Positions 1-64,000 of a stretch of DNA of 64,000 nucleotides are shown piece after piece. Both the position numbers and the translations under genes were made by a program. The notes under the pieces are model-generated. The model worked only from the letters and a program-made list of their open reading frames with translations. It searched no databases and was not told the origin of the DNA. Position 1 is the stretch's first letter. The number at the start of each line of letters is the position of its first letter. The stretch is from Sphyrna mokarran (Eukaryota), in the NCBI GenBank assembly GCA_024679065.1, contig JAGIQG010000023.1:10106001-10170000 (forward strand). Direction: 5' to 3'.

Positions 1-575
1 AAGGAGATTAAGAAGGCACATGGCAACCTTTCATTTATTAGTCAAGTTATGGAATATAAGGTAGAAAGATAATGCTGGAACTATTATTATTATAAGTTAG
101 GCCACAACTTGAGTATCATGTTCAGTTCTAGTCACCTCACGACAGAAAGGATTATCAAAGTGGAGATTTATAAGGATGTTGCCAGGACAAAAAAAATTTG
201 GTTAGCTGAGGTTGTTCTCCTTGGTTTAGGGGAGAATTGATTGAGATGCGTAGCATTGTAAGGGGCCCGGATAGAGTGGACGGGAAGGACTAGTTTTTTT
301 AGCAGAGAGATCAGTGACTAGGGAGCATAAATTTAAAGAAATTAGTAGAAAGATTTGAGGAGAGATGAGGAAAAGTGTTTTCACCCAGAGGGCTGCAGTT
401 TTCGAACAGGGTGGTAGAGGCAGAAACACTCAACTCATTTCAAAGATGTTTGGATAATCTGCAGGGCAATGGACAAAATGCTGGAGAATGGGACTACAGT
501 GGCGGGGGGCAAGGGGGGGTTGATTTTTAGACACAACAGACATGATGGACCAAGTGGTCACGTTCTGCGCTGTAA
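1..575 (+). mobile_element. Degenerate CR1-clade LINE 3' fragment
   Basis: Decayed RT C-terminal sequence (ggccacaacttgagtatcatgttcagttctagtcacc, ttttcacccagaggg) matching the other CR1 copies in the window. Confidence 0.7.
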
Positions 576-629
576 ATTTTCTATGATTGTAAAGTCCAGC
601 ACTGCTCATTTCTATTTTCTGTGTCACAG

Positions 630-718
630 TCTGGTTTATGTTGTACTCGGGAGACTGGGGGCCAATCTTGTGGCGTTTGCTATTTCTCTACTTTTGTACC
701 GGAGGCGAATTGACAAGG
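630..718 (+). CDS. Gene 0 transmembrane exon of an inhibitory-type Ig-superfamily receptor (5' exons lie upstream of the window)
   Basis: Acceptor ttttctgtgtcacag|630 and donor AAGG|gtgagt. 89 nt, phase 2 to 1. Encodes (S)LVYVVLGRLGANLVAFAISLLLYRRRIDK, a hydrophobic helix followed by a basic stop-transfer cluster. Confidence 0.85.
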
Positions 719-2398
719 GTGAGTTTCTGTTTCTCCAGAATCGTTTTGTTATATTTCAATAATTTTCTGAAGTATATAAAGAGATTCTAATTTGCTGCAA
801 TCAACAAAATCTCTGATTCTGGTACCCTGCACATTCTAATATAGTTGTGTTAAAGATGGCAGAATGTTGAAGTTGTTATGTTGCTCAGAAATAACAAATA
901 ACCCTCTGTGAACTCTGGAGGGAGTGAAACTCAACATGGGTTTAAAATGATAGAGACCATAAGACTATCAGAAATAAGAACAGGAATGGGCCATTCAGCC
1001 CATCTGCTCCGCCATTTAATAGGATCACGTCGATCTGTTTATGACTAAGGATGGAAATGTTTTGGCCGTGTATGCCCCAAGATTGGAAATTCCCATCCCA
1101 GGTTAATGACCTTTTAAATGGTCCACCAAATTCTCTGTCTTGCCCACCATAATTCGCAATGTGAACAGGATGGGAAAATTTCGCCCCAAGTCATTTCTTT
1201 GCTTAGCTATGTGAGGGAAATCTTGCAATGATCTTTCAGTATGATAGCCTAGTTCTCAAACTCCCAAAAATCTATTCATGTCTGACATGAATGTACTGAA
1301 TGGTGAAACATTCACAACTCTCTGCAACAGAGAATTCCAAAGATACAGAAACTTCTGTAACTTCATCTCAATAAATGGGTCCATACTGTGCCCTGGGACT
1401 GTGACAGATTTAAGGCAGAGAAAGATAGATTCATAAGTGGTGAAGAGATCATAGGTTTTGGAGAAAAGGTGGGAGAATGGGCTTGAGGAGTTTATCAGGC
1501 ATGATTGAATGATGGAGCAGACTCAATAGGCTGAATGCACTAATTCTGCTCCCATATCATATGCTCTTATGGTCTTATGGATTCATGTTCTAGATTAGAA
1601 CATAGAACATAGAAAAACTAAAGCACAAACAGGCCCTTCAGGCAAAAGTTATGCTGAGCATATCCCTACATTACTAGGACTAGTTTTTACCCTCAATCCT
1701 ATTAAATCCCATGTACTTATCCAGATGTCTTTTAAAAGACCCTAACAAATTTACCCCCACCACCAGTCAGAGGAAATATTTCGTCCACATCTGCCCTGTA
1801 AAGTCAATTTATTTTTTTTTTTAATGAGATCATCTCACATCCGGCTGAACAGCAGAGAATATTGGCTTCCTATGGTCCCATTGGCCCTTTTTTGCACAAT
1901 CCTTCAGAGGCCATGAGACTGGGCCATAACCAATAGAATGCAAGTGCACAAGCCTATTGGGAACCGATTTGGAGCGAAGGCATGCAGTCCCCAGAGCTGG
2001 AGGCTATTCTTAAAACACAGGGATTGTTAGGAGTGGATCTGCATCATTGTGATGTTAAACACTTCAATGTATAGAGTTCTTCTCGATTAATAAATCCCTT
2101 AGTTTGTGACTTACCATATAGAGTTGCCTTGAGTTATTACATCTCGTCCACTCAATCTTTCCTCATTTCCTTCTTGGGAATTGTGCAGTGAATAGAGAGC
2201 GGGTACGTCCTACCTACCTACAAACTGCACTTCAGGTGTAGCCTCACCAATTCCGTATTTTATTCACAAATCCCTCTGTAACAAAAGATAACAACCCATT
2301 TGGCTTTCTTTAAATGCTAATCAATGTACTCTGAGACATTCCAAGGTAGCGACCATTCCAATTAAAGCATTTTCAATGTTAACATTTTCATTTTTCAG

Positions 2399-2451
2399 AT
2401 ACAAATGACATAAGCCATGGAAGAGACAACGATAATCTTAATGACAATCAG
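2399..2451 (+). CDS. Gene 0 short cytoplasmic exon
   Basis: catttttcag|AT...AATCAG|gtgagg. 53 nt, phase 1 to 0, exactly bridging the TM exon and the terminal exon. Encodes DTNDISHGRDNDNLNDNQ. Confidence 0.8.
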
Positions 2452-3994
2452 GTGAGGAAATTAAGTATGAATTCTCTGACTAATGTCAGCGAATTTTCAA
2501 ACCTGGATGATGTAGAATTTACAGCACTGAAACAGGCCATTCAGGCCAACTGGTCCATGCTGGATTTTTTGCTCAACACAAGCCTCCTCCCATCCCTCTT
2601 TATCCAACCTGAACAGCATAAACTTCTATTCCTTTCACTCACATTTGTTTCTGTGGATTTGCCTTAAATGTATTGATGCTTTTTGACTGAACTACACCTT
2701 GGATTGGCTCCAATCTTTAATCTCATTGGATGAGCACAAAGGGAGACAGACTTTGGCTTTACGTTCAGAAGTGAGACCTCGTTAATTATTTCATCGCCAC
2801 TTTTGATTTGATGACATTTGTCAGTTTACGCTCTCGTATATTCTTGTAAAATCTCAAGTGTTCCTGCCAAAACAGAACAAAACTTAAGAATAAGAAAATG
2901 CTATCAAAAGCCAATGAGACCACCTACTCTGTGATGAGAGATTGGCCTTGCTGTAACTTTACCCATGTAGCCCCGAAGCTTTGGAATCCTCTCTGACTAA
3001 TTCATCACTTCATTATTTCTTTAAGGCATTCCGTAAAATATCTTTGCCTTAAACCTTTGGAAGATTTTGGTCACCTTCACTCATATCTTCTTCCTTGGTT
3101 TAGTTTCACTTTGTATCTGATGATGCTGCCATGGGTCTTGGGGCATTTCACAATGTTGAAGGCTCCAAATAAATGTACTTTCTTGTATTAAATATGGTCA
3201 TAGTTAATTCTAATTTAGGATCACTGCTGGTCCTACTGTGAGATAGTAATGTGAAAGATGCTGTCATTCTGAAGGGGTTTGCATCATTGAACGCAGTCCT
3301 GCTCCCCTGTGAATTAATTACAGCACAGTTCACTGGGAAGCTGCTGTGAAGATGTTTCAGTGCGGTTCTCACTATAACAAATGGGCAGCACACACAAGCT
3401 GATCAAAAGACAGAAGAAAGAACTCTGATAATCGTAAGCCATAACAGCAGGGATTGATGTTTGGATGGTGTAACCATGTCAGCACACCTCGTTAGTAATT
3501 AATCATTGTAATTAGACAAGCATATAGAGGCTATAACTGGTTTACTATATTCACCTGACATAAATGAAGTTATCAGAAGTATTCACTGTAATTGGATTTC
3601 AATGAGTTCAGAACAAATATGTCCTTGTGATTGGTGTATGAGGATTATACATAAGATACGCAAAGATAGAATGGTGCAAGCCATGTACCAGTACGCCACC
3701 TCGGGGGAGGCAGATCTCCTCGCTAAAGGGTGAATAAAGGCTGATTTAAAACCCCAAAAGTTTCATCTGGTCTGTTGAGGATGTGAGGTAAAATTTCACT
3801 AGATGGCAGCAAAATTCATTTCATATTCTGCCTTGGGAAATTAAAAAGTTAAGGCTAGATTCAGCAAGCTGGGCCTCCCTTTGATTAATGATCTGATTGA
3901 GATCTTCAAGATTCAGTTAGAGATAGCAAAGATGTTTCCACAGACAAGACCAAAAACATTGACCATAAATGGTGGACAGTTATTAATAACATGG

Positions 3995-4340
3995 AAGCAG
4001 TGGGTTAATGGTATTGTCATTGGACTAGGAATCCAGAGATCCAGGATCATCCTCTGATGACTTTGGTTCAAATCCCACCACAGCAGAGCTCAATGAAAAT
4101 CTGAAATTAAAAGTCAAATGATGACCACAAAACTATTGTTGATTGCTGTAAAAACCCATTTGGTTCATTGATGTCCTTTAGGGACATTTCCCTTAGGAAA
4201 TCTGCTGCCTATCTGTCTGGTCTACATACGACTCATAAATGCCCACTGAAATGGCCGAGCAAGCCACTCAGTTCAATTATGAATGGGCAACAAATGTTAG
4301 CCCAGCTAGCAATGACCATATTTCATGTGTGAATAAAAAA
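3995..4340 (+). mobile_element. tRNA-derived SINE (second shark family; antisense copies at ~12975-13310, ~18360-18800, ~32440-32770, ~36925-37230, ~45750-45920)
   Basis: B-box-like ggttcaaatccc. The body aaaacccatttggttcattgatgtcctttaggga...ggaaatctgc is shared with the other copies. Confidence 0.6.
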
Positions 4341-4668
4341 GTTTCACCCAACAGCAAATTCAAGAGAAACAACTTTACTCAGAGTGCTAAGAATGTGGAA
4401 TTTTCCACACAGGGAAACAAATGAGGCAAATAGCTGGAAATACATTCAAACAGAAGCTGGATAAGTACATGGGAAGGGAAGGATTTGAATGTTATTTTGT
4501 TGAGATTAACTGGATAGGGACAAATGATCTGTTTCACCGCTGGAGATAAATTATCGAATGCCGCGATCACTTGTGAACTGATTTACAATAAACTAGAAAT
4601 CGATTTCTCCACAAATCACCGTTTAAGTTAAATGGAAATAAATTGGATCTTTATTTTCTATCTTGCAG

Positions 4669-4944
4669 CAAATGGCAGTTGTGGAAGAGAACAGTCTGTA
4701 TGTCAGTGTAAAGTGCAATCGAGGGAACTCAGCAGAAACACACGGCAGGCAAACTGTCCACTTCACTAACAATGAGGAAGGAGTCACATATGCAGCAGTG
4801 CAGACTCAAAAGCCTGAAGAGTTAAGAGGTCGAGGCACTCAGTTAACAATGAGGATGTGTCAAGATTCAATGATAGCCCCTAAAGAACAGCACACAAGTT
4901 TTGATGAATGTGAAATGGCAATATATAGTAACATAACTCATTAG
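4669..4944 (+). CDS. Gene 0 terminal cytoplasmic exon with ITIM motifs
   Basis: ttttctatcttgcag|CAA, phase 0. Contains SLYVSV and VTYAAV (both match ITIM S/I/V/LxYxxI/V/L) and a C-terminal AIYSNI, then TAG. Confidence 0.88.
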   Translation, partial: QMAVVEENSLYVSVKCNRGNSAETHGRQTVHFTNNEEGVTYAAVQTQKPEELRGRGTQLTMRMCQDSMIAPKEQHTSFDECEMAIYSNITH

Positions 4945-5439
4945 AAAAAAATTCATGAAGAGCACATGATGAATATTACTCTTTCTTACTTTGCAATTAA
5001 ATTTCATCTGTGATGAACTGTCCACAAACTTACTTTGTCAGTTTGTTTGCACTCTCTGGGCCTGATTTTACCAAACGGAGCCTAAGGGCTGGATCCGTGC
5101 GGAATATGGATCTGAGCCCAGGATCCTTGTACTAGCGCACCTTATGCATTTTGTCACCTCCAATCTGGTCCACGCCGTAGACAGGGCTTAGCACTGCTGG
5201 ACTGTTCGGATCTCTGAACTGCGCACGCGCAGTTTGAAAACAATCGGGGACAGCGCACCCGGGCAATGGGCTGGACCGCACGGTTGTGGCGGTTTGTGCC
5301 TTCTGAAAGATTGTTTCCTTTTGTGTATCCTGTGTCAGTGTACCCAGCCAGAAAAATTCCAATAGAACATCAGTAGTTCCTTTTGGAAGGCAGTTCCATG
5401 CCAGGCTTTATCCTGTTTTGATGGTTCGGCCTGATGGGT

Positions 5440-6290
5440 CCACTATCTGGATAGGTTGAGTGAGTGGGCGAGTACCTGGCAGATGGAGTATAATGTTAGC
5501 AAATGTGAGGTTATCCACTTTGGTAGAAATAACAGCAGGAGGGATTATTATTTAAAAAGCAAAAAGCTGCAGCATGCTACGGTGCAGAGGGACCTTGGGG
5601 TCCTTGTGCATGAATTGCAAAAGCTCATCTGCAAGTGTAGTGGGCGATCAAGAAGGCGAATGGAATGTTGCCCTTTATAGCAAGGGAGGATAGAACATAA
5701 AAGCAGGGAAGTCTTGCTGTAATTGTACAGGGCACTGGTGAGGCCGCAACTGGAGGATTGTGTGCAGTTTTGGTCACCACATTTGCGGAAGGATATATTG
5801 GCCTTGGAGAGAGTGCAGAGAAGGTTCACTAGGCTGATAGCGGAAATGAGGGGGTTAGCCTATGAGGAGAGATTGAATAGATTGGGTCTGGACTCGTTGG
5901 AGTTTAGAAGGCTGAGGACGGATGTTAATGAGATGTATAAGATAATGAAGTGGCTAGATAGGGTAGAGGTAGAGAGATTCTTCCCGCTTCAAAAGGATGG
6001 CAGAACAAGAGGGCACAGCCTCAAAATAAGGGTGGGGCAGTTTAGATCAGAGTTGAAGAGAAACTTCTTCACTCAAAGGATGGTGAGTCTCTGGGGGGGT
6101 CCCTCGCTGAACACATTTAAGTCATGGTTGATAGGTTTCTGATAGACTAGGGAATTAAGGGTTATGGGGAGAAAGCGGGAAAGTGGAACTGAACCACTTC
6201 AGATCAGTTATGATCTTATTGAGTGGCAGAGCAGGCTCGAAGGGCTAGATGGCCTACTCCTGTTCCTACTCCTTATGTTCTTATGTTCTA
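5440..6290 (+). mobile_element. 5'-truncated CR1-clade LINE
   Basis: ORFs EWASTWQMEYNVSKCEVIHFG and YRALVRPQLEDCVQFWSPHLRKDILALERVQRRFTR (CR1 ORF2 C-terminus, frameshifted). The 3' tail ends in (ttatgttc)n. Confidence 0.9.
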
Positions 6291-6892
6291 TCAATGTCCG
6301 ATACAAGGAGCCTAAAAAAATTAATATGATGCCAGTTAATGTTTCCCTTCTGCTAGAAGCTGAAAGGGAAGCAAGTTTGCACAAACATGTTCCCAAAGCA
6401 GCTGGAACAAAAAGGGAGTAATTTGAAGATGAATTTAAAGTTGACAATTATAGCAAATTCTGGATGAAGAAGTAATCTTCAAAATTTTGGATTTTAGAAA
6501 CAAACATCATTTGTTGACAGGTGTTGACATCAGTGGAACTTTGACAAAGGCGCAATTATTTTGATATTATTACTAAGCTATGTTTTTTATTTATGATTGA
6601 CTCCATTTATTTTATGAACGTGTTTCCACAGGAAGGATACAGGAAATGAAAAAAAAGTCCCGTTTTTATTTCTATTGTTACATGGCTTAAATGCAAGGTG
6701 AAAATGCTTTAAATGTTAATTAGACAATACCCATTCGCATTAATTCTGTGCCTCCTGTTCCTGATCACATTTGTGTGAATTTGACTTATGTATAATGTAA
6801 TAGTTTGTGTGATGTATTATTAGAATCAGTTGCAGGAAAAAAAAGCAGAGAGCGGAGAGAGCAGCTCTCTGACCTAGATCATCCTCTAGGAT

Positions 6893-7020
6893 GGGGGGAG
6901 GAGGGGGCACAGATGGATCTCTGGTTTGAGGGGGAGGAGAGGGCGCAGATGGATCTCTGGTTGGTGGGGGGAGGAGGCGGCACTGATGGATCTCTGGTTT
7001 TGGGGGGGGGGGGGGGGGTG
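6893..7020 (+). repeat. Short G-rich tandem repeat (three ~34-39 bp units, gggggaggagggggcacagatggatctctggttt) plus a poly-G run
   Basis: gatggatctctggtt occurs three times in tandem. Confidence 0.75.
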
Positions 7021-7093
7021 TGCAGGGGGGTCTGCGGGTGATCCTCCTCCCCACCGGAGGACAAATCCATCCTCTTGGAGTGGACATGTGTCC

Positions 7094-7249
7094 ATGCCAT
7101 TCCACCAAACCTTCAGGATCAAGCAATTCCTCGTTAAGAAGATGAAGCAGAAGTGGCCGATTCCACAGTGGATCCACATGAAAACCGGCAACAAGATCAG
7201 GGATATCTCTATGAGGAGACACCGGAGAAGGACCAAGCTGAGCCTGCAA
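7094..7249 (+). pseudogene. RPL39: Processed pseudogene (retrocopy) of 60S ribosomal protein L39
   Basis: Intronless [51 protein letters not shown] aligns without gaps to vertebrate RPL39 (MSSHKTFRIKRFLAKK...[30 protein letters not shown], about 37/51 by manual count). The stop position is CAA. Confidence 0.9.
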
Positions 7250-7769
7250 AGGGATACACCATCACTGGTACACAACCACAGCCATCTCTTCCAATCTCTT
7301 GCCCCTGCAGAGAAGATTAATCTGTGGCTAGTAGTGTACCAGTGATGGTGTATCCCTTTATCAGAGGCTAAATTCTCCATCCTCTCTGGCAGCGGTAGCG
7401 AGACATGAGAAGCCAGAAAATTCTGGAATCTGTAACTGAGCCAGAAGTTATATTGTCATTTTTCAGTCTCAATAGGCATTCTATGTCATCGAGGAGACAA
7501 GACTCCACATGATAACCTGGTAAGGATAATAAATATGAACATGAATAATTAGAAATTTCCAAAATTAGATGATACAGGATTTGCTGCAAATTTTGCAGTA
7601 GGAATGGGCCGTTCAGCCCACCTGCTCAATGCTAGTCTTATGCTCCATTTGAGTCTCCTCCCATCCCTCTCCATTTCATACTATTTGCATATCCTTCTTT
7701 TCTTTTTCCCTCTTGTGATTATCTGGCCTTCCCTGTAATGCAGTAATGCTAAATAACTCCATTTACACA

Positions 7770-8700
7770 GAAAGGAAAGGAACTCAGGAGAAACATCTTC
7801 ACCCAGAGAGTGTCACCATATGGAATTCTTTACCATAAAAGGTTAATTGACAGAAATAGCATAAATACATTCGGGGGAAACTGAAAAAATTGTTGAGGGG
7901 GCGGGAAAGAAATAGAAAGGGGATAGACAAAGAGATGAAAGCTTTGCAGATGACACAAAGGGAGGGTGAGCTGTGAGGAGGATGCAGAGATGCATCATTG
8001 TACTTTGGACAAATTGAGCGAGTGAGCAAATGCATGGTTGATGCAGTGTAATGTGGATCAACATGAAGTTACCTACTTTGGTAGCAAAAACAGAAAGGCA
8101 GATTATTATCTGAATGGTTATAGATTGGGAGAGGCGAATTTGCAACAAGACCTGGATGTTCTTGTAAACCAATCGCTGAAAGTAAGCCAGCAGGTGCAGC
8201 AAGTGGGAAAGATGCCAAAGAGTATGTTGGTTTTCATAGCAAGAGGGTTTGAGTACAGGAGCAGCAACTTAAAGTTTCAAGTTTATTTATTAGTGCCACA
8301 AGTAGGTTTACATTAACACTGCAATGAAATTACTGTGAAAAGGAAAGTCTTGCTGCAGTTATACAGGGCCTTGGTGAGACCTTACCTGGAGTACCGTGTG
8401 TAGTTTTAGTCTCCTTATCTGAGGAAAGATGCTCTTGTTATGGATGGAGTGCAGTGAAGGTTAAGAAGACTGATTGCTGGACTGGCAGGACTGACAAATG
8501 AAGAAAGACTGAATTGGTTAGGATTCTAATAGCTGCAATTTAGAAGAATGAAGGGGAGAATCTTATAAAAACATGTAAAATTCTAACATGACTGGACAAG
8601 ATAAATGCATGAAGGGATTTCCTAATGGTGAATGTCCAGAGCCAGGAGTCAGAGTCTAAGGATACGGTGTAAAACATTTAGGACTGAGAGTTAGCCAGCT
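7770..8700 (+). mobile_element. Degenerate CR1 LINE fragments with a short SINE-tail insert (~8265-8340)
   Basis: QCNVDQHEVTYFGSKNRKADYYLNG...ARGFEYRS, then gggccttggtgagaccttacctggagtac. Confidence 0.75.
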
Positions 8701-10860
8701 TAATATTCTCATTGTTCGAAGAAATTGTCATTCTCCAGCTTCACTCACCATCAAATATGTCTAGAGAAATACACAACCCCATTTCAGGGAGTTGAGCAGA
8801 GGTATCCTCATATTGGAATTGATTCTGCTTCCCAGTTATTCAATCATAATTTACTTTTGCCCAGAGAATTCTCTTTGTGAATTGAGATCCCCTTCTGCCT
8901 GAAATCTGCCTCAAAATTTGTTTGTAGATTTGATACATGGAGCAGTGAAGGTTGTTCTACTTGTTACCAGGTCTCCTCACCCTGATAGAATTGTTGCTCA
9001 TCACCAACAACAAGATTGAATTTAAGCAAATTAAAATAAATTACCAATGCTGCAAGCTGAAAGTTCCAGGCTCTGTGCATGCGCATTGGCCCTTATCTGT
9101 CAGGCTGCTGTTTGTATGGCCAGCCCAACTGCTGACCAGCCCGGGACCCTCACAGCTCTGCCCCTCCAGTACCCCTGTCCATTCAAGGGCCAGCCCCAAA
9201 CACCCTCCTGTCCTGGATGGCCCAATTTCCAGTTCCACCCCACACCCCCCTGCCATATCCCCCGCGCCCCCCTGCCATATTCCCCGCAGTGACAATCCCC
9301 CCCAACCCTCTGACAGATCCTCCCATTGGCAGAACCCCCATGCCCCTCCCACCCCCCAAGAGACAGACCCCACCCCCGATAAATTCCCTCGGCTGACTAT
9401 ACACCCTCCCCCAGCACGTCCTGATCACTAGCCACCCTCCTGGCCCCATTGAGGGCAATGGCAGAGTGGCAGTGGGAACTGTCACTCGCATCGATCACTC
9501 CCTAGATCCTGTCCCTTAGATCTTGCCCCCAATTGCACTCTCCCATTAATGGGCAGTGCCAAAGTGCCCCGGCGCATGGGCACTTTGTCCCTTAGGCAGT
9601 GCCTGGGCTACAGGCTGGCAATGCCAGGATATCCATGCCCAAGCGGCACAATCCCGCTTCCCTGACTCCCTGCGGGAGCCCCCTTCCCTGCAGCGGGCTT
9701 GTCCCACTAGTTCTCCAAAAGTGGGGAGCTAATCTGAACCCCGCTGGAGTGAAATACTCCTAACAGTGTGGGAAAGCTAGCGGGCCTGGAGAAATCAGTT
9801 CCAGGGCCACCAATCAGATTTAAATTATATTAAAAATAGGCTTAAATCACTGACCTGTGTTCCCAGTGGTTTCCAGTGCAGCTTCCTGCCTGCTGTGGCA
9901 GATCCTTCAGCCTTGATCAAAGACTCCCAACCAGTACCCAACCAGGGAAAGCATACAGGTTGGTGTGGCCATTGTGCACTCTTGAGCCAATGCCACGGGC
10001 GCTACAACAGCGTTCCCTTCCAGCCACAGCGCTGAATGTCAGGCCCATGGAGCAGACTCCTGATCATCACAAGATGGGTTCCTATTCACTGTAGAGTAAA
10101 TGCAGTGTGTGCCTGTGTCAACATGAGTACCCCTGCCTGAATTGATCAGACCTCAAGCAGCACACAGTGCCCTTCCCGCGTTGCCCAACTCAAACCCCAG
10201 CACTCATTGTAGTCCCTCACTATACGCCATAGCCAGGATGATGGTACATCCATATGCCCTGGAAACAGCAGCCCCCTCTCCACCCCCATCGGGCACTTAG
10301 TAAAGTCCCACACCCCACCTGACAAATGGCACATCCTGGGACTGGAGACATCAGCCTCCCCTCATTGCGATGTCACGCCAGAGAGTGGGGGGAGATGCTA
10401 GCGGCAGGGGGGGGTGGAATTTAATGATGGACTCGCTAATTATCTGCAAAATTATGGTAACGCATGTAAATTGATGCCACCCTGATTTTCAGCACCAATC
10501 TGTTTGTGCTGAGAAACGTAGCTGGGAGACCCATGGAGGCCCAGCTACCCAGCGAGGAGTCCATGAAAGGGCCTCTGCTAATGTCTCCCAGCCTGCTGTG
10601 CTACTCGAGCAGTGGGATGGAAGAATTGCCACCACCACCCCTTGATGTTTAAGTCCCCAAAGAATATGTTGAGAATTTCTCCTGTTTTCATGGTTTAGAA
10701 TTTTTGCGGTCAGATCACCATCACCCCCCCCCCCCACCCATATAATGTGATAAATTTCTATATTAAGGATTACTTTCAGGTGGAATTTAACTCATTAGAA
10801 TGTATGTGTTTGAATCAAGTAGTTATTCTCTATCCAATTCCTGAAATGTTGTCTCCTCAG

Positions 10861-11156
10861 GTGCAAAAAGGGAAATAACGGGAATTGAGGGAAGAGCGAT
10901 CATAATTGATTGTCACTATGGGGCAAAGTACTTGTCAAATGTGAAATATTGGTGTCGTAGCTGGACTCAGCAGTGTGATGTTGTAGCAGCAACAAATTGG
11001 CAAAATGGCAGAATATCAATCACAGATAACAAGACACAAGGAGTATCTATTGTCACTATGAAGGATTTTACTCAGGAGACAGAGGATGGTATAGCTGTTG
11101 AATTGAAGAACTTGGCCTCAATCCAATGTATAACATAAAACTACAAATACCTTTTG
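10861..11156 (+). pseudogene. Gene A (pseudogene) CD300/pIgR-like V-type Ig exon
   Basis: gtctcctcag|GT. Encodes GRAIIIDCHY...VKYWCRSWTQQC...RISITDNKTQG...TMKD, with a 1-nt deletion near 11070 and TGA replacing a Gly/Ala codon right after WYSC (~11099). Confidence 0.85.
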
Positions 11157-12719
11157 TAGTTTTTGTAAGTTTCTCAGTGATTGTCTTTATTGCTCTCAAC
11201 TGAAATGACAGATCAATGACTAGAATTATACATTATACATTGGGGGTGTGGCTCTCGTAGTGCAGTAGGCCGGAAGCCATCAGCGGAGGCCACTTTGCAG
11301 GCTTCTCGCTGGGTGCCATGGCCTCCTCACATCTCTGAGACTTTATTATTTTTTGACATAATGAGCTCCGCATCAGAAATCTCCATTTCCATATGATTAG
11401 CGAGCCTGGAAATAAATTCTCCATGCCCACTCGTATCTGCACCACGCCCCCACTCCTGGCCAGGTCTACTGCTGCATCCCATTGATAGGGAACAGGCAGC
11501 CCGATCGTGCTGGATGGAAGACACTCTCCTGACAGGTCAGGGATTAAGACGGGTGTCCCTTGGACAGTGCCAGTTTGATAATGCCAGCCTGATGCCCTGA
11601 CACAGCCAAAGGGGCAAATGGCACTGCCTGCTGGACATAGGGCAAAGGAGGGGACAGGGCGAGAGGGAGGTGGGGCGTATTGGAAGAAGGTCCTATTGGC
11701 CAACTGATTGGCAGTGGGGGCACCTGCTACTACTCTGCCTGATCGGTGGTGGAGGAAGGGAATGAGGGTTATTGGGATTGGCCATCAGGACAAGGAGGTT
11801 CAGTCTGCCGGAGAAAGGGGGTCTTGGGGATGGCCATTGGAAGTAGGGGGTGCTGGAATTGTCAGAGGGAGGTTGAGGCTGACGGGGTGCGGAGGGGGAA
11901 TGATCATCAGGATTGGGGGCTGGGTTGGGATTAACCAAAGGGTTCTGGGAACTCAGAGGGTGATGGGAGGGAGACATAGGGGCTGGTGCAGGAAGTCCAG
12001 GATCCAGTGTTAAGGGATGGGAGGATCAGAAGCCAGCAATGGTGGATTGCAGGGCTGACCAGCAATCAGGAAGCCAGCAATCTGGAGTTACAGTGGGACA
12101 TTGTGCACATGCCAATCAGTGCATGCACAGTGGCCCACTCAGTGCTCTGCTGCCAGCCTCTTGGGCAAAATAGGCCCCAGGCCCTGATTTTCAGAGTGAA
12201 TCATGCTAGAGCACATTTTATCTGTGACAAAACATGGCAGCTCTGAAATTCCAAGTCTGGCAGCTAGAGGGCAGAAGTCAGCAAAACTGACACAAACCCT
12301 CATGTGGTCTGTCCATATTTCTGAAAATGGATTACAAACATTCCCGAACTATAGAGAGGGAGGAACACTGGAAAATCGCAATCATCATGGATCTGGTTCT
12401 GAGGGAATGATTGGAGCTATGGGCTGACAAGTTCCTGGATTTTAATGGACTTCATTCCAGGGTCTTAGAAGAAGTGGCAAGTGAGGTAGTTGGTGCATTG
12501 GTTTTAATTCTCTGAAACGTTTGATGAAGGACCATTAGATTAGAAGATGGAGGGAGACAATCAAAGTGGGAAATTACAGGGCGATTAATTTATATCTGCT
12601 CTAGGGAATATATTAGAAGCTATTATTTAAAAAGCTACAGCTAAGTACTGAGATTGGCTCCAGGGAATCCAGCACTGTAAACATGATTAAATCATGTTCC
12701 GATCACATTGAACAATATT

Positions 12720-14060
12720 CGAGTTACATAGAAAAATAGGAAAATAGAAGCATGCTTCTATCATTTAGCCCTTCGAGCCTTTGCTATTCAACATGATCAT
12801 GGCTGGTCCTCTATCCCAGCACCATCCTCCCATGCTCTCCTCATAACCCTTGAACCTTTTAGCATTTAGAAATCTATTTCCTCCTTAAATATATTCAGTG
12901 ATTTGGCCTCCATAGCTTTCCATGGTACAGAATTCCACAGATTCACCATCCTCTGTGTGAAGAAGTTTTGTTTTATTCATTCATGGGACATGGGCCTCAC
13001 TGACTGGCTAGCATTTATTGTCATCCCTAATTGCCCTTGGAGAGCAGTTAAGAGCCACATGTGGCTCTAGCTCTGGAATCACATGTAGGCCACACCAGGT
13101 AAGGACAGCAGATTTCCTTCCTTAAAGGGCATTAGTGAACCAGATAGGTTAACAATTGACAATGATTACATGGTCATCAGTAGATTCTTAATTCCAGATT
13201 TTTTTCATTTCACCATTTGCCGTGGCAGGATTTGAACCTGGTTCCCCAGAACATTAGTTGAGCTTCTGGATTAATAGCTAGAGATGATACCACAAGGCCA
13301 TCACCACCCTTCCTCATTTTAGTCCTAAATGGTCTACCCTGTATCCTGAAAATATGACCCTTTTCTGTAGACCTTTCAGCCAGAGGAAACAACATCCCTG
13401 CATCCCCTGGGTCTGTCCAGCCCTGGAAGAATTTTATGTGTCTCAATTAGATCCCTTCATATTCTTCTAAATTCCAGTGAACTAGGTCTCGTTGACCCAA
13501 TCTCCCCTCATAAGACAATCCTGCCACCCCAAGAATAAGTCTGGTGAGCCTTCACTGCACTCCCTCCTTGGCAAGTATGTATATTATCTTAGATAAATAC
13601 ATTGAACCTGCACACAGTACTCCAGATGTGGTCTTATATATCGGTATCAGACATCCTGGTTCCTGTACTCAAGCTTTGAAGGCCAACATACAATTTTTCT
13701 TCCTTGTTGCTAACTGTTCCTGCAGGCTTGCTTTCATTGACTGGTGTGCAGGAATTCCCAGGTCTCTTTGTACATCAAATTTCCCAATCTATCAACTTTT
13801 GTATAATACTGTTTCATTCTGTTTCGCCATCTGAAGTGGGTAACCTCATATTTAACCACATTATACTGCACCTGCCGTGTATTTGCCCACTCAGTCAACT
13901 TTTCTAATCCACCTTAACATCCTCCTCATCATTTACATTCCCATTATGTTCTGTGTGATCAACAAACTTCAATATATTACATTTGGTTCCCTCATCCGAA
14001 TAATTGATGTAGAATGTGAACATATGGAGCCCAAACACTGATTCATTTCTTTGGGTGCGG
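12720..14060 (-). mobile_element. Antisense CR1 LINE with a nested SINE (~12975-13310)
   Basis: Reverse-strand CR1 3' end and RT fragments (FYINYSDEGTKCNILKFVDHT resembles the INDLD...ISKFADDT motif). Confidence 0.75.
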
Positions 14061-14385
14061 TTTTCTAAGACTCCCTCCAAGTAATTCACATTTGAGACAC
14101 AAACAATTAGACAGCATTGAAGGCTAGTTACTGAGAGAAATTGTTTCCCATAATTTTTATGTTAATTCGTTCACAGCATCATTGCTTCTATCCTGATCTG
14201 TAACATCATTGTCTAAAGACAGACATTGTAGTTCAGGATGCCTGCAGGATGGAGGGATATGGAGACCTGGATGTGTTGGTGAGATTGCAAAATGACGGAT
14301 CCTGAATGAGATGTAGAAGTGGTTAAAGTTGGAAACATTTGATCTTTAGATGTTTAGTCATTATCTGAATGTTTCTTTCCTACAG

Positions 14386-14708
14386 AATCCATCTCTGTTC
14401 CTGTGCTTAGACTTCTGTCACCACCAGATGCCTCATGTTGTGGGGGCTTAGTATCCGTCTCCTGTGAGTCAGTCCAGGGATCACTTCGCATTCAGTACAC
14501 ATGGTATGAAAAGACCCTGGCTGAAGATCCACAGATCTCTGTCACCAATAAACTGGATCTACATTGTCAATCCTTCACACAGCAACATCATCAATATTAC
14601 TGCATAGCCTCAAATAACGAGGGAGACAAATCCATGTGAAATGGTTAGTGTCAGTTATCAACAGATCAGAGAAAGACTGCAGTTATGTGACACAAATCAG
14701 TAGCATTG
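14386..14708 (+). pseudogene. Gene A C2-like Ig exon (frameshifted)
   Basis: tttcctacag|AA...ATTG|gtaagt. 323 nt versus 324 nt in intact copies. An insertion creates ATG TGA at ~14634-14639. Confidence 0.88.
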
Positions 14709-16078
14709 GTAAGTGTCACTATAAAACACCAATATAAACTGAATTTTTAAATATGTTAATTCAAAGTGCTTACAGCCAAATTGGGTTCAGCCTCTCAGAA
14801 CTGGTCACATTGCTTCTATCTTGTCCCTGAAGATCTGCATCTTTGATGGAAATGAAATCATGAAATATTGTAGACATTCCAGTCACCCCACAAAATCCAA
14901 AGGAAGCTTGATTCGCTGAGAGTTTAGAAAGCCACTTGCCTATTTCTAAATGGAACCTCTAAAGCCTCCCAACTCGGGAAAGATGTCAAAGACAGTGTGT
15001 TGAAGAGTTGAATTCTATTGACATGTGAGATGGAAGGTTTTTAACACTGAAGCAAATTATATTTTTAAAGCAGCCGATACCTCCTCTCTTGATCACAGTG
15101 AGCCAACACAGTAATTCTCTGTCAAAGGACCAGTTTGTTCCTAATACACATTTGGTGAAGAAAATTGGCCTGTGAAGCTTTTTGCTTTGAGCTGAGCTTC
15201 TGGAAGATTCTGTATCAGTGCAACTCATTTCTCATATTTTGCAGCAGATTCTTCACTGAAACAAACTCATTAAGGGAATTCTCCGTGGGGTGTGTGTGGG
15301 AGGGGTAGCGTGGTAGGGCGGGCGGGTGGGCGGGGGGGGGGGGGGGGGGGTGTGGGGGGGGGGGGTGGTTGGGGGTGGATGGCACGGTAGTGGTGCAGGG
15401 AGGTGGAGGATGGTTAGATGGGGGAGAGGCCCTACTGTTAGCTAGATAGATTAATTTCATAAAATAGTCAAAAAATCCACTGCTGAAGAGCGATATTTTC
15501 TGACACTGACGTAAGATCAGAAAACTGTGCTCTAGACAGGGGGAACAGCCATTGTCAATAATAGCTGGAGACTGGCTGATGTATTCACATGACATTTGTC
15601 TATTATTTTAATAGAAAGTTTCCTTAAACAATGAAACTCCATTAAATATTAACCGCCTCTCCACTCAGCAGCAGCAGTAATTCCACATTCAATATTTCAC
15701 TGTGTTTTCACTGCAGAGCTGACCTCCAAGACATTATTATAATGTTTGCTCCCAGGAACAAATTGTCCAGTGGTGGCAGAATCCACTCTCTGATTAAAAG
15801 TTTCCTTTCTGTTTTGAGAAGATAGAGCAGGTGATATCTGAATTACAAAACTGGGTCCTTACTAATAACTACAAGATCAATTCTCAAGCATAGAAACAAA
15901 GTACAAATATTTTGTATAAACTATACCCTTTCCTCACTAGCACACAGGGCAACATTAGAGGGAAATGAATTCTGTCAAATCCATTCTCCCATCCAAATTC
16001 TGCGGTTCCATTTATGAAGATGGCTCTCTTGGTTGACTTAATCAGATGAATCTGAACACTATCTTCATGTCTCGATAG

Positions 16079-16151
16079 AAGCTGAATATACTTGTGAAGT
16101 TTTAACAACAAAATCAGTCGCGTCTTCAGGATCTACACCTGTCAGTGAAAG
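16079..16151 (+). pseudogene. Gene A stalk exon
   Basis: ctcgatag|AA...GAAAG|gtacag, phase 1 to 2. Encodes EAEYTCEVLTTKSVASSGSTPVSE. Paralog of 35013-35094. Confidence 0.8.
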
Positions 16152-17101
16152 GTACAGTGTTCTCATTGCTGATGTTTCCATTAACATTGCTTTCCAATCA
16201 GAATCAATGATTATCAGTTTTGGCTTGAGGCTTTACAATAATTTATCTGAATACAACTGCTAGCTGTGTTTACATGGTGCTATTATGTTAACTTCCTAAT
16301 AAAGTTGCTGCTTCTGTTGCTGCAAATTCTTTACCTATTTAGCGGAAAGAAATTAGTACTTTTGGTTTGCCAACTTTTGTATGGTATAGTTTTCATTATT
16401 CATATTAATCATTTCATCAGGAACCCAATTTCTTGTCACACTCCAGCAATACCAGATTTCCTCAACCCTGTGTGTTCTGGAGTATCGCTGGAGTATCGCT
16501 GACAGGAACATTGCACTCATTGTCATCTTCTCCTTCTCAGTTGTCGAGTTTAATACATTGTTTCCAAACAGAGGGTTAAAGGCCGTTTGCATCCGGCTGT
16601 TTCCGAATTTCCTGTGGGAAGTGCACCAGGGAATTGTGGCATAATAAAAACAGAAAGTGCTGGAAAATTTCAGCAGGTCCGGCAGCATCTGTGGAGAGAG
16701 GAGCAGAGTTAACACTGAATCGAATATGATTCTACTTTGAAACAGTGTGGGATGATGTTCTTGGAAGTTGCTTACTCATTGAACAGATATCTCACCATTG
16801 TTATATTGCACCAGACAATGTTGCTGTCCCAGTGATCAGTCAATTCATAACATTCTTACTTCTAAGGTCTTACTCAGCATTACAGATATACTGAGGAAAT
16901 TTAATGAAACCAGCTCCATTTGATCTTACCTAATGATCATGAAGTTGATCAGTGAAACTCTAGTTGATTGCTCCAGCTTATACACCTTGTCTGTGTGGCG
17001 CTGCGACAATAGGTCAAAGTGTAAAGAGGAGATTAATGTTTCAAACATGAAGCTGCCTCATTCCCTTCAAATCATTCTGTATTTCTTCCATTTTTGCTCA
17101 G

Positions 17102-17192
17102 TTTCATTATCTGGAATGTGATTCGCTAGGGGCTCTTTACCCTTTTGGTGATTTGTGTTACTTCGGTCACATGGTACACGAGAAAATCTCAG
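17102..17192 (+). pseudogene. Gene A TM exon with nonsense mutation
   Basis: FIIWNVIR*GLFTLLVICVTSVTWYTRKSQ. TGG in gene B is TAG here at 17127-17129. Confidence 0.88.
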
Positions 17193-17519
17193 GTGAGGAT
17201 TACGGACTTTACAACAATCATTCTGAACACCTTGTAATTATCACAGATATTGTGTAGAGAAACTTGAATTGATGTCAATGTCCACAGGATTAAACACAAA
17301 ATTTTACCTTTCATTTCCAAGTGTGGTAGGGGCAGGAAAAGAGGTGATGAAAAAATATGGCCAAGAACTATGTGTATAAATGTTGAAGGGACAGGATGCT
17401 GCCCATCCCACCAGAAATTTAGTTTTTTAAAGGTTAGAATCATATTTCTAAATGTCATCCTGATGCACAAAAGTTAAAATAAAAGGCGCTCCTCCCTTGC
17501 ACAACCCAATGCATCACCC

Positions 17520-17720
17520 ACCTCCCTGACACTGCCTCGGGCATTGACCCCTGACACTGCATGGGATCCTGCCCATCACTGATCCCTGGCATTGCATGGA
17601 CACTGCCATTGGTACTTACCCCTGGTACTACATGGATATTGCTCCAGCATTGTACCCTGACACTGCATGAACATTGTCTTGACACTGGCACCTGGCACTG
17701 AATGGACACTACCTCTTAAC
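17520..17720 (+). repeat. Degenerate ~24-36 bp minisatellite (cactgcatggacactgcc...gcactgacccctgg); longer copy at ~36630-36925
   Basis: Recurring actgcatgga / ctggcactga motifs in both duplicated segments. Confidence 0.65.
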
Positions 17721-19293
17721 AGTAACCTTGAGCAATGCATTCACCTGAACATCTCCAGCGGGTCTGCACTCTCGCTACATGTCATGGCCATCAATCATAA
17801 TGCACACCAGTGTGCCCTCACACTGTTGGAGGGTGTGGGGCAGTGAGCCTTAATCAGGTGCCGGCTTTTGATAATGCATGCAGATTGATTATGATGCTCA
17901 ATGTTGAGAATCCTGTGATGTCAGTGATGGGAGCTGGGGGCAATCACAAAGAGACTTCCCATCAAAGTAATCACATGATTTGGATTTCTTGTGAGACCAT
18001 CTGTTCTTGTCCAGCCCCCTCCCTCCCTTCTCCCTCCCTCACCCCCCTCAGAAGAACTTGGGTGGAGAGTCCACCCAGAGTATTTTACAGATTATATGGT
18101 TCGGTTTTGAAATGTTGCTGATGTTATGTTAGAGAGATCAAGGAGATTGTTTGCTTTTGATTGTGTCAACATTCCTGATCCTTGTTGCAGCTGCATCCAT
18201 CCTGAAGTAATCAGCCATCTTTGTCCAGCATAACTTCCACTCATAAATGGAAGTTTCACTTTATCACTGGAGGATTTTACAATACAATGTAGAATTGATT
18301 GTTCTGGATGGTGTTCGGATCACAGCAGCAAAATATTGGCCTTGGAAGGGATGCATTGTCTTTTGTTCTATTTCACAGGATGTAGATGTCACTGACAAGG
18401 GCAGAATTTGTTGCTCATCCCTAATTGCCACATCTGAGTGACTTGCTGGGCCATCTCAGAAGATAACTAGGAATCAAACACATCGCAGTGCGTCTGAGGT
18501 GACATGGAGGTCAGACTGCATAAGGAAAATAGATATCCTTCCCTGAAGATATTAGCGAGGATTTATGACTTTATAACCATTTATCACCATATCCAAACTA
18601 CCAGTTGGATTTCTACAACAACTGATGTCAAGCTTCCTGGTCACCATTGGTCAGATTTTCAATTTCAGATTGCTTCATCAATTGAACTTGAATTCATTGC
18701 ATTTATATTCCACCAGCTATTTGTTGAAATCATGTTCCCAGCATTTTATTATCAACCTCTGAATTACTAGCCCAGTGACATTGACACTGAACCACCATCT
18801 CTGCAGTATCAATACATTAGAATGATACAGTAATGATGGAGTAAATTATTTGCAGAGATTGCACAAACTTGCTGCATTTCCTCACATTTTCTCACAGCTG
18901 GGATTCAATAAGACACAGTCCCAGGTTCAATTTTGGCCTTGGGTGACTGTCTGTGCAGAGTTGCAGGTTGGTGCTGAATGGGGTTGAATGAGCTGCTCTT
19001 GTTGCTGTGTTTCTGTGTCACCCTCCATGGAAAAAACATTTCCATTTTATCATCCAATCTTATTAAACAGTCAACAAAAGAGAAAGGAAGGAAATTGGAA
19101 AGGCTATAAAAAACAGGAGGGGTCACTGTTTCTGGACCAAAACTGGAGGAGATTTCAAATTATGCAGAGAGCAGTAAGAGGCTGAAACACCTACCCAATG
19201 ATGGTGCTGCTGGAAGCACCAACTGGAATGTATAAAATATTTTAGAAACATGGACATAACAATCCATTTCTCCAATCAACTGTCCTTAATTAC

Positions 19294-19642
19294 GGCAAGA
19301 AGTCTCACAACACCAGGTTAAAATCCAACACGTTTATTTGGTAACGAACTCTGCTAAATTTCTGAGCGCTGCCCCTTCGGTAGGGCATATAAAGGCATAC
19401 ACTCAGTTTACACATCTCTTTAACCTATGCCTAGTGCTATCTCCACTCACATAGGTTAAAGAGATGTGTAAACTGAGAGTGTACCTTTTATATGCCCCAT
19501 TTGTTATCAGAATTCCCCACCCACCTGACAAAGGAGCAGTGCTCTGAAAGCTAATGGCATTTGCCACCAAATTAACCTGTTGGACTCTAACCTGATGTTG
19601 TGAGACTTCTTAAAGTGTTTTGTATCCCAGTCCACATTATGA
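19294..19642. mobile_element. Penelope-like inverted-repeat insertion forming a long hairpin
   Basis: Outer inverted arms aagaagtctcacaacaccaggtta / taacctgatgttgtgagacttctt. Inner perfect 28-bp arms at 19402-19429 and 19450-19477. Flanked by cttaattac/cttaatcac and absent at the paralogous site (~37929). The Penelope assignment is inference. Confidence 0.6.
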
Positions 19643-20782
19643 CTTAATCACAGCTGCAAGAGGAACATTGGTTTTTCTGTGTGTAAAATAATGTTATGTG
19701 TCTTCACAAAGCATACAAATGCAATGGGTGATGAATGTGATCTCGAAACTGTCCCAAATTGTTGCCATTTCCTGAATTCTGTTCAAGACTGAAATGATGC
19801 ATTGTTCTCCCAGTCTCAATGAATTCAATGATTTTCTTTTCCAGTCACTCAATGAATTCAATTCTCACAGTTGGACCAAAGTGGGAAAATGAAGATTCCA
19901 GGATTCCATCTATATCAAAAGAATTGTGCATCCTGGTCAAATATTCAAACCTCATACAGCTTTGAACATTTCTTTTAACAGATCAATGTAATAAAATGTT
20001 TTTTCATTATTAAATGAAGTCTGAAAGATATGCTGGTTAGGGTGCATTGGCTCTGCTGAATTCTCACTCAAAGAACACAAACCAACACTGGAATGTGACA
20101 ATTGGGGGATTTTCACAGTAACTTCATTGCAGTTTTAATGTAAGCCAACTTGTGACACTAATGAAAAAAATAAAAACAAACAAACATGATTTTGACCGAA
20201 AATTTAGTGAAGGAATCAAAATCCATACAGTGGCTGTGACCTTCAGGTTGTATATCGACATCTGGACAATAATTGATCTGTTTGCTGATTAAATGTCTAC
20301 ATTTCTTGTTTCATATTCTTATCTGAATCTTTGTCAATTTAAAGATGAACAAATTCAGGAAGGAATTGGCAACACAATTTTTTCATTCACTGAATATCAG
20401 TCGCTCTAATGATACATTCCACATTTCTCAGGAATGAAACAATGTGTCTGTATAACACCAGAATGGGAGATTCCCTGGATTAGTCTAACTTCAGCTATTG
20501 GATAAATATTGGAATCAATTATTAAGGAGAGAATATCAGGGCCTTTGGAAAGTTATAATGTGATTAGGCAGAGTCAGATTGGGTTCATGAAGTGAAAATA
20601 ATTTCTGGCAAATTTACTAGAATTCTTGGAGTAGATATTAGCTAGAGTGGATAGAGGAGAACCAGTTGATGTTGTATATTTGGATTTTCAAACAGGCATT
20701 TGATAAGGTACCATACAAAAGGTTAATATGCAAGAACATATTGTTGTCAGGAATATTCTGGTGTGGTTAGAGGATTGACTAA

Positions 20783-21686
20783 TGTGACAATACTGTGACT
20801 TCAAGGAATGTATTTGTCACATTTCTTGTGCAAGATTTGTTTTAGCAGATTTCCTTTGTTATCCCTGCCAGTTTGTCCAGCAGGCATATGTTGTTACTGC
20901 AGCAGCATAATTGCTCCTAATTATTAGGACATTTATTTTAAACTAGACTACTACTTTTTTGTTTGATTTTCAGTGGTTCCCCTGGGGTTTTGCAGAGTAG
21001 GGTTTGATTAGGTTGTGTGAAAAGTACAGTCGTATCACTGGGAGGAGCTGGCTTACGCAGAAAGATCAAGTCAAATTCCGCTTTGACTTGTTAGAGAGTA
21101 GTGCCTCTCAGTTTCTCTCTCTGGAAAGTTGGAATTAGGAATTTGCCAGGAAGCAAGTCTCATTGTCTGAGAAGGTGATGTTTTGGAAGCTGCAGTATAA
21201 GGTATTCATTCAAATTTTGAAGACTGAGAGTTGCCACAGACTAGGTGATTTCTTTGAAGTTCTGCTCTTTGGAATATATCCTTCTGAGAAAGTACTGTGC
21301 TGATGTTTGTGTTGAGGTATTAAAAGGCTGGAAACCTTGTGTTCATGAAGCATTTTTGCTTTCTTTGCTAACTGTTTCTAAAGAAGGGGTTTATATCTCA
21401 CTAGGGCATGAGCTAAATTGGAATATCAGTGATAGGTAACTTGTAAGAATTATACTTTGTCATGTTTAAGTATTTAATTGGCAAAAAGTTATGCCAATTC
21501 TTTTTTGTTATATTTGAACTATCTCTTAAATAAAGTTAGTTTTGACTAAAGTTTCCTTGTAGGTCACTTGAATCTTAGCTGGAGTAAAACACTTCATGCT
21601 CACCCTAATTCCAAAATCAAATCTAAAAGTTTAGGTCAAGGCTAACTTTATGAAATACCTTGGTGTGTCTGCTTTGGTCCTTAAAA
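20783..21686 (+). mobile_element. Solo-LTR-like element (paralog 38685-39562; related inverted copy 43901-44476)
   Basis: Starts TGTGACA. The 3' end ...gctaactttatgaaataccttgg... matches the reverse complement of 43901-43960, which ends in TAACA. Every copy interrupts CR1 sequence. Confidence 0.5.
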
Positions 21687-22600
21687 GAGAACATGACAGG
21701 ATGGATGCTGAGAGACACTACAACTCACCGACGTCATTTAAACGTAAGGTTTGTCCCATTGACGACAGAGATGAAAAGATTTATTTTCTGTCAGAGGTTT
21801 GTGAAATTTGGAACTCTCTTTCCCAGAGAGTGGTGGAGGGAGGGTCAATAAATATTTTTCAAGTAAAGCTTGGAAGATTCTAGACTAACAAGGGAGGCAA
21901 AGATTATCAAGGGTCGATGGGATATAAAGTTGAGGTCACAATCAGATCAGTCATGATATTTTTGAATGACAGATTAGGCATGAATGATCTTCTCCTGTTC
22001 TTAATTTGTGTGTTTGCATGTAGTTACTTTGTTTGGCAAAAGCCTCTTTAATGAATATCAGCGTATATCTGTCCAGGTGATAAACTTAAAGAGTATTATT
22101 CCATATCGCACATGACATATTGTTGTGATACCTACTGGGGCCCTTCACTTGTGTATATGAGCTCATTGAGTGGTTCCCAATACCAAATAAGCTCAATATT
22201 AAATTCCCATTCTCCCATTCATATTTCTCCAGGGTCTTGTCAGCTCCTATCTTTACAAATGTTTCTCTGAATCTTGTGATCTCCCAACCGTGGCTTCTTG
22301 TGTATTTTCAAGTCTTCACCACACCACACCAATTGTCTAGATTCAAAACTCCAGCAGCCTCTCCCTAAAATTGATCTGACCAGTGTTTTTGAACTAATCT
22401 TTGCCTCAGCAACAGCACTTGTCTGATGACATTACTGTAAAATACCTGAGGTAGTTCTACCGTGCAGCATGGTGGCAGAGTGGTTAGCACTGCTGCCTCA
22501 CAGTCCCAGGAACTCAAAGGTCAAGTCTGACTGTTGGTGTGGAGTTTGCACATTTTCCTCCCTCTGTCTGCATGGGTTTCCTCCAGGCACTCTGGTTTCA

Positions 22601-23800
22601 AAGAACATAGAACAAAGAACAAAGAAAATTACAACACAGGCTCTTCGGCCCTCCAAGCCTGCACTGACCATGCTGCCCGACTTAACTGAAACCCCTTATC
22701 CTTTCAGGGACCATATCCCTCTATTCTTATCTCATTCATGTACTTGTCACTGTGTATCTACTTCCACTACCTCCTCTGGCAGCGAGTTCCAGGCAGCCAC
22801 CACCCTCCTTGTACATCTCCTTTAACTTTGCCTCTCGCACCTTAAACCTACGCTCACTACTGATTGACTCTTCCACCTGGGAAAAAGCTTCTGTCTATCC
22901 CTCTGCCCATGTCTCTCATAATCTTGACTTCTATCAGATCTCCCCTCAACCTCTGTCCCTCCAGCGAGATCAAACCAAGTTTCTCCAAGCTCTCCTCATA
23001 GCTAATGCCCTTCATACCAGGCAACATCATAGTAAATCTTTTCTGTACCTTCTCCAAAGCCTCTGCTTTCTTCTGGTAGTGCGATGATCAGAATTGAACA
23101 TGACATTCCAAGTACGGCCTAACTAAGGTCCTATAAAGCTGCAACATTACTTGCCAATTTTTAAACTCAATACCCGGCTAATGAAGGAAAGAGTGCCATA
23201 TGCATTCTTGACCACCTTCTCCACCTGCATTGCCATTTTCAATGACCTATATACCTGTATATCCAGATCCCTTTGCCTATCAATACTCTTAAGGGTTCTG
23301 CCACTTACTGTATATTTCCTATCTGTATTAGATCTTCCAAAAGCATTACCTCAAGTTTGTCGGATTAAATTCCATCTACCATCTCTCCACCCAAATCTCC
23401 AACTGTCGTCCGCACTAATCAATCCAGTTACATTTTCCTCCAAGTCATTGATATATAATACAAACAGCAAAAGTCTCAGCACTGATTCCTGAGGAATGCC
23501 ACTTGTTACAGCCCTCCATTCAGAAAAGCACCCTTCCACTACTACCCTCTGTTTTCTTTGACCGAACCAATTTTGTATCCACCTTGCCAGCTCACCTCTG
23601 ATGCAATGCGACTTCACCTTCTGCACCAGCCTTCATGAGGGATTTTGTCAAAGAACTAACTGAAATCCATGTACACAACATCCACTTCCCTCTCCTCAAA
23701 TATTATTTTTGACACTTCCTTGAAAAACTCAATGAGGTTCGTGAGACTTAACCACCCTTCCACAAAATCATGTTGCTTCTCACTAATCCATCCACTTATT
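22601..23800 (-). mobile_element. Antisense CR1 LINE inserted into an HE1-like SINE (SINE halves ~22465-22600 and ~23800-23970)
   Basis: ORFs EKVQKRFTMMLPGMKGISYEESLEKLGL and WIQNWFGQRKQRVVVEGCFSEWRAVTSGIPQ, with an (agaacata)n tail. The paralogous SINE at 40329-40625 is uninterrupted. Confidence 0.85.
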
Positions 23801-25099
23801 CATGCCACAATCCAAAGATGTGAGTTTTAGATTGATTGTCCATGCTAAATTGCCCAACGGGTTAGGGGATCAGCAGGGTAAATATGTGAGGTACAGAGAT
23901 AGGGCATGGATGGCTCTGTGTCAGCATGATGGACTGAATGGCCTCCATCTGCACTGTAGGATTCAATGATGAAAGGTACTTTATAAAGAGCAAGTTATTG
24001 CTGTTGTTGCTGATTCCATCGATGAGTTAATAATAAAAAATGAATATGTTTCTCCACCCAAGGCTGTGGTCAATGAGAGTTCTAACTTTAGATTTACTCA
24101 GAGAGAAGTTCTTACCCACATGTGAAAGCTTGTACTCAGAATTCTGAATTTTCCAAATGGTTCCAATGTTTGATCATTTTTTATTGAGTATAGAATTCTG
24201 TGAGTGACAGCTCCATCCTAAATAAGCACCAATTTACAGCAATATTCCATGAACTTCCCAAATTCTTTAATGGTTGATGAGAAAGGCAAAGAGAGAGATT
24301 GACATTGGAAATAAATGTGGATTCATATTTGCTGCAATTTGCAAAGTTCATGGTTTCAAAGTGCAAGAAAAATGTGTTGCTGAACTCAGGATGGTGTGAG
24401 ATAGAAACCCTGTGAATGTACAATAGGTGTCAGATACCAAATATCGAGCTGTGTTTGCAGCAGCGAGAAGATCAGCATTGATACAGAATTTGCTGCAAAC
24501 AGCACGGGGGGTTTTGCTGCATTTCTTGCTGTACAAGACAGTGGCAGACCCCCCACCTTGTCAAGGGAAATTAGTGATGGGGAAATACACTGTCTGAACC
24601 AGCAATTCTCATTTCCCATGAAAACTAAACAACAATAAAACAATTTTTTTAAGTTCCTGAACAAATTTTAAAATCTCCAATAATGAGTAGGTCACATGGT
24701 GAGACAACGGGGATTTCTCTCTCTTATGCCAGGGTTGGAAGACAAGGATTAGTTGGCTTCTTCTGCCCAAGGAACACTGCAAGAGTGAAAGAGACCATCT
24801 CTGCTTCATGACCCTTCTCCCTCTGTCAATTGAACCTCTCCTCTCTGTTGCTGGTACTGACTGACTAGCGAGTCCTCCCCATTCAGCTCCTGCTTGGATC
24901 TTGGAGAAAATTCAGGCCCAGGTCTTTACATCAGTTTCCACGCTGCCTCGATTAGTGAAGTATCAACATAGAACAGCCTCTGGGGAAACTGGGGCATTAA
25001 GAGCCACAACTTGTACATTTCAGAATGGTAGGTCCCAGGCGAGAAACTTGTAAAGTAGTAAATGTACATGGAGTACAGAGTAATTTAACAAAGTGGATT

Positions 25100-26790
25100 C
25101 AAAATATAGGAGACAGAGGGTGATGACAGAAGGCTGCTTTAGTGACTGGAAGCCTGTGTCCAATGGCGTACTGCAGGGATCTGTGTTGGACCCCTATTAT
25201 GTTTGATTTATATAAATGGCACAGATGATTATGTGGGGGGGGGCTGGTAGGATTTGTAGGTTTGCAGCTGACATAAAGATTAGATGGGTAGTTAACCGTA
25301 AGTGTCTTTGGCGACAAGAAGATACAAATAGAATGATCAAATGGCCAGATAAGTGGCAGATGGAAGTTAACCCTTAAAGTGTGAGGTGATAGTCTTTAGA
25401 AGGAGTAATTAGACAAGAAGTTATTCAATGAATTTCAGGACACCAGGAAGTTCTACAGAATAAAGGGACCTTGGTGTGTTTGTCCATAGATTTCTGAAGA
25501 TGGAACGGCATGATAGTTGGGTGGTGAGAAAGATAAATGGGACACTTGCCTTTATCAGTCGAGACATAGGTTACAAAAGCAGGGAAGTCAAGTTGGAGTT
25601 GTATAGAACTTTAGTGAGGCCACAGCAGGAGTATTGTGTGCAGTTCTGGTTACCTGATTATCAGAAGAATGTAATTGCATGGAGAGGGTGCAGAGGAAAT
25701 TTACCAGGATGCTGGGATAGAAAATTTAAGTTATGAGTAGAGGTTGGGTAGGATTGGGTTGTTTTTGTTTTGTTGTGAGAACATTACCACCGGAGTCAGA
25801 CTGGAGGTTCAATACTACAGCTTTTATTTCAGATGTGAAACTGCGAGGAGAAAACACTGGAACCCTGAAATACTTGGCAGCTACCTTCTCAATAATACAA
25901 TAGGAGTGCTTCATTTTTATACATTTCAGACAAAGGATAGTCCGGACTTTAGCCATTTATCACATCATTATAGTTGAGTAGGACCAATAGTTAACACGTT
26001 GTTACAGTCAGACATATGCAGACATTGGCATTTAACATCTCATTGTTTCATAGGATGGATACATTTCCTCTATCAGTGACTATCAATGACTTTGTTTCAG
26101 TCTATACAAACAGTAATTGGTTTTCCTGCATTCATGTATTCCCATTCCCATTTCTGGCTAATCTCTTTATCAGGCCATATTGTTCTGAGTCTGTCCTTAT
26201 TTTTAAAGAGCCTCAAACTGCTGCAGTATTTGTTTTCTGAATGTGTAACTTATAATAACTATCTGTGCTGCATGTTTTAATTTCAAGTAGGTGTCTGCGC
26301 TGAAGTCAGTGCCTGCATAATGTCTCTTTCTCAGATAACCATTTTACATGCCAGGCCACCATTTTGTGTGCCATCTTTATGATTTTCCCCTTTTCAGTCG
26401 GAGCAGAGAAGATCAAGGGGGGTGGGGTGCGACCTGATCGAGGTGTAACAAGATTACAGGGGACATGGACAGAGTGGATAAAGAGCAGCTTTTCTCTTCA
26501 GTTGAAGGGTCAGTCACAAGGACCCCACATTCAAGGTGAGGGGCAGAAGCTTTACGGGGAATGTGAGGAAAACCTTTTTTACCCAAAGAGTGGTGGTGGT
26601 CTGAAATGTGTTGCCTGGGAGGGTGTAGAAGCAGGTTGCTTCACATCCATTAAAAATTATCTGATGAGCACTTGACACATCATAAAATTCATGTCTAGAG
26701 GCCAAGTGCTGGCAGATGGCATTAGATGGGAGTTAAGGCATTTGTAATGTGTCTCTGTGGATCCAAAGGAACTTCTCTGCACTGCATGAT
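25100..26790 (+). mobile_element. Degenerate CR1 LINE interrupted by an insertion at ~25771-26397 that includes an LTR-like TGTTG...TAACA segment (25771-26037)
   Basis: LAFISRDIGYKSREVKLELYRTLVRPQQEYCVQFW. The host sequence resumes at ggagcagagaag ~26400. Confidence 0.65.
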
Positions 26791-27597
26791 TTTATGATTC
26801 TATGATTTCAATTGCACATGTGTACCCTTATTACCATGTCATTTCCTCCATAATAACAGTAAATGTTTGATAGCCTTCGCTGTTTCTCTCATTGGAAAAT
26901 CCAGGTCAATAATTCAATCCAGGAGACAGTAAAACTCCAATGTTTGTAACTGTTCACATTCTGGGCCAGGGAGATTGGTGTTACAAGACTGAACATTCTG
27001 TGACAATTTAATAGCTAATTAATTGTTAAATGTCACAATTACATTAAGTCAGGGAGGTTTAAGAATGATCCCTCATTTTCTCAAAGCTAATGGAGGAGAC
27101 GGAAAAAGCAGCCAGTAAATTGTGATGATTTGTAATTAGTTTGACATCTCTTCATTGTCTCTGTTCATTGGTCAGTTTACACACTGTGGTATTTTAAGCA
27201 AATTCTGGGTCTTTCTGTTTTCGGCAATAGTGCAGGAAGGGTCAGGGTGAATCACACCTCCCATGACATCAACAATCACATTGAGCGACATTGTCAAAGT
27301 TGGACAGTAACTGTCCACAGGTCACCAAAGAGGCAGATGTAGAGCCGTGCCTGCCAGAACAAGGAGATCAGCAGCTAAAAGGGATCTTTCGAGCTGGCAC
27401 ACCCAGTGATAGCAATGGCCAGCTGGGACCTCTGTTCTGGAGCTTTCTGAAGGATGGAATTTCCTGAGGCCTGGCTTGCTGCTTTCTTCAATCTTATTTC
27501 AATTCCGTATCAGAGTTTATTCGACGCACTTTCAACTTCGCAACAAAGAGCTGGGTGACAGACGATAAATACTGATCGAAACATTGCCAAGAAAACG

Positions 27598-27634
27598 ATG
27601 TGGATTCTTATTCTTTTCATCTTTTCTCTGCCTG
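27598..27634 (+). CDS. Gene B signal-peptide exon
   Basis: aaacgATG TGG ATT CTT...CTG CCT G|gtgagt. Encodes MWILILFIFSLP, phase 1, and joins the V exon as ...LPVSGALWAEK. Confidence 0.85.
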
Positions 27635-28254
27635 GTGAGTAAGGGACAAAACTGGGTATCAAGATGATGACTGTTAAATTAATTCTAGTGCATGGTTTAT
27701 CCTGCGGCAATATTTAAACCCTTGGAGACATGTAAAGCTATGAAAACTCAGCAAAAATAAATTAGTGGCATTTTGATGATATTTGTACCTATTTTGATGA
27801 TAGCATTGTACCACAGAAATGTTTACCTAGCAAATAATAAACAACATTATTGATTATGAATATAAATTAACCTATTCATTTTTCTAAAAAGCTACATGAT
27901 TAACATAATTAAAATATAGAAGCAACATACATAAGTCCAGTAAAAGTTAACTTGTTAATGTAGTTTCATGCTCACTATGTCCTGGAGACTGGAGAGTTTG
28001 ATTCACTCAGTTTGTTGGCGTGCAATGCAGAATGATTCCATTGGCAAGGGTTCAATCCTCAGACTGGCTGTGGTAGATTATGGAAATCTGTCTCCTCACC
28101 TTTCCCTGTTCCTGTGGAGTGGTTCCCCCCACACTGAATGTAACCAATTGTCTCTCCTTAATGTTGAGAACAGGTCTCAAGTTTTCAAATGTTTCTATTA
28201 ATAAAACTAATGTGATGAAATATAGCTTTGTGATGCTTTGTTGGTGACTTTGTT

Positions 28255-28590
28255 TCATAGAATCCCTACAGTGCACAAGAAGGCCATTTGGCCCATCGAG
28301 TCTGCACCAACTCTCTGACAGAGCATACAACCCCATTATTTACCTCTGGTATTTTCCTAACTTATGCATCTTGGAAAACCAAAGGTCATTTATCCTGCCA
28401 ATTTCCCTTACTCGAAGGGTAATTAAGCATGAGCAATCGACCACAGATACACATCTTGAAAGTGGGAAGAAAGCAGAGAAAGCAGAGCATCCATGCAAAC
28501 TCCACACAAATAGTCGAGGCTGAAATTGAACCCAGATACCTGGTGCAGTGAAGCAGCTGTGATCACCACTGTGCCACCGTGCCACCCAAT
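28255..28590 (-). mobile_element. HE1-like tRNA-derived SINE
   Basis: Reverse strand reads ggtggcacggtggcacagtgg (A box), gggttcaattt (B box) and tail gcactgtagggattctatg. Confidence 0.75.
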
Positions 28591-30230
28591 GGCTTGTACA
28601 TAGTTGTTTACTTTGGCCTTCCAAGATGTAATCCTTTTATTTTCATTCTTTAACATTTCACAAAGTAAATCTAAATTTTTATGCCAGCTCCATGTTAAAC
28701 TGATATTATTATACTGGCTGTAATGGAACTTTTGATTCATACTGCCACCTCCTCCTCAAGATGAACATTAGAAATAGGAGCAAGGAGTTGGCCATTTGTC
28801 CCTTTGAGCCGGCTCCATCATTCAGCAACATCCTGACTGATCTCCACTCTCAATTCTTATTTCCCGCACTATCCCCATATTCCTTGATTATGTTGTTGCC
28901 AAAAAATTGTATAAATCTCTGTGTTTAATATCCTTCAAGACTGAATATCTAAAGCTCTCTGGGATGGAGAATTCCAAAGATTCTCAACAACTTGAGTGAA
29001 TAAAAATCTCCTCATCACATCCTTCATGTCTGTCACTTTATTTTGAGACTGTGACCCTGTGTTGCAGAACGCCCAACCCTGGTAGGGTGGTACATATATG
29101 CTCAAAATGTACCCTATCAAGCTCCTTAAGAATTTTACACATTTCAATTCAATCAAATCTGATTTTTCCAACCGACAGGAGATATGTGGACTCAACCTGT
29201 TCTCATCCCATCCCCTTATTCCAAGAACCAGTCTTGAAAAGCTTCATTGCACTTTTTCCTGAATAATGTGCCATTCCTGGTGCACTGACCTTGGGGGAGA
29301 CTGAGGCCCAGATTGCCATTCCTGAGCCGTGTTTACTGAGTTGGGAAAAGCAAGAAAAAATGAGTCGGGATGGGTGACCCAGGAACAAATCCATAGGCTG
29401 CTCAGCCCGGAGGCGAGCTGGACACAAGGCCTGTTTCTGTGCCCCAGCGCCATGGTTCATAAATAAAATAATTTAAACAATCCAATAATCACTGTGGTCC
29501 TGACTGCTCAGCAAGGTTTATCCCAAAGAGTAGCTTCCCTCTCCAGAAGGTGTACCCTGACTGTCCAGAAGAATCCACCAAGTTTAAACTTTCTCTTAAC
29601 TATTCTAATCTGCATATTCCAGATTCCACACTCCTGATTATACAAAATCCCACTTCAGTCGAGGAAAGTGTTGAATTTAATGGCAATCCACCTCCACAAA
29701 TCACGTATGTGTAAATGACAGCCCAATTCCAGTCCCACTCCCAATCTCCGGACTTGGAAATTCCCAAGATTCTCCCCACGACAAAGAAGTTACAGACCTG
29801 GATGTCAGAATAATTTTCACATGAAGGTCATCACCAAGCTCTGTGAACGTGACTGGGGGAGGAAAATCTGAGCCATCTCGTCCCTCAGTATTACACTGGA
29901 ATGTTTCTGTAGATTTTATACTCTAGTCTCTGGAGTGGGACCTGACCCTGCAATCCACCCATTCAGAGGCACCAGTGCAAAGCTTGAGTGACAAGGTGAC
30001 ACAATAAAGTGGCCACTACACATTAACAAGAAATCATTGGCACTGAAGTACTTTAGCACTGACAGCACGGCTTTATATTCATGTTTTCATTCAGCACAAA
30101 CTAGAAAGAGAATGATGAATACAGATATTGGAGAGTTCCCTCTGTATACAGTGGTAAATCTTATTAAAATGTTTTTCTCTGCATTAAGCAGTTATTTACT
30201 TGGTCAATTGCTGAAATGTTGTCTCCTCAG

Positions 30231-30551
30231 TTTCAGGTGCATTGTGGGCAGAAAAGAGAGTCACAGGAATTGTGGGAAGAGCGATCACAATAAATTGCAA
30301 TTATACTGAACAATACAAAGAAAATGTGAAATATTGGTGTCAGGGTTGGACTGACCTGTGCTCATATTTAGTGAGAACGGATGATCCAGATGGACGGCGA
30401 AGGAGAATGTCGATCATAGATAATAAGACACAAGGAATATTTGTTGTTACAATGGAGGATCTTGACGCCAGAGATGCAGGATGGTACAGCTGTGCAATTG
30501 ATACAGTTGGCCAAGATCCAGCATTTACTGTGGAGCTGCAAATATCTTATG
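30231..30551 (+). CDS. Gene B CD300/pIgR-like V-type Ig exon
   Basis: gtctcctcag|TT...TATG|gtgtgt. 321 nt, phase 1-1, open. ITINCNY...KYWCQGWTDLC...DAGWYSC gives the canonical B-F Cys plus the C-C' Cys pair typical of CD300/pIgR/TREM V domains. Confidence 0.92.
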
Positions 30552-31449
30552 GTGTGTTATTCTCAATGATATTCTTTATTACTGAAATGCCTGATCCATG
30601 TTTTATCCGTGAGGAAACATTGACAGCTCCGATATCCCGAGGCTCTGCAACAATGCAGAGTCTGGCAGCTAGAGGACGGAGACCTGGAAATCTGACTCTT
30701 GTGACACAAACTCAATTTGTGGCCTGTCCGACATTCTGACCAAAGACTTCAAACATTATTAGACTAACAATTCCTTTAATTATAGGATATTGTGAAAGAC
30801 ATTACCTGCGATGCTCAGACTATGTTTCTGTCTCTGAAATGTATTAAATGTCACACTGTCAGATTTTTACAGTTTAGATCAATCTAATAGTCAGACATTA
30901 ACAAAGTGAAGTGAGCAGCCAGTTGGTAGTAATTGTACCTTGTTGGTTTAGCAGTGAATGGTGGGGCTGTGGCAGTGGGTGGGGGAGCACAGAGGAGTTA
31001 AATATACGGGAATTGACAATATGTTGGGAAGTCAGTCAAACTCCCAATATCCGTATCTATCCGCAATGTGTCAGTTTGTGCTTCTTTCAAATAAACTAGT
31101 GAAAACTCAGGGTGAAGCTGACAGATTAAAAGTTAACAAATTTGCAAATTTATCAATTCAATAATCCAATCTGGTGAAAAGGCCCTTAAAGGAATCAAAG
31201 AACAAAGGACAGTACAGCACAGGTATAGGCCCTTTGGCCCCTCCAAGCCTGCACCAAGCATATTTCCTTATCTAGGCCAAGCGCTTATATCTCTCTCCTC
31301 CCTCTTTGTTCATATGTCTGTCAAGATAAGTCTTAAATGTGGCTAATGTATCTGCCCTAACCATTTCACTTGGTATTCAATTCCAGATCCCCACCAATCT
31401 TTGAGTTAAAAAGTTCCCTGCACTTCTCCACTGAACCTTTCCCCCTTTA

Positions 31450-32260
31450 GGCGGAGAAGTGGCAGATGGACTTCAATGTGGATAAATGTGCAGTGGTCCA
31501 TTTTAGCAGGACCAACGGGATGAAGCAGTATAATATCAAAGGTAAGAGCCTTGGCAGTGTTGAGGAGCAGAAGGATCTTGGGGTCCGGGTCCATAGGACT
31601 CTTAAATCTTCCCTGCAAGTGGAGGATGTGGTCAAGAAGGCATATGGCGTACTGGCCTTCATTAATAGAGGGATTGAGTTTAGGAGTCGGGAGGTAATGC
31701 TGCAACTTTTTAGGACCCTTGTCAGACCCCACTTGGAGTACTGTGTGCAGTTCTGGTCGCCTCACAATAGGAAGGATGTGGAAGCTATTGAGAGGGTGCA
31801 GAGGAGATTTACAAGGAAGTTGCCTGGATTGGGGGGCATGCCTTACGAAGATAGGTTGAGAGAACTAAGTCTCTTCTCCCTGGAGAGATGAAGGTTGAGA
31901 GGCGACCTGATAGAGGTTTATAAAATGTTGAGAGGAATAGATAGAGTGGATAATCAGAGGCTATTTCCCAGGGCTGAAATGGTCACTACTAGAGGTCACA
32001 GGTTTAAGGTGCTGTTGGGCAAGTACAGAGGAGATGTTAGAGGTAAGTTTTTCACTCAGAGGGTGGTGAGTGAATGGAAACGGCTGCCGTCAGTAGTGGT
32101 AGAGGCAAACTCAGTGGAGTCTTTTAAGAGACTTCTGGATGAGTACATGGAATTTAATGGGTTTGGGAGTTACAGATAGTTCTATGGCCTGGTAGGTATA
32201 GATATGATCGGCACAACTTGTGGGTTGAAGGGCCTGTTTGTGCTATAGTGTTCTATGTTT
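31450..32260 (+). mobile_element. Relatively young 5'-truncated CR1 LINE nested in an antisense CR1 (~31195-32440)
   Basis: ORFs 31466-31891 and 31895-32179 are one RT C-terminal frame broken by a single TGA. Tail tgttctatgtt. The host sequence is continuous across the insert. Confidence 0.9.
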
Positions 32261-33411
32261 ATCTTGAACTTTGCCCCTTTGTAATTGTAATTTTGGCCCT
32301 GGGAAAAGCTTCCAATTGTTCACCCTATCTATACCTTTCATAATTTTATAAACTTCTATTAGATTACCCCTCAGCTTCCATTCTTCCAGGGAGAACATTC
32401 CCAGTTTATTCAACTTTTCTCATAGCTAATACCCTCCACACTAGAGAAAATCGATTCCCATGGTTCTGAGTGGTTCGTGAGGCCATTTGAAAGAACAGTT
32501 AAGAGTCAACCACATTGGTGTGGTTCTGGAGTCACATGTCGGCCAGACCAGGTAATGATGGTAGATTTCCTTCCCTAATGACATCAGTGACCCAGATGGG
32601 TTTTTTTGACAACCCAATGATTTCATGACCATCAGCACATTCTTAATTCCAGATTTTTTTCATTCAAATCAAATTTCCTAAGCTGCCATGGAGGGATTTG
32701 AACCAGGCCTCCAGAACATTAGCTCAGACTCTTCATTAATACTTTTGTGATAACACCACTAGACCATCACTTCCCTGTGGGCAAATGCATATCTTTGGTT
32801 ATGGGAGGAAACTGAAGCACCCAAAGAAAAACCACGCAGACACAGGGAGAATGTGCAAACTGTGCACTGACCACACAGCTGACGCTGGAATTGAATCCGG
32901 GTCCCTGGCGCTGTGAGGCTGCAATGCTAATCACTGTGTCACTGTGCCACACTGGATTGACTGAACAAGCAATCCAATCTAACCCCACCATCTAGTTCTT
33001 ACCCAGAGCCCGGTAGGCTACACCATCTCAAATTTAATCCATTTTCTTTAATGTGATCAGGTTATCCGCCTCTCACACCCTCTCCCACTCTTCCAGGCAG
33101 TGAGCTCTGGATTCTCAAAATGCCCCGAGTGAAATAACCCATTGCCCCAAATCTCCTCTAATCCAATCACCAATTAATTTAAATCTTTGTCTCCTGCTTC
33201 ATGGTCTGATCTGTAGAGCTGCTTTGTTCTGATATAATAGTAGAGATTGTAGTTCAGGCTGTTTGGAGGATGCAGAGATATGGAGAGCAAGATGTGTTAG
33301 TGAAATTGCAACATAACTGACCCTGAATGAGAGGTTGATGAACTGAAATACACAGAGTGTTTGATTTTTAGATGTTCAGTCAGTTTCTGAATGTTTGTTT
33401 CTTTCCCACAG

Positions 33412-33735
33412 AACCCGTGTCTGTTCCTCAACTGAGATTTCCATCACCACCAAATGCCTCATGTTCTGGGGGCTCAGTGTCCGTCTCCTGTAAGTCTGCC
33501 CAGGGATCACTTCCCATTCAGTACACATGGTATGAAAGGACCCCATCTAAAGATTCAAAGATCTCTGACACCAATAAACTGGATTTACATTGCCAATCCT
33601 TCACAGAGCAACATCATCAATATTACTGCACAGCCTCAAATAACCAGGGAGACAAATCCAGTGAAATGGTTAATGTGTCAGCGATCAACACTTCAGAGAA
33701 AGGCTGCAGTTATGTGACACAAATCAGCAGTGTTG
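33412..33735 (+). CDS. Gene B C2-like Ig exon
   Basis: ctttcccacag|AA...GTTG|gtaagt. 324 nt, phase 1-1. EPVSVP...VSCKSAQGSLPIQYTWY...YYCTASNNQG. Confidence 0.92.
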
Positions 33736-35012
33736 GTAAGTGTCACTATAAAACACCAATATAAACTGAATTTTTAAAAAAGTTTATCCAAATTGTTTAC
33801 AGCCAAAGTTGGTTCAGTCTCTCAGCAACTGGAACTGGTCACATTGATTCTATCCGGTCCCTGAAGATCTGCATTTTTGATGGAAATGAAATCATAAAAT
33901 ATTGTAGACATTCCAGTCACCCCACAAAATCAAAAGGAAGCTTGATTCACTGACAGTTTAGAAAGCTACGTGCCCATTTCTAAATGGAACTTCTAAAGGC
34001 TTGGGAAAGATGTCAAGGACAGAGTGTTGAAGAGTTGAATTCTGTTGACAGTCGAGGTGAAAGATTTTTAACACTGAAGCATTAAACATTCTTTTAATGC
34101 AACTGATACCTCCTGCCTTGTTCACAGTGAGCCGGCACAATAATTCTCTGTTAAAGGAGCAGTTTGTTCCTGACATACGTTTGGTGAAGAAAATTAGCCT
34201 GTGAAGCTTGTTGCATTGAGCTGTGCTTCTGGAAGATTTTATATCAATGCAACTCATTTCTCACATTTTGCAGCAGATTCTTCACTGAAACAAACTCAAT
34301 TATGGGAATTCTCCGTGGGGATGGGGGCCGGGGGAAGAGAGGGGTCGGGGTGTTTGGCAGTGAAGGGTGAGGGGGGGCTCTACAGACAGCAACATGGACT
34401 AATTCCATAAAATTGTCAGAAAATTGACTGCCGATGAGCAATGTTTCCTGTCACTGATATAAGATCAGAAAACTGTCCTCTAGACAGGGAACAGCCATTG
34501 TCAATAATAACCGGAGACTGGTTGATGTATTCATTTTAATAGAAAGTTTCCTTAAACAGCGAAACTCCATCAAATATGATCCACCTCTCCATTCAGCAAC
34601 AACAGTAATTCCACATTCAATATTTCACTGTGTATTCATTGCAGAGCTGACCTTCAAGACATTATTATAATTTTTGTTGTGCCCCCAGGAACAGATTGTC
34701 CAGTGGTGGCAGAGTCCAGCTCTCTGATGAAAAGTTTCCTTTCTGCTTCGAGGAGACAGAGCAGGCGATATCAGAATTACAAAACTGGGTCCTTACTAAT
34801 AACTGTAAGAGCAATGCCCAGGCATAGGAACAATATAAAAATGTTAAGAATAAACTAGGCCCTTTCCCCACTACCACACAGGGAAACATTAGAAGGAAAT
34901 GAATTCTCCCAAATCCATTCTCCCAACCACATCCTAATGTTCCATTTGGGAAAAGGGTTCTTTCGGTTGATTTAATCAGATTAGTCTGAATACTATCCTC
35001 ATGTCTCGATAG

Positions 35013-35094
35013 GAGCTGAATATACTTGTCAAGTTTTAACAAAATCACCCACAACTGCAACCACATCTTCAGGATCTACACCTGTCACTGAAAG
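35013..35094 (+). CDS. Gene B Ser/Thr-rich stalk exon
   Basis: catgtctcgatag|GA...GAAAG|gtacag. 82 nt, phase 1 to 2. Encodes GAEYTCQVLTKSPTTATTSSGSTPVTE. Confidence 0.85.
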
Positions 35095-35404
35095 GTACAG
35101 TATTCTCGTTACTGATGTTTCCATTAGCATTGCGTTCCAATCAAAATCAATGATTATCAGTTTTGGCATGAGGGCTTACAATAATTTATCTGAATAGAAA
35201 TGCTAGCTATGTTTACATTGTGCTGTTATCCTGGCTTCCAAACAAGTTCTGTTTCTGTCATTGGAAATTCTTTACCTGCTTAGCAGAAAGAAATTAATAT
35301 TTTGGTTTGCCAACTTTCATATTGTACAACTTTCATTCTTCATGTTAGTCATTTCACCATGAACCCAATCTCATGGAACTGTGCCTGTCACACTCCAGCG
35401 ATGA

Positions 35405-35535
35405 TATAGAGATGCTGGCGTTGGATTGGGGTGAACACAGTAAGAAGTCTGACAACACCAGGTTTAAGTCCAACCGACTTATTTAATAATAAACTCACAC
35501 AAGCTTTCGAGGTTCTGCTCTTCATCAGGTGAATC
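35405..35535 (+). mobile_element. Short Penelope-like terminal fragment specific to the gene B copy
   Basis: aagaagtctgacaacaccaggtttaagtccaac matches the 19.3-kb element. Flanked by duplicated cactccagcgat/cactccagtgat and absent at the paralogous ~16440. Confidence 0.55.
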
Positions 35536-36188
35536 ACTCCAGTGATGCCAGATTTCCTTAACCCTGTGTATTCTGGAGTATCGCTGATAGGAACATTGCA
35601 CTCACTGTCATCTTCTCCTTCTCAGTTGCCTGATTTAATACATTGTTCCCAAACTGAGCAGTTAAAGGCTGTCTGCTTCCTGCTGATTTCAAATTTCCTG
35701 TTAGGAGGTGCACCAGGGAATTGTGGAATGTTAAAAACAGAAAGTTCTGGAAAAAACTCAGCAAGTCTGGCAGCATCTGTGGAGAGAAGAGCAGAGTTAA
35801 CATTGAGTGGAATATGATTCTACTTTGGAACAGTGTGGGATGATATTATTGGAAGATTTTTACTCACCAAACAGATATCTCACCATTGTTATATTGCACC
35901 AGACAATGTTGCTGTCCCAGTTACCAGTCAATTCATAACATTTTTACTTCTAAGATTTTACTCAGCATTACAGATATACAGAGGAAATTTAATGAAAGCA
36001 GCTCCATTTGATCTTATCTAATGATCATGAAGTTAATCAGTGAAACTCTAGTTGATTGCTCCAGTTAACGTGCCTTGTCTGTGCGGGGCTGCTACAATAA
36101 GTCAGAGTGTAAAGAGAAGATTAATGTTTCAAGCATGAAGTTGCCTCATTCCATTCAAATCATTCTGTATTTCTTCCAGTTTGCTCAG

Positions 36189-36279
36189 TTTCATTATCTG
36201 GAATGTGATTCGCTGGGGGCTGTTTACCCTTTTGGTGATTTGTGCTATTTCGGTCACATGGTACACGAGAAAATCTCAG
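36189..36279 (+). CDS. Gene B TM exon with intramembrane Arg (activating type)
   Basis: ttgctcag|T...TCTCAG|gtgagg. 91 nt, phase 2 to 0. Encodes (S)FIIWNVIRWGLFTLLVICAISVTWYTRKSQ. Confidence 0.88.
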
Positions 36280-38147
36280 GTGAGGATTACCGACTTTACA
36301 ACAATTATTCTGAGCACCTTGTGACTATCACAGATATTGTGTAGAGAAAATTGCATTGATGTCAATGTCCACAGGATTAAACACAAAATTTTACCTTTCA
36401 TTTCCAAGTGTGGTAGGGGCAGGAAAAGAGGTGATGAAGAAATATGGCTAAGAGCTATGTGTATAAATGTTGAAGGGACAGGACGCTGCTCATCCCACCA
36501 GAAATTTAGATTTTTAAAGGTTAGAAACATATTTCTAAAGGTCACTCTGATGCACAAAAGTTAAAATGGACGCCCCCCCTCCTCTCGTTGCACAACCCAA
36601 TGCAGCCCCCCTCCCCGTCCCCCAATACTACCTTTAACACTGACCCCTGCCACTGCATGGATCCTGTACCAGCACTGACCCCTGGTGCTGCATGGACACT
36701 GCCATTGGCACTGACCCCTGACAATGCATGGACACTGCCCTTGGCCCCTGGCATTGCATAGACACTATCACTTGTATCCACTCCTGGCACTACACTGATA
36801 CTGTCCCAGCACTGATCCCTGGTGCTGCATGGACACTGCCGCTGGCACTGATCCCTGGCACTAAATGAACATTGACACTGACCTCTGGCACTGAATGGAC
36901 ATTGCCCCAGCACTGACCCTTGGTGATGAGTCTGGAGTCACATGGAGGTCAGACTGCATAAGGAAAATAAATATCCTTCCCTGAAGGGCATTAGTGAGGA
37001 TTTATGACAATTTATGACTATTTATCACCATCTCCAACCAACTAGTTGGATTTCTACAACAATTGATGACAAGCTTCCTGGTCACCATTGGTCAGATTTT
37101 CAATTCCAGATTGAATTTGAATTCATTGTATTATATCCCACCAGCTGAAGTCATGTTAAAGTCATGTTCCCAGCATTTTATTATCAGCGTTTGGATTATT
37201 AGCCCAGTTACTTTGACACTAAACCAGCATCTCTGCAATATCAATACGTCAAAATGATACAGTGAATAATGGAGTAAATTATTTGCAGATGTTGCACAAA
37301 TTTGCTGCATTTCCTCACACTTGGAGATTGATGGCATAGGTGATTGACATTTTTATGGGATTCAATATGGTAGGTACAGAGAAACTCTTTGCCCAGTGGG
37401 GAGATGGAGTACATGGAACCATAACCTAAAAGTGAGGGCTTAGATACTTAGGAGTGAAATTAGGAAGCATTATTTTCATACAACTAGTCATGGAAATCTG
37501 GAATTGATCATCCTAAAATCTGTTGATGCAGGGCCTATTTGATTTCTCACAGCTGGGATTCAATAAGACAGGGACCCAGCTTCAATTTTGTCCTTGGGTG
37601 ACTGTGTAGTGTTGCAGGTTGGTGCAAGAGGCTTGAGGAGCTGAATGAGTTGTTTTTGTTGCTGTATTCCTGTGTAACCCATTCATGAAAAAAAATTCCA
37701 TTTTAACATCCAAACTTATTAAACAGTCAACAAAAGAGAAAGGAAGAAAATTGGAAAGGTTATAAAAAGGCAACAGTGATCACTGTGTGTAGGCCAGAAC
37801 TGGAGGAGATTTCAAATTATGCAGAGAGCAGTAAGAGGCTGAGACACCGACCCAGCACCAACTGGACTGTATAAAATATTTCAGAAATATGGATGTAACA
37901 ATCCATTTCTCCAATCAACTGTCCTTAATTACAGCTGCAGGGGAGCATGTTTTTTTGTGGATAAATAATGTTATACGTGTTCATGAAAATTACAAACGAG
38001 TGTTCCCAGCGAACACGCAATGGGTGATCAATGCGATCTCGAAACTGCCCCAAATTGTTGCTATTTCCTGAATTCTGTTCAAGACTGAAATGTCAATTGA
38101 TGCATTGTTCTCCCTGTCTCAATGAATTTGATGATTTTCTTTTCCAG

Positions 38148-38177
38148 TCATTCAATGAATCCAAATTTCACAGTTAA
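38148..38177 (+). CDS. Gene B probable terminal exon (short tail SFNESKFHS*)
   Basis: Strong acceptor gattttcttttccag, phase 0, conserved in gene A (~19844). Alternative acceptors or read-through would also give a short tail. Confidence 0.5.
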   Translation, partial: SFNESKFHS

Positions 38178-40328
38178 ACCAAAACTGGGAAAATGAAGAT
38201 TCCGGAATTTCATCTACATTGAAGGAATTTTGCATCCTAGTCAAATATTCAATCCCCGTCCAGCTTTGAACAATTCTTTTCACAAAACTGCATAATAGAA
38301 TATATTTTCATCATTAAATGAAGCCTGAATGGCGTGCTTGTTAGGGTGCATTGGTCATGCTGAATTCTCGCTCTGTGAACACGAACTGGCGCCAGAGTGT
38401 GGCGACTGGGGGATTTTCACAGTAACTTCATTGCAATTATTAAGGAAACAATATCAGGGTCTTTGGAAAGTTATAATGATCAGATTGGATTAATGAAATG
38501 GAAATTATGTCTGACAAATTTACTAGAGTTCTTTGAAGAGATATCAGCCAGGGTAGATAGAGGAGAACCAGTCAATGTTGTACATTTGGATTTTCAAAAG
38601 GCGTTTGATAAGGTACCATACAAAAAGTTGATATGCAAGAGGGTGTTGTTGCAAATATTCTGGTATGAATCGAAGATTGGCTAATGTGACAATTCTGTGA
38701 CTTTAAAGAACGTATTTGTCAGGTTTCTTACAAGGATTTGTTTGAGCAGATTTTTCTTTGTAATATATGCTGGCTTGTCCAGCAGGCATATGTTGTTACT
38801 ACAGCAGCATAATTGCTCCTAACTATTAGGATGTTTGTGTTAATCTGGACTACTGCTTTTCTGTTTGATTTTCAGTGGCTCCCCTGGACTTTGGCAGAAT
38901 AGGGCTTATTAGGTTGAGTGACAAGTGCAGTCATATCACTGGGTGGAGCTAGGTTTACACAGAAAAATCAAGTTAACCCCTGCTTTGAGTTTTAGAGAGT
39001 AGTGTCTCTCAGTTTCTCTCTCTGAAATTGGAGACTGGAATTTGCCAGGAAGCAAGTCTCTTTGTCTGAGAAAGTGATGATTTGGAAGCTAAAGGGTGAG
39101 ATATCCATTTCCAATTCTGAAGTCTGAAGACTAGGAGTTGCCACAGGCTAGGCTTACTTCTCTGAAGTTCTGCTATTTGGAATATATCCTTCTCTAAAAA
39201 TGTTGTCATGATGTTTGTCTAGAGGTATTAAAAGGTTGGACACAAAGGGTCCATGAAGCATGTTTGCTTTCTTTGCTAAATGTTTCTCAAGAAGGGATTT
39301 ATATCTCACTGGGGGATGTACTAAATTGGAACATCAGTGATAGCTAGCTTGTAAGAATTTTACTTTGTTATGTTTAAGTATTTTAATTGGTAAAAGTTAC
39401 GCTAATTCTTTTTTTAATACTTTATCTGTTTCTTAAACAAGTTTCCTTATAGGTCACTTGAATCATAGCTGGAGTAAAATCTAATTCAAAAATCAAATCT
39501 AAAAGTTTGGGTCTAGACTACTTTTATGAAATACCTTGGAGTGCCTGGTCTGATCCTTAATAGAGAATATGATGGGGTGGATGCTGAGAGACACTACAAC
39601 TCACAGATACTATTTAAATATAAGGTTTCTCCCATTGAAGACAGAGATGGGAAGATTTATTTTCTCTCAGAGGGTTGTGAATTTTTGGAACTCTCTTTCC
39701 CAGAGGGTGCTTGAGGCAGGATCAATAAATATTTTTCAAATAAAACTTGGAAGATTCTAGACTAGCAAGGAAATCAAAGATTATGAGGGTCAGTGAGACA
39801 TAAAGTTGAGATCACAATCAGATCAACCATGATATTATCAAGTGCCAGATTAGGCATGAGGGGCTGTGTTTGTATACAGTGACTTTGCTTCACAAAAAGC
39901 TCTTTAATGAGTTTCAGTGTATATCTGTCCAGGTATAAATTTAAAGAGTATTATTCTATATCGCACATGACATACTGTTGTGATACCTTTCACGTACCCT
40001 TCACTCACATGTATGAACTCATTGAGTGGTTCCCAATATCACATAACCTCAATAATAAAATCTCATCCTCTATTCAAATTTTTCCATGGTCTTGTCAGTC
40101 CCTATCTTTACAAATGTTTCTGCAAATCTTGTTGTTCCCTCAACTCTGGCTTCTCATGTATTTCCAATTCTTCATCACATCGCAAACAATAATGTTTCCA
40201 ATTGTCTAGATTCCAAAGTCCAGCAACCTCTCCCAAAAACTGACCAGTCTCTTTGATCTAATCTTTGCCTCAGCAACAACACTTGTCTGATGACATTATT
40301 GTAATATGCCTGAGGAGCTTTTACTAGA

Positions 40329-40625
40329 CAGCATGGTGGCACAGTGGTTAGCACTGCTGCCTCAGAGTGCCAGGGACTCAGAGTTCAGGTCTGACTGTCA
40401 GTTCACACATTCTCCTCTCCATGTTTGCATGCGTTTCTTCCGGGTGCTCCCATTTCATCCCACAATTCAAAGATGTGAGGGTTAGATTAATGGTCCATGC
40501 TAAGTTGCCCCATAAGGTTAGGGGTTAGCAGGGTAAATATATGAGGTTATGAGATAGGGATGGGTGGCAAGATATAGACTTGATGGACCGAATGGCCTCT
40601 ATCTGCACTGCGGGATTCTATAATG
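40329..40625 (+). mobile_element. HE1-like tRNA-derived SINE
   Basis: cagcatggtggcacagtggttagcactgctgcctca head and gcactgcgggattcta tail. Confidence 0.8.
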
Positions 40626-43419
40626 AAATGTATTTTATTAGGAGCAAGTTATTGCTGCTGTTGTTGATTTCACAAATGAGTTAATAATAAAAAATAAACA
40701 TGTTTCTCCAACCAAGGCTGTGATCAATGAGAGTTCTAACTTTAGATTCACTCAGAGTGAAGTTCTTACCCATGTGTAATGGATTGTACTCAGAGTTCTG
40801 AATTTTCCAGTTGGTTTCAACATTTGATAATTTTTTATTGAATGTAGAATTCTGTGAGTGATGACTCCAACCTAAATAAGCACCAATTTACAGCAATATT
40901 CCATTAACTCCTCAAATTCTTTAATGGTTGATGAGAAAGGCAAAGAGAGAGATTGACATTGGAAATAAATGTGGGTTCATGTTTGCTGCATCTTGCAATG
41001 TTCATGGTTTGAAACTGCAAGAAAAATTTGTTGCTGTCCTCAGGGTGGGGTGAGATAGAAACCCTATGAATGTACAATAGCTGTCAGATACCAAATACAG
41101 AGCTGTGTTTGCAGCAGTGAGAAGATCAGCATTGATATGGAATTTATTACAGGAAAACAGCAGGGGGGGTTTTGCTGCATTTCTTGCTGTACAAGACAGT
41201 GGCAGACCTCCATCTTGTCAAGCGAAATTAGTAATGGCGAAACATACTGTTTGAGCCAGGAATACTCATTTCCCATGAAAACTAAACAACAATAAAACAA
41301 GTTTTTAAGTTCCTGAACAAATTTTAAAATCTCCAGTAATGGGTAGGTCACATAGTAGGACAACTAGGATTTCCCTCTCTGTATGCCAGTGTTGGAGGAC
41401 AGGGCTAGTTGGCATCCTCTGCCCATTGAGCACTGCACAAGTGAAAGGGACCACCTCTGCTTCAAGACTCTTTTCCCCCTGTAAATTGTAGCTACCATCC
41501 TCCCTGATGCTAGCACTGACTCACTGGCGAGTCCTCCCCATTCAGCTCCTGTTTGGACCTTCATCGTTAGCTCGTTCCAAGACTGACTGCAATCCCTGCA
41601 GTGACCATTGCTCGTGATGGCGCTGCCGAGACTGAAGTGCTGCCAACCCCCTGATTAGCCAGCAAGTCTCCTGTCCCTGCCGAAACAGCGCCACAGTGGA
41701 CAAGGCAAGAACTGCAGCCAGAGGCCCTACACCAAGGGCAGGAACCGGAGGAAAAGGTCAGAGGTCCCAGGTCCGGCAGCAGAAGGAAGCCATGATGGGT
41801 TGTGAGCAGGGTCCAGAGAGGACGCTGGGATCAATGGGGTAGAAGGAGCGATGTCTAGTGGACCCCAGGTGACCCATTTATGAGGGTGAAGATAGAGGCT
41901 CTAGTCAGAGGGAACTTCTGATTGTGGTGCACATCCAATTCCCAACTTAGATCAAACTTGGATGATTTCCAGCTTTTATCAACAAAGTTCATAAGAATCT
42001 CAAACTAAAACAACTTGTATCCGTTTGGAAAAAAAAATTCTCCATTGACAATGAGTAAAACTATGCGCACTTAGGAACAATAGCAAAAATTTAAATAGTA
42101 TTACATGAGATATACTATACAGAAACAGGCCATTCAATCTGTCTTTTTTTTATAATCCGCAGGAGCCCACTCTTACTCCACCTGTAGCTTATCTTTCTCA
42201 TAGAATCCTGATAGTGCAGAAGGATCCTGGGATTAGTATTTATAATTCTGCTTCCTCATTCTAATGAGGAGATTGCTATGAAGCTCCAGGAGGAAACCTA
42301 TGCAGACACAGGGAGAACATGCAGTCCTCACACAGACAGTGACACAAGCTGGGAATTGAATCCAGGGTCCCTGGTGCTGGGAGGTAGCAGTGCTAACCAC
42401 TGTGCTGCTGTACATCCTCATTTTTCTGTTCCCTTTTCTCTGACAAAATCACCTACTTCACTCTTAAAAGCATCAAAACTATTTGCCTCAGTCTCTCGTG
42501 GTAGAAATCTCCACAGTCTATCATCACTCTCCGAGTCATGTTATTGCTTCTTATTCCCCTGTTGGATACATTGGTAACTATCTTGTGTTAATCATCTGTC
42601 AAAAATGGGAGTATTTTCTTTGCAAGTGCCCAATCTAACGTATTCAGAATTTTAAAGACCCCTGTCATGTCTCTACTAAATCTTCCCTTTTCTAATGAAA
42701 ACTACCTGCCTGTCTAATCGTCCCTGTGACTGCACCATTCCCATTCTAAAACATCCTTGTAAATCCTTTTTGTACTTTATCCAGCATCTGTTTGTCATTT
42801 TTATAGTCCAGGTACCACTTGTGCAAGGTGCTATAAGTACAGTCTAACTAGGGTTGTCCAAAATTTGGCTACTTTTGAATTTGATCCCACTAGAATTAAA
42901 TCTCAATGCTTTGTCAATATTTTAATTTTTTTGCTGACCAGTTATTTGGCTTCTAATTACTTGTTAACCTGTCCCTCTAGATTTTCTTGCCCTTCTAACT
43001 CATTTCAGAAGCTTATTTTCTAAGGTAGAGATTGTTTATTATTTCAAAGTGCATCATCTTGCATTTATCTGGAGGAAAGTTTCTTTGTTACTTACCGACC
43101 CAGTCTGCAACTTTTCTAATCGATTTCTGTATGATGTTATAATCTGCCTAAGTGACAGCCATACACTCAATTTTGACATAACTTGCACATTTTCACAGGG
43201 TTACTTATTCCCAAGTCTTATTATTTATATACATCATACTTAGCAGTGTTTTCCGTCCTGATTATTGTAGAACATCACTTTTTATCTTCTTCCAATCTGA
43301 ACAACTATTCTTTTCTCATCCCCCCCTCCTCTGATATTTATTTTTTTCACCAATTTTCAGCTACTAGTTGAAAGACAGTGACGTTGTGCTATTGTCCCTG
43401 GGCTAGTAATCCAGGGACC

Positions 43420-45180
43420 CTTATCCTAAAAACACGATCCCTGGTTCTGGATTCCCTTACCAATGAGAACATTCTTTCCTAATCTACCCTGTCTCACTCT
43501 GTTAGGATTTTATAAGCTTCAATGAGATTACCTCTCTCTCTTCTAAACTCCAATGAATATAATCCTAATGGATATAACCTCCCATCATCTGACAGGAATT
43601 AGTCTGGTCAACCTTTGTTGTATCTCTTTATCACATGTGCATCCTTCTTTCGATAAGGAAACCAGCACTGCACACAATGCTCCAGGTGTGGCCTCACTTA
43701 CACCATACACAAATGCAGCAAATCATTCACATTCCTATATTCAAATCCTTTCACTCTGAAGGCCAATATACCATTTATCTTCTTTACTCCCTGCCGTACC
43801 TGCGCACTCACTTTCAGTGACTGATGCACGAGGACACCAAGGTAGTGCTGAGTATTCACCTCTCTCAATTTACACCCATTTGAATAATAATCTGCCTTCC
43901 TGTTATAATCCAGCTCAGAAGTTTCAAGGTATTTTGTGAAGTTGGCTTGGACAATAAGTTTTGCATTTGAATTTGGCTAGGGTAAGCATGACATGTTTCA
44001 ATTCAAATCTGATTCAAATAACTCCCTAGGGACCTTTTATCAAACAAAGTTTATTTAAGAATACAGTTAATACATAAAAAAAGCAATAACTTTTACCTAT
44101 TACAAACAAAAAGAAAACAATCATAATATTATATCAATCTTAACAATTAAATGCACTATTCCAATTTAAGAAAACTCATTCAAAGCATAGACTGCCACAG
44201 GTTTACACAGAAAATGAGAATGCTCACTTGATGCTGGAATTTAGTCCTATGGTTAGATTGCGTAATTTTCTTGACGTAGCATGGACAAGCTTGAAGCTAA
44301 AATATCTTCTCAAAACACCAGGGAGAGGGAAAGAGAAAATAAAACAATAAAAGCAGCAATAAAAGCACTTCTAAGCAAGCAGCTGATGCCACAACAAAAA
44401 CGAGAGGCCAGCTTGCAAACTGCAGAGAACATGATTTTTTTAAGAAAACATTTCTTAAAGGTACAATAGTGTCACATTTTTATTATTGCTACTAAAGTGG
44501 ATAACCTTACATTTATCGACATTATACTGCATCTGCCATGTCTATCTAATTGCGCTGAAGTATCTCTGCATCGTCCTCACAATTTACCCTCCCACTCAAC
44601 TTTGAATCACTTGCACACTTCGAGATAATACACTTAGTACACTCTTCCAAATCGTTAATATATAGCATGAATAGTTGGGATTCTCACACAGACCCGTACA
44701 GTATCTTGCTAATCATTGCCTGCCAATTGGAAAAAAAACATCCATTTATGCCAACTGTTTGCTTCTGATCTGCTAACCAGCTTTCTATCCATCACAATAT
44801 ACTACGTTCAAACCCATATGCCCTAACTTTACATAGTAGTCAGCCATATGAGACCTCATCAAAACTCTTCTGAAAGTCCAAATAAACTACATCTACCAGT
44901 TCTCCATTGTCAACTCTAGTAGTTCCTCCTCAAAGAATTCCAATGTATTCATCAGGTATGATTTCCACTTTGTCTAATTATACCATTGTCTTCCAAATGC
45001 TGAGAAATGAAATGGACTCTGATAACTTTCCCAGCACTGACATTAGGCTCAGTGGACTATAGTTTGCTGCTTTCTCTCTACCTCCCTTTTTGAGGCTTGC
45101 ATTAGCTACCCTCTAATCTGTAGAAACAAGTCCAGAGTCCAACTAGTTTTGGGAAACGTCCACCAGTGGATCTATTATTT
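43420..45180 (-). mobile_element. Degenerate antisense CR1 LINE with an LTR-like insert at 43901-44476
   Basis: CR1 RT-like sequence (ctctgaaagtccaaataaac, aaagtggataacc) continues across the insert. Confidence 0.65.
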
Positions 45181-45386
45181 CCAGGGAATCAGGACCAGGA
45201 GCTCACTGTTAACTGATTAAGTATGACAATAAACCAAATTGGCAGCAGCAATAAAACTCGTGGGAACTACTCAGAGAGTACAGGCGAATTGACAAAATAA
45301 GTTTGTGGACAGTTCATCACAGATAAAATTTAATTAAAAAGTAAGAAAGAATAATATTCATCACATGCTCTTCATCAATACTTTTC

Positions 45387-45661
45387 CTAATGAGATACGT
45401 TAGCATATATTGCCATTTTAGACTCATCAAAGTTTGTGTGTTTTCTTTGGGGGCTATCATTGAACCTTGACTCATCCTTGTGATTAACCCAGTGCCTCGA
45501 CCTGTTAACTCCTCAAGCTTTTGAACCTGCAGTGCTGCATTTGTGACTCCTTCCTCATTGTTAATGAAATGGACAGTTTGCTTGCCGTGTGTTTCTGCTG
45601 AGTTCCCTCGATTACGCTTTACATTGGCAGACACAATGTTGTCTTCTACAACTGCCAATTG
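45387..45661 (-). pseudogene. Decayed ITIM exon of gene C (inverted paralog of 4669-4944)
   Basis: Acceptor retained. ITIM Tyr codons read TCT (IVSANV) and AAT (VTNAAL). 275 nt versus 276 nt: a 1-nt deletion near 45441-45444 shifts the third motif (AIYANV) out of frame. Confidence 0.85.
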
Positions 45662-47224
45662 CTGCAATATAGAAAATAAAGATCCAGTTTATTTCCATTT
45701 AACTTGAATGGTGATTTGTGGAGAAATCGATTTCTAGATTATTGCAAATGACATTAGTGAACCAAATAGGTTTTTATTGCAATCGACAATAGTTTTATGA
45801 TCATCATTAGATCCTTAATTCCAGACTTTTATTGAGTTCTGCCTTGGTGGGATTTGAACCCAAGTCCCCAGAAGATGATTCTGCATCTCTAGATTACTAA
45901 TCCAATACCATTTCATCAGTACCTGTTATTAATGACGGTCCACTATTTATGATCACTGTTTTTGGTCTTGCCTGCAAGTGGAAATATCTTTGTTATCTCT
46001 ACCTGAATCTTGAAGATCTCAACCAGACCATTAATTAGACAAATCCAGCTTGCTGAATCTAACCTTCAATTTTTAATTTTCCAAGGCAGAATGAGAAAAG
46101 GAGTTTTGCTGCCATTCTGCGAAATTGTACCTCGCATCCTCAGCAGACCAGATGAAGCTTTCAGGATTTTAAATCAGCCTTTATTCACCCTGTTGTAAGG
46201 GAGTTTGCATCCCAGAAGGTGGCATACTGACACAGAGTACGCAGTATTATAACTTTGCATATGTTATATGTAATTCTCATACACCAATCACAAGTATACA
46301 TTCGTTCAGAAATCATTAATATCCAATTACAGACAATAGATCTGACTACATCATTTATGTCAGGTGAATATAATTAACCAGGTATACCCTCTGTATTTAA
46401 AGTTGGTTATGGTCCAGTCACGAGGCCCCTGAAGGATTGTGCAATAAAGGGGCAATGGGACCATACCAAGTCGATATTCTCTGCTGTTCAGCAGGATGTG
46501 AAATGATCTCATTGAAAATTTTTTAAAAATCTTAATTGAATTCATAGGGCAGATATGAGAAAATGTTTCCTCTGACTGGAGAATCTACAAGACAGAGTTC
46601 ATAAGACCACAAGAGCATATGATATAGGAGCAGAATTAGACTATTCAGCTAATTGAGTCTGCTCCACCATTCAATCATAGCTGATTAGTTTCTCAACCCC
46701 ATTCTCCCACCTTTTCCCAAAAATCTATGATCCCTTCACCACACATTAATCTATCTATCTCTGCCTTAAATCTGTCACAGTCCTCGAGCACAGTTTGGGC
46801 CCATTTACTGAGATTGGATGAGGATACAGAAGGTTCTGTATCTTTGGAATTCTCTGTTGCAGAGAGCTGTGAATGCTTCACCATTGAGTACATTCAAATT
46901 AGACATCAATAGATTTTTGGGAGTTTGAGGAACTAGGCTGTCATACTGAAAGATCACTACAAGATTTCTCTCACACAGCTAACCAAAGAAATGACTTGGG
47001 GCGGAACTTTCCCAGTCTGTCCTCATTGCGAATTGTAGCAGGCGAGACAGCGAATTTGGTGGACCATTTTAAAGGTCCGTTGACCTGGGATGGGAACTTC
47101 TAATCTTGGAGTGTACTTAACCAAACAAATCTCGATCTTGGACTTACCTAAATCTACATGATCCTATTGAATGGCAGGGAGACTCGATGGGCTGAATGGC
47201 CCACTCATGTTCCTGTGGTCTTGT

Positions 47225-48635
47225 AGAACATAGAACATTACAGCGCAGAACAGGCCCTTCGGCCTTCGATGTTGCGCCGACCAATTATGAAAAAAGCAAT
47301 GACCCTCCAAACTAAACCATTCCCTTCTCTTCCATAAACTTATCAACTAACCTCTTAAACGCACCAAACTTGGCGCATCTACAACTGCCGCAGGCAGGGC
47401 ATTCCACTCCCTAACCACCCTCTGGGTAAAGAACCTACGTCTGATATCCGTCCTATAACTATCACCCCTTACTTTAAAGCTGTGTCCCCTCGTGCTAGCT
47501 TTCTCCATCCTAGGAAAAAGGCTATCACTGTCCACCCTATCTAAACCTCTAATCATCTTATATGTTTCGATAAGGTCCCCTCTTAGCCGCCTCCTTTCTA
47601 ACGAAAACAACCTCAAATCCCTCAGCCTCTCTTCATAAGACCTGCCCTCCATACCAGGCAACATCCTGGTAAACCTCCTCTGTACCCTCTCCAATGCCTC
47701 CACATCTTTCTTATAATGTGGGGACCAGAACTGCACACAATACTCCAAGTGCGGCCGCACTAGAGTTTTGTACAGTTGCAACATGACGTTGCGGCTCCGA
47801 AATTCAATCCCCCTACCAATAAAAGCTAAGACTCCATATGCCTTCTTAACAACCTTATCGACTTGACTGCCTACTTTCAGGGATCTATGCACAAATACAC
47901 CAAGATCCCTCTGTTCATCAACACTATTAAGAATCCTACCATTAGCCCTATACTCTACACATTTATTATTCCTGCCATAGTGCATTACCTCACACTTTTC
48001 CACATTAAACTCCATTTGCCACCTCTCGGCCCAGCTCTGCAACTTGTCCAAGTCTCTCTGCAAACTATAACACCCCTCTTCACTATCTACCACTCCACCG
48101 ACTTTAGTGTCATCTGCAAATTTACTAATCCATCCTTCAATACCCTCATCCAGATCATTTATAAAAATTACAAACAGCAGGGGCCCAAAACAGATCCCTG
48201 AGGTACACCACTTGTAACCGAACTCCACGATGAATATCTCCCATCAACCACCACCCTCTGTCTTCTATCTGCTAGCCAATTCCTAATCCAATTAGCTAAA
48301 TCACCCTCAATCCCATACATCTGCATTTTCTGCAGAAGCCTTCCATGGGCCACCTTATCGAACGCCTTACTAAAGTCCATATATACCACATCAACTGCCT
48401 TACCCCCATCCACCTCTTTGGTCACTTTTTCAAAAAACTCAATAAGGTTAGTAAGGCACGACCTACCCTTCACAAAACCATGCTGACTATCCCCAATCAA
48501 TTCATTTCTCTCTAAATAACTATAAATCCTATCCCTAATAATTCTCTCCAATACTTTGCCCACAACAGAAGTGAGACTCACTGGCCTATAATTCCCTGGA
48601 AAGTCTCTCTTCCCCTTCTTGAACAATGGGACCAC
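47225..48635 (-). mobile_element. Young 5'-truncated CR1 LINE (RT domain)
   Basis: PGNYRPVSLTSVVGK...SQHGFVKGRSCLTNL...YMDFSKAFDKV...GVPQGSVLGP...ISKFADDTK, with one frameshift at ~48190 and an (agaacat)n tail. Absent from the paralogous gene 0 intron (~965). Confidence 0.95.
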
Positions 48636-48869
48636 AGTCTTATGGTTTCTATCATTCTAAATCTGTGTTGAGTTTCACTTGCTCCAGAGTTTACAGGGTT
48701 ATTTGTTGTTTTCAAACAACAGTAACAACTTCAACATTTTCCATGTTTAGTACAAGTACATTAGAAGGTGCAGGATCCCAAAATCAGAAATGCTTGTTGA
48801 TTGCAGCATATTAGTCTTTAGAAAATGATTGTAACATAACAAAATGATTCTGGGGAAAAAGAAATTCAT

Positions 48870-48892
48870 CCTTGTCGATTTGCCTCTGATAC
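48870..48892 (-). pseudogene. Remnant of the gene C TM exon (last ~23 nt only, donor GT>AT)
   Basis: Reverse strand gtatcagaggcaaatcgacaagg|ATgaatttc aligns to gene 0 gtaccggaggcgaattgacaagg|GTgagtttc, and the following intron is homologous. The upstream hydrophobic part is replaced by LINE-like sequence. Confidence 0.8.
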
Positions 48893-50658
48893 TTGACCAG
48901 TCCATTGATATCATTTTGCAGCCGATAGCAATCTTTCTCGCTATCTACCGCATGAGTAATTTTCATGTTGATACTCTCTACTTTACGCCTAAATCATTAA
49001 TATATGCCACAAAATGCAGGGGACCTCCCGCTGAGCATTGGAACAAATCCAGTCACAGACGTCAACAATCATCTTTTGTTTCCAGCCACAATTGATTCTT
49101 GACCATTTGTTTACGGAAGTGGGTTTTGAAATTATATAGCGCTCTTCATGACCTTTGAATGGTCTAAAGAGCTTTACAATCTAGGAAGTACTTTTAAACA
49201 AACACCACCACTGCTGTTATATGGGAGATTGGCAACCAATTTGCACACAGCAAAATCTCAAATAGCAGTGAACTTTGACCAGATCAATATTGGCCATTTC
49301 TCTAGTGCTCTCCTTGTCTGCTTTTTCTATAGATAAGAAGTGACCTGCCGTGTATTTCCAGCAGCTTTTTCATCATGTTGATGTTTAGTTGATATTTTTT
49401 CCTCATCATCATTGTAACAATTTCTGATCTTTTTGTACATCCCAACTATGTTAGGGGTTGTGGGTTTTAACAGAAAAGGAAAAGACTTAGTTTGCACGCG
49501 TAGATTCAAACAAACACAAAACGCATTTTAATAAAGAGCTGCTCTCTGCACTGCATGAAGTATAAAAGTGTCAGTAACACAGCAGCCTGAACATGCACCC
49601 TAATGACATCACATCAAATCAACCCTTTTTAAAGCTCGCATCTTCATTATGAAGTGAACACAACAGCTTCTCGCCAAGGTTCCTGATCTGAAAGTATTGA
49701 AAAATGATGCCCAGTATCCCAGATCATCAGAGACTGGATGTATGACCCAAAATGTGTGTCAGAACCCTGCAGATGACCCAACATGATGACCTCCATGGGA
49801 ATTACTTGGGACATTGGAATTTCCAATGGACAATTCTGCTGTTTCCTGGGTCCGTCTGTGAAAATCTGTAGCTTTGGGTAAGAGCTTCAAACAATTATTG
49901 CATAATTATCCAGGAAATATTAGACTGAAAGAATCAAGTTTAATTTCTGAGTAGACACAGAACTAACTCCTGAATAATCACATTGATGCCCGATCTCCCC
50001 CAATCTTCTGATGAATTCCCTGACATATCATTTATCACCCCACATCTCTGACTATCCCATCTGACCTTGTACCTAAGCCACAAGCTGAGCCAATCCGATA
50101 TTCTCTCTGACTATCCTTGAATACCCAATGTCCAAATCTGATTAGCCCCTCAGGCCAAGCTACCCCTGTCAACCTGACATAATTACCACACTATTCATCT
50201 ACCATCTCATCAACCTACTACAACTTCATCCACTTGCTTCCCTACACATATACCACTTCACCTATCTGCACCCATTTTACATACTTATGACCTCACTCAT
50301 CTGTCTTCTCATCCACTTATCACCCTTGCCTCCAATTACCAACACATCTATACACTTGTCTCCCTATCCAGCTTACACTCTACCCACCTGTGGTCCTACA
50401 GAGTCCCAGTGGAGTTCTCTAAGGGACACTGCATTCCACAGATTTGGCGAATCTGGACTCAGAATATCAGACAAGAAATGCGGAGCTGAGTCGAGGATGG
50501 AAAGCTTCGAGTGGAATGGCAATCCAACAATGATTGCTGCTCTGTGACTGACCCAGGACAATAAATGATATCCATCCTTGTGCCTAAATTATTCAACAGG
50601 ATTTAATCCCTCAGACAGAAGTCATGTCATTTAAACACTAACAATAAAAACAACATAC

Positions 50659-50737
50659 CTTTTAGCAAGTTAGGAGTTTGGAGTTGAGGAATGTGTTGGC
50701 GATACTGTTAAAGCTTCACAAGAATTTTCAGGTCCAA
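50659..50737 (-). CDS. Gene C stalk exon with in-frame stop (CDS ends at 50670)
   Basis: ttttcttgtttcag|TT...AAAAG|gtatgt. 79 nt, phase 1 to 2 like the A/B stalks. Encodes VGPENSCEALTVSPTHSSTPNS*LAK, with TAA at 50672-50670. Confidence 0.8.
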
Positions 50738-52105
50738 CTGAAACAAGAAAATAATATACAGATCAGCCTCATTTTCATTGTCTTTAACTGAGAGAGCCAC
50801 ATTGTCAAGTGGCGCCTTGACCTAAGGGAGAACCTCATTGAGGAAGCACCTCATCTTGGGATGTGGGTGTCAGTGTTTAGCCCAGCAATTATTGCCCATC
50901 CATAATTGCCCTTGAGACGATGGTCATGAGATGCCTCTTAAACCACTGCAGTCCTTGTGGTGTAGGTACATCTACAGTGCTGTGAGGGAGAGAGCACCCA
51001 TCGCACCTGTGACACTCAAAACCAAACCACCTGACTATTCTAATCCCATTTTTCAACACATGGTCCATAGCTTTGTGTGCCTTGGCATCACGAGTGCACA
51101 TCTAAATAATTCTTAAATGTTATGAGGGTCTGGAAGGCACAAGTGAAATTTGCCTATTCCTCCTGGAAGAGGACTAGGCAAACATTTACATTTATCTCAA
51201 AGGACGTGTAGGTCAGCAGTTCAACCAGACAATAGCACTGTCAACAGCAGAGCACAATCTCCGTGCTATACAGGGATATCAACACCTTTCTCGGAAGGAG
51301 AATTTGAACTCACAACCCATTGGTTTCAGAAATCAGGCTGCTACCATCTGAGCCCCTTCTGACACTGACATATTAAACATTCAAACAGGTTAAAGTCCTC
51401 GTTAATTCTGAACTATAGTTAGCGTTTATGTTAAATTACTGAGTAATTTAATGTTTAGAACATGGAATTCTGAGAGTTTGAGCAGCATTTTGTGATGATA
51501 GAATTTTACGGCAAAGAAGGAAATTTGGTCCATTGCCCTCCATCGCTATGAAAGAATTTGCCATTCAGAATCATAGAATCCATGCAGTGCCCAAGGAGGC
51601 CATTTAGCCCATGGAGTCGACAGCGACACTCCCATTATTATGTCTTTTCCCCAAATCCTCCTAAATATCTGCTCCTTTTTTGCTTCCCCTTGTAAAAGCT
51701 ATTATTCATGCTGGTTCTAATGCAATCTATACCTTAATAATCATTTGCATCAATAAAATTCTCTCAATTTCTCCCGCTGTCCTTGTTGTGATGATCTTAA
51801 TGTATTCTCTCAAACAGTGACGCACTTACTAGTGGAAATAATAAGTCTCAATTTAACTAATCAAAGCCTCCAATAATTTTGAATAGATCTAGCAGATCTT
51901 GTCTTTCTGTTCTAATGAGCCTCTGCTGGTGTCAGCTATTGGTATCACTCTTGTGTCTGCATCAGACATTCTATACTCAAACTCTACTCTAGGACTCAAA
52001 AATCAAAGCTGACACTCCTGTGCAGTACTGAGGAAGTGCTGCACTGTTGGGGATGCAGCCTTTTGGATGGGATGTTGAACTGAGTCCCCAGTCTGCTTGC
52101 TCTAT

Positions 52106-52434
52106 GGGCAGCATGGTGTAACAGTGGTCAGCACTGCTGCCTCACAGTGCCAGAGACACCGGGTTCAATTCTGACGTCGAGTGACTGTGTGGAGTTTGCA
52201 CATTCTCCCCGAGTCTGCATGGGTTTCCTCCAGAGGCTTCGGCTTCCTCCCATAATGCAAAGACATGCAGGTTAGATGGATTGGTGAAGCTAAATTGCCC
52301 TTTAGTGTCAGGGGAAACCAGCTAGGGTAAATGCATGGGGTTATGGGGATAAGGTCTGGATGGAATCATCGTTGGCAGAGACTCAATGCACCAAATGGTC
52401 ACCTTCTGCACTGTAGAATTCTATGGATTCTATG
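52106..52434 (+). mobile_element. HE1-like tRNA-derived SINE nested in another SINE
   Basis: gggcagcatggtgtaacagtggtcagcactgctgcctcacag, B box gggttcaattc, tail gcactgtagaattctatggattctatg. Confidence 0.8.
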
Positions 52435-53086
52435 AATCTGCGCATGTATAAGATCTGTGGCACTCGATCTCCTGAAGAAATGCAGGAGCGTTATCCCAAA
52501 TCACCCGGCAATATTTATCCTCAATCAAAAACAGGTTCTCAGTTTGCTGTGTGCAAATTGGCTGCTGTGTTCCCTGCCTCACAACAGTGGCAGTGTTTCA
52601 AAAAGCATTTCATTGCCTGTGAAGTGCTTTGAGAAGTCAGGTGACTATAAAAATAAATGTGAGACATTCTTCCATTTCGTAAGTGAGACTTTTTAAGATG
52701 CTGTCATTTTATATCAGTATTTCAAATTTCTATCCTTACCATTCATCCAAAAGCAAGAGACATCAGCTAAAGATTGTTTTTCATAATTTGATCTCCAAGA
52801 AATGGGATCAGGAATGGTAAATGGAGATTTTATCAATCAAGTTCTGTTTAATTTTAAAGGGATTACTGCAACATTTACACGTTTGGGGAATATTTTATGA
52901 TCCTAATATTTTGAATCAATATTTTTTATCAGTAACTTTGTTCTGAATGGTTGATGGACAAAGAAGAATGAATTTTGTCAGTTGCAAATCATTCAGAGAG
53001 ACATTAGGAAGCAAACCAGAAACCAGAATAGACAAATGACAATAAATATTTCACTGACCACATTTTACATTTACACCATCACTTAC

Positions 53087-53410
53087 CAACACTGTTGATC
53101 TGTGTCACATAACTGCAATTCGCCCCTGATCTGTTGAACAGTGACACTGTAACCATTTCACTGGATTTGTCTCCCTGGTTATTTGAGGCTATGCAGTAAT
53201 ATTCATGACGTTGCTGTGTGAAGGATTGACAATGTAGATCCAGTTTATTGGTGTCAGAGATCTTTGAATCTTCAGGCAGGGTCTTCTCATACCATGTATA
53301 CTGAATGGGAAGTGATCCCTGGACAGACTCACAGGAGACGGACACTGAGCCCCCAGAACATGAGGCATTTGGTGGTGATAAATATCTAAGTTCAGGAACA
53401 GATACGGGTT
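53087..53410 (-). CDS. Gene C C2-like Ig exon (last unit)
   Basis: cttttgcccacag|AA...GTTG|gtaagt. 324 nt, phase 1-1, open. Confidence 0.9.
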
Positions 53411-54686
53411 CTGTGGGCAAAAGACAACCATGAATGGATTTTCATAGTAGCTTCATTGCAGTGCTCATGTCAGCCTACTTGTGATAACAAGTAAAAAAAA
53501 ACTTTAAGTTTCAACTTCAATTGTTTAAGCTTTAGCATGACCAAAAAGTTAATTTTTTTCATATTATCAATATTTCAACACCTCATCCAGGATGTGAGGA
53601 AGAAAGGAAAGTGTTAGAGACAGAGAGAGAGAGAGATGGCAGTGGAAGCATGGCTGAATGCAGGTAGTATCTATTGATTGCTCTCATGGACAGCAGATAT
53701 TCATGATAGTAAATTAGTTAGTGACAAGCATTGGAGTGTGACCTGTGATGTTTGCTGAGATAATGCAGACATAAATATCTTATATAAAAACTAATCTTGA
53801 CCCAAATTCTCCGATATCAAACGAGGTGCCTCCATTGCCAGTTAGAGTAGGGAATTTGGCGCTCAGCCAAATCTTCATTCACAGCAGCAGGACTGGAGGA
53901 TTCCAGCTGCAGATAATGTTGCTGAACTCCAGCCATTGTTTGTATTTGTATTTAAAGTTCAACAATTAGTACCATTAACATTAAGGTGTGAATACTGTTT
54001 TAAATCTAGGGTGAGGTTTTATGGCCTCGAATGAGCGAGACTGGAAAATCCCGCCCAAAGTCAACAGACATTTCTGTTGTCGGCCCCACACCCACTCCAA
54101 TACCATAGCGGGCAAGGCAGTAAATTTTCAAAGTATCATCCAAAGGACATGAGCTGGGAGATAGAAGCTATCAGCTGGCAGCAACTGAAACAGTTAATTG
54201 AGGAAACTGGCTTGAACTGCTCTCTTTGAGCTGAGTCCCTTTGTTTTTAAACATGTAAAATCGCACATTCTCACTGCAACCAACACTGGACACTGACTTC
54301 ACCAGAGTGTGGAGGTTTAATGAGGAGAACGAATTTATTACAGGAGAAGAAATGAGCTGTTAGTGAGTATCTGGCAAGTATTCGGGACGTGGTGAAGACC
54401 AAATGTCCAGGTATTGGGAGCATGGAATGGGTCCTTACCAACTTGTTAATCAGGAAAGTGTGGTCCAAGGAGCAATAAATCTAACCTCATCTCTCTGGAT
54501 CATTACTCTGAGCCTCTGAATTACAATTCCTCCAACATAATCATTATTCTAACTGCGCTCTAGCTGCCAGAATTGGCACTCCATGGATCCTCCGGATATT
54601 GAAGCTGTCAATGTCTCCTCTCAGATAAAGCACCAATCAGACATTTCAGTTGAGAGTAATAAAGATAATCACTGAGAACAATTTAC

Positions 54687-54995
54687 CATCAGATATTTGT
54701 AGCTTTACAGGAAATATTGAAAGTAGCCCGGACTTAGAAATACCACAGCTGTACCACCCTGCATCTCCTGGGCGAAGATCCTCCATAGTAACAACAAATA
54801 ATCCTTGTGTCTTGTTATCTGTGATCGACATTCTCCCTCGCCGTCCATCTGGATCATTTGATTTTACCAAAACAGAGCACTGACGACTCCAATATTTCAC
54901 ATGTGACTGGGACAATTTGTCATAGTGACAATCGATAGTGATCACTCTTCCCAAAACTCCTGTTACATTATTTTTTGCCCACAATGCATTTGGAG
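54687..54995 (-). CDS. Gene C V-type Ig exon
   Basis: gtcttttcag|CT...GATG|gtaaat. 309 nt, phase 1-1, open. ITIDCHY...KYWSRQC...DAGWYSC. Confidence 0.9.
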
Positions 54996-55657
54996 CTGAA
55001 AAGACAACACATCAAATATTGAACTAAAAATAATTGTTTAATACAAACAGATATATTTTTAATACGATACACTACTGTGCTCAGAGAAATCTGTGCAATA
55101 CATCTGATAATGCTATTGAATAAATTCTTGTTTGAGATCATTGGGCTCATTGAATGAGTGCTCCCCACAGATTGATAATTAAACAACCATATTGAGGTTA
55201 TATACTGAACTCTACATAAAGCAAGACCTCAAGAGGCTCCATTAATCTTTTAGTCCTGGTTCGGGCATGTGATGTTTACTACAGGTGTGCATTATTGTTT
55301 ATTATCATTTGCATAATGCAACACAAGCATAATCCACCTCCAGGAATCATTGCATTCTCAAACAGTAATTGTCAGGCAGCAGATTGTCTGCTCATGATCA
55401 CATTGCTCTTTGAGGCAGCTTATTGCTCATAAATTGGTGCTGAGCTTACTACATCACAACAATTGATCTAAATCAGTTCCAGCTTTGACCAGAACTGACG
55501 TTAAAACTGTCCTGAAGTTCTGAAAAGTGAAAACTAAATGTAATTCCGTTTTTTCCAAAATTGCTTCGAATGACCAATCGAATTAAACTCATCAGCAACT
55601 CAGGCAGACGGTAATTTAAAATTTAGTTGAATTTCTGAAGCTGAAAGAGATATTTAC

Positions 55658-55972
55658 CACTGTTGCTGAATTGTGTCACATAACTGCAATCATTCTCTGA
55701 AATGTGGATCACTGCCACTGTAACTATTTCACTGGATTTGTTTCCCTGGTTATTTGAGGCTGTGCAGTAATATTGATGATGTTGCTGTGTGAAGGATTGA
55801 CAATGTAGATCCAGTTTATTGGTGTCAGAAATCTTTGAATCATCAGATGGGGTCTTTTCATACCATGTGTACTGAATGGGAAGTGATCCCTGGACAGACT
55901 CACAGGAGATGGACACTGAGCCCCAGGCATTTGGTGGTGATAGAAATCTAAGTTCAGGAACAGATACGGGTT
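55658..55972 (-). CDS. Gene C C2-like Ig exon (9-nt in-frame deletion)
   Basis: tttccacag|AA...AGTG|gtaaat. 315 nt, open. Confidence 0.88.
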
Positions 55973-57148
55973 CTGTGGAAATAAAAATCATTAACAGATT
56001 TTCACACTAACTTCATTGCAGTGCTAACGTAAATCTCCTTGTGACACAAGCTAAAAAAAGCTTAAGTTTAAATTTTAAAAGTTTGAATTTGAAAATGACC
56101 AAAAAATTAAACAGTTTCGTATTCTCAATAATTCTATACCTCATCCAGGGTGTGAGGAGGAAGTGAAAGTGATAGAGAGAGAGAGGGAGATGGCAGTGGG
56201 AGCTTAGCCAAATGCAGGTAGTTTCTATTTATTGCTGTCATGAACAGCATATATACATGATAACAAATTAGTTACTAACAAGCATTGGAGTGTGAACTGA
56301 GATAAACTGTAGATGTTTGCTGAGGTAACAAAGACTTAAATACGTTTCTAAAAATCTAATCTTGACCTGAATTCACTGATATCCAGTGATCTTCCTCGCT
56401 GCGAGTTGGAATACAGAATTTGGCACTCAGCCAAATCTGGACTATAGCGGGTCTGGATAATTCCAGCTGCAGACAAGTTTAGTGAATTCCAGCCATTGTT
56501 TGTATTAGTATTTAACAATCAACAGTCAGTTGCATTCAACATTTAAATGTGAGTACTGTTTCAAGTCTAATGCAGGGTTTTATGGTGTCAAACGACTAAG
56601 ATTGGAAAATCCTATCCCAGGTCAGCAGACATTTGTGAGCAAGGCAGTAAAATTCTGATGTAAGTAACATCCAAAGGACATCTGCTGGCAGCAACTGAAA
56701 TAGTTAATTGGGAAAGCTGGCTTGAACTGCTCTTTTTGTTCTGAATCCCTTTGTTTTTGAACTCAGCCCCTCGGACTTTACCCGAGTGTGGAGGTTTAAT
56801 GAGCTGAAGGAATTTACTACAGGAGAAGAAGTGAGCTGTTGGTGGGTATCTGGTCAAGGTCTATTCTCCAGGCATCAGTAGCATGGGTGAGGTCTTTGCC
56901 AACTTGTTTATCAGAAGAGCATGGTCCAAGGTACAATAAATATGACCCCATCTCTCTGGATCATAACTCTGAGCCTCTGAATTCCAATTCCTCCAACATA
57001 ATCATTGTTCTAACTGCCCTCTAGCTGCCAGGCTCTGCACTGCTGTGGAGCCTCCAGACGTCAGAGCTGTCAATGTCTCCTTCAAGATAAAGCACCGATC
57101 AGTCATTTCACTTGAGAGTAATAAAGATAATTACTGAAAACAATTTAC

Positions 57149-57457
57149 CGTCAGATATTTGTAGCTTTACGGAAAATATTGAAAGTAGGCTGGGTTTATC
57201 AATACCACAGGTGTACCACCCTGCATCTCCTCGGCGAAGACCCTCCATAGTAACAGCAAATAATCCTTGTGCCTTGTTATCTGTGATCGACATTCTCCCT
57301 CGCCGTCCATCTGGGTCGTCAGATTTTACCAAAACAGAGCACTGACGACTCCAATATTTCACATGTGACTGGGATAATTTCTCATAGTGACAATCGATAG
57401 TGATCGCTCTTCCCAAAACTCCTGTTACATTATTTTTTGCCCACAATGCACTGGGAG
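57149..57457 (-). CDS. Gene C V-type Ig exon
   Basis: gtctattcag|CT...GACG|gtaaat. 309 nt, open. Confidence 0.9.
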
Positions 57458-58115
57458 CTGAATAGACAAACCATCAAAAAAATGAACTGAAATCATTCTT
57501 TAATACCAACAGATAGACTTTGATAGAATTTGTCACTGTGTTTTGCAATACGTCTTGTAATGTAATTGGATGATTCTTTGTTTGAGATGGTTAGGACCAT
57601 TGAACATATTCTCCCCATGGATTGCTAATAAGACAACCATATTGAGATTGTATTCTAAACCCTTCATAAAGCAAAACTTGAGAGTTTTCATTAATCTTTT
57701 AGTCCTGGTTGGGATCTGTTGGTTTCACCATTGGCGTGTGGTTACTGTTTATTTTCATTTTGTACAGTACAAACACAGTTCCTTTACATCCGACTCCTGG
57801 AGTTATTCAATTTTAAAATAGCAATTGTCAGACAGTAGATTCTCTGCTCATGATCACATTGCTCTTTATAACCAGGTTACTGGTTATAAATTGGCGCTGT
57901 GCATTCTACATCACAAGAATGACCGTGAATCAGTTCCAGCATTGACACGAACGGACTTTAAAACTGTCCTGAAGTTGTGAAAAGTGAAAAATAAATGTTA
58001 TTCTATTTTTATTGAACTTAATTTGAACGACCAATTGAACTAAACCTGTGAGCAATTCTGACAGACATTAATTTAAAAATTAGTTGAATTTTTTGAAGCT
58101 TAAAATGATATTTAC

Positions 58116-58439
58116 CAATGTTGTTGATTTGTGTTAAATAACTGCAATCATTCTCTGAAACGTGGATCACTGACACAGTAACCATTTCACTGGATTTGTT
58201 TCCCTGGTTATTTGAGGCTATGCAGTAATATTGATGATATTGCTGTGTGAAGGATTGACAATGTAGATCCAGTTTATTGGTGTCAGAGATCATTGAATCT
58301 TCGGATGGAGTCTTTTCATACCATGTATACTGAATGGGAAGTGATCCCTGGACAGACTCACAGGAGACGGACACTGAGCCCCCAGAACATGAGGCATTTG
58401 GTGGAGATAGAAATTTAAGCTCTGGAAAAGACACGGGTT
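58116..58439 (-). CDS. Gene C C2-like Ig exon
   Basis: ttttctcacag|AA...ATTG|gtaaat. 324 nt, open. Confidence 0.9.
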
Positions 58440-59700
58440 CTGTGAGAAAAAAGACAATCATTAACGGATTTTCACATAAACTTTGTTGCAGTGTGAACAT
58501 AAGCCGACATTAACTGGTGACACACATCAAATAAATGGGTTAAGTTTCAATTTTAAAACTTTAAAGTTTAGAATGAACAAAAAATTATATAATTTCATAT
58601 TACCAGTATTTAGACATCTCACCCAGGATGTGAGGAGGAAAGGGACATTTTAGAGAGAGAGGGACAAATGGCAGTGGGAGCTTGGCTGAAATCAGGTAGT
58701 ATCTAGTGATTGCTCTCACGGATAGCAGATAGTCATGATAGCAGATTAGTTACTAACAAGCATTGGAGTGTGAACTGAGATAGACATTGGATGTTTGCCA
58801 AGATTACGGGAGATTTAAATATCTTTCATAAAATCCCATCCTGACTTGAATTTTCCAATATTGTGCGATCCATCAGTTGGAATTGGGAATTTGGCACTCA
58901 GCCAAATCTCTGCTCACACCAACGGGACTGAATGATTTCAGCTGCAGTAGATTTTGGTGAATTCCCACCATTGTTTGCATTTGTATTTCACATTCAAAAG
59001 TAAGTACTATTCAACATTTACGTGTGACTACTGTTTCAAGTCTACAGCGAGGTTTTATGGCCTCAAATGAGCGAGACTGGAAAATACCACCCAAGATCAA
59101 TAGACATTTCCACTGTCTGCCCCACACCTGCTTCAGTACCACGACGGGCAAGGCAGTAAAATTCCAACCTAAGTATCATCCAGAAGACATGCATTGGGAG
59201 ATAAAACCTATCAACTGGTAGCAACTAAAATAGTTAATTGGGAAACTGGCTTGCACTGCTCTTTTTGTACTGAGACCCTTTGGTTTTGAACTCAGCACTT
59301 CTCACTTCAACCAAGTGTGGAAGTTTAATGAGCTGAAGGAATTTACTACAGGGAAAGAAGTGAGCTGTTGGTGAGTATCTGGTGAATATTCGGGAAGTGA
59401 TCAAGGTCTAGTCTCCAGGCAACGGGTGCATGAGTGGGATCCTTGCCAACTTTTTGTCAGGTACAGCAGAGTCCAAGGTGAGATAATTCTGACACCCATC
59501 TCTCTCAATCATTACTCTTGAGCCTCTGAATTACAATTCCTCCAACATAATCATTGTTCTAAATGCCCTCTAGCTGCCAGACTCTGCACTGCTGCAGAGC
59601 CTCCAGACATCGGAGGAGCTGTCAATACTTCCTCTCAGATAAAGCACCGATCAGTCATTTCACTTGAGACTAATAAAGATAATCACTGAGAACAATTTAC

Positions 59701-60009
59701 CTTCAGATATTTGTAGCTTTACAGAAAATATTGAAAGTAGGCCGAGTTTATCAATACCACAGCTGTACCATCCTGCATCTTCTGGGCGAAGATCCTCCAT
59801 AGTAACAACAAATAATCCTTGTGTCTTGTTATCTGTGATCGACATTCTCCCTCGCCGTCCATCTGGATCATCTGACTTTACCAAAACAGAGCACTGACGA
59901 CTCCAATATTTCACATGTGACTGGGACAATTTCTCATAGTGACAATCGATAGTGATCGCTCTTCCCAAAACTCCTGTTACATTATTTTTTGCCCACAATG
60001 CACTGGGAA
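59701..60009 (-). CDS. Gene C V-type Ig exon
   Basis: gtccattcag|TT...GAAG|gtaaat. 309 nt, open. Confidence 0.9.
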
Positions 60010-60666
60010 CTGAATGGACAAACCATCAAAAAAATGAACTGAAATCATTCTTTAATACCAACAGATAGACTTTGACAGAATTTGTCACTGTGTTTTGCAA
60101 TACATCTTGTAATGTAATTGAATGATTCTTTGTTTGAGATGGTTGGGACCATTGAACATATTCTCCCCACGGATTGCTAATTAGACAACCATATTGACAT
60201 TGTATTCTAAACCCTTTATAAACAAAACCTTGAGAGTTTCCATTAATGTTTTAGTCCGGGTTGGGATCTGCTGGTTTCACCATTGGTGTGTGGTTACTGC
60301 TTATTTTCATTTTGTACAGTACAAACACAGTTCCTTTACATCCGACTCCTGGAGTTATTCAATTTTAAAATAGCAATTGTCAGACAGTAGATTCTCTGCT
60401 CATGATCACATTGCTCTTTATAACCAGGTTACTGGTTATAACTTGGCGCTGTGCATTCTGCATCACAAGAATGACCGTGAATCAATTCCAGCATTGACAT
60501 GAACAGACTTTAAAACTGTCCTGAAGTTGCAAAAACTGAAACATAAATGTTATTCTATTTTTATTGAACTTAATTGAACGACCAATTGAACTAAACCTGT
60601 GAGCAATTCTGACAGACATTAATTTAAAAATTAGTTGAATTTTTTGAAGCTTAAAATGATATTTAC

Positions 60667-60990
60667 CAATGTTGTTGATTTGTGTTGAATAACTGCAATC
60701 ATTCTCTGAAATGTGGATCACTGACACAGTAACCATTTCACTGGATTTGTTTCCCTGGTTATTTGAGGCTGTGCAGTAATATTGATGATGTTGCTGTGTG
60801 AAGGATTGACAATGTAGATCCAGTTTATTGGTGTCAGAGATCATTGAATCTTCAGATGGAGTCTTTTCATACCATGTGTACTGAATGGGAAGTGATCCCT
60901 GGACAGACTCACAGGAGACGGACACTAGGCCCCCAGAACATGAGGCATTTGGTGGAGATAGAAATTTAAGCTCTGGAACAGACACGGGTT
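60667..60990 (-). CDS. Gene C C2-like Ig exon
   Basis: ttttctcacag|AA...ATTG|gtaaat. 324 nt, open. Confidence 0.9.
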
Positions 60991-62260
60991 CTGTGAGAAA
61001 AAAGACAATCATTAACGGATTTTCACATAAACTTTGTTGCAGTGTGAACATAAGCCGACATTAACTGGTGACACACATTAAATAAATGGGTTAAGTTTCA
61101 ATTTTAAAACTTTAAAGTTTAGAATGAACAAAAAATTATATAATTTCATATTACCAGTATTTAGACATCTCACCCATGATGTGAGGAGGAAAGGGACATT
61201 TTAGAGAGAGAGGGACAAATGGCAGCGGGATCTTGGCTGAATTCAGGTAATATCTAGTGATTGCTCTCACGGATAGCAGATAGTCATGATAGCAGATTAG
61301 TTACTAACAAGCATTGGAGTGTGAACTAAGATAGACATTGGATGTTTGCCGAGATTACGGGAGATTTAAATATCTTTCATAAAATCCAATCCTGACTTGA
61401 ATTTTCCAATATTGTGCGATCCATCTCCACCATCAGTTGGAATTGGGAATTTGGCGCTCAGCCAAATCTCTGCTCACACCAACGGGACTGGATGATTCCA
61501 GCTGCAGTAGATTTTGGTGAATTCCCACCATTGTTTGCATTTGTATTTCACATTCAAACGTAAGTACCATTCAACATTTATGTGTGAGTACTGTTTCAAG
61601 TCTACAGCGAGGTTTTATGGCCTCAAATGAGCGAGACTGGAAAATACCACCCAAGATCAATAGACATTTCCACTGTCTGCCCCACACCTGCTTCAATAGC
61701 ACGACGGGCAAGGCAGTAAAATTCCAACCTAAGTATCATCCAGAAGACATGCATTGGGAGATAAAATCTATCAACTGGTAGCAACTAAAATAGTTAATTG
61801 GGAAACTGGCTTGCACTGCTCTTTTTGTACTGAGACCCTTTGGTTTTGAACTCAGCACTTCTCACTTCAACCAAGTGTGGAAGTTTAATGAGCTGAAGGA
61901 ATTTACTACAGGGAAAGAAGTGAGCTGTTGGTGAGTATCTGGTGAATATTCAGGAAGTGATCAAGGTCTAGTCTCCAGGCAACGGGTGCATGAGTGGGAT
62001 CCTTGCCAACTTTTTGTCAAGGACAGCAGAGTCCAAGGTGAGATAATTCTGACACCCATCTCTCTCGATCATTGCTCTTGAGCCTCTGAATTACAATTCT
62101 TCCAACATAATCATTGTTCTAAATGCCTTCTAGCTGCCGGACTCTGCACTGCTGCAGAGCCTCCAGACATCAGAGGAGCTGTCAATACTTCCTCTCAGAT
62201 AAAGCACCGATCAGTCATTTCACTTGAGACTAATAAAGATAATCACTGAGAACAATTTAC

Positions 62261-62569
62261 CTTCAGATATTTGTAGCTTTACAGAAAATATTGAAAGTAG
62301 GCCGAGTTTATCAATACCACAGCTGTACCATCCTGCATCTTCTGGGCGAAGATCCTCCATAGTAACAACAAATAATCCTTGTGTTTTGTTATCTGAGATT
62401 GACATTCTCCCTCGCCGTCCATCTGGATCGTCTGATTTTACCAAAACAGAGCACTGGCGACTCCAATATTTCACATGTGACTGGGACAATTTGTCATAGT
62501 GACAATCAATAGTGATCGCTCTTCCCAAAGCTCCTGTTACATTATTTTTTGCCCACAATGCTATTGGAG
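62261..62569 (-). CDS. Gene C V-type Ig exon
   Basis: catcttttag|CT...GAAG|gtaaat. 309 nt, open. Confidence 0.9.
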
Positions 62570-63202
62570 CTAAAAAGATGGCAAGTCAAAAGTTGAACTG
62601 AAAATAATCGTTTAATACAAACAGATATGTTTCAACAGGATTTGATACCGTGCTCAGAGAAATCTCTGCGATATATTTTCTAATGCAATTGAATACTTTC
62701 TTGTTTGAGATCATTGGGCTCATTGAGTACGTGCTCCCCACAGATTTATAATTAGGTAACCATATTGAGATTGTATACTAAGCCCTTTATAAAGCAGGAC
62801 ATTAATAGATTACATAATCTTTTAGTTGTGTTCACCATAGGATTATGGCTATTGGTATTTCCATTTTGTACAATGAAAGCACAGTTCTGTCCCTTCCTGC
62901 TAATGAAATTATAAAATTTTCATACAGCAATTGTCAAACAGAAGATTGTCTGCTCATGATCACATTAATCTTTGAGGGAGCTTATTGCTCATAGATTGGT
63001 GCTGAGCTTCCTACATCACAACAATGGCCGTGAATCAGTTCCAGCATTGACTGGAACGGAATTTAAGACTGTCCTGATGTTATGAAAAGTGAAAAATAAA
63101 TGCAATTCTATTTTAGTAAAGTTGCTTTGAACGACCAATAAATTTAAATGACATTAATTTAAAAATTAGTTGATTTTTTTTTAATTTTAATGTGATATTT
63201 AC

Positions 63203-63526
63203 CAATGTTGCTGACTTGTGTTAAATAACTGCAATCATTCTCCGAAATGTAGATCACTGACACTATAACCATTTCACTGGATTTGTCTCCCCGGTTATTT
63301 GAGGCTGTGCAGTAATATTGATGATGTCGCTGTGTGAAGGATTGACAATGTAGATCCAGTTTATTGCTGTCAGAGATCTTTGAATCTTCAGACGAGGTCT
63401 TTTTATACCATGTGTACTGAATGGGAAGTGATCCCTGGACAGACTCACAGGAGACGGACACTGAGCCCCCAGAACATGAGGCATTTGGTGCTGATAGAAA
63501 TTCAAGTTCAGGGGCTGACACGGGTT
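63203..63526 (-). CDS. Gene C C2-like Ig exon (gene continues beyond the window end)
   Basis: tttttcccacag|AA...ATTG|gtaaat. 324 nt, open. The upstream intron repeats the array pattern up to 64000. Confidence 0.9.
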
Positions 63527-64000
63527 CTGTGGGAAAAAGACAATCGTTAACGGATTTTCTCAATAATTTCATTGCAGTGTTTATGTGACACTAAGTAAAA
63601 AAAGCTTTAACTTTAAACTTTAAATGATTAATCTTTAGAATGACCAAAATATTAATTGGTTTCATATTACCAGTACTTCTACACTTCATCCAGGGTGTGA
63701 GGAGGAAGGGGAAGTGTTAGCGAGATATGGCAGTGGGCAATTGTCCGAAAGCAGATCTATTGATTGCTCTCATGTACAGCACATATTCATGATGATAGAT
63801 TAGTTAGTGACAAGCATTGGAGTGTGATCTGAGACAGACTGTGTATGTAGTGGAGATTTAAACATCTTTCCTAAAATCGATTGAATCTTGAGCTAAAAAG
63901 TCTGACATTGAATGATCCGCCCCCACTGCCAGTTAGAATAGGGAATTTGGCACTCAGGCAAATCTCCATTCACAGCAGCGGGACTGGATAATTCCAGCTG

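Follow-up and report, generated by a model that had tools for sequence, protein, structure and literature searches.

A Sphyrna mokarran MDIR cluster with ITIM-tailed, short-tailed and disabled genes and a repeat-rich gene without a membrane anchor

Introduction

MDIRs, or modular domain immune-type receptors, are described (PMC3031540) as a multigene family with activating and inhibitory members. In the clearnose skate, MDIR2 (ABC86796.1), MDIR3 (ABC86797.1) and MDIR5 (ABC86800.1) are membrane proteins with two to five Ig domains, in which CD300/pIgR-type V modules alternate with C-type Ig modules ahead of a stalk and one of two classes of transmembrane (TM) segment and tail. The same article names LILRA3 and the carp SITR as gene-encoded soluble members of paired families, and relates the V domain of SITR to CD300 and MDIR (PMC3031540). 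A literature search outside the subscription journals found no account of a soluble shark MDIR, and only PMC3031540 named the family.

Here we analyse 64,000 nucleotides of Sphyrna mokarran (GCA_024679065.1, contig JAGIQG010000023.1, positions 10,106,001 to 10,170,000), referred to as the window, with four genes termed 0, A, B and C. An initial annotation had seen in it a complete paired-receptor set; its observations were confirmed in part and its interpretation is partly supported. The set is not complete, since the ectodomain of gene 0 and the leader and 5' exons of gene C fall outside the 64-kb window.

Results

All four genes are real and belong to the MDIR family; they show the alternating V and C modules, stalk and TM/tail classes of the skate proteins. 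The exon maps, lesions and motifs given below, and the family assignment, were observed directly. MDIR2, MDIR3 and MDIR5 are 52–57% identical to genes B and C (E 1e-73 to 1e-157), the TM and tail of gene 0 are 28–33% identical to MDIR3/2 (E 2e-6/2e-11), and in sequence comparison the likeness extends into stalk, membrane segment and tail: gene B resembles MDIR5 through the TM, and the gene 0 tail aligns with MDIR3/2. MDIR1 and MDIR4 were not among the matches listed in two profile searches (best 120 of 166 and best 120 of 134). As expected of an MDIR, the V domain is related to CD300, pIgR and TREM. In a V-domain tree of 75 rows and 108 columns, drawn from 26 selected proteins only, the window and MDIR rows fell into one 61-row group (support 84/95), left open in the drawing and including two long rows from eel; V identity was 52–59% to MDIR versus 45–49% to the best bony-vertebrate row. 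Beyond the family, V domains matched CLM-1 (E 6e-19) and trout pIgR domain 1 (E 7e-17), and C domains matched FCRL5 (E 6e-40, summed over stretches). CD300 has one V domain and pIgR V domains only. The window genes have V-C units, that is, neither the single-V ectodomain of mammalian CD300 nor the all-V ectodomain of pIgR, and orthology to either was set aside as unlikely because the domain plan differs.

Two TM/tail classes run through the homologues and, in sharks and rays, segregate almost perfectly. The 135 homologues comprise 54 with ITIMs and an uncharged TM, 40 of Arg-Trp type, three with ITIMs and a charged core, eight others and 30 models without TM. Together with the window genes they show the MDIR-type multigene make-up of ITIM forms and charged-TM forms, as well as the modular ectodomain with a variable number of Ig domains (two in gene B, at least nine in gene C, 1–12 among the 135). 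The closest relatives are Mustelus asterias RefSeq models (75–93% identity), of which P0001 corresponds to gene 0, P0003, P0044 and P0136 to gene C, and P0013 to gene A and the 3' part of gene B. Because the cluster belongs to the MDIR family, its paired design was already known in cartilaginous fish, and the cluster adds annotation, not concept. The initial reading as a cartilaginous-fish paired-receptor cluster evolving by birth-and-death held up, for a family already named and published in the skate.

Gene 0 is represented on the plus strand by its TM exon (630–718), the first cytoplasmic exon (2399–2451; 18 of 18 residues the same as P0001) and the last exon (4669–4944), which carries two ITIM-consensus motifs, SLYVSV and VTYAAV, and the terminal Tyr motif of the family, AIYSNI; the long ITIM tail described initially is thus present. 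Compared with homologues that have four Tyr, the middle stretch of the last exon is frame-shifted. In the TM, Arg and Asn replace Val and Ile of the Mustelus counterparts (P0001 and P0044), the Arg not being in NxxR context. Gene 0 is likely the "brake" gene, the ITIMs of which would recruit SHP-type phosphatases, but with Arg and Asn in its TM it does not qualify as cleanly inhibitory, and the inhibitory/activating split is blurred.

Gene B, also on the plus strand, is an open frame of 297 amino acids that consists of a leader exon (27598–27634, matching homologue N-termini), a CD300/pIgR-type V exon (30231–30551), a C-type Ig exon (33412–33735, best solved-structure match FCRL5), a stalk exon (35013–35094, matching P0013), a TM exon (36180–36279) with an NxxR motif (NVIR), and a short tail exon (38148–38177; nine codons and a stop). 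A candidate terminal exon near 41075 was rejected in favour of the tail exon at 38148, which agrees with P0013. The TM Arg and short tail reported initially were both recovered, the Arg in NVIRW and the tail of about 14 residues with its sole Tyr at the membrane edge. The gene is a mosaic: its V domain is 78% identical to the inhibitory P0001 and falls together with N-terminal V domains from inhibitory-type genes of Mustelus (support 97/91 in the V-domain tree), while C and TM are 88% and 84% identical to the Arg-type P0013. Its V exon may therefore derive from the inhibitory lineage, in which case genes 0 and B would share a ligand. The V domain of gene B has four Cys, versus three in each of the four V domains of gene C and likewise in their Mustelus counterparts; a second (C-C') disulfide is a feature of CD300/pIgR-type V domains. 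Its short tail and the NxxR at the TM's outer end give gene B the build of FcR-gamma-coupled receptors of the LILRA, NKp46, GPVI and XFL type, and it is likely the "accelerator", signalling via an ITAM adaptor; its Arg would pair with FcR-gamma, with which NxxR TMs associate in Xenopus transfections (PMC2413239). Only 5 of 52 Arg-type TMs have an Asn three residues ahead of the Arg, a rarity that weighs against our best explanation.

Gene A (plus strand) is a disabled pseudogene. Its V exon (10861–11164) is frameshifted, its C exon (14386–14708) is frameshifted by +1/-2 indels and contains a stop, and its TM exon (17102–17192) has a nonsense codon past the Arg (TGG>TAG); the stalk exon (16079–16151) and a short tail exon of 15 codons and a stop (19845–19892) are also present. 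Neither a leader nor an additional Ig exon was found upstream between 5058 and 10790. The C-stalk-TM-tail part is common to A and B (14221–24902 versus 33242–41561, 79–87%), whereas the V exons are only 67% alike and lie in different clades. The initial description of A as a disabled copy of B is right as to the lesions; a full copy was rejected, as only the 3' module is copied.

Gene C lies on the minus strand. Its ectodomain (53087–63526) extends past the window and comprises, within it, five C and four V exons, all open and all with AG/GT sites: C1 63526–63203, V1 62569–62261, C2 60990–60667, V2 60009–59701, C3 58439–58116, V3 57457–57149, C4 55972–55658, V4 54995–54687 and C5 53410–53087. 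The stalk exon (50659–50737) has an in-frame TAA (50672–50670) 11 nt ahead of the donor, where Mustelus has Lys. Of the TM exon only the final 23 nt are left (48870–48892), with the donor changed from GT to AT and the remainder deleted; the first tail exon is deleted as well. The last-exon remnant (45334–45661) keeps its acceptor and an ATTAAA, both ITIM Tyr are lost (Y>S, Y>N), and a third Tyr motif is out of frame. A LINE reverse-transcriptase insertion (47213–48635, minus strand) is present in gene C and not in gene 0; that it destroyed the TM exon was rejected, as the deletion runs from LINE-like intron sequence into the exon and the large LINE lies downstream. The tail remnant is of gene 0 type (74–87% DNA identity). 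Gene C is therefore derived from an ITIM receptor: its stalk has a stop, the TM and the first tail exon are deleted, and its ITIMs are dead. Its inverted orientation and gene-0-type tail remnant were correctly noted at first; its ectodomain is not of A/B type, the V exons forming a third clade in the tree.

The Mustelus C-type genes, unlike gene C, keep the stalk Lys, an uncharged TM and two ITIMs, and the closest of them are multi-unit ITIM membrane receptors. Eight to 12 Ig domains occur in 7 of the 54 ITIM-type membrane homologues, so the idea that multimerisation is special to the soluble form was rejected. The array predates the loss of the anchor, because tandem V-C repeats are the norm in membrane forms of the family (up to 12 Ig domains).

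Discussion

On balance we favour the reading of the window as a slice of a shark MDIR cluster with an ITIM-tailed gene 0, a pseudogene A, a short-tailed gene B and a repeat-rich, anchorless gene C that is likely a secreted decoy; signalling, pairing and secretion we infer. That the gene C product is secreted is in itself somewhat probable, "soluble" resting on the stop at 50672–50670 and the deleted TM exon. The stalk exon would splice to the old last exon, and the stop, only 11 nt away from the final junction, would thereby escape nonsense-mediated decay, giving a secreted protein with nine Ig domains or more. Such a chain would bind the shared ligand at high avidity and damp the receptors of genes 0 and B; from the CD300/pIgR and FCRL5 resemblances, the ligand may be a repetitive surface structure, such as a lipid or polymeric Ig.

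A stop, a TM deletion, a lost donor and a deleted exon also have the look of decay, and next to the dead gene A it is possible, if rather doubtful, that gene C in this same MDIR cluster is a pseudogene whose Ig exons are intact owing to recent loss or to repair by conversion from working paralogues. Also on the side of decay, 30 of the 135 database models are without TM, many of them plainly partial or split; P0003 and P0044, for instance, resemble the two parts of a single membrane gene. Against decay, all nine Ig exons (2,847 nt, 18 splice sites) are open, with a single in-frame indel of 9 nt, whereas the 418 nt of the stalk-TM-tail part hold at least four lesions; the chance of two to three secondary lesions all falling in this dead part is 0.025–0.002, a post hoc count that pools large deletions with point changes and assumes no repair by gene conversion from intact paralogues. 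The youngest internal duplicate has a dN/dS of 0.25–0.28 (Fisher p 0.005–0.02; the V2 mosaic was assigned after looking), versus 1.4 for the last exon compared with gene 0. However, its synonymous divergence (0.05–0.065) exceeds its intron divergence (0.022–0.037), and the ratio against introns is therefore only about 0.5–0.6; C2 versus C3 alone gives 0.73, and some old repeat pairs 0.8–0.9. Among old repeats, exons are closer (dS mostly 0.11–0.18) than introns (0.17–0.21), which hints at conversion and fits repair. The retained acceptor and polyA signal of the last exon point the other way, as does one contig, in one of four runs (X2), in which the stalk exon is spliced to the last exon across GT-AG ends, the RNA nature of the run being a guess and its organism a related one. 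C5 was joined to the stalk in two of the four runs; no stalk-to-last-exon joint was among the joints listed for the other three (422 further joints unlisted; contigs drop variants). The X2 contig keeps the first ITIM Tyr, and an intact gene that skips exons could also give its joint.

Gene 0 may depart further from an inhibitory receptor, either as a dual receptor with TM Arg and ITIMs or as a gene itself decaying, which would leave the window with no clean inhibitory partner; we hold this tentatively, as conceivable. Six of 30 TM residues are changed relative to Mustelus, V>R and I>N among them, a charged TM core occurs in only 3 of 57 ITIM-bearing non-RW homologues, and of 47 tail codons eight changed on the gene 0 lineage versus four on that of the dead gene C. 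Yet gene 0 retains all three Tyr motifs, every splice site and a first tail exon of 18 residues, the reading frame returns to the terminal Tyr motif of the family, and the best 19-residue hydropathy of the TM (2.03) is the same as in gene B. The TM Arg/Asn and the 8/47 tail changes also weigh against our favoured reading, being hard to reconcile with an ordinary, conserved inhibitory receptor. It seems unlikely, though worth stating, that an inhibitory receptor was disarmed step by step and so became gene C, a secreted MDIR with at least nine Ig domains, its array staying under selection and growing while gene 0 drifts to a dual Arg-plus-ITIM receptor. The ITIM tyrosines would then have gone first and the anchor later; both in-frame ITIM Tyr are altered among only four tail changes on the gene C lineage (p about 0.005–0.01, post hoc). 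Least probable is that the Arg of gene B is a membrane-edge residue without adaptor role and that the genes encode receptors for Ig or for adhesion and do not form on/off pairs. The best solved-structure matches are indeed pIgR for V and FCRL5 for C, and MDIR5, which has the same Arg-Trp TM, was reportedly listed by its describers among members lacking signalling motifs. This is countered by the near-perfect segregation in sharks and rays of Arg-Trp TM with short tail from uncharged TM with ITIM tail, and by the full NxxR motif of gene B, which is tied to FcR-gamma (PMC2413239).

On the unlikely stepwise reading, sharks would have made a plasma decoy or opsonin of high avidity out of a brake receptor, with no link to the origin of LILRA3 or SITR. 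Like these two, gene C is an own gene for an Ig ectodomain without TM, intact as far as it lies in the window. The initial comparison with LILRA3 holds in logic only; gene C derives from an inhibitory gene and has CD300/pIgR-type V domains, and LILRA3 is of a different Ig lineage. In SITR there are two domains, C followed by V, versus a long V-C array, and MDIR2, MDIR3 and MDIR5 are membrane proteins of two to five Ig domains versus at least nine and no anchor. Unlike in LILRA3 and SITR, the ITIM-gene origin is still visible in gene C, with the remains in place. Gene C is the one addition made here, and would matter because the change of an inhibitory receptor into a secreted multivalent protein could be read, and dated, in it. 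It would also be a convenient soluble reagent for finding the ligand of the MDIR family, and the mosaic V exon of gene B singles out genes 0, B and C as the trio in which to look for a common ligand. Finally, MDIR genes are labelled pIgR-like, FCRL5-like, CMRF35-like or titin-like in databases, and these scattered labels mask a single family.

Results and Discussion

Family assignment and layout

A sequence search with the V exon of gene B matched 51 proteins, all of them from sharks and rays (49) or eels (two), and a family profile built from 12 of them found 166 proteins. Skate MDIR2, MDIR3 and MDIR5 are among the 120 listed, where MDIR1 and MDIR4 are absent. Genes B and C are 52–57% identical to these three modular domain immune-type receptor (MDIR) proteins across V and C; the alignment of gene B to MDIR5 runs through the transmembrane segment (TM), and TM and tail of gene 0 align with MDIR3 (33%, E 2e-11) and with MDIR2. 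In a tree of V domains with 75 rows, taken from the window and 26 selected proteins, window and MDIR rows form one group, but its support (84/95) is open and two long eel rows lie inside, so that the assignment is carried by the identity data. The V exons match Pfam V-set, and comparison with solved structures links them to pIgR and CD300; the best match of the C exon is FCRL5. The window genes almost certainly belong to the MDIR family, and the shark paired-receptor cluster proposed in the initial annotation is a real segment of an MDIR cluster. MDIRs were described as multigene activating and inhibitory receptors akin to CD300, TREM, FCAR and pIgR (PMC3031540), and paired MDIRs are already known.

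Four gene models were derived from splice sites and matches to homologues. Self-comparison of the window revealed three duplicated blocks: 696–5058 against 48892–45272 (inverted, 74–87%), 14221–24902 against 33242–41561 (79–87%), and a tandem unit of 2.5 kb between 53083 and the window end. Since genes 0 and C extend past the window ends, the receptor set is not complete, contrary to the initial annotation. Between genes 0 and A, an intronless match to ribosomal protein L39 (7118–7240 (+), Pfam PF00832, E 9e-11), probably a processed pseudogene, adjoins a repeat of 36–37 bp at 6892–7017. Several LINE fragments of one kind lie at 47213–48635, 31450–32180, 5477–6140 and 22813–23800.

Across 135 homologues, 54 combine an uncharged TM with inhibitory motifs (ITIMs), 40 have an Arg-Trp TM (38 of them without ITIM-like motifs), three join ITIMs to a charged TM core, eight show other TMs, three being Arg-Trp variants by eye, and 30 models have no TM. 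Seven ITIM membrane forms reach 8–12 Ig domains; tandem V-C arrays are therefore ordinary in membrane forms, and multimerisation is not special to a soluble one. The Mustelus asterias model P0003 stops at a C of internal type, and P0044, with the next accession number, has no leader at its start. As both are probably one split gene, database models without TM are weak evidence of soluble forms. The skate model P0110, named TRIM69-like, starts with an MDIR C-V-C-TM; it probably fuses two adjacent genes and might serve as a synteny marker.

Genes 0, A and B

Only the TM exon and the two tail exons of gene 0 (+) lie in the window. Their best match is the inhibitory-type Mustelus model P0001 (77%; 18/18 in the first tail exon). 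The tail carries SLYVSV, VTYAAV and a terminal AIYSNI, in line with the ITIM receptor initially annotated, but the TM is not cleanly inhibitory: it has Arg and Asn where P0001 and P0044 show Val and Ile, and a charged TM core occurs in just 3 of 57 ITIM-bearing, non-Arg-Trp homologues. Over 4810–4944 (+), the last exon departs from the ancestral reading frame downstream of the second ITIM, does not have the third ITIM seen in four-Tyr homologues and is back in frame for the terminal Tyr motif; gene C shows a one-base difference at this place. When polarised on three Mustelus proteins, 8 of 47 tail codons changed on the gene 0 lineage. That gene 0 changed faster and still retains its Tyr motifs is compatible with two readings: it may be diversifying into a dual receptor, or it may be in early decay.

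Gene B (+) is an open frame of 297 residues (leader-V-C-stalk-TM-tail) with NVIRW in its membrane segment and a tail of about 14 residues, confirming the TM Arg and short tail noted before. Its NVIR fits the NxxR motif that enabled Xenopus receptors to associate with FcR-gamma (PMC2413239); of 52 Arg-type TMs identified in 184 proteins, only 5 have Asn in this position. We consider it quite likely that gene B is activating. Its V shares 78% identity with the first V of P0001, and in the tree it clusters with the leading V domains of P0001, P0003 and P0136 (support 97/91), while C (88%) and TM (84%) resemble the Arg-type model P0013; gene B thus looks like a V of the inhibitory lineage on an activating base. 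Judging from sequence, we would expect this V type to stand first in genes 0 and C as well, in exons beyond the window.

Gene A (+) is disabled: its V and C exons are frameshifted, and its TM exon contains a stop. It has the C-stalk-TM-tail block in common with gene B, but its V exon (67% alike, in a different clade) does not fit a copy of B. An exon search within the window found no leader and no further Ig exons upstream. The tail exon has 9 codons in intact B (38148–38195 (+)) and 15 in dead A (19845–19892 (+)), and a degenerate minisatellite of 30–66 bp lies 3' of the TM exon in both (B 36638–36923, A 17528–17708).

Loss of the anchor and fate of gene C

Gene C is inverted and carries a gene-0-type tail remnant, as originally described. 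On the (-) strand, its nine Ig exons (five C, four V) all have open frames and AG/GT borders, and a stalk exon follows. The V exons form a third clade and are not of the A/B type once assigned to them. Its nearest relatives are P0003 (87% over 948 residues), P0044 and P0136; past the ectodomain, the latter two show a stalk with Lys at the gene C stop site, an uncharged TM and two ITIMs. In gene C the stalk exon has a TAA at 50672–50670; compared with gene 0, only 23 nt of the TM exon remain, the donor of this exon is now AT, and the first tail exon was lost in a 1.6-kb deletion. Between TM remnant and last exon lies a 1.4-kb LINE; this copy (47213–48635) retains two open stretches of RT, with 298 and 162 codons. 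The last exon kept its acceptor and ATTAAA, and its two in-frame ITIMs changed Y>S and Y>N, with the third motif out of frame. Antisense to a gene C intron, 50399–50530 (+) matches the 44 C-terminal residues of the P0001 model at 73%, and these residues are probably an annotation artefact.

Splice joints were sought in four runs of related organisms. The C5-to-stalk joint occurs in X1 and X2, and in one contig of X2, a run guessed to be RNA, stalk sequence (3 differences in 77) is connected with the last exon (15 in 106) across GT-AG ends. With this joint, the gene C stop would lie 11 nt from the last junction and escape decay by the usual 50–55 nt rule, and the last exon would be out of frame. 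Because the contig keeps the first ITIM Tyr, it may reflect exon skipping in an intact gene, or Tyr loss after anchor loss. On the gene C lineage, 4 of 47 tail codons changed (one codon unpolarised), two being the tyrosines; two tyrosines hit among 4–6 changes gave a simulated p of 0.005–0.012. This hints that gene C was disarmed before release, although it comes from a post hoc test, and the X2 contig suggests the opposite order.

On balance, we lean slightly toward a working secreted protein. The Ig exons (2,847 nt) are free of disabling changes, their single indel being a 9-nt deletion that keeps the frame, and the chance that 2–3 random secondary lesions all land in the 418-nt dead part is 0.025–0.002, in a post hoc count of mixed lesion types. 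Between gene C repeats dN/dS is 0.16–0.93, and 1.4 in the last exon. The youngest duplication, whose introns are 2.2% and 3.7% apart, has a coding dN/dS of 0.25–0.28 (p 0.005–0.02; V2 mosaic assigned after inspection), but only about 0.5–0.6 against intron distance, and conversion from intact paralogues could produce all of these patterns. Soluble members with a gene of their own have been described in other families (LILRA3, carp SITR; PMC3031540), as have putative secreted Xenopus FcR-like cDNAs (PMC2413239); our literature search, with most subscription journals and the founding MDIR paper outside its coverage, found no paper on a soluble shark MDIR.

V2 (59701–60009 (-)) is a mosaic with a V3-like 5' end and a last 124 nt identical to V1, the trace of a recent unequal crossover adding one unit. 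Across the gene C ectodomain (53087–63526 (-)), three Cys in each V and five in C1–C3 leave spare Cys in an internal C and the next V, which might pair in a disulfide between domains; in C4 the 9-nt deletion removed the spare Cys. Among homologues, an extra-Cys C precedes an odd-Cys V at 29 of 55 junctions versus 8 of 51 otherwise, in rows that are not independent.

What the first reader, a model, noticed from the sequence alone, without database searches (positions are those of the whole stretch)
45387..50737. One stalk stop codon followed by wholesale decay of everything downstream: a membrane-to-secreted switch caught in the act
Seen in sequence: TAA lies 11 nt before a phase-2 donor that originally matched the phase-2 TM exon. 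Downstream, (1) the TM exon is cut to ~23 nt, (2) its donor is GT>AT, (3) a young CR1 has inserted in the next intron, (4) about 1.6 kb including the 53-nt exon is deleted (junction near 46400, equal to ~1944-3520 of gene 0), (5) two ITIM tyrosines are single-base mutated, and (6) the third motif is frameshifted. Upstream Ig exons have no disabling lesion. Inference: selection was released only on the signalling half, which argues for a functional secreted ectodomain rather than a whole-gene pseudogene. A possible ATTAAA poly(A) signal lies at 50607-50602 on the minus strand.
Basis: partly seen in the sequence, partly recalled or inferred. Interest (0 to 1): 0.82.

Follow-up and report, generated by a model that had tools for sequence, protein, structure and literature searches.

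The report
Shark receptor gene turned soluble
A shark immune-receptor gene stops just before its membrane anchor and the anchor and signalling parts lie decayed downstream, so it most likely now encodes a secreted protein, a kind of change already known from mammalian receptor families.

Summary
All sequence observations hold. On the minus strand a 79-nt stalk exon (50737-50659) carries an in-frame TAA (50672-50670) 11 nt before a good phase-2 donor. Downstream lies a relic of the TM/ITIM tail that is intact in the inverted paralogue, gene 0. Only 23 nt of the TM exon remain, its donor is GT>AT, the 53-nt exon is deleted, two ITIM tyrosines are changed and the third motif is frameshifted.

New here:
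- The stalk exon has open homologues in genes A and B (ACA where C has TAA).
- RNA-like contigs of one run splice the last C2 exon to it.
- The TM cut looks like one ~0.9-kb deletion starting in an old CR1 fragment.
- The nine Ig exons in the window diverge 2-4 times less than their introns and have no frameshift. If they had been neutral for 25% of the time since the split from gene 0, P(intact) would be about 0.001.

So constraint was lost on the tail only, which favours a germline-encoded soluble ectodomain, as with LILRA3 or LAIR2.

Not supported: that the TAA came first, that the switch is recent, that the intronic CR1 is a lesion, or that ATTAAA at 50607 is used. Whether gene C's own TAA-bearing mRNA is expressed remains unproven.

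The parts
53087..53410 (-). last C2-type Ig exon of gene C (phase 1-1), spliced to the stalk exon
   Evidence: open frame and AG/GT sites; Ig_3/Ig_2 hits just under Pfam cut-offs; PDB best hit FCRL5 at E 1.4e-37; joint 53087->50737 in X1 contigs
50659..50737 (-). stalk exon, 79 nt, phase 1 in and phase 2 out; reads GPENSCEALTVSPTHSSTPNS*LAK
   Evidence: diverged open homologues in gene B (34974-35130) and gene A (16050-16187), score 77 and 70 against a shuffle maximum of 42; GT..AG joint to the C2 exon
50670..50672 (-). in-frame TAA, 11 nt before the donor; the aligned codon is ACA in genes A and B
   Evidence: no difference listed here, but coverage of these three letters is not shown directly
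50657..50658 (-). donor GT of the stalk exon (AAAAG|gtatgt)
50602..50607 (-).
   Evidence: present; the depth of bin 50501-50700 (18.2) is too low for read-through at exon depth
48898..49025 (-). old CR1 reverse-transcriptase fragment that abuts the TM remnant; upstream edge of the inferred ~0.9-kb deletion
   Evidence: tblastx to young-CR1 positions 475-621, while gene 0 63-585 matches CR1 positions 868-1432
48870..48892 (-). remnant of the TM exon: the last 23 nt (YQRQIDK); the hydrophobic span and the acceptor are gone
48869..48869 (-). former donor G changed to A (GT>AT)
47212..48636 (-). 5'-truncated CR1 insertion in the sense orientation, absent from gene 0; long open RT frames with one frame break
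   Evidence: very high contig depth and a 1-letter insertion variant at 48183
46397..46402 (-). junction of the ~1.6-kb deletion that removed the 53-nt cytoplasmic exon (gene 0 1934-3521)
45387..45661 (-). relic of the last (ITIM) exon; acceptor intact; Y>S at 45631-45629, Y>N at 45541-45539, 1-nt deletion at 45442/3; the third motif's TAT at 45407-45405 is out of frame
45329..45334 (-). ATTAAA shared with the gene 0 3' UTR (candidate ancestral poly(A) signal)
   Evidence: 60-nt windows around it are among the most conserved of the tail alignment
630..718 (+). gene 0 TM exon (reference copy), phase 2 in and phase 1 out
2399..2451 (+). gene 0 53-nt cytoplasmic exon, needed to keep the ITIM frame
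   Evidence: splice sites and phases read from the sequence
4669..4944 (+). gene 0 last exon with SLYVSV, VTYAAV and AIYSNI

Best explanation
Gene C is an inverted duplicate of a giant inhibitory poly-Ig receptor of the gene 0 type: pIgR/CD300-type V domains alternating with FCRL-like C2 domains, then a stalk, a TM span and a tail with ITIM-like motifs. In gene C the reading frame ends at a TAA in the stalk exon, and the hydrophobic part of the TM exon is physically gone. The only product it can make is an anchorless ectodomain ending ...SCEALTVSPTHSSTPNS. Purifying selection went on acting on the Ig exons while the TM and cytoplasmic exons drifted. Gene C is therefore most likely a germline-encoded soluble receptor, a possible decoy or opsonin-like partner of the membrane form, and not a dead gene.

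Shown: the lesions, the homology and splicing of the stalk exon, and the asymmetry of constraint.

Inferred: secretion (the signal peptide lies outside the window), present-day expression of this very copy, the order of events, and any decoy function.
For: - The lesions are exactly as described.
- The stalk exon is homologous to the open stalk exons of genes A and B, with the same AAAG|GTA phase-2 end.
- TM exons of gene 0 and gene B start in phase 2.
- Joints 50737->53087 with GT..AG ends on the minus strand occur in 2 contigs. Two further variants of the same junction occur in 3 contigs of run X1.
- The two stalk differences seen in X1 are both synonymous: 50700, and 50736 by my reading of the letters.
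- 9 of 9 Ig exons in the window are open with intact splice sites.
- Exon divergence is 0.03-0.14 against intron divergence 0.22-0.32. There are 0 frameshifts in exons against 6-14 per kb in introns. dN/dS is 0.16-0.93, mostly about 0.4.
- The tail exon differs from gene 0 at 39 of 275 sites, with dN/dS 0.93, equal to the noncoding divergence K = 0.173.
- P(Ig exons intact) is 0.0013 at 25% neutral time.
- Gene A shows what a whole-gene pseudogene looks like here.
- No other TM-like exon lies downstream of the stalk.
Against: - Only one run was found. It is labelled RNA by guess, kept as short contigs, and 94-97% like the window in the unique parts.
- All 9 contigs over 50700 differ from the window. 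Contigs on the C2 exon mostly carry residues of other units. Expression of gene C itself, and the presence of the TAA in RNA, are therefore not shown.
- The 5' part of the gene lies outside the window and could carry lesions.
- The tail's dN/dS is high even though gene 0 is intact, so it cannot date the loss.
- Much of the exon conservation between units could predate the split. The simulation addresses this but rests on rates from 1.9 kb of noncoding alignment.
- The codon aligned to the TAA is ACA in A and B, two steps away, so a single mutation is not demonstrated.
Confidence: 0.6

Rival explanations
1. Gene C is a dead gene as a whole. It lost function only recently, or through lesions outside the window, and its Ig exons have not yet had time to decay.
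For: The stop, the loss of the TM exon and the tail lesions are classic pseudogene marks. Gene A next door is a pseudogene. No contig in X1 matches the window at 50700. The 5' end was not seen.
Against: The Ig exons stay intact over a time in which the tail collected 2 large deletions, a donor loss and a frameshift. P(intact) is 0.0013 at 25% neutral time and 0.06 at 10%. Exon divergence is well below intron divergence. The C2|stalk junction is present in spliced contigs.
Confidence: 0.2
2. The tail relic never belonged to gene C. It is an orphan partial duplicate of the 3' half of gene 0 that landed behind a gene that was already soluble, or that ends elsewhere.
For: Homology to gene 0 is seen only from the TM exon's 67th base onwards. 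The 1.77 kb between the stalk and the relic has no match to the stalk-TM introns of A or B. The upstream part of gene 0 is outside the window, so continuity cannot be checked.
Against: Same strand, right order and plausible distance. The stalk donor phase (2) fits the family's TM acceptor phase. An old CR1 fragment upstream of the relic is compatible with being the 5' part of the CR1 that ends just before the gene 0 TM exon. Unchecked earlier notes say both genes are giant (V-C2)n arrays.
Confidence: 0.12
3. The TAA is an assembly error or a private null allele. The normal allele reads on.
For: The stop codon rests on one assembly. X1 shows a different letter nearby, at 50700.
Against: No difference is listed at 50670-50672, although coverage there is not proven. 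Even without the TAA there is no TM exon to read into: the acceptor and 66 nt are deleted and the donor is mutated. The membrane form is lost either way.
Confidence: 0.05

Closest known systems
LILRA3 (ILT6), the soluble member of the human LILR family
   Same: A germline gene inside a cluster of paired activating and inhibitory Ig receptors whose product lacks the TM region and the tail and is secreted (PMC8562567 passages; PMC3031540 passage).
   Different: It has four C2 domains and belongs to the mammalian LRC. Here the gene has pIgR/CD300-type V domains alternating with FCRL-like C2 domains, at least 9 Ig exons in the window, and visible relics of an ITIM tail. How LILRA3 lost its anchor I did not read in any call.
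LAIR2, the secreted paralogue of inhibitory LAIR1
   Same: A soluble duplicate of an ITIM receptor, lying in an inverted duplicated block and thought to compete for the ligand (PMC8562567 and PMC6557307 passages; reference title). Gene 0 and gene C are likewise inverted paralogues, one with an intact ITIM tail.
   Different: It has a single Ig domain and collagen as ligand. No ligand is known here and no function was tested.
Carp SITR and related zebrafish soluble immune-type receptors
   Same: Fish proteins with a CD300-like V domain joined to a V/C2 domain, with no TM or signalling motif, encoded as soluble receptors (PMC3031540 passages).
   Different: They are two-domain teleost genes. That paper describes no relic tail in the passages I read.
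MDIR (modular domain immune-type receptors) of the clearnose skate
   Same: A multigene family of cartilaginous fish with CD300/TREM/pIgR-like domains and activating and inhibitory members (PMC3031540 passages).
   Different: I saw no MDIR sequences and did not read the primary paper (not in the library). Membership was not tested.
pIgR / secretory component
   Same: The V exon's best solved relatives are pIgR chains (E 1.3e-35 to 5e-29). pIgR also yields a soluble poly-Ig ectodomain.
   Different: Secretory component is released by proteolysis of a membrane protein, not by a stop codon. pIgR has only V-type domains. The gene C V domains lack one Cys of the extra disulfide that gene B keeps.

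Membership tests
pIgR/CD300-type V-set domain receptors | V-set Ig domain most similar to pIgR and CD300 (CMRF35-like) domains | tested here: met
   Pfam V-set at E 3.2e-11, 43.8 bits against a cut-off of 26. PDB phmmer: pIgR 1.3e-35 to 5e-29, CD300/CLM-1 about 2e-14.
pIgR/CD300-type V-set domain receptors | an extra intradomain Cys pair (KYWC...C) besides the canonical pair; this feature is recalled, not taken from a call | tested here: not met
   All 4 of 4 gene C V exons read KYWSRQC and so lack the first Cys. Genes B and A read KYWCQGWTDLC and KYWCRSWTQQC.
ITIM-bearing inhibitory receptor | a cytoplasmic (S/I/V/L)xYxx(I/V/L) motif in frame after a TM span (consensus recalled) | tested here: not met
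   Gene C has a stop before the TM span, Y>S, Y>N and a frameshifted third motif. Gene 0 meets the feature with SLYVSV and VTYAAV; its AIYSNI is non-canonical.
Germline-encoded soluble Ig receptors (LILRA3/LAIR2/SITR kind) | the open reading frame ends before any TM span and there is no alternative TM exon | tested here: met
   TAA in the stalk. The hydrophobic part of the TM exon is absent from the window. None of the 3 hydrophobic hits in the scan is a usable exon: one lies upstream of the stalk, one inside the CR1 and one beyond the tail.
Germline-encoded soluble Ig receptors (LILRA3/LAIR2/SITR kind) | the gene is transcribed and correctly spliced | tested here: inconclusive
   The C2|stalk GT..AG joint is seen in 5 contigs of one run. 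The run is RNA by guess only, about 94-97% like the window, with several paralogous variants, and all 9 contigs differ at 50700.
Germline-encoded soluble Ig receptors (LILRA3/LAIR2/SITR kind) | a signal peptide and a secreted protein | not testable with these tools
   The 5' end lies beyond the window and there are no protein data.
MDIR family of cartilaginous fish | sequence relationship to the skate MDIR1-5 cDNAs | not tested
   No tool returned an MDIR sequence. The nearest named proteins were 'Fc receptor-like protein 5' of Chiloscyllium plagiosum (71%) and 'Fc receptor-like protein 2' of Mobula hypostoma (70%) for the C2 exon.

The most novel reading that the evidence does not exclude
The 'decay' is partly constructive. 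With the TM acceptor and the 53-nt exon gone, the only acceptor left downstream is that of the relic ITIM exon (45661), whose acceptor region and ancestral ATTAAA (45334-45329) are among the best-kept parts of the tail. Gene C would then splice its stalk donor (50658) to the relic exon and reuse it as 3' UTR and poly(A) site. The TAA, 11 nt before what is now the last exon junction, would escape nonsense-mediated decay, whereas the same stop in an intact gene would be followed by two more distant junctions and be degraded. The deletions would thus have rescued expression of the soluble form. The 50-55-nt NMD rule is recalled knowledge.
Probability: 0.25. Interest if true: 0.55.

Novelty: new member of a known kind. 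Interest (0 to 1): 0.4.

Why it matters
Paired-receptor clusters often spin off soluble members (LILRA3, LAIR2, fish SITR), but the genomic trace of how the anchor was lost is rarely this legible. Here the intact parent-type tail (gene 0), a true pseudogene (gene A), an activating member (gene B) and the truncated gene sit in one 64-kb window. Constraint on the two halves of one gene can therefore be compared against internal controls.

If the product is real, it would be a very large secreted poly-Ig protein with pIgR-like V domains in a cartilaginous fish. That is of interest for the early history of soluble immune recognition and of decoy regulation of inhibitory receptors. It is an extension of a known theme, not a new principle.

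Tried and rejected
- **Relatives of the ITIM tail.** phmmer of the 92-aa gene 0 last exon against 1.84 billion representatives gave 2 hits with E up to 0.001. Both are repetitive proteins with no real likeness. There is thus no outgroup to polarise the tail changes.
- **Full-length annotated relatives.** The search for homologous proteins with the last C2 exon gave 4 hits among 7 candidates, all short, and none with the gene C stalk. The tool's length window excludes the giant proteins.
- **The missing 66 nt of the TM exon.** None elsewhere in the window.
- **Another TM exon.** The hydrophobicity scan of 45000-53100 (minus strand) gave 3 hits, none usable. I did not score splice sites around them.
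- **ATTAAA at 50607 as the poly(A) signal.** Rejected as evidence. The motif is common. The depth of bin 50501-50700 fits about 31 nt of exon-level cover, not read-through (my arithmetic; weak).
- **Dating the loss by dN/dS of the tail.** Uninformative. A value of 0.93 implies that the gene 0 tail is itself weakly constrained.
- **Conservation of the relic acceptor and poly(A) region as proof of use in gene C.** It has 3-4 differences per 60 against a median of 10. One-sided constraint in gene 0 alone would give about 5, so this does not discriminate.
- **Reads.** Only one run was offered. My single read-laying run covered 47501-53500, so a joint from 50659 to 45661 could not be seen, and 199 loose ends were not shown.
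- **Earlier notes.** The search by words gave nothing.
- **Papers.** The primary MDIR paper is not in the library. Searches listed no paper on soluble CD300/pIgR-like genes of sharks. These were narrow searches and no proof of absence. Supplements were not consulted and bear on no claim here.

Full report
**Layout of the window**

Self-comparison and stop-to-stop ORFs show a cluster of Ig-receptor genes.
- **Gene 0.** Only its 3' end is in the window, on the + strand: TM exon 630-718, a 53-nt exon 2399-2451, and last exon 4669-4944.
- **Genes A and B.** Both are on the + strand, each with one V exon and one C2 exon. They are colinear from 14221-24902 and 33242-41561.
- **Gene C.** It lies on the minus strand and is built from a 2.55-kb unit repeated from 64000 down to 53083. 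Each unit holds a V exon and a C2 exon.
- **Domain types.** The V exons are V-set (Pfam E 3e-11), closest to solved pIgR chains (E 1e-35 to 5e-29) and then to CD300 (2e-14). The C2 exons are closest to FCRL5 (E 1.4e-37). Their nearest named proteins are 'Fc receptor-like' predictions of Chiloscyllium plagiosum (71%) and Mobula hypostoma (70%).
- **Earlier notes.** Unchecked notes of this scan say that gene 0 and gene C both continue outside the window as giant (V-C2)n arrays.

**The observation**

- **Stalk exon.** It runs 50737-50659 (minus), with a pyrimidine-rich acceptor and the donor AAAAG|gtatgt.
- **Frame and stop.** Entered in phase 1 from the C2 exon, it reads GPENSCEALTVSPTHSSTPNS, then TAA (50672-50670), then 11 nt. 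It leaves in phase 2.
- **Matching phase.** The TM exons of gene 0 and gene B both begin in phase 2.
- **Tail homology.** Downstream, the minus strand from 48892 to 45272 is colinear with gene 0 696-5058.
- **TM exon.** Only its last 23 nt remain, and the former donor G is A at 48869.
- **CR1.** A CR1 piece with long RT frames lies at 48636-47212.
- **Deletion.** Gene 0 1934-3521, which holds the 53-nt exon, is replaced by 6 nt at 46397-46402.
- **Relic last exon.** It spans 45661-45387. Tyr codon 11 is TCT, Tyr codon 41 is AAT, and a 1-nt deletion at 45442/3 puts the third motif out of frame.

**What I can add to the anatomy**

1. *The stalk exon is a family exon, not just a plausible ORF.*
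   - A sensitive alignment finds diverged homologues in gene B (34974-35130, score 77) and gene A (16050-16187, score 70). One hundred shuffles reach at most 42.
   - Both homologues are open, keep the Cys and end in AAAG|GTA in phase 2. The Mobula protein P0005 shows the same ..SCE.. stalk followed by a TM span.
   - The codon aligned to the TAA is ACA in both A and B. A one-step origin of the stop is therefore not shown. The informative copy, the gene 0 stalk, lies outside the window.
2. *The TM exon was probably lost in one deletion.*
   - In gene C the sequence directly upstream of the 23-nt remnant (49025-48898) is a piece of an old CR1 reverse transcriptase, matching positions 475-621 of the young copy.
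   - In gene 0 the 590 nt before the TM exon are the 3' part of such an element, positions 868-1432.
   - If both are the same ancient insertion, one deletion of roughly 0.9 kb removed the rest of the CR1, the TM acceptor and the first 66 nt of the exon. This is an inference.
   - The missing 66 nt are nowhere else in the window.
3. *The young CR1 sits in an intron.* Gene 0 has its own private insertions, so the CR1 is no sign of decay.

**Is constraint really asymmetric?**

- **Introns between units.** Between the repeat units of gene C, introns differ by JC 0.22-0.32 and carry 6-14 non-3n indels per kb. This excludes the pairs made alike by a recent duplication or conversion: u1/u2 in the C2-V intron, and u0/u1 in the V-C2 intron.
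- **Ig exons between units.** V exons differ by 0.04-0.08 and C2 exons by 0.03-0.14. The 16 exon pairs compared have no frameshift and a single 9-nt in-frame gap.
- **dN/dS of Ig exons.** It is 0.16-0.62 for V and 0.39-0.93 for C2.
- **Relic last exon.** It differs from gene 0 at 39 of 275 sites (JC about 0.16, dS 0.165, dN 0.154, ratio 0.93). That is as much as the 1,866 aligned noncoding sites around it (K = 0.173, 19 non-3n indels).
- **Simulation.** I took those noncoding rates for the gene C lineage and asked how long the 2,847 nt of Ig exons could have been neutral:

| Share of the time since the split spent neutral | P(no stop and no frameshift) |
|---|---|
| 100% or 50% | effectively 0 |
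| 25% | 0.0013 |
| 10% | 0.06 |

- **Small lesions in the tail.** The roughly 300 nt of surviving tail coding sequence carry one frameshift and one donor loss. About 2.7 small lesions are expected over the whole period.
- **Control.** Gene A has frameshifting indels in its V exon, and a lost acceptor plus TGG>TAG in its TM exon.
- **Caveats.** The rates come from a short alignment. Part of the conservation between units may predate the split. The gene's 5' part was not seen.

**RNA evidence**

- **The run.** Only one run was offered. It is called RNA by guess, held as short contigs, and shares 0.06 of the words.
- **Splice junction.** Laid on 47501-53500 at 90% or more, it gives joints 50737->53087 whose skipped part begins CT and ends AC on the + strand. 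That is GT..AG on the minus strand, exactly the predicted C2 donor and stalk acceptor. Two contigs show it at depth 15. Two further variants of the same junction are seen in 2 contigs and 1 contig.
- **What this means.** A spliced junction shows the run does hold RNA-derived sequence and that the stalk exon is used.
- **Differences in the stalk.** Two are seen: 50700, in all 9 contigs that cover it, and 50736. Both are synonymous (for 50736, my reading of the letters).
- **Limits.**
  - The unique contig 50410-50584 has 11 differences in 175.
  - The contigs on the C2 exon mostly carry residues typical of other units.
  - Three junction variants coexist.
  - The material therefore comes from a relative and/or from several paralogues, possibly including the counterpart of gene 0.
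- **The TAA.** No difference is listed at it, but the output does not show that contigs cover it away from their ends. Summed depth in bin 50501-50700 fits only about 31 nt of exon-level cover.
- **Other negatives.** The same arithmetic speaks weakly against read-through to ATTAAA 50607. There is no cover on the TM remnant (depth 0 in 48701-49100).
- **Not tested.** A joint from the stalk donor to the relic last exon could not be seen, because the stretch I chose stopped at 47501.

**Interpretation**

The best reading (0.6) is a germline-encoded soluble derivative of an inhibitory giant poly-Ig receptor.
- **Membrane form.** It is impossible on two independent grounds: the stop, and the absence of the hydrophobic span. 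An error at the TAA would therefore not restore it.
- **Order of events.** It cannot be recovered from one genome. Either the stop or the 0.9-kb deletion could have come first.
- **Timing.** The switch is not 'caught in the act': the tail has drifted for about as long as it has been separate from gene 0.
- **Rivals.** These are a recently dead whole gene (0.2), an orphan tail that never belonged to gene C (0.12), and an erroneous or private stop (0.05).

**A bolder possibility**

Probability is about 0.25.
- The relic exon's acceptor (...ttctatattgcag|) is intact.
- The 60-nt windows just upstream of it and around the shared ATTAAA (45334-45329) have 3-4 differences against a median of 10.
- If gene C splices its stalk donor to this exon, the TAA lies 11 nt before the last junction and would escape nonsense-mediated decay. 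The 50-55-nt rule is recalled knowledge.
- With the TM and 53-nt exons still in place, the same stop would have been followed by more distant junctions.
- The conservation could equally be due to constraint in gene 0 alone, so this stands as a testable idea only.

**Comparison with what is known**

- **Fish.** Carp SITR and zebrafish relatives are soluble proteins with a CD300-like V domain. The skate MDIRs are CD300/TREM/pIgR-like activating and inhibitory receptors (PMC3031540 passages).
- **Verdict.** The present case is a new member of that known kind, in an elasmobranch pIgR/CD300-V plus FCRL-like-C2 family.
- **Membership of MDIR.** It was not tested, because no MDIR sequence was available.
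- **V domains.** In gene C they fail the family's extra-Cys feature that gene B keeps.

Noticed in passing
window 10791-11218 and 16992-17334 (+): Gene A is a multi-lesion pseudogene. Its V exon has several frameshifting indels relative to gene B. Its TM exon copy has lost the acceptor AG and has TGG>TAG in the membrane span. Its stalk exon (about 16050-16187) is still open.
   Followed up: partly
window 36180-36279 (+): The gene B TM exon (phase 2 in) encodes IIWNVIRWGLFTLLVICAISVTWY, with an Arg in the span. That is the activating type.
   Followed up: partly
window 62569-60010 vs 60009-57458 (-): These two neighbouring 2.55-kb units are 96-98% alike in their introns, while all other unit pairs are 74-81% alike. 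This points to a recent unit duplication or conversion inside gene C.
   Followed up: partly
window 55915-55972 (-): The fourth C2 exon has an in-frame 9-nt gap (NA---WGS) that removes the Cys of NASCSGG present in the other four C2 exons.
   Followed up: no
window 50720-50712 (-); gene B about 35020; P0005: A Cys in the stalk (NSCE / YTCQ / YSCE) is shared by genes A, B and C and by a Mobula hypostoma protein. It could form an interchain disulfide in the secreted product.
   Followed up: no
window 52101-52300 and 47501-48500: Contig depth in run X1 is extremely high here (about 10,700 and 1,300-9,000). These are abundant or expressed repeats: a short element near 52.1-52.3 kb and the CR1 family. 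At 48183 about half the depth carries one extra letter, which is where this CR1 copy's frame breaks.
   Followed up: no
window 1-590 (+): The 3' part of an old CR1 ends about 40 nt before the gene 0 TM exon. The same element may mark the deletion edge in gene C.
   Followed up: partly
window 4721-4790 (+) / 45609-45540 (-): Inside the tail exon the stretch NRGNSAETHG.QTVHF is nearly unchanged between gene 0 and the relic (3 differences in 60 columns). No relatives of it were found in 1.84 billion representatives.
   Followed up: no

What the first reader, a model, noticed from the sequence alone, without database searches (positions are those of the whole stretch)
50670..64000. Giant secreted poly-Ig (V-C2)n protein built from a former inhibitory CD300/pIgR-like receptor
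Seen in sequence: nine consecutive minus-strand Ig exons (C2, then four V-C2 pairs; about 950 codons). All are phase 1-1, AG/GT-bounded and open, and their only indels are multiples of 3, although the introns between units carry many indels. They lead into a stalk exon that ends in TAA, and no intact TM exon follows. The array runs off the window, so the protein is larger still. Established: CD300/TREM receptors have one V domain and pIgR has up to five tandem V domains; soluble secretory component arises by proteolysis rather than by a genomic stop. Inference: this is a genetically encoded, multivalent, soluble member of a paired-receptor family in a shark. It could be a high-avidity decoy, an opsonin/agglutinin or an Ig-binding mucosal protein. 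I do not recognise it as a described gene.
Basis: partly seen in the sequence, partly recalled or inferred. Interest (0 to 1): 0.92.

Follow-up and report, generated by a model that had tools for sequence, protein, structure and literature searches.

The report
Anchorless giant shark immune receptor gene
A shark gene of a known immune-receptor family strings together at least nine antibody-like domains but has lost its membrane anchor, so it either makes a free-floating binding protein or is a gene that has begun to die.

Summary
Nine minus-strand Ig exons (C2, then four V-C2 pairs; 2,847 nt) are open, phase 1-1 and AG/GT-bounded. Exons are 91-97% alike between units and introns 78-90%. Exons carry one 9-nt indel against 37 intron gap runs.

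The gene is not an unknown kind. It belongs to the elasmobranch MDIR family, which has a CD300/pIgR-type V and an FcRL-type C2. Its exons are 48-69% identical to skate MDIR3 and 85-93% identical to Mustelus asterias RefSeq models of 11-12 Ig domains. Models with up to 19 domains exist in skates. First readers of this scan noted similar (V-C2)n genes elsewhere in this genome.

The anchor and the inhibitory tail are dead:
- TAA in the stalk exon where Mustelus has Lys.
- TM exon reduced to 23 nt, with its donor lost.
- One cytoplasmic exon deleted.
- Both ITIM tyrosines replaced, plus a frameshift.

RNA contigs from two studies show the predicted splice joints, but they cannot be assigned to this gene. 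A soluble product is therefore plausible (about 0.5) but unproven. The main rival is a young pseudogene.

The parts
63203..63526 (-). C2a exon (324 nt, phase 1-1), FcRL-like C2 domain
   Evidence: PDB FCRL5 match for the C2 type
62261..62569 (-). Va exon (309 nt), CD300/pIgR-type V domain lacking the first Cys of the C-C' pair
60667..60990 (-). C2b exon (324 nt)
59701..60009 (-). Vb exon (309 nt). It is a chimera, Vc-like in its 5' part and Va-like in its 3' part, and marks the unequal crossover that added a unit
58116..58439 (-). C2c exon (324 nt)
57149..57457 (-). Vc exon (309 nt)
55658..55972 (-). C2d exon (315 nt). An in-frame 9-nt deletion removes one of the two extra Cys
54687..54995 (-). 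Vd exon (309 nt)
53087..53410 (-). C2e exon (324 nt), the membrane-proximal type of C2
50659..50737 (-). Stalk exon (79 nt) with in-frame TAA at 50672-50670, where Mustelus P0152 has Lys; its GT donor is intact
48870..48892 (-). Last 23 nt of the former TM exon. The donor is now AT, and RT-like sequence lies where the hydrophobic part should be
47350..48635 (-). LINE reverse-transcriptase ORFs inserted in the former TM-cytoplasmic intron
   Evidence: they fill a gap in the colinearity
46396..46403 (-). Junction of a deletion. The stretch of the neighbouring gene (about 1933-3522 +) that holds its first cytoplasmic exon (2398-2451) has no counterpart here
45387..45661 (-). Remnant of the last (ITIM) exon. 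The acceptor is intact. Both ITIM Tyr codons are replaced (TCT at 45631-45629, AAT at 45541-45539), and a 1-nt deletion puts the third Tyr motif and the old stop out of frame

Best explanation
Gene C is a member of the elasmobranch MDIR family. These are immune-type receptors built from a CD300/pIgR-type V domain and an FcRL-type C2 domain.

Its ectodomain grew by unequal crossing-over between V-C2 exon pairs of about 2.55 kb. All exons are phase 1-1, so each gain stays in frame.

It descends from an ITIM-bearing inhibitory receptor, but its anchor and tail are destroyed. There is a stop codon in the stalk exon. The TM exon is reduced to 23 nt. One cytoplasmic exon is deleted. The ITIM tyrosines are replaced and the last exon is frameshifted.

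The Ig exons have nevertheless stayed intact and constrained. The most likely reading is therefore that the gene now encodes an anchorless, secreted, multivalent poly-Ig protein. Such a protein would bind the still unknown ligands of its membrane-bound inhibitory and activating neighbours, either as a soluble competitor or as a high-avidity binder.

Shown: family, architecture, mode of growth, loss of anchor and tail, and constraint on the Ig exons.

Inferred: that the unseen 5' part is intact, that the gene is transcribed, and that the product is secreted and useful.

My confidence by part is about 0.95 for family and architecture, about 0.9 for loss of the anchor, and about 0.5 for a working soluble product.
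For: Family:
- The V exon hits Pfam V-set at 4.4e-12, above the cut-off.
- In the PDB the V exon matches pIgR (2.1e-37, summed over domains) and CLM-1/CD300 (1.4e-14).
- The C2 exon matches FCRL5 at 1.6e-44 over 6 stretches.
- MDIR3 of the clearnose skate is among the hits. It is 48-54% identical to the V exons and 52-69% identical to the C2 exons over their full length.
- The best relatives are Mustelus asterias models. All 4 V exons and 3 of 5 C2 exons match P0153 best, at 88-93%.

Architecture is usual for the family:
- 16 of 47 parsed relatives have 8 or more alternating V/C2 domains, up to 19.

Growth:
- Vb switches from Vc-like to Va-like inside the V exon.
- The flanks of that switch are 94-99% identical.

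Constraint:
- Exons are 0.91-0.97 identical, against 0.66-0.84 for introns of the old unit pairs.
- 1 exon gap run against 37 intron gap runs.
- dN/dS is 0.16-0.62 in 6 V pairs and 0.39-0.93 in 10 C2 pairs.
- All nine exons stay open in only 82 of 20,000 random placements of the same substitutions.

Dead tail.

Contrast between tail and Ig exons (my arithmetic):
- 3 small disabling lesions lie in about 377 nt of surviving tail coding sequence, against 0 in 2,847 nt of Ig exons.
- If lesions fell evenly, all three would land in the tail with probability 0.0016. Setting the first lesion aside gives 0.014.
- Gene A in the same window shows what a dead member looks like, with stops or frameshifts in its V, C2 and TM exons.

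Splicing of this exon type is real:
- The joint 50735/7-53087 is seen in 4 of 4 runs.
- The joint 54995-55658 is seen in 3 of 4 runs.
- The joint 53410-54687 is seen in 1 of 4 runs.
Against: - No transcript can be assigned to gene C. No listed run is on record as RNA, and each holds only 5-7% of the sampled words.
- The contigs carry other letters than the window. 50700 C>T is seen in all 4 runs, and there are 5-6 differences in 79 nt of C2e. 15 of 17 checked differences equal the letter of other units. The contigs may therefore come from paralogues or from another species.
- One contig runs 8 nt past the stalk donor, as expected of an anchored relative.
- Whether any RNA carries the TAA is unknown.
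- The leader and the 5' units lie outside the window.
- The tail has few changes of its own: 4 of 51 residues, against 6 for the intact neighbour. Its death may therefore be recent, and a recent death weakens the argument from intact Ig exons.
- C2 exons vary almost evenly over codon positions (23/19/21), and some C2 pairs reach dN/dS of 0.8-0.93.
- C2d has lost one of its extra Cys.
- Exchange with paralogous arrays could keep the exons open without selection on this gene.
Confidence: 0.5

Rival explanations
1. Young pseudogene. The whole gene stopped working when the stalk stop or the TM loss arose. The Ig exons look intact only because too little time has passed, or because unequal crossover and conversion with sister units and neighbouring arrays keep refreshing them.
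For: - Pseudogenes occur in this very cluster (gene A).
- The tail remnant has only 4 private changes in 51 residues, no more than the intact neighbour's 6, which suggests a recent loss of constraint.
- A unit was gained very recently, with flanks 96-99% identical, so homogenisation is active.
- Variation in the C2 exons is nearly even over codon positions, and some C2 pairs have dN/dS of 0.8-0.93.
- No RNA can be assigned to this gene.
Against: - There are five or more separate lesions in the tail region, three small and two large, and none in 2,847 nt of Ig exons.
- By my arithmetic the small lesions alone give P of 0.0016 to 0.014 under an even spread.
- All 18 splice sites of the Ig exons are intact.
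- The old unit pairs keep exons 0.87-0.96 identical while their introns fell to 0.66-0.84.
- Exchange within the array cannot remove lesions without selection.
Confidence: 0.33
2. Still a membrane receptor. On this reading the TAA is a base error or a rare allele, and the transcript reaches a TM exon that I did not find, or the protein is held on the cell by a partner.
For: - The stalk donor and the acceptor of the last exon are intact.
- RNA contigs of close relatives splice onward from the stalk exon.
- The TAA is a single change from the Lys codon position of Mustelus.
Against: - Loss of the anchor does not depend on the TAA. The hydrophobic part of the TM exon is replaced by RT-like sequence and its donor is AT.
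- tblastn with three kinds of family tails found no other TM exon on the minus strand between about 38 and 50.6 kb at E below 5.
- The C-terminus before the TAA has no hydrophobic end that could take a GPI anchor.
Confidence: 0.06
3. Assembly artefact. On this reading the array is a mis-assembled pile of reads from several two-domain genes.
For: Tandem repeats of 2.5 kb at 78-99% identity are hard to assemble. No DNA run of the source was available to check this.
Against: - The units differ by unit-specific substitutions and 37 intron indels, and form a clean colinear series of 2,467-2,562 nt.
- There are no N or gaps in the window.
- RNA contigs cross C2-to-V and V-to-C2 joints, so multi-pair transcripts exist in this family.
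- RefSeq models of other elasmobranchs have the same repeated layout.
Confidence: 0.02

Closest known systems
Modular domain immune-type receptors (MDIR), e.g. MDIR3 of the clearnose skate (P0190, 701 aa)
   Same: - Same two domain types, with the same borders and the same order.
- V exons are 48-54% identical and C2 exons 52-69% identical to MDIR3.
- MDIR3 parses as V-V-C2-V-C2 plus TM plus Tyr motifs.
- A multigene cluster with inhibitory and activating forms is also seen in this window.
   Different: - At least nine Ig exons here, against five domains in MDIR3.
- No membrane anchor and no working ITIM.
- The V subtype lacks the first Cys of the C-C' pair.
- The founding paper (Cannon et al. 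2006) was not held. What I say of its contents beyond the passages in PMC3031540 is recalled.
Mustelus asterias RefSeq models: 'titin-like' (P0153, 1,314 aa), LOC144511684 (P0152, 1,458 aa), LOC144511685 (P0001, XP_078098046.1, 1,254 aa)
   Same: - 85-93% identical exon by exon.
- P0153 has a leader, one V with the C-C' Cys pair, then five V of the gene C subtype, each followed by C2. This makes it the likely orthologue.
- P0152 has the same stalk, followed by a TM and Tyr motifs.
   Different: - P0152 is anchored and carries ITIM-like motifs.
- These are automatic models. The tails of P0001, P0152 and P0153 match repeat or intron sequence in the window, so their 3' ends are doubtful.
Polymeric Ig receptor / secretory component
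   Same: The V domain is most like pIgR domains in the PDB. Both are multi-domain, and both have a soluble form.
   Different: - pIgR has tandem V domains only, whereas here V alternates with an FcRL-like C2.
- By general knowledge, secretory component is cut from a membrane protein.
- The second disulfide (YWC...C) is missing here.
- No binding data exist.
CD300/CMRF35 family
   Same: V-domain sequence similarity (1.4e-14 to CLM-1). Both are paired inhibitory and activating clusters.
   Different: By passages of PMC3031540, CD300 has a single V with two disulfides. Here there are many domains and one disulfide per V.
Fc receptor-like proteins (FCRL5)
   Same: The C2 exon aligns to six successive FCRL5 domains. 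Both have long strings of Ig domains and ITIM tails in relatives.
   Different: By general knowledge, FCRL ectodomains hold no CD300-type V.
Germline-encoded soluble members of immune receptor families: carp SITR, human LILRA3 and LAIR2
   Same: These are genes without a TM in families of anchored receptors. SITR has a CD300-like V and is related to MDIRs by its authors' account (passages of PMC3031540).
   Different: SITR has two Ig domains and shown secretion. Here there are nine or more domains and secretion is not shown.

Membership tests
MDIR (elasmobranch modular domain immune-type receptors) | V-type domain like that of a named MDIR | tested here: met
   The 4 V exons are 48-54% identical to the three V domains of MDIR3, at E 1e-32 to 1e-35
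MDIR (elasmobranch modular domain immune-type receptors) | C2/FcR-homologue-like domain like that of a named MDIR | tested here: met
   The 5 C2 exons are 52-69% identical to the two C2 domains of MDIR3. FCRL5 is the best PDB match
MDIR (elasmobranch modular domain immune-type receptors) | Variable number of these modules in series | tested here: met
   The 47 relatives parse as strings of 4 to 19 V/C2 domains. Here the order is C2-(V-C2)x4, and the array continues off the window
MDIR (elasmobranch modular domain immune-type receptors) | Multigene cluster with ITIM-bearing and charged-TM forms | tested here: met
   An inhibitory tail lies at 598-4945(+), and charged-TM exons lie at 36187-36279 and 17100-17192
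MDIR (elasmobranch modular domain immune-type receptors) | Type I membrane anchor | tested here: not met
   Stop in the stalk; TM exon reduced to 23 nt. This reads as a derived loss, not as a reason to exclude the gene from the family
MDIR (elasmobranch modular domain immune-type receptors) | The authors' own definition (domain subfamilies) | not testable with these tools
   Cannon et al. 2006 (PMC3701310) is not held
Polymeric Ig receptor | Ectodomain of tandem V-type domains only | tested here: not met
   V alternates with C2
Polymeric Ig receptor | Second (C-C') disulfide, YWC...C | tested here: not met
   All 4 V exons read YWSRQC
Polymeric Ig receptor | Binds polymeric Ig or J chain and is transcytosed | not testable with these tools
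   Needs protein work
CD300/CMRF35 | Single V ectodomain with two disulfides | tested here: not met
   Nine or more domains, and one canonical Cys pair per V. The definition is from passages of PMC3031540
FCRL | Ectodomain of FcR-type Ig domains without a CD300-type V | tested here: not met
   V exons are present. The definition is recalled
Germline-encoded soluble receptor (SITR/LILRA3/LAIR2 kind) | No TM encoded | tested here: met
Germline-encoded soluble receptor (SITR/LILRA3/LAIR2 kind) | Signal peptide, transcript and secretion | not testable with these tools
   The leader lies off the window. The RNA contigs cannot be assigned.

The most novel reading that the evidence does not exclude
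Sharks have J chain and polymeric IgM. By my recall, which no call here checked, no pIgR has been described in them. Gene C could be a germline-encoded counterpart of secretory component: a free poly-Ig protein made of pIgR-type V and FcRL-type C2 modules. Both module types have Ig-binding relatives. Such a protein would coat or cross-link polymeric IgM at mucosal surfaces. The one unpaired Cys in every V domain (YWSRQC) could serve as a covalent hook. That V subtype is conserved from Mustelus to Hemiscyllium and Chiloscyllium.
Probability: 0.06. Interest if true: 0.85.

Novelty: new variant of a known kind. Interest (0 to 1): 0.42.

Why it matters
The MDIR family is barely studied. In four text searches of the held library I found only one paper that mentions it.

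This locus shows how such receptors gain domains. A crossover inside a phase 1-1 V exon adds a whole V-C2 pair in frame. The locus also catches an inhibitory receptor after it has lost its anchor.

If the product is made, it would be a very large soluble multivalent member of a paired-receptor family in a shark. It would be a natural candidate for a decoy, an opsonin or an Ig-binding protein.

If the product is not made, the locus is a dated example of how a giant receptor gene dies from its 3' end.

Either way, the giant (V-C2)n form is not a new kind. RefSeq already predicts it in many elasmobranchs.

Tried and rejected
- **Tandem Repeats Finder** missed the 2.5-kb units because its longest period is 500. 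I defined the units by anchors and MAFFT instead.
- **Papers:** Cannon et al. 2006 and a 2010 review were not held. Two papers on pIgR and IgM gave only the statement that cartilaginous fish have J chain. Searches for shark CD300 or pIgR-like poly-Ig proteins found nothing on this family. Supplements were not opened.
- **Runs:** only six small-share runs, none on record as RNA. Laying four of them showed the joints but not the gene of origin, and the table did not list the letters at the TAA.
- **A possible alternative last exon in the C2-to-V intron.** It matches the tail of P0153 and is open in units b and c. It is only partly matched in unit a and has a stop in unit d. It has next to no contig depth in unit d. 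I rejected it as a conserved exon.
- **The exon-like stretch at 50453-50392,** which matches the tail of P0001. The same stretch read on the other strand matches the tail of P0152, so it is probably a repeat that the gene models picked up.
- **A second protein search** with P0153 brought no closer relative and no protein flagged as encoded by the window.
- **Structure prediction** was not run. Sequence matches to solved pIgR, CD300 and FCRL5 were already clear, and the tool gives no coordinates with which to judge whether the Cys is exposed.
- **The spliced protein** was never joined.

Full report
**What is there.** On the minus strand from 63526 to 53087 lie nine Ig exons in the order C2, V, C2, V, C2, V, C2, V, C2. 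The C2 exons are 324 nt, except C2d at 315 nt. The V exons are 309 nt. Together they make 2,847 nt. All nine follow a pyrimidine tract and AG, end before GT, are phase 1-1, and are open. The window ends in the intron upstream of the first C2 exon, so the gene continues beyond 64000. There are no N in the window.

**More than chance.** I aligned the four full units of 2,467-2,562 nt.
- C2 exons are 0.910-0.972 identical, V exons 0.922-0.958, and introns 0.775-0.900.
- In 200-column windows, the old unit pairs keep 0.87-0.96 identity in exons and 0.66-0.84 in introns.
- Exon columns hold one gap run, of 9 nt. Intron columns hold 37, of which 9 are multiples of three. At the intron rate 11.8 exon gaps are expected, and P(<=1) is 9.5e-5.
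- Nei-Gojobori dN/dS is 0.16-0.62 for the 6 V pairs and 0.39-0.93 for the 10 C2 pairs.
- The nine exons differ from their unit consensus at 122 sites, split 34/36/52 over codon positions. When the same number of changes is placed at random, all exons stay open in 82 of 20,000 trials. At 2.5 times that number, none of 20,000 stay open.
- C2 exons vary almost evenly over codon positions (23/19/21). V exons vary mostly at third positions (7/10/17).

**How the array grew.** Unit 2 follows unit 3 up to the middle of the V exon and follows unit 1 from there on. The switch lies between alignment columns 1082 and 1185, inside the V exon, which spans columns 1000-1308. The flanks are 94-99% identical. 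So the latest unit was added by an unequal crossover within a V exon. The crossover left a chimeric but in-frame Vb.

**What family it is.**
- The V exon matches Pfam V-set at 4.4e-12, above the cut-off. The C2 exon matches Ig_3, Ig_2 and Ig_C17orf99, each just under its cut-off.
- Against solved structures, the V exon is closest to pIgR (2.1e-37, summed over its domains), then CLM-1/CD300 (1.4e-14), then NKp44 and TREM2.
- The C2 exon is closest to FCRL5, at 1.6e-44 over six stretches.
- A full HMMER scan with one V exon found 1,907 proteins at E up to 0.001. The best was a 1,254-aa protein with five V stretches. It is XP_078098046.1 of Mustelus asterias, named 'uncharacterized'.
- A word-based search with that protein listed 47 proteins at E up to 1e-20, nearly all from sharks, skates and rays. 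Their names include 'polymeric immunoglobulin receptor-like', 'Fc receptor-like protein 5', 'titin-like' and 'uncharacterized'. One is 'Modular domain immune-type receptor 3' of the clearnose skate.
- The window's V exons are 48-54% identical to MDIR3 over their full length, and its C2 exons 52-69%.

I parsed 47 relatives with HMMs built from the separate exon translations. I left out the TRIM69-like and hare FCRL5 rows, and I added P0007 and P0151.
- All 47 are strings of V and C2 domains.
- 16 of the 47 have eight or more domains, and the longest have 18 and 19.
- Six of the long models have internal hydrophobic segments and may be fused neighbours.
- P0152 (12 domains), P0154 (19) and P0165/P0166 (8 each) have a single TM at the end.
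- My TM test is crude and misses charged TMs.

The Mustelus 'titin-like' model P0153 is the best match for all 4 V exons (88.2-92.2%) and for 3 of 5 C2 exons. It has a leader, one V with the usual Cys pair, and then five V of the gene C subtype. That subtype reads YWSRQC in place of YWC....C. It also occurs in Hemiscyllium and Chiloscyllium proteins, and in anchored Mustelus receptors. So it is an old, conserved subtype and is not peculiar to this gene.

The source is thus a galeomorph shark near Mustelus (lineage). This is inferred from identity levels only.

**The 3' end.**
- The stalk exon is 50737-50659. Its frame reads on from C2e and meets TAA at 50672-50670, 11 nt before an intact GTATGT donor.
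- The Mustelus receptor P0152 has the same stalk, with Lys at the site of the stop. A TM and Tyr motifs follow it.
- Downstream, gene C is colinear with the intact 3' part of the neighbouring plus-strand gene: 48892-48636 with 696-966, 47212-46582 with 978-1596, 46579-46403 with 1763-1933, 46396-45746 with 3522-4179, and 45749-45272 with 4581-5058.
- Of the TM exon only the last 23 nt remain, and the donor is now AT. The sequence before the remnant is like reverse transcriptase.
- A LINE with RVT_1 ORFs sits at 47350-48635.
- The neighbour's stretch 1933-3522, which holds its first cytoplasmic exon, has no counterpart in gene C.
- The last exon keeps its acceptor. Both ITIM tyrosines are replaced, and a 1-nt deletion shifts the frame before the third Tyr motif.
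- tblastn with inhibitory and activating family tails found no other TM exon on this strand between about 38 and 50.6 kb.

The loss of the anchor therefore does not rest on the single TAA.

**RNA.**
- Six runs from two studies hold 5-7% of the sampled words, and none is on record as RNA.
- Contigs of four of them, laid on 50350-56050, show joints exactly at the predicted borders. The joint 50735(7) to 53087 is seen in 4 of 4 runs, 54995 to 55658 in 3 of 4, and 53410 to 54687 in 1 of 4. The material is therefore spliced RNA of this exon type.
- The contigs differ from the window. 50700 C>T is seen in all four runs, and there are 5-6 other letters in 79 nt of C2e. 15 of 17 checked differences equal the letter found in other units of the window.
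- One contig covers the stalk exon with 3 mismatches and runs 8 nt beyond its donor.
- The contigs may come from paralogues, from upstream units, or from related species. They do not show that gene C is expressed, nor whether any RNA carries the TAA.

**Reading.**
- The tail region carries three small disabling lesions in about 377 nt of surviving coding sequence: the stop, the lost donor and the frameshift. It also carries two large lesions. The 2,847 nt of Ig exons carry none.
- If small lesions fell evenly, all three would land in the tail with probability 0.0016, or 0.014 if the first is set aside (my arithmetic).
- Gene A in the same window has stops or frameshifts in its V, C2 and TM exons. 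That is how a dead member looks.
- This favours continued selection on the Ig part after the anchor was lost, which points to a soluble product.
- Against it, the tail has only 4 private changes in 51 residues, against 6 in the intact neighbour, so the loss may be recent.
- Three of those four changes sit in the ITIMs. I cannot explain this (note).
- I put a working soluble protein at about 0.5, a young pseudogene at about 0.33, a hidden anchor at 0.06 and an assembly artefact at 0.02.

**How it would work.** The membrane-bound relatives form an inhibitory/activating pair system with shared ectodomain modules. An anchorless copy with many V-C2 pairs would bind the same ligands with high avidity and without signalling. 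It could act as a competitor or as a cross-linker. This is inference, and the ligands are unknown. If the stalk donor were joined to the surviving last-exon acceptor, the stop would lie 11 nt from the last junction and the old 3' end could serve as untranslated region. This is a testable guess.

**Known or new.**
- The same passages describe carp SITR, a secreted two-domain relative, and name LILRA3 and LAIR2 as soluble genes in receptor families.
- Text searches for the family and for shark pIgR- or CD300-like poly-Ig proteins found no paper on giant or anchorless MDIRs. That library lacks most subscription journals, and I opened no supplements.
- First readers of this scan noted similar (V-C2)n genes elsewhere in this genome, and a continuation of this gene beyond 64000 with ten or more further pairs. 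I could not test those notes.
- My verdict is a real gene of a known family, in a giant form that RefSeq already predicts in other species, whose derived anchorless state is new if it works.

Noticed in passing
window 50385-50530, both strands: The same stretch matches the last 67 aa of Mustelus model P0001 on the minus strand and the last 44 aa of model P0152 on the plus strand. It is probably a repeat that automatic gene models took up as a coding end.
   Followed up: partly
window 57797-57702 and 60349-60254 (-): The 32-aa tail of the Mustelus 'titin-like' model P0153 matches open intron sequence between C2 and V in units b and c. Unit a matches only in part, and unit d has a stop there. 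It is likely an artefact of the model, not a conserved exon.
   Followed up: partly
window 598-717, 2398-2451, 4666-4945 (+): TM exon, a short cytoplasmic exon (18 of 18 residues identical to Mustelus P0152) and an intact last exon with three Tyr motifs. These are the 3' end of an inhibitory gene whose Ig exons lie before the window start. A first-reader note (s1-887375) calls that gene (V-C2)x10.
   Followed up: partly
window 10863-17192 (+): Gene A is a V-C2 member with a stop and a frameshift in V, a frameshift in C2 and a stop in its charged TM exon. It is a plain pseudogene of the family.
   Followed up: partly
window 27598-36279 (+): Gene B has a leader at 27598, V at 30239-30547 with the full YWC...C pair, C2 at 33414-33734, and a TM exon at 36187-36279 holding Arg. 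It looks like an intact activating member, convergent with gene C.
   Followed up: partly
window 45631-45629 and 45541-45539 (-): Three of the four residues private to gene C in the last-exon remnant lie in the two ITIMs, and they include both tyrosines. The remnant as a whole has changed no more than the intact neighbour. This is either chance or a selected loss of inhibition before the anchor went.
   Followed up: partly
window 47350-48635 (-) and 48893-48966 (-): A LINE reverse-transcriptase fragment (RVT_1) lies in the former intron. A second RT-like piece abuts the TM-exon remnant.
   Followed up: yes
window 52069-52450 and 55889-56050: Very deep piles of RNA contigs with many loose ends. 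These are SINE-like repeats in the introns.
   Followed up: no
window 55925-55933 region of C2d (-): The 9-nt deletion removes the Cys of the N-terminal 'ASC' motif, while the C-terminal 'DCSY' Cys stays. One RNA contig (run X4) has 9 extra letters at 55924, so it comes from a copy without the deletion.
   Followed up: partly
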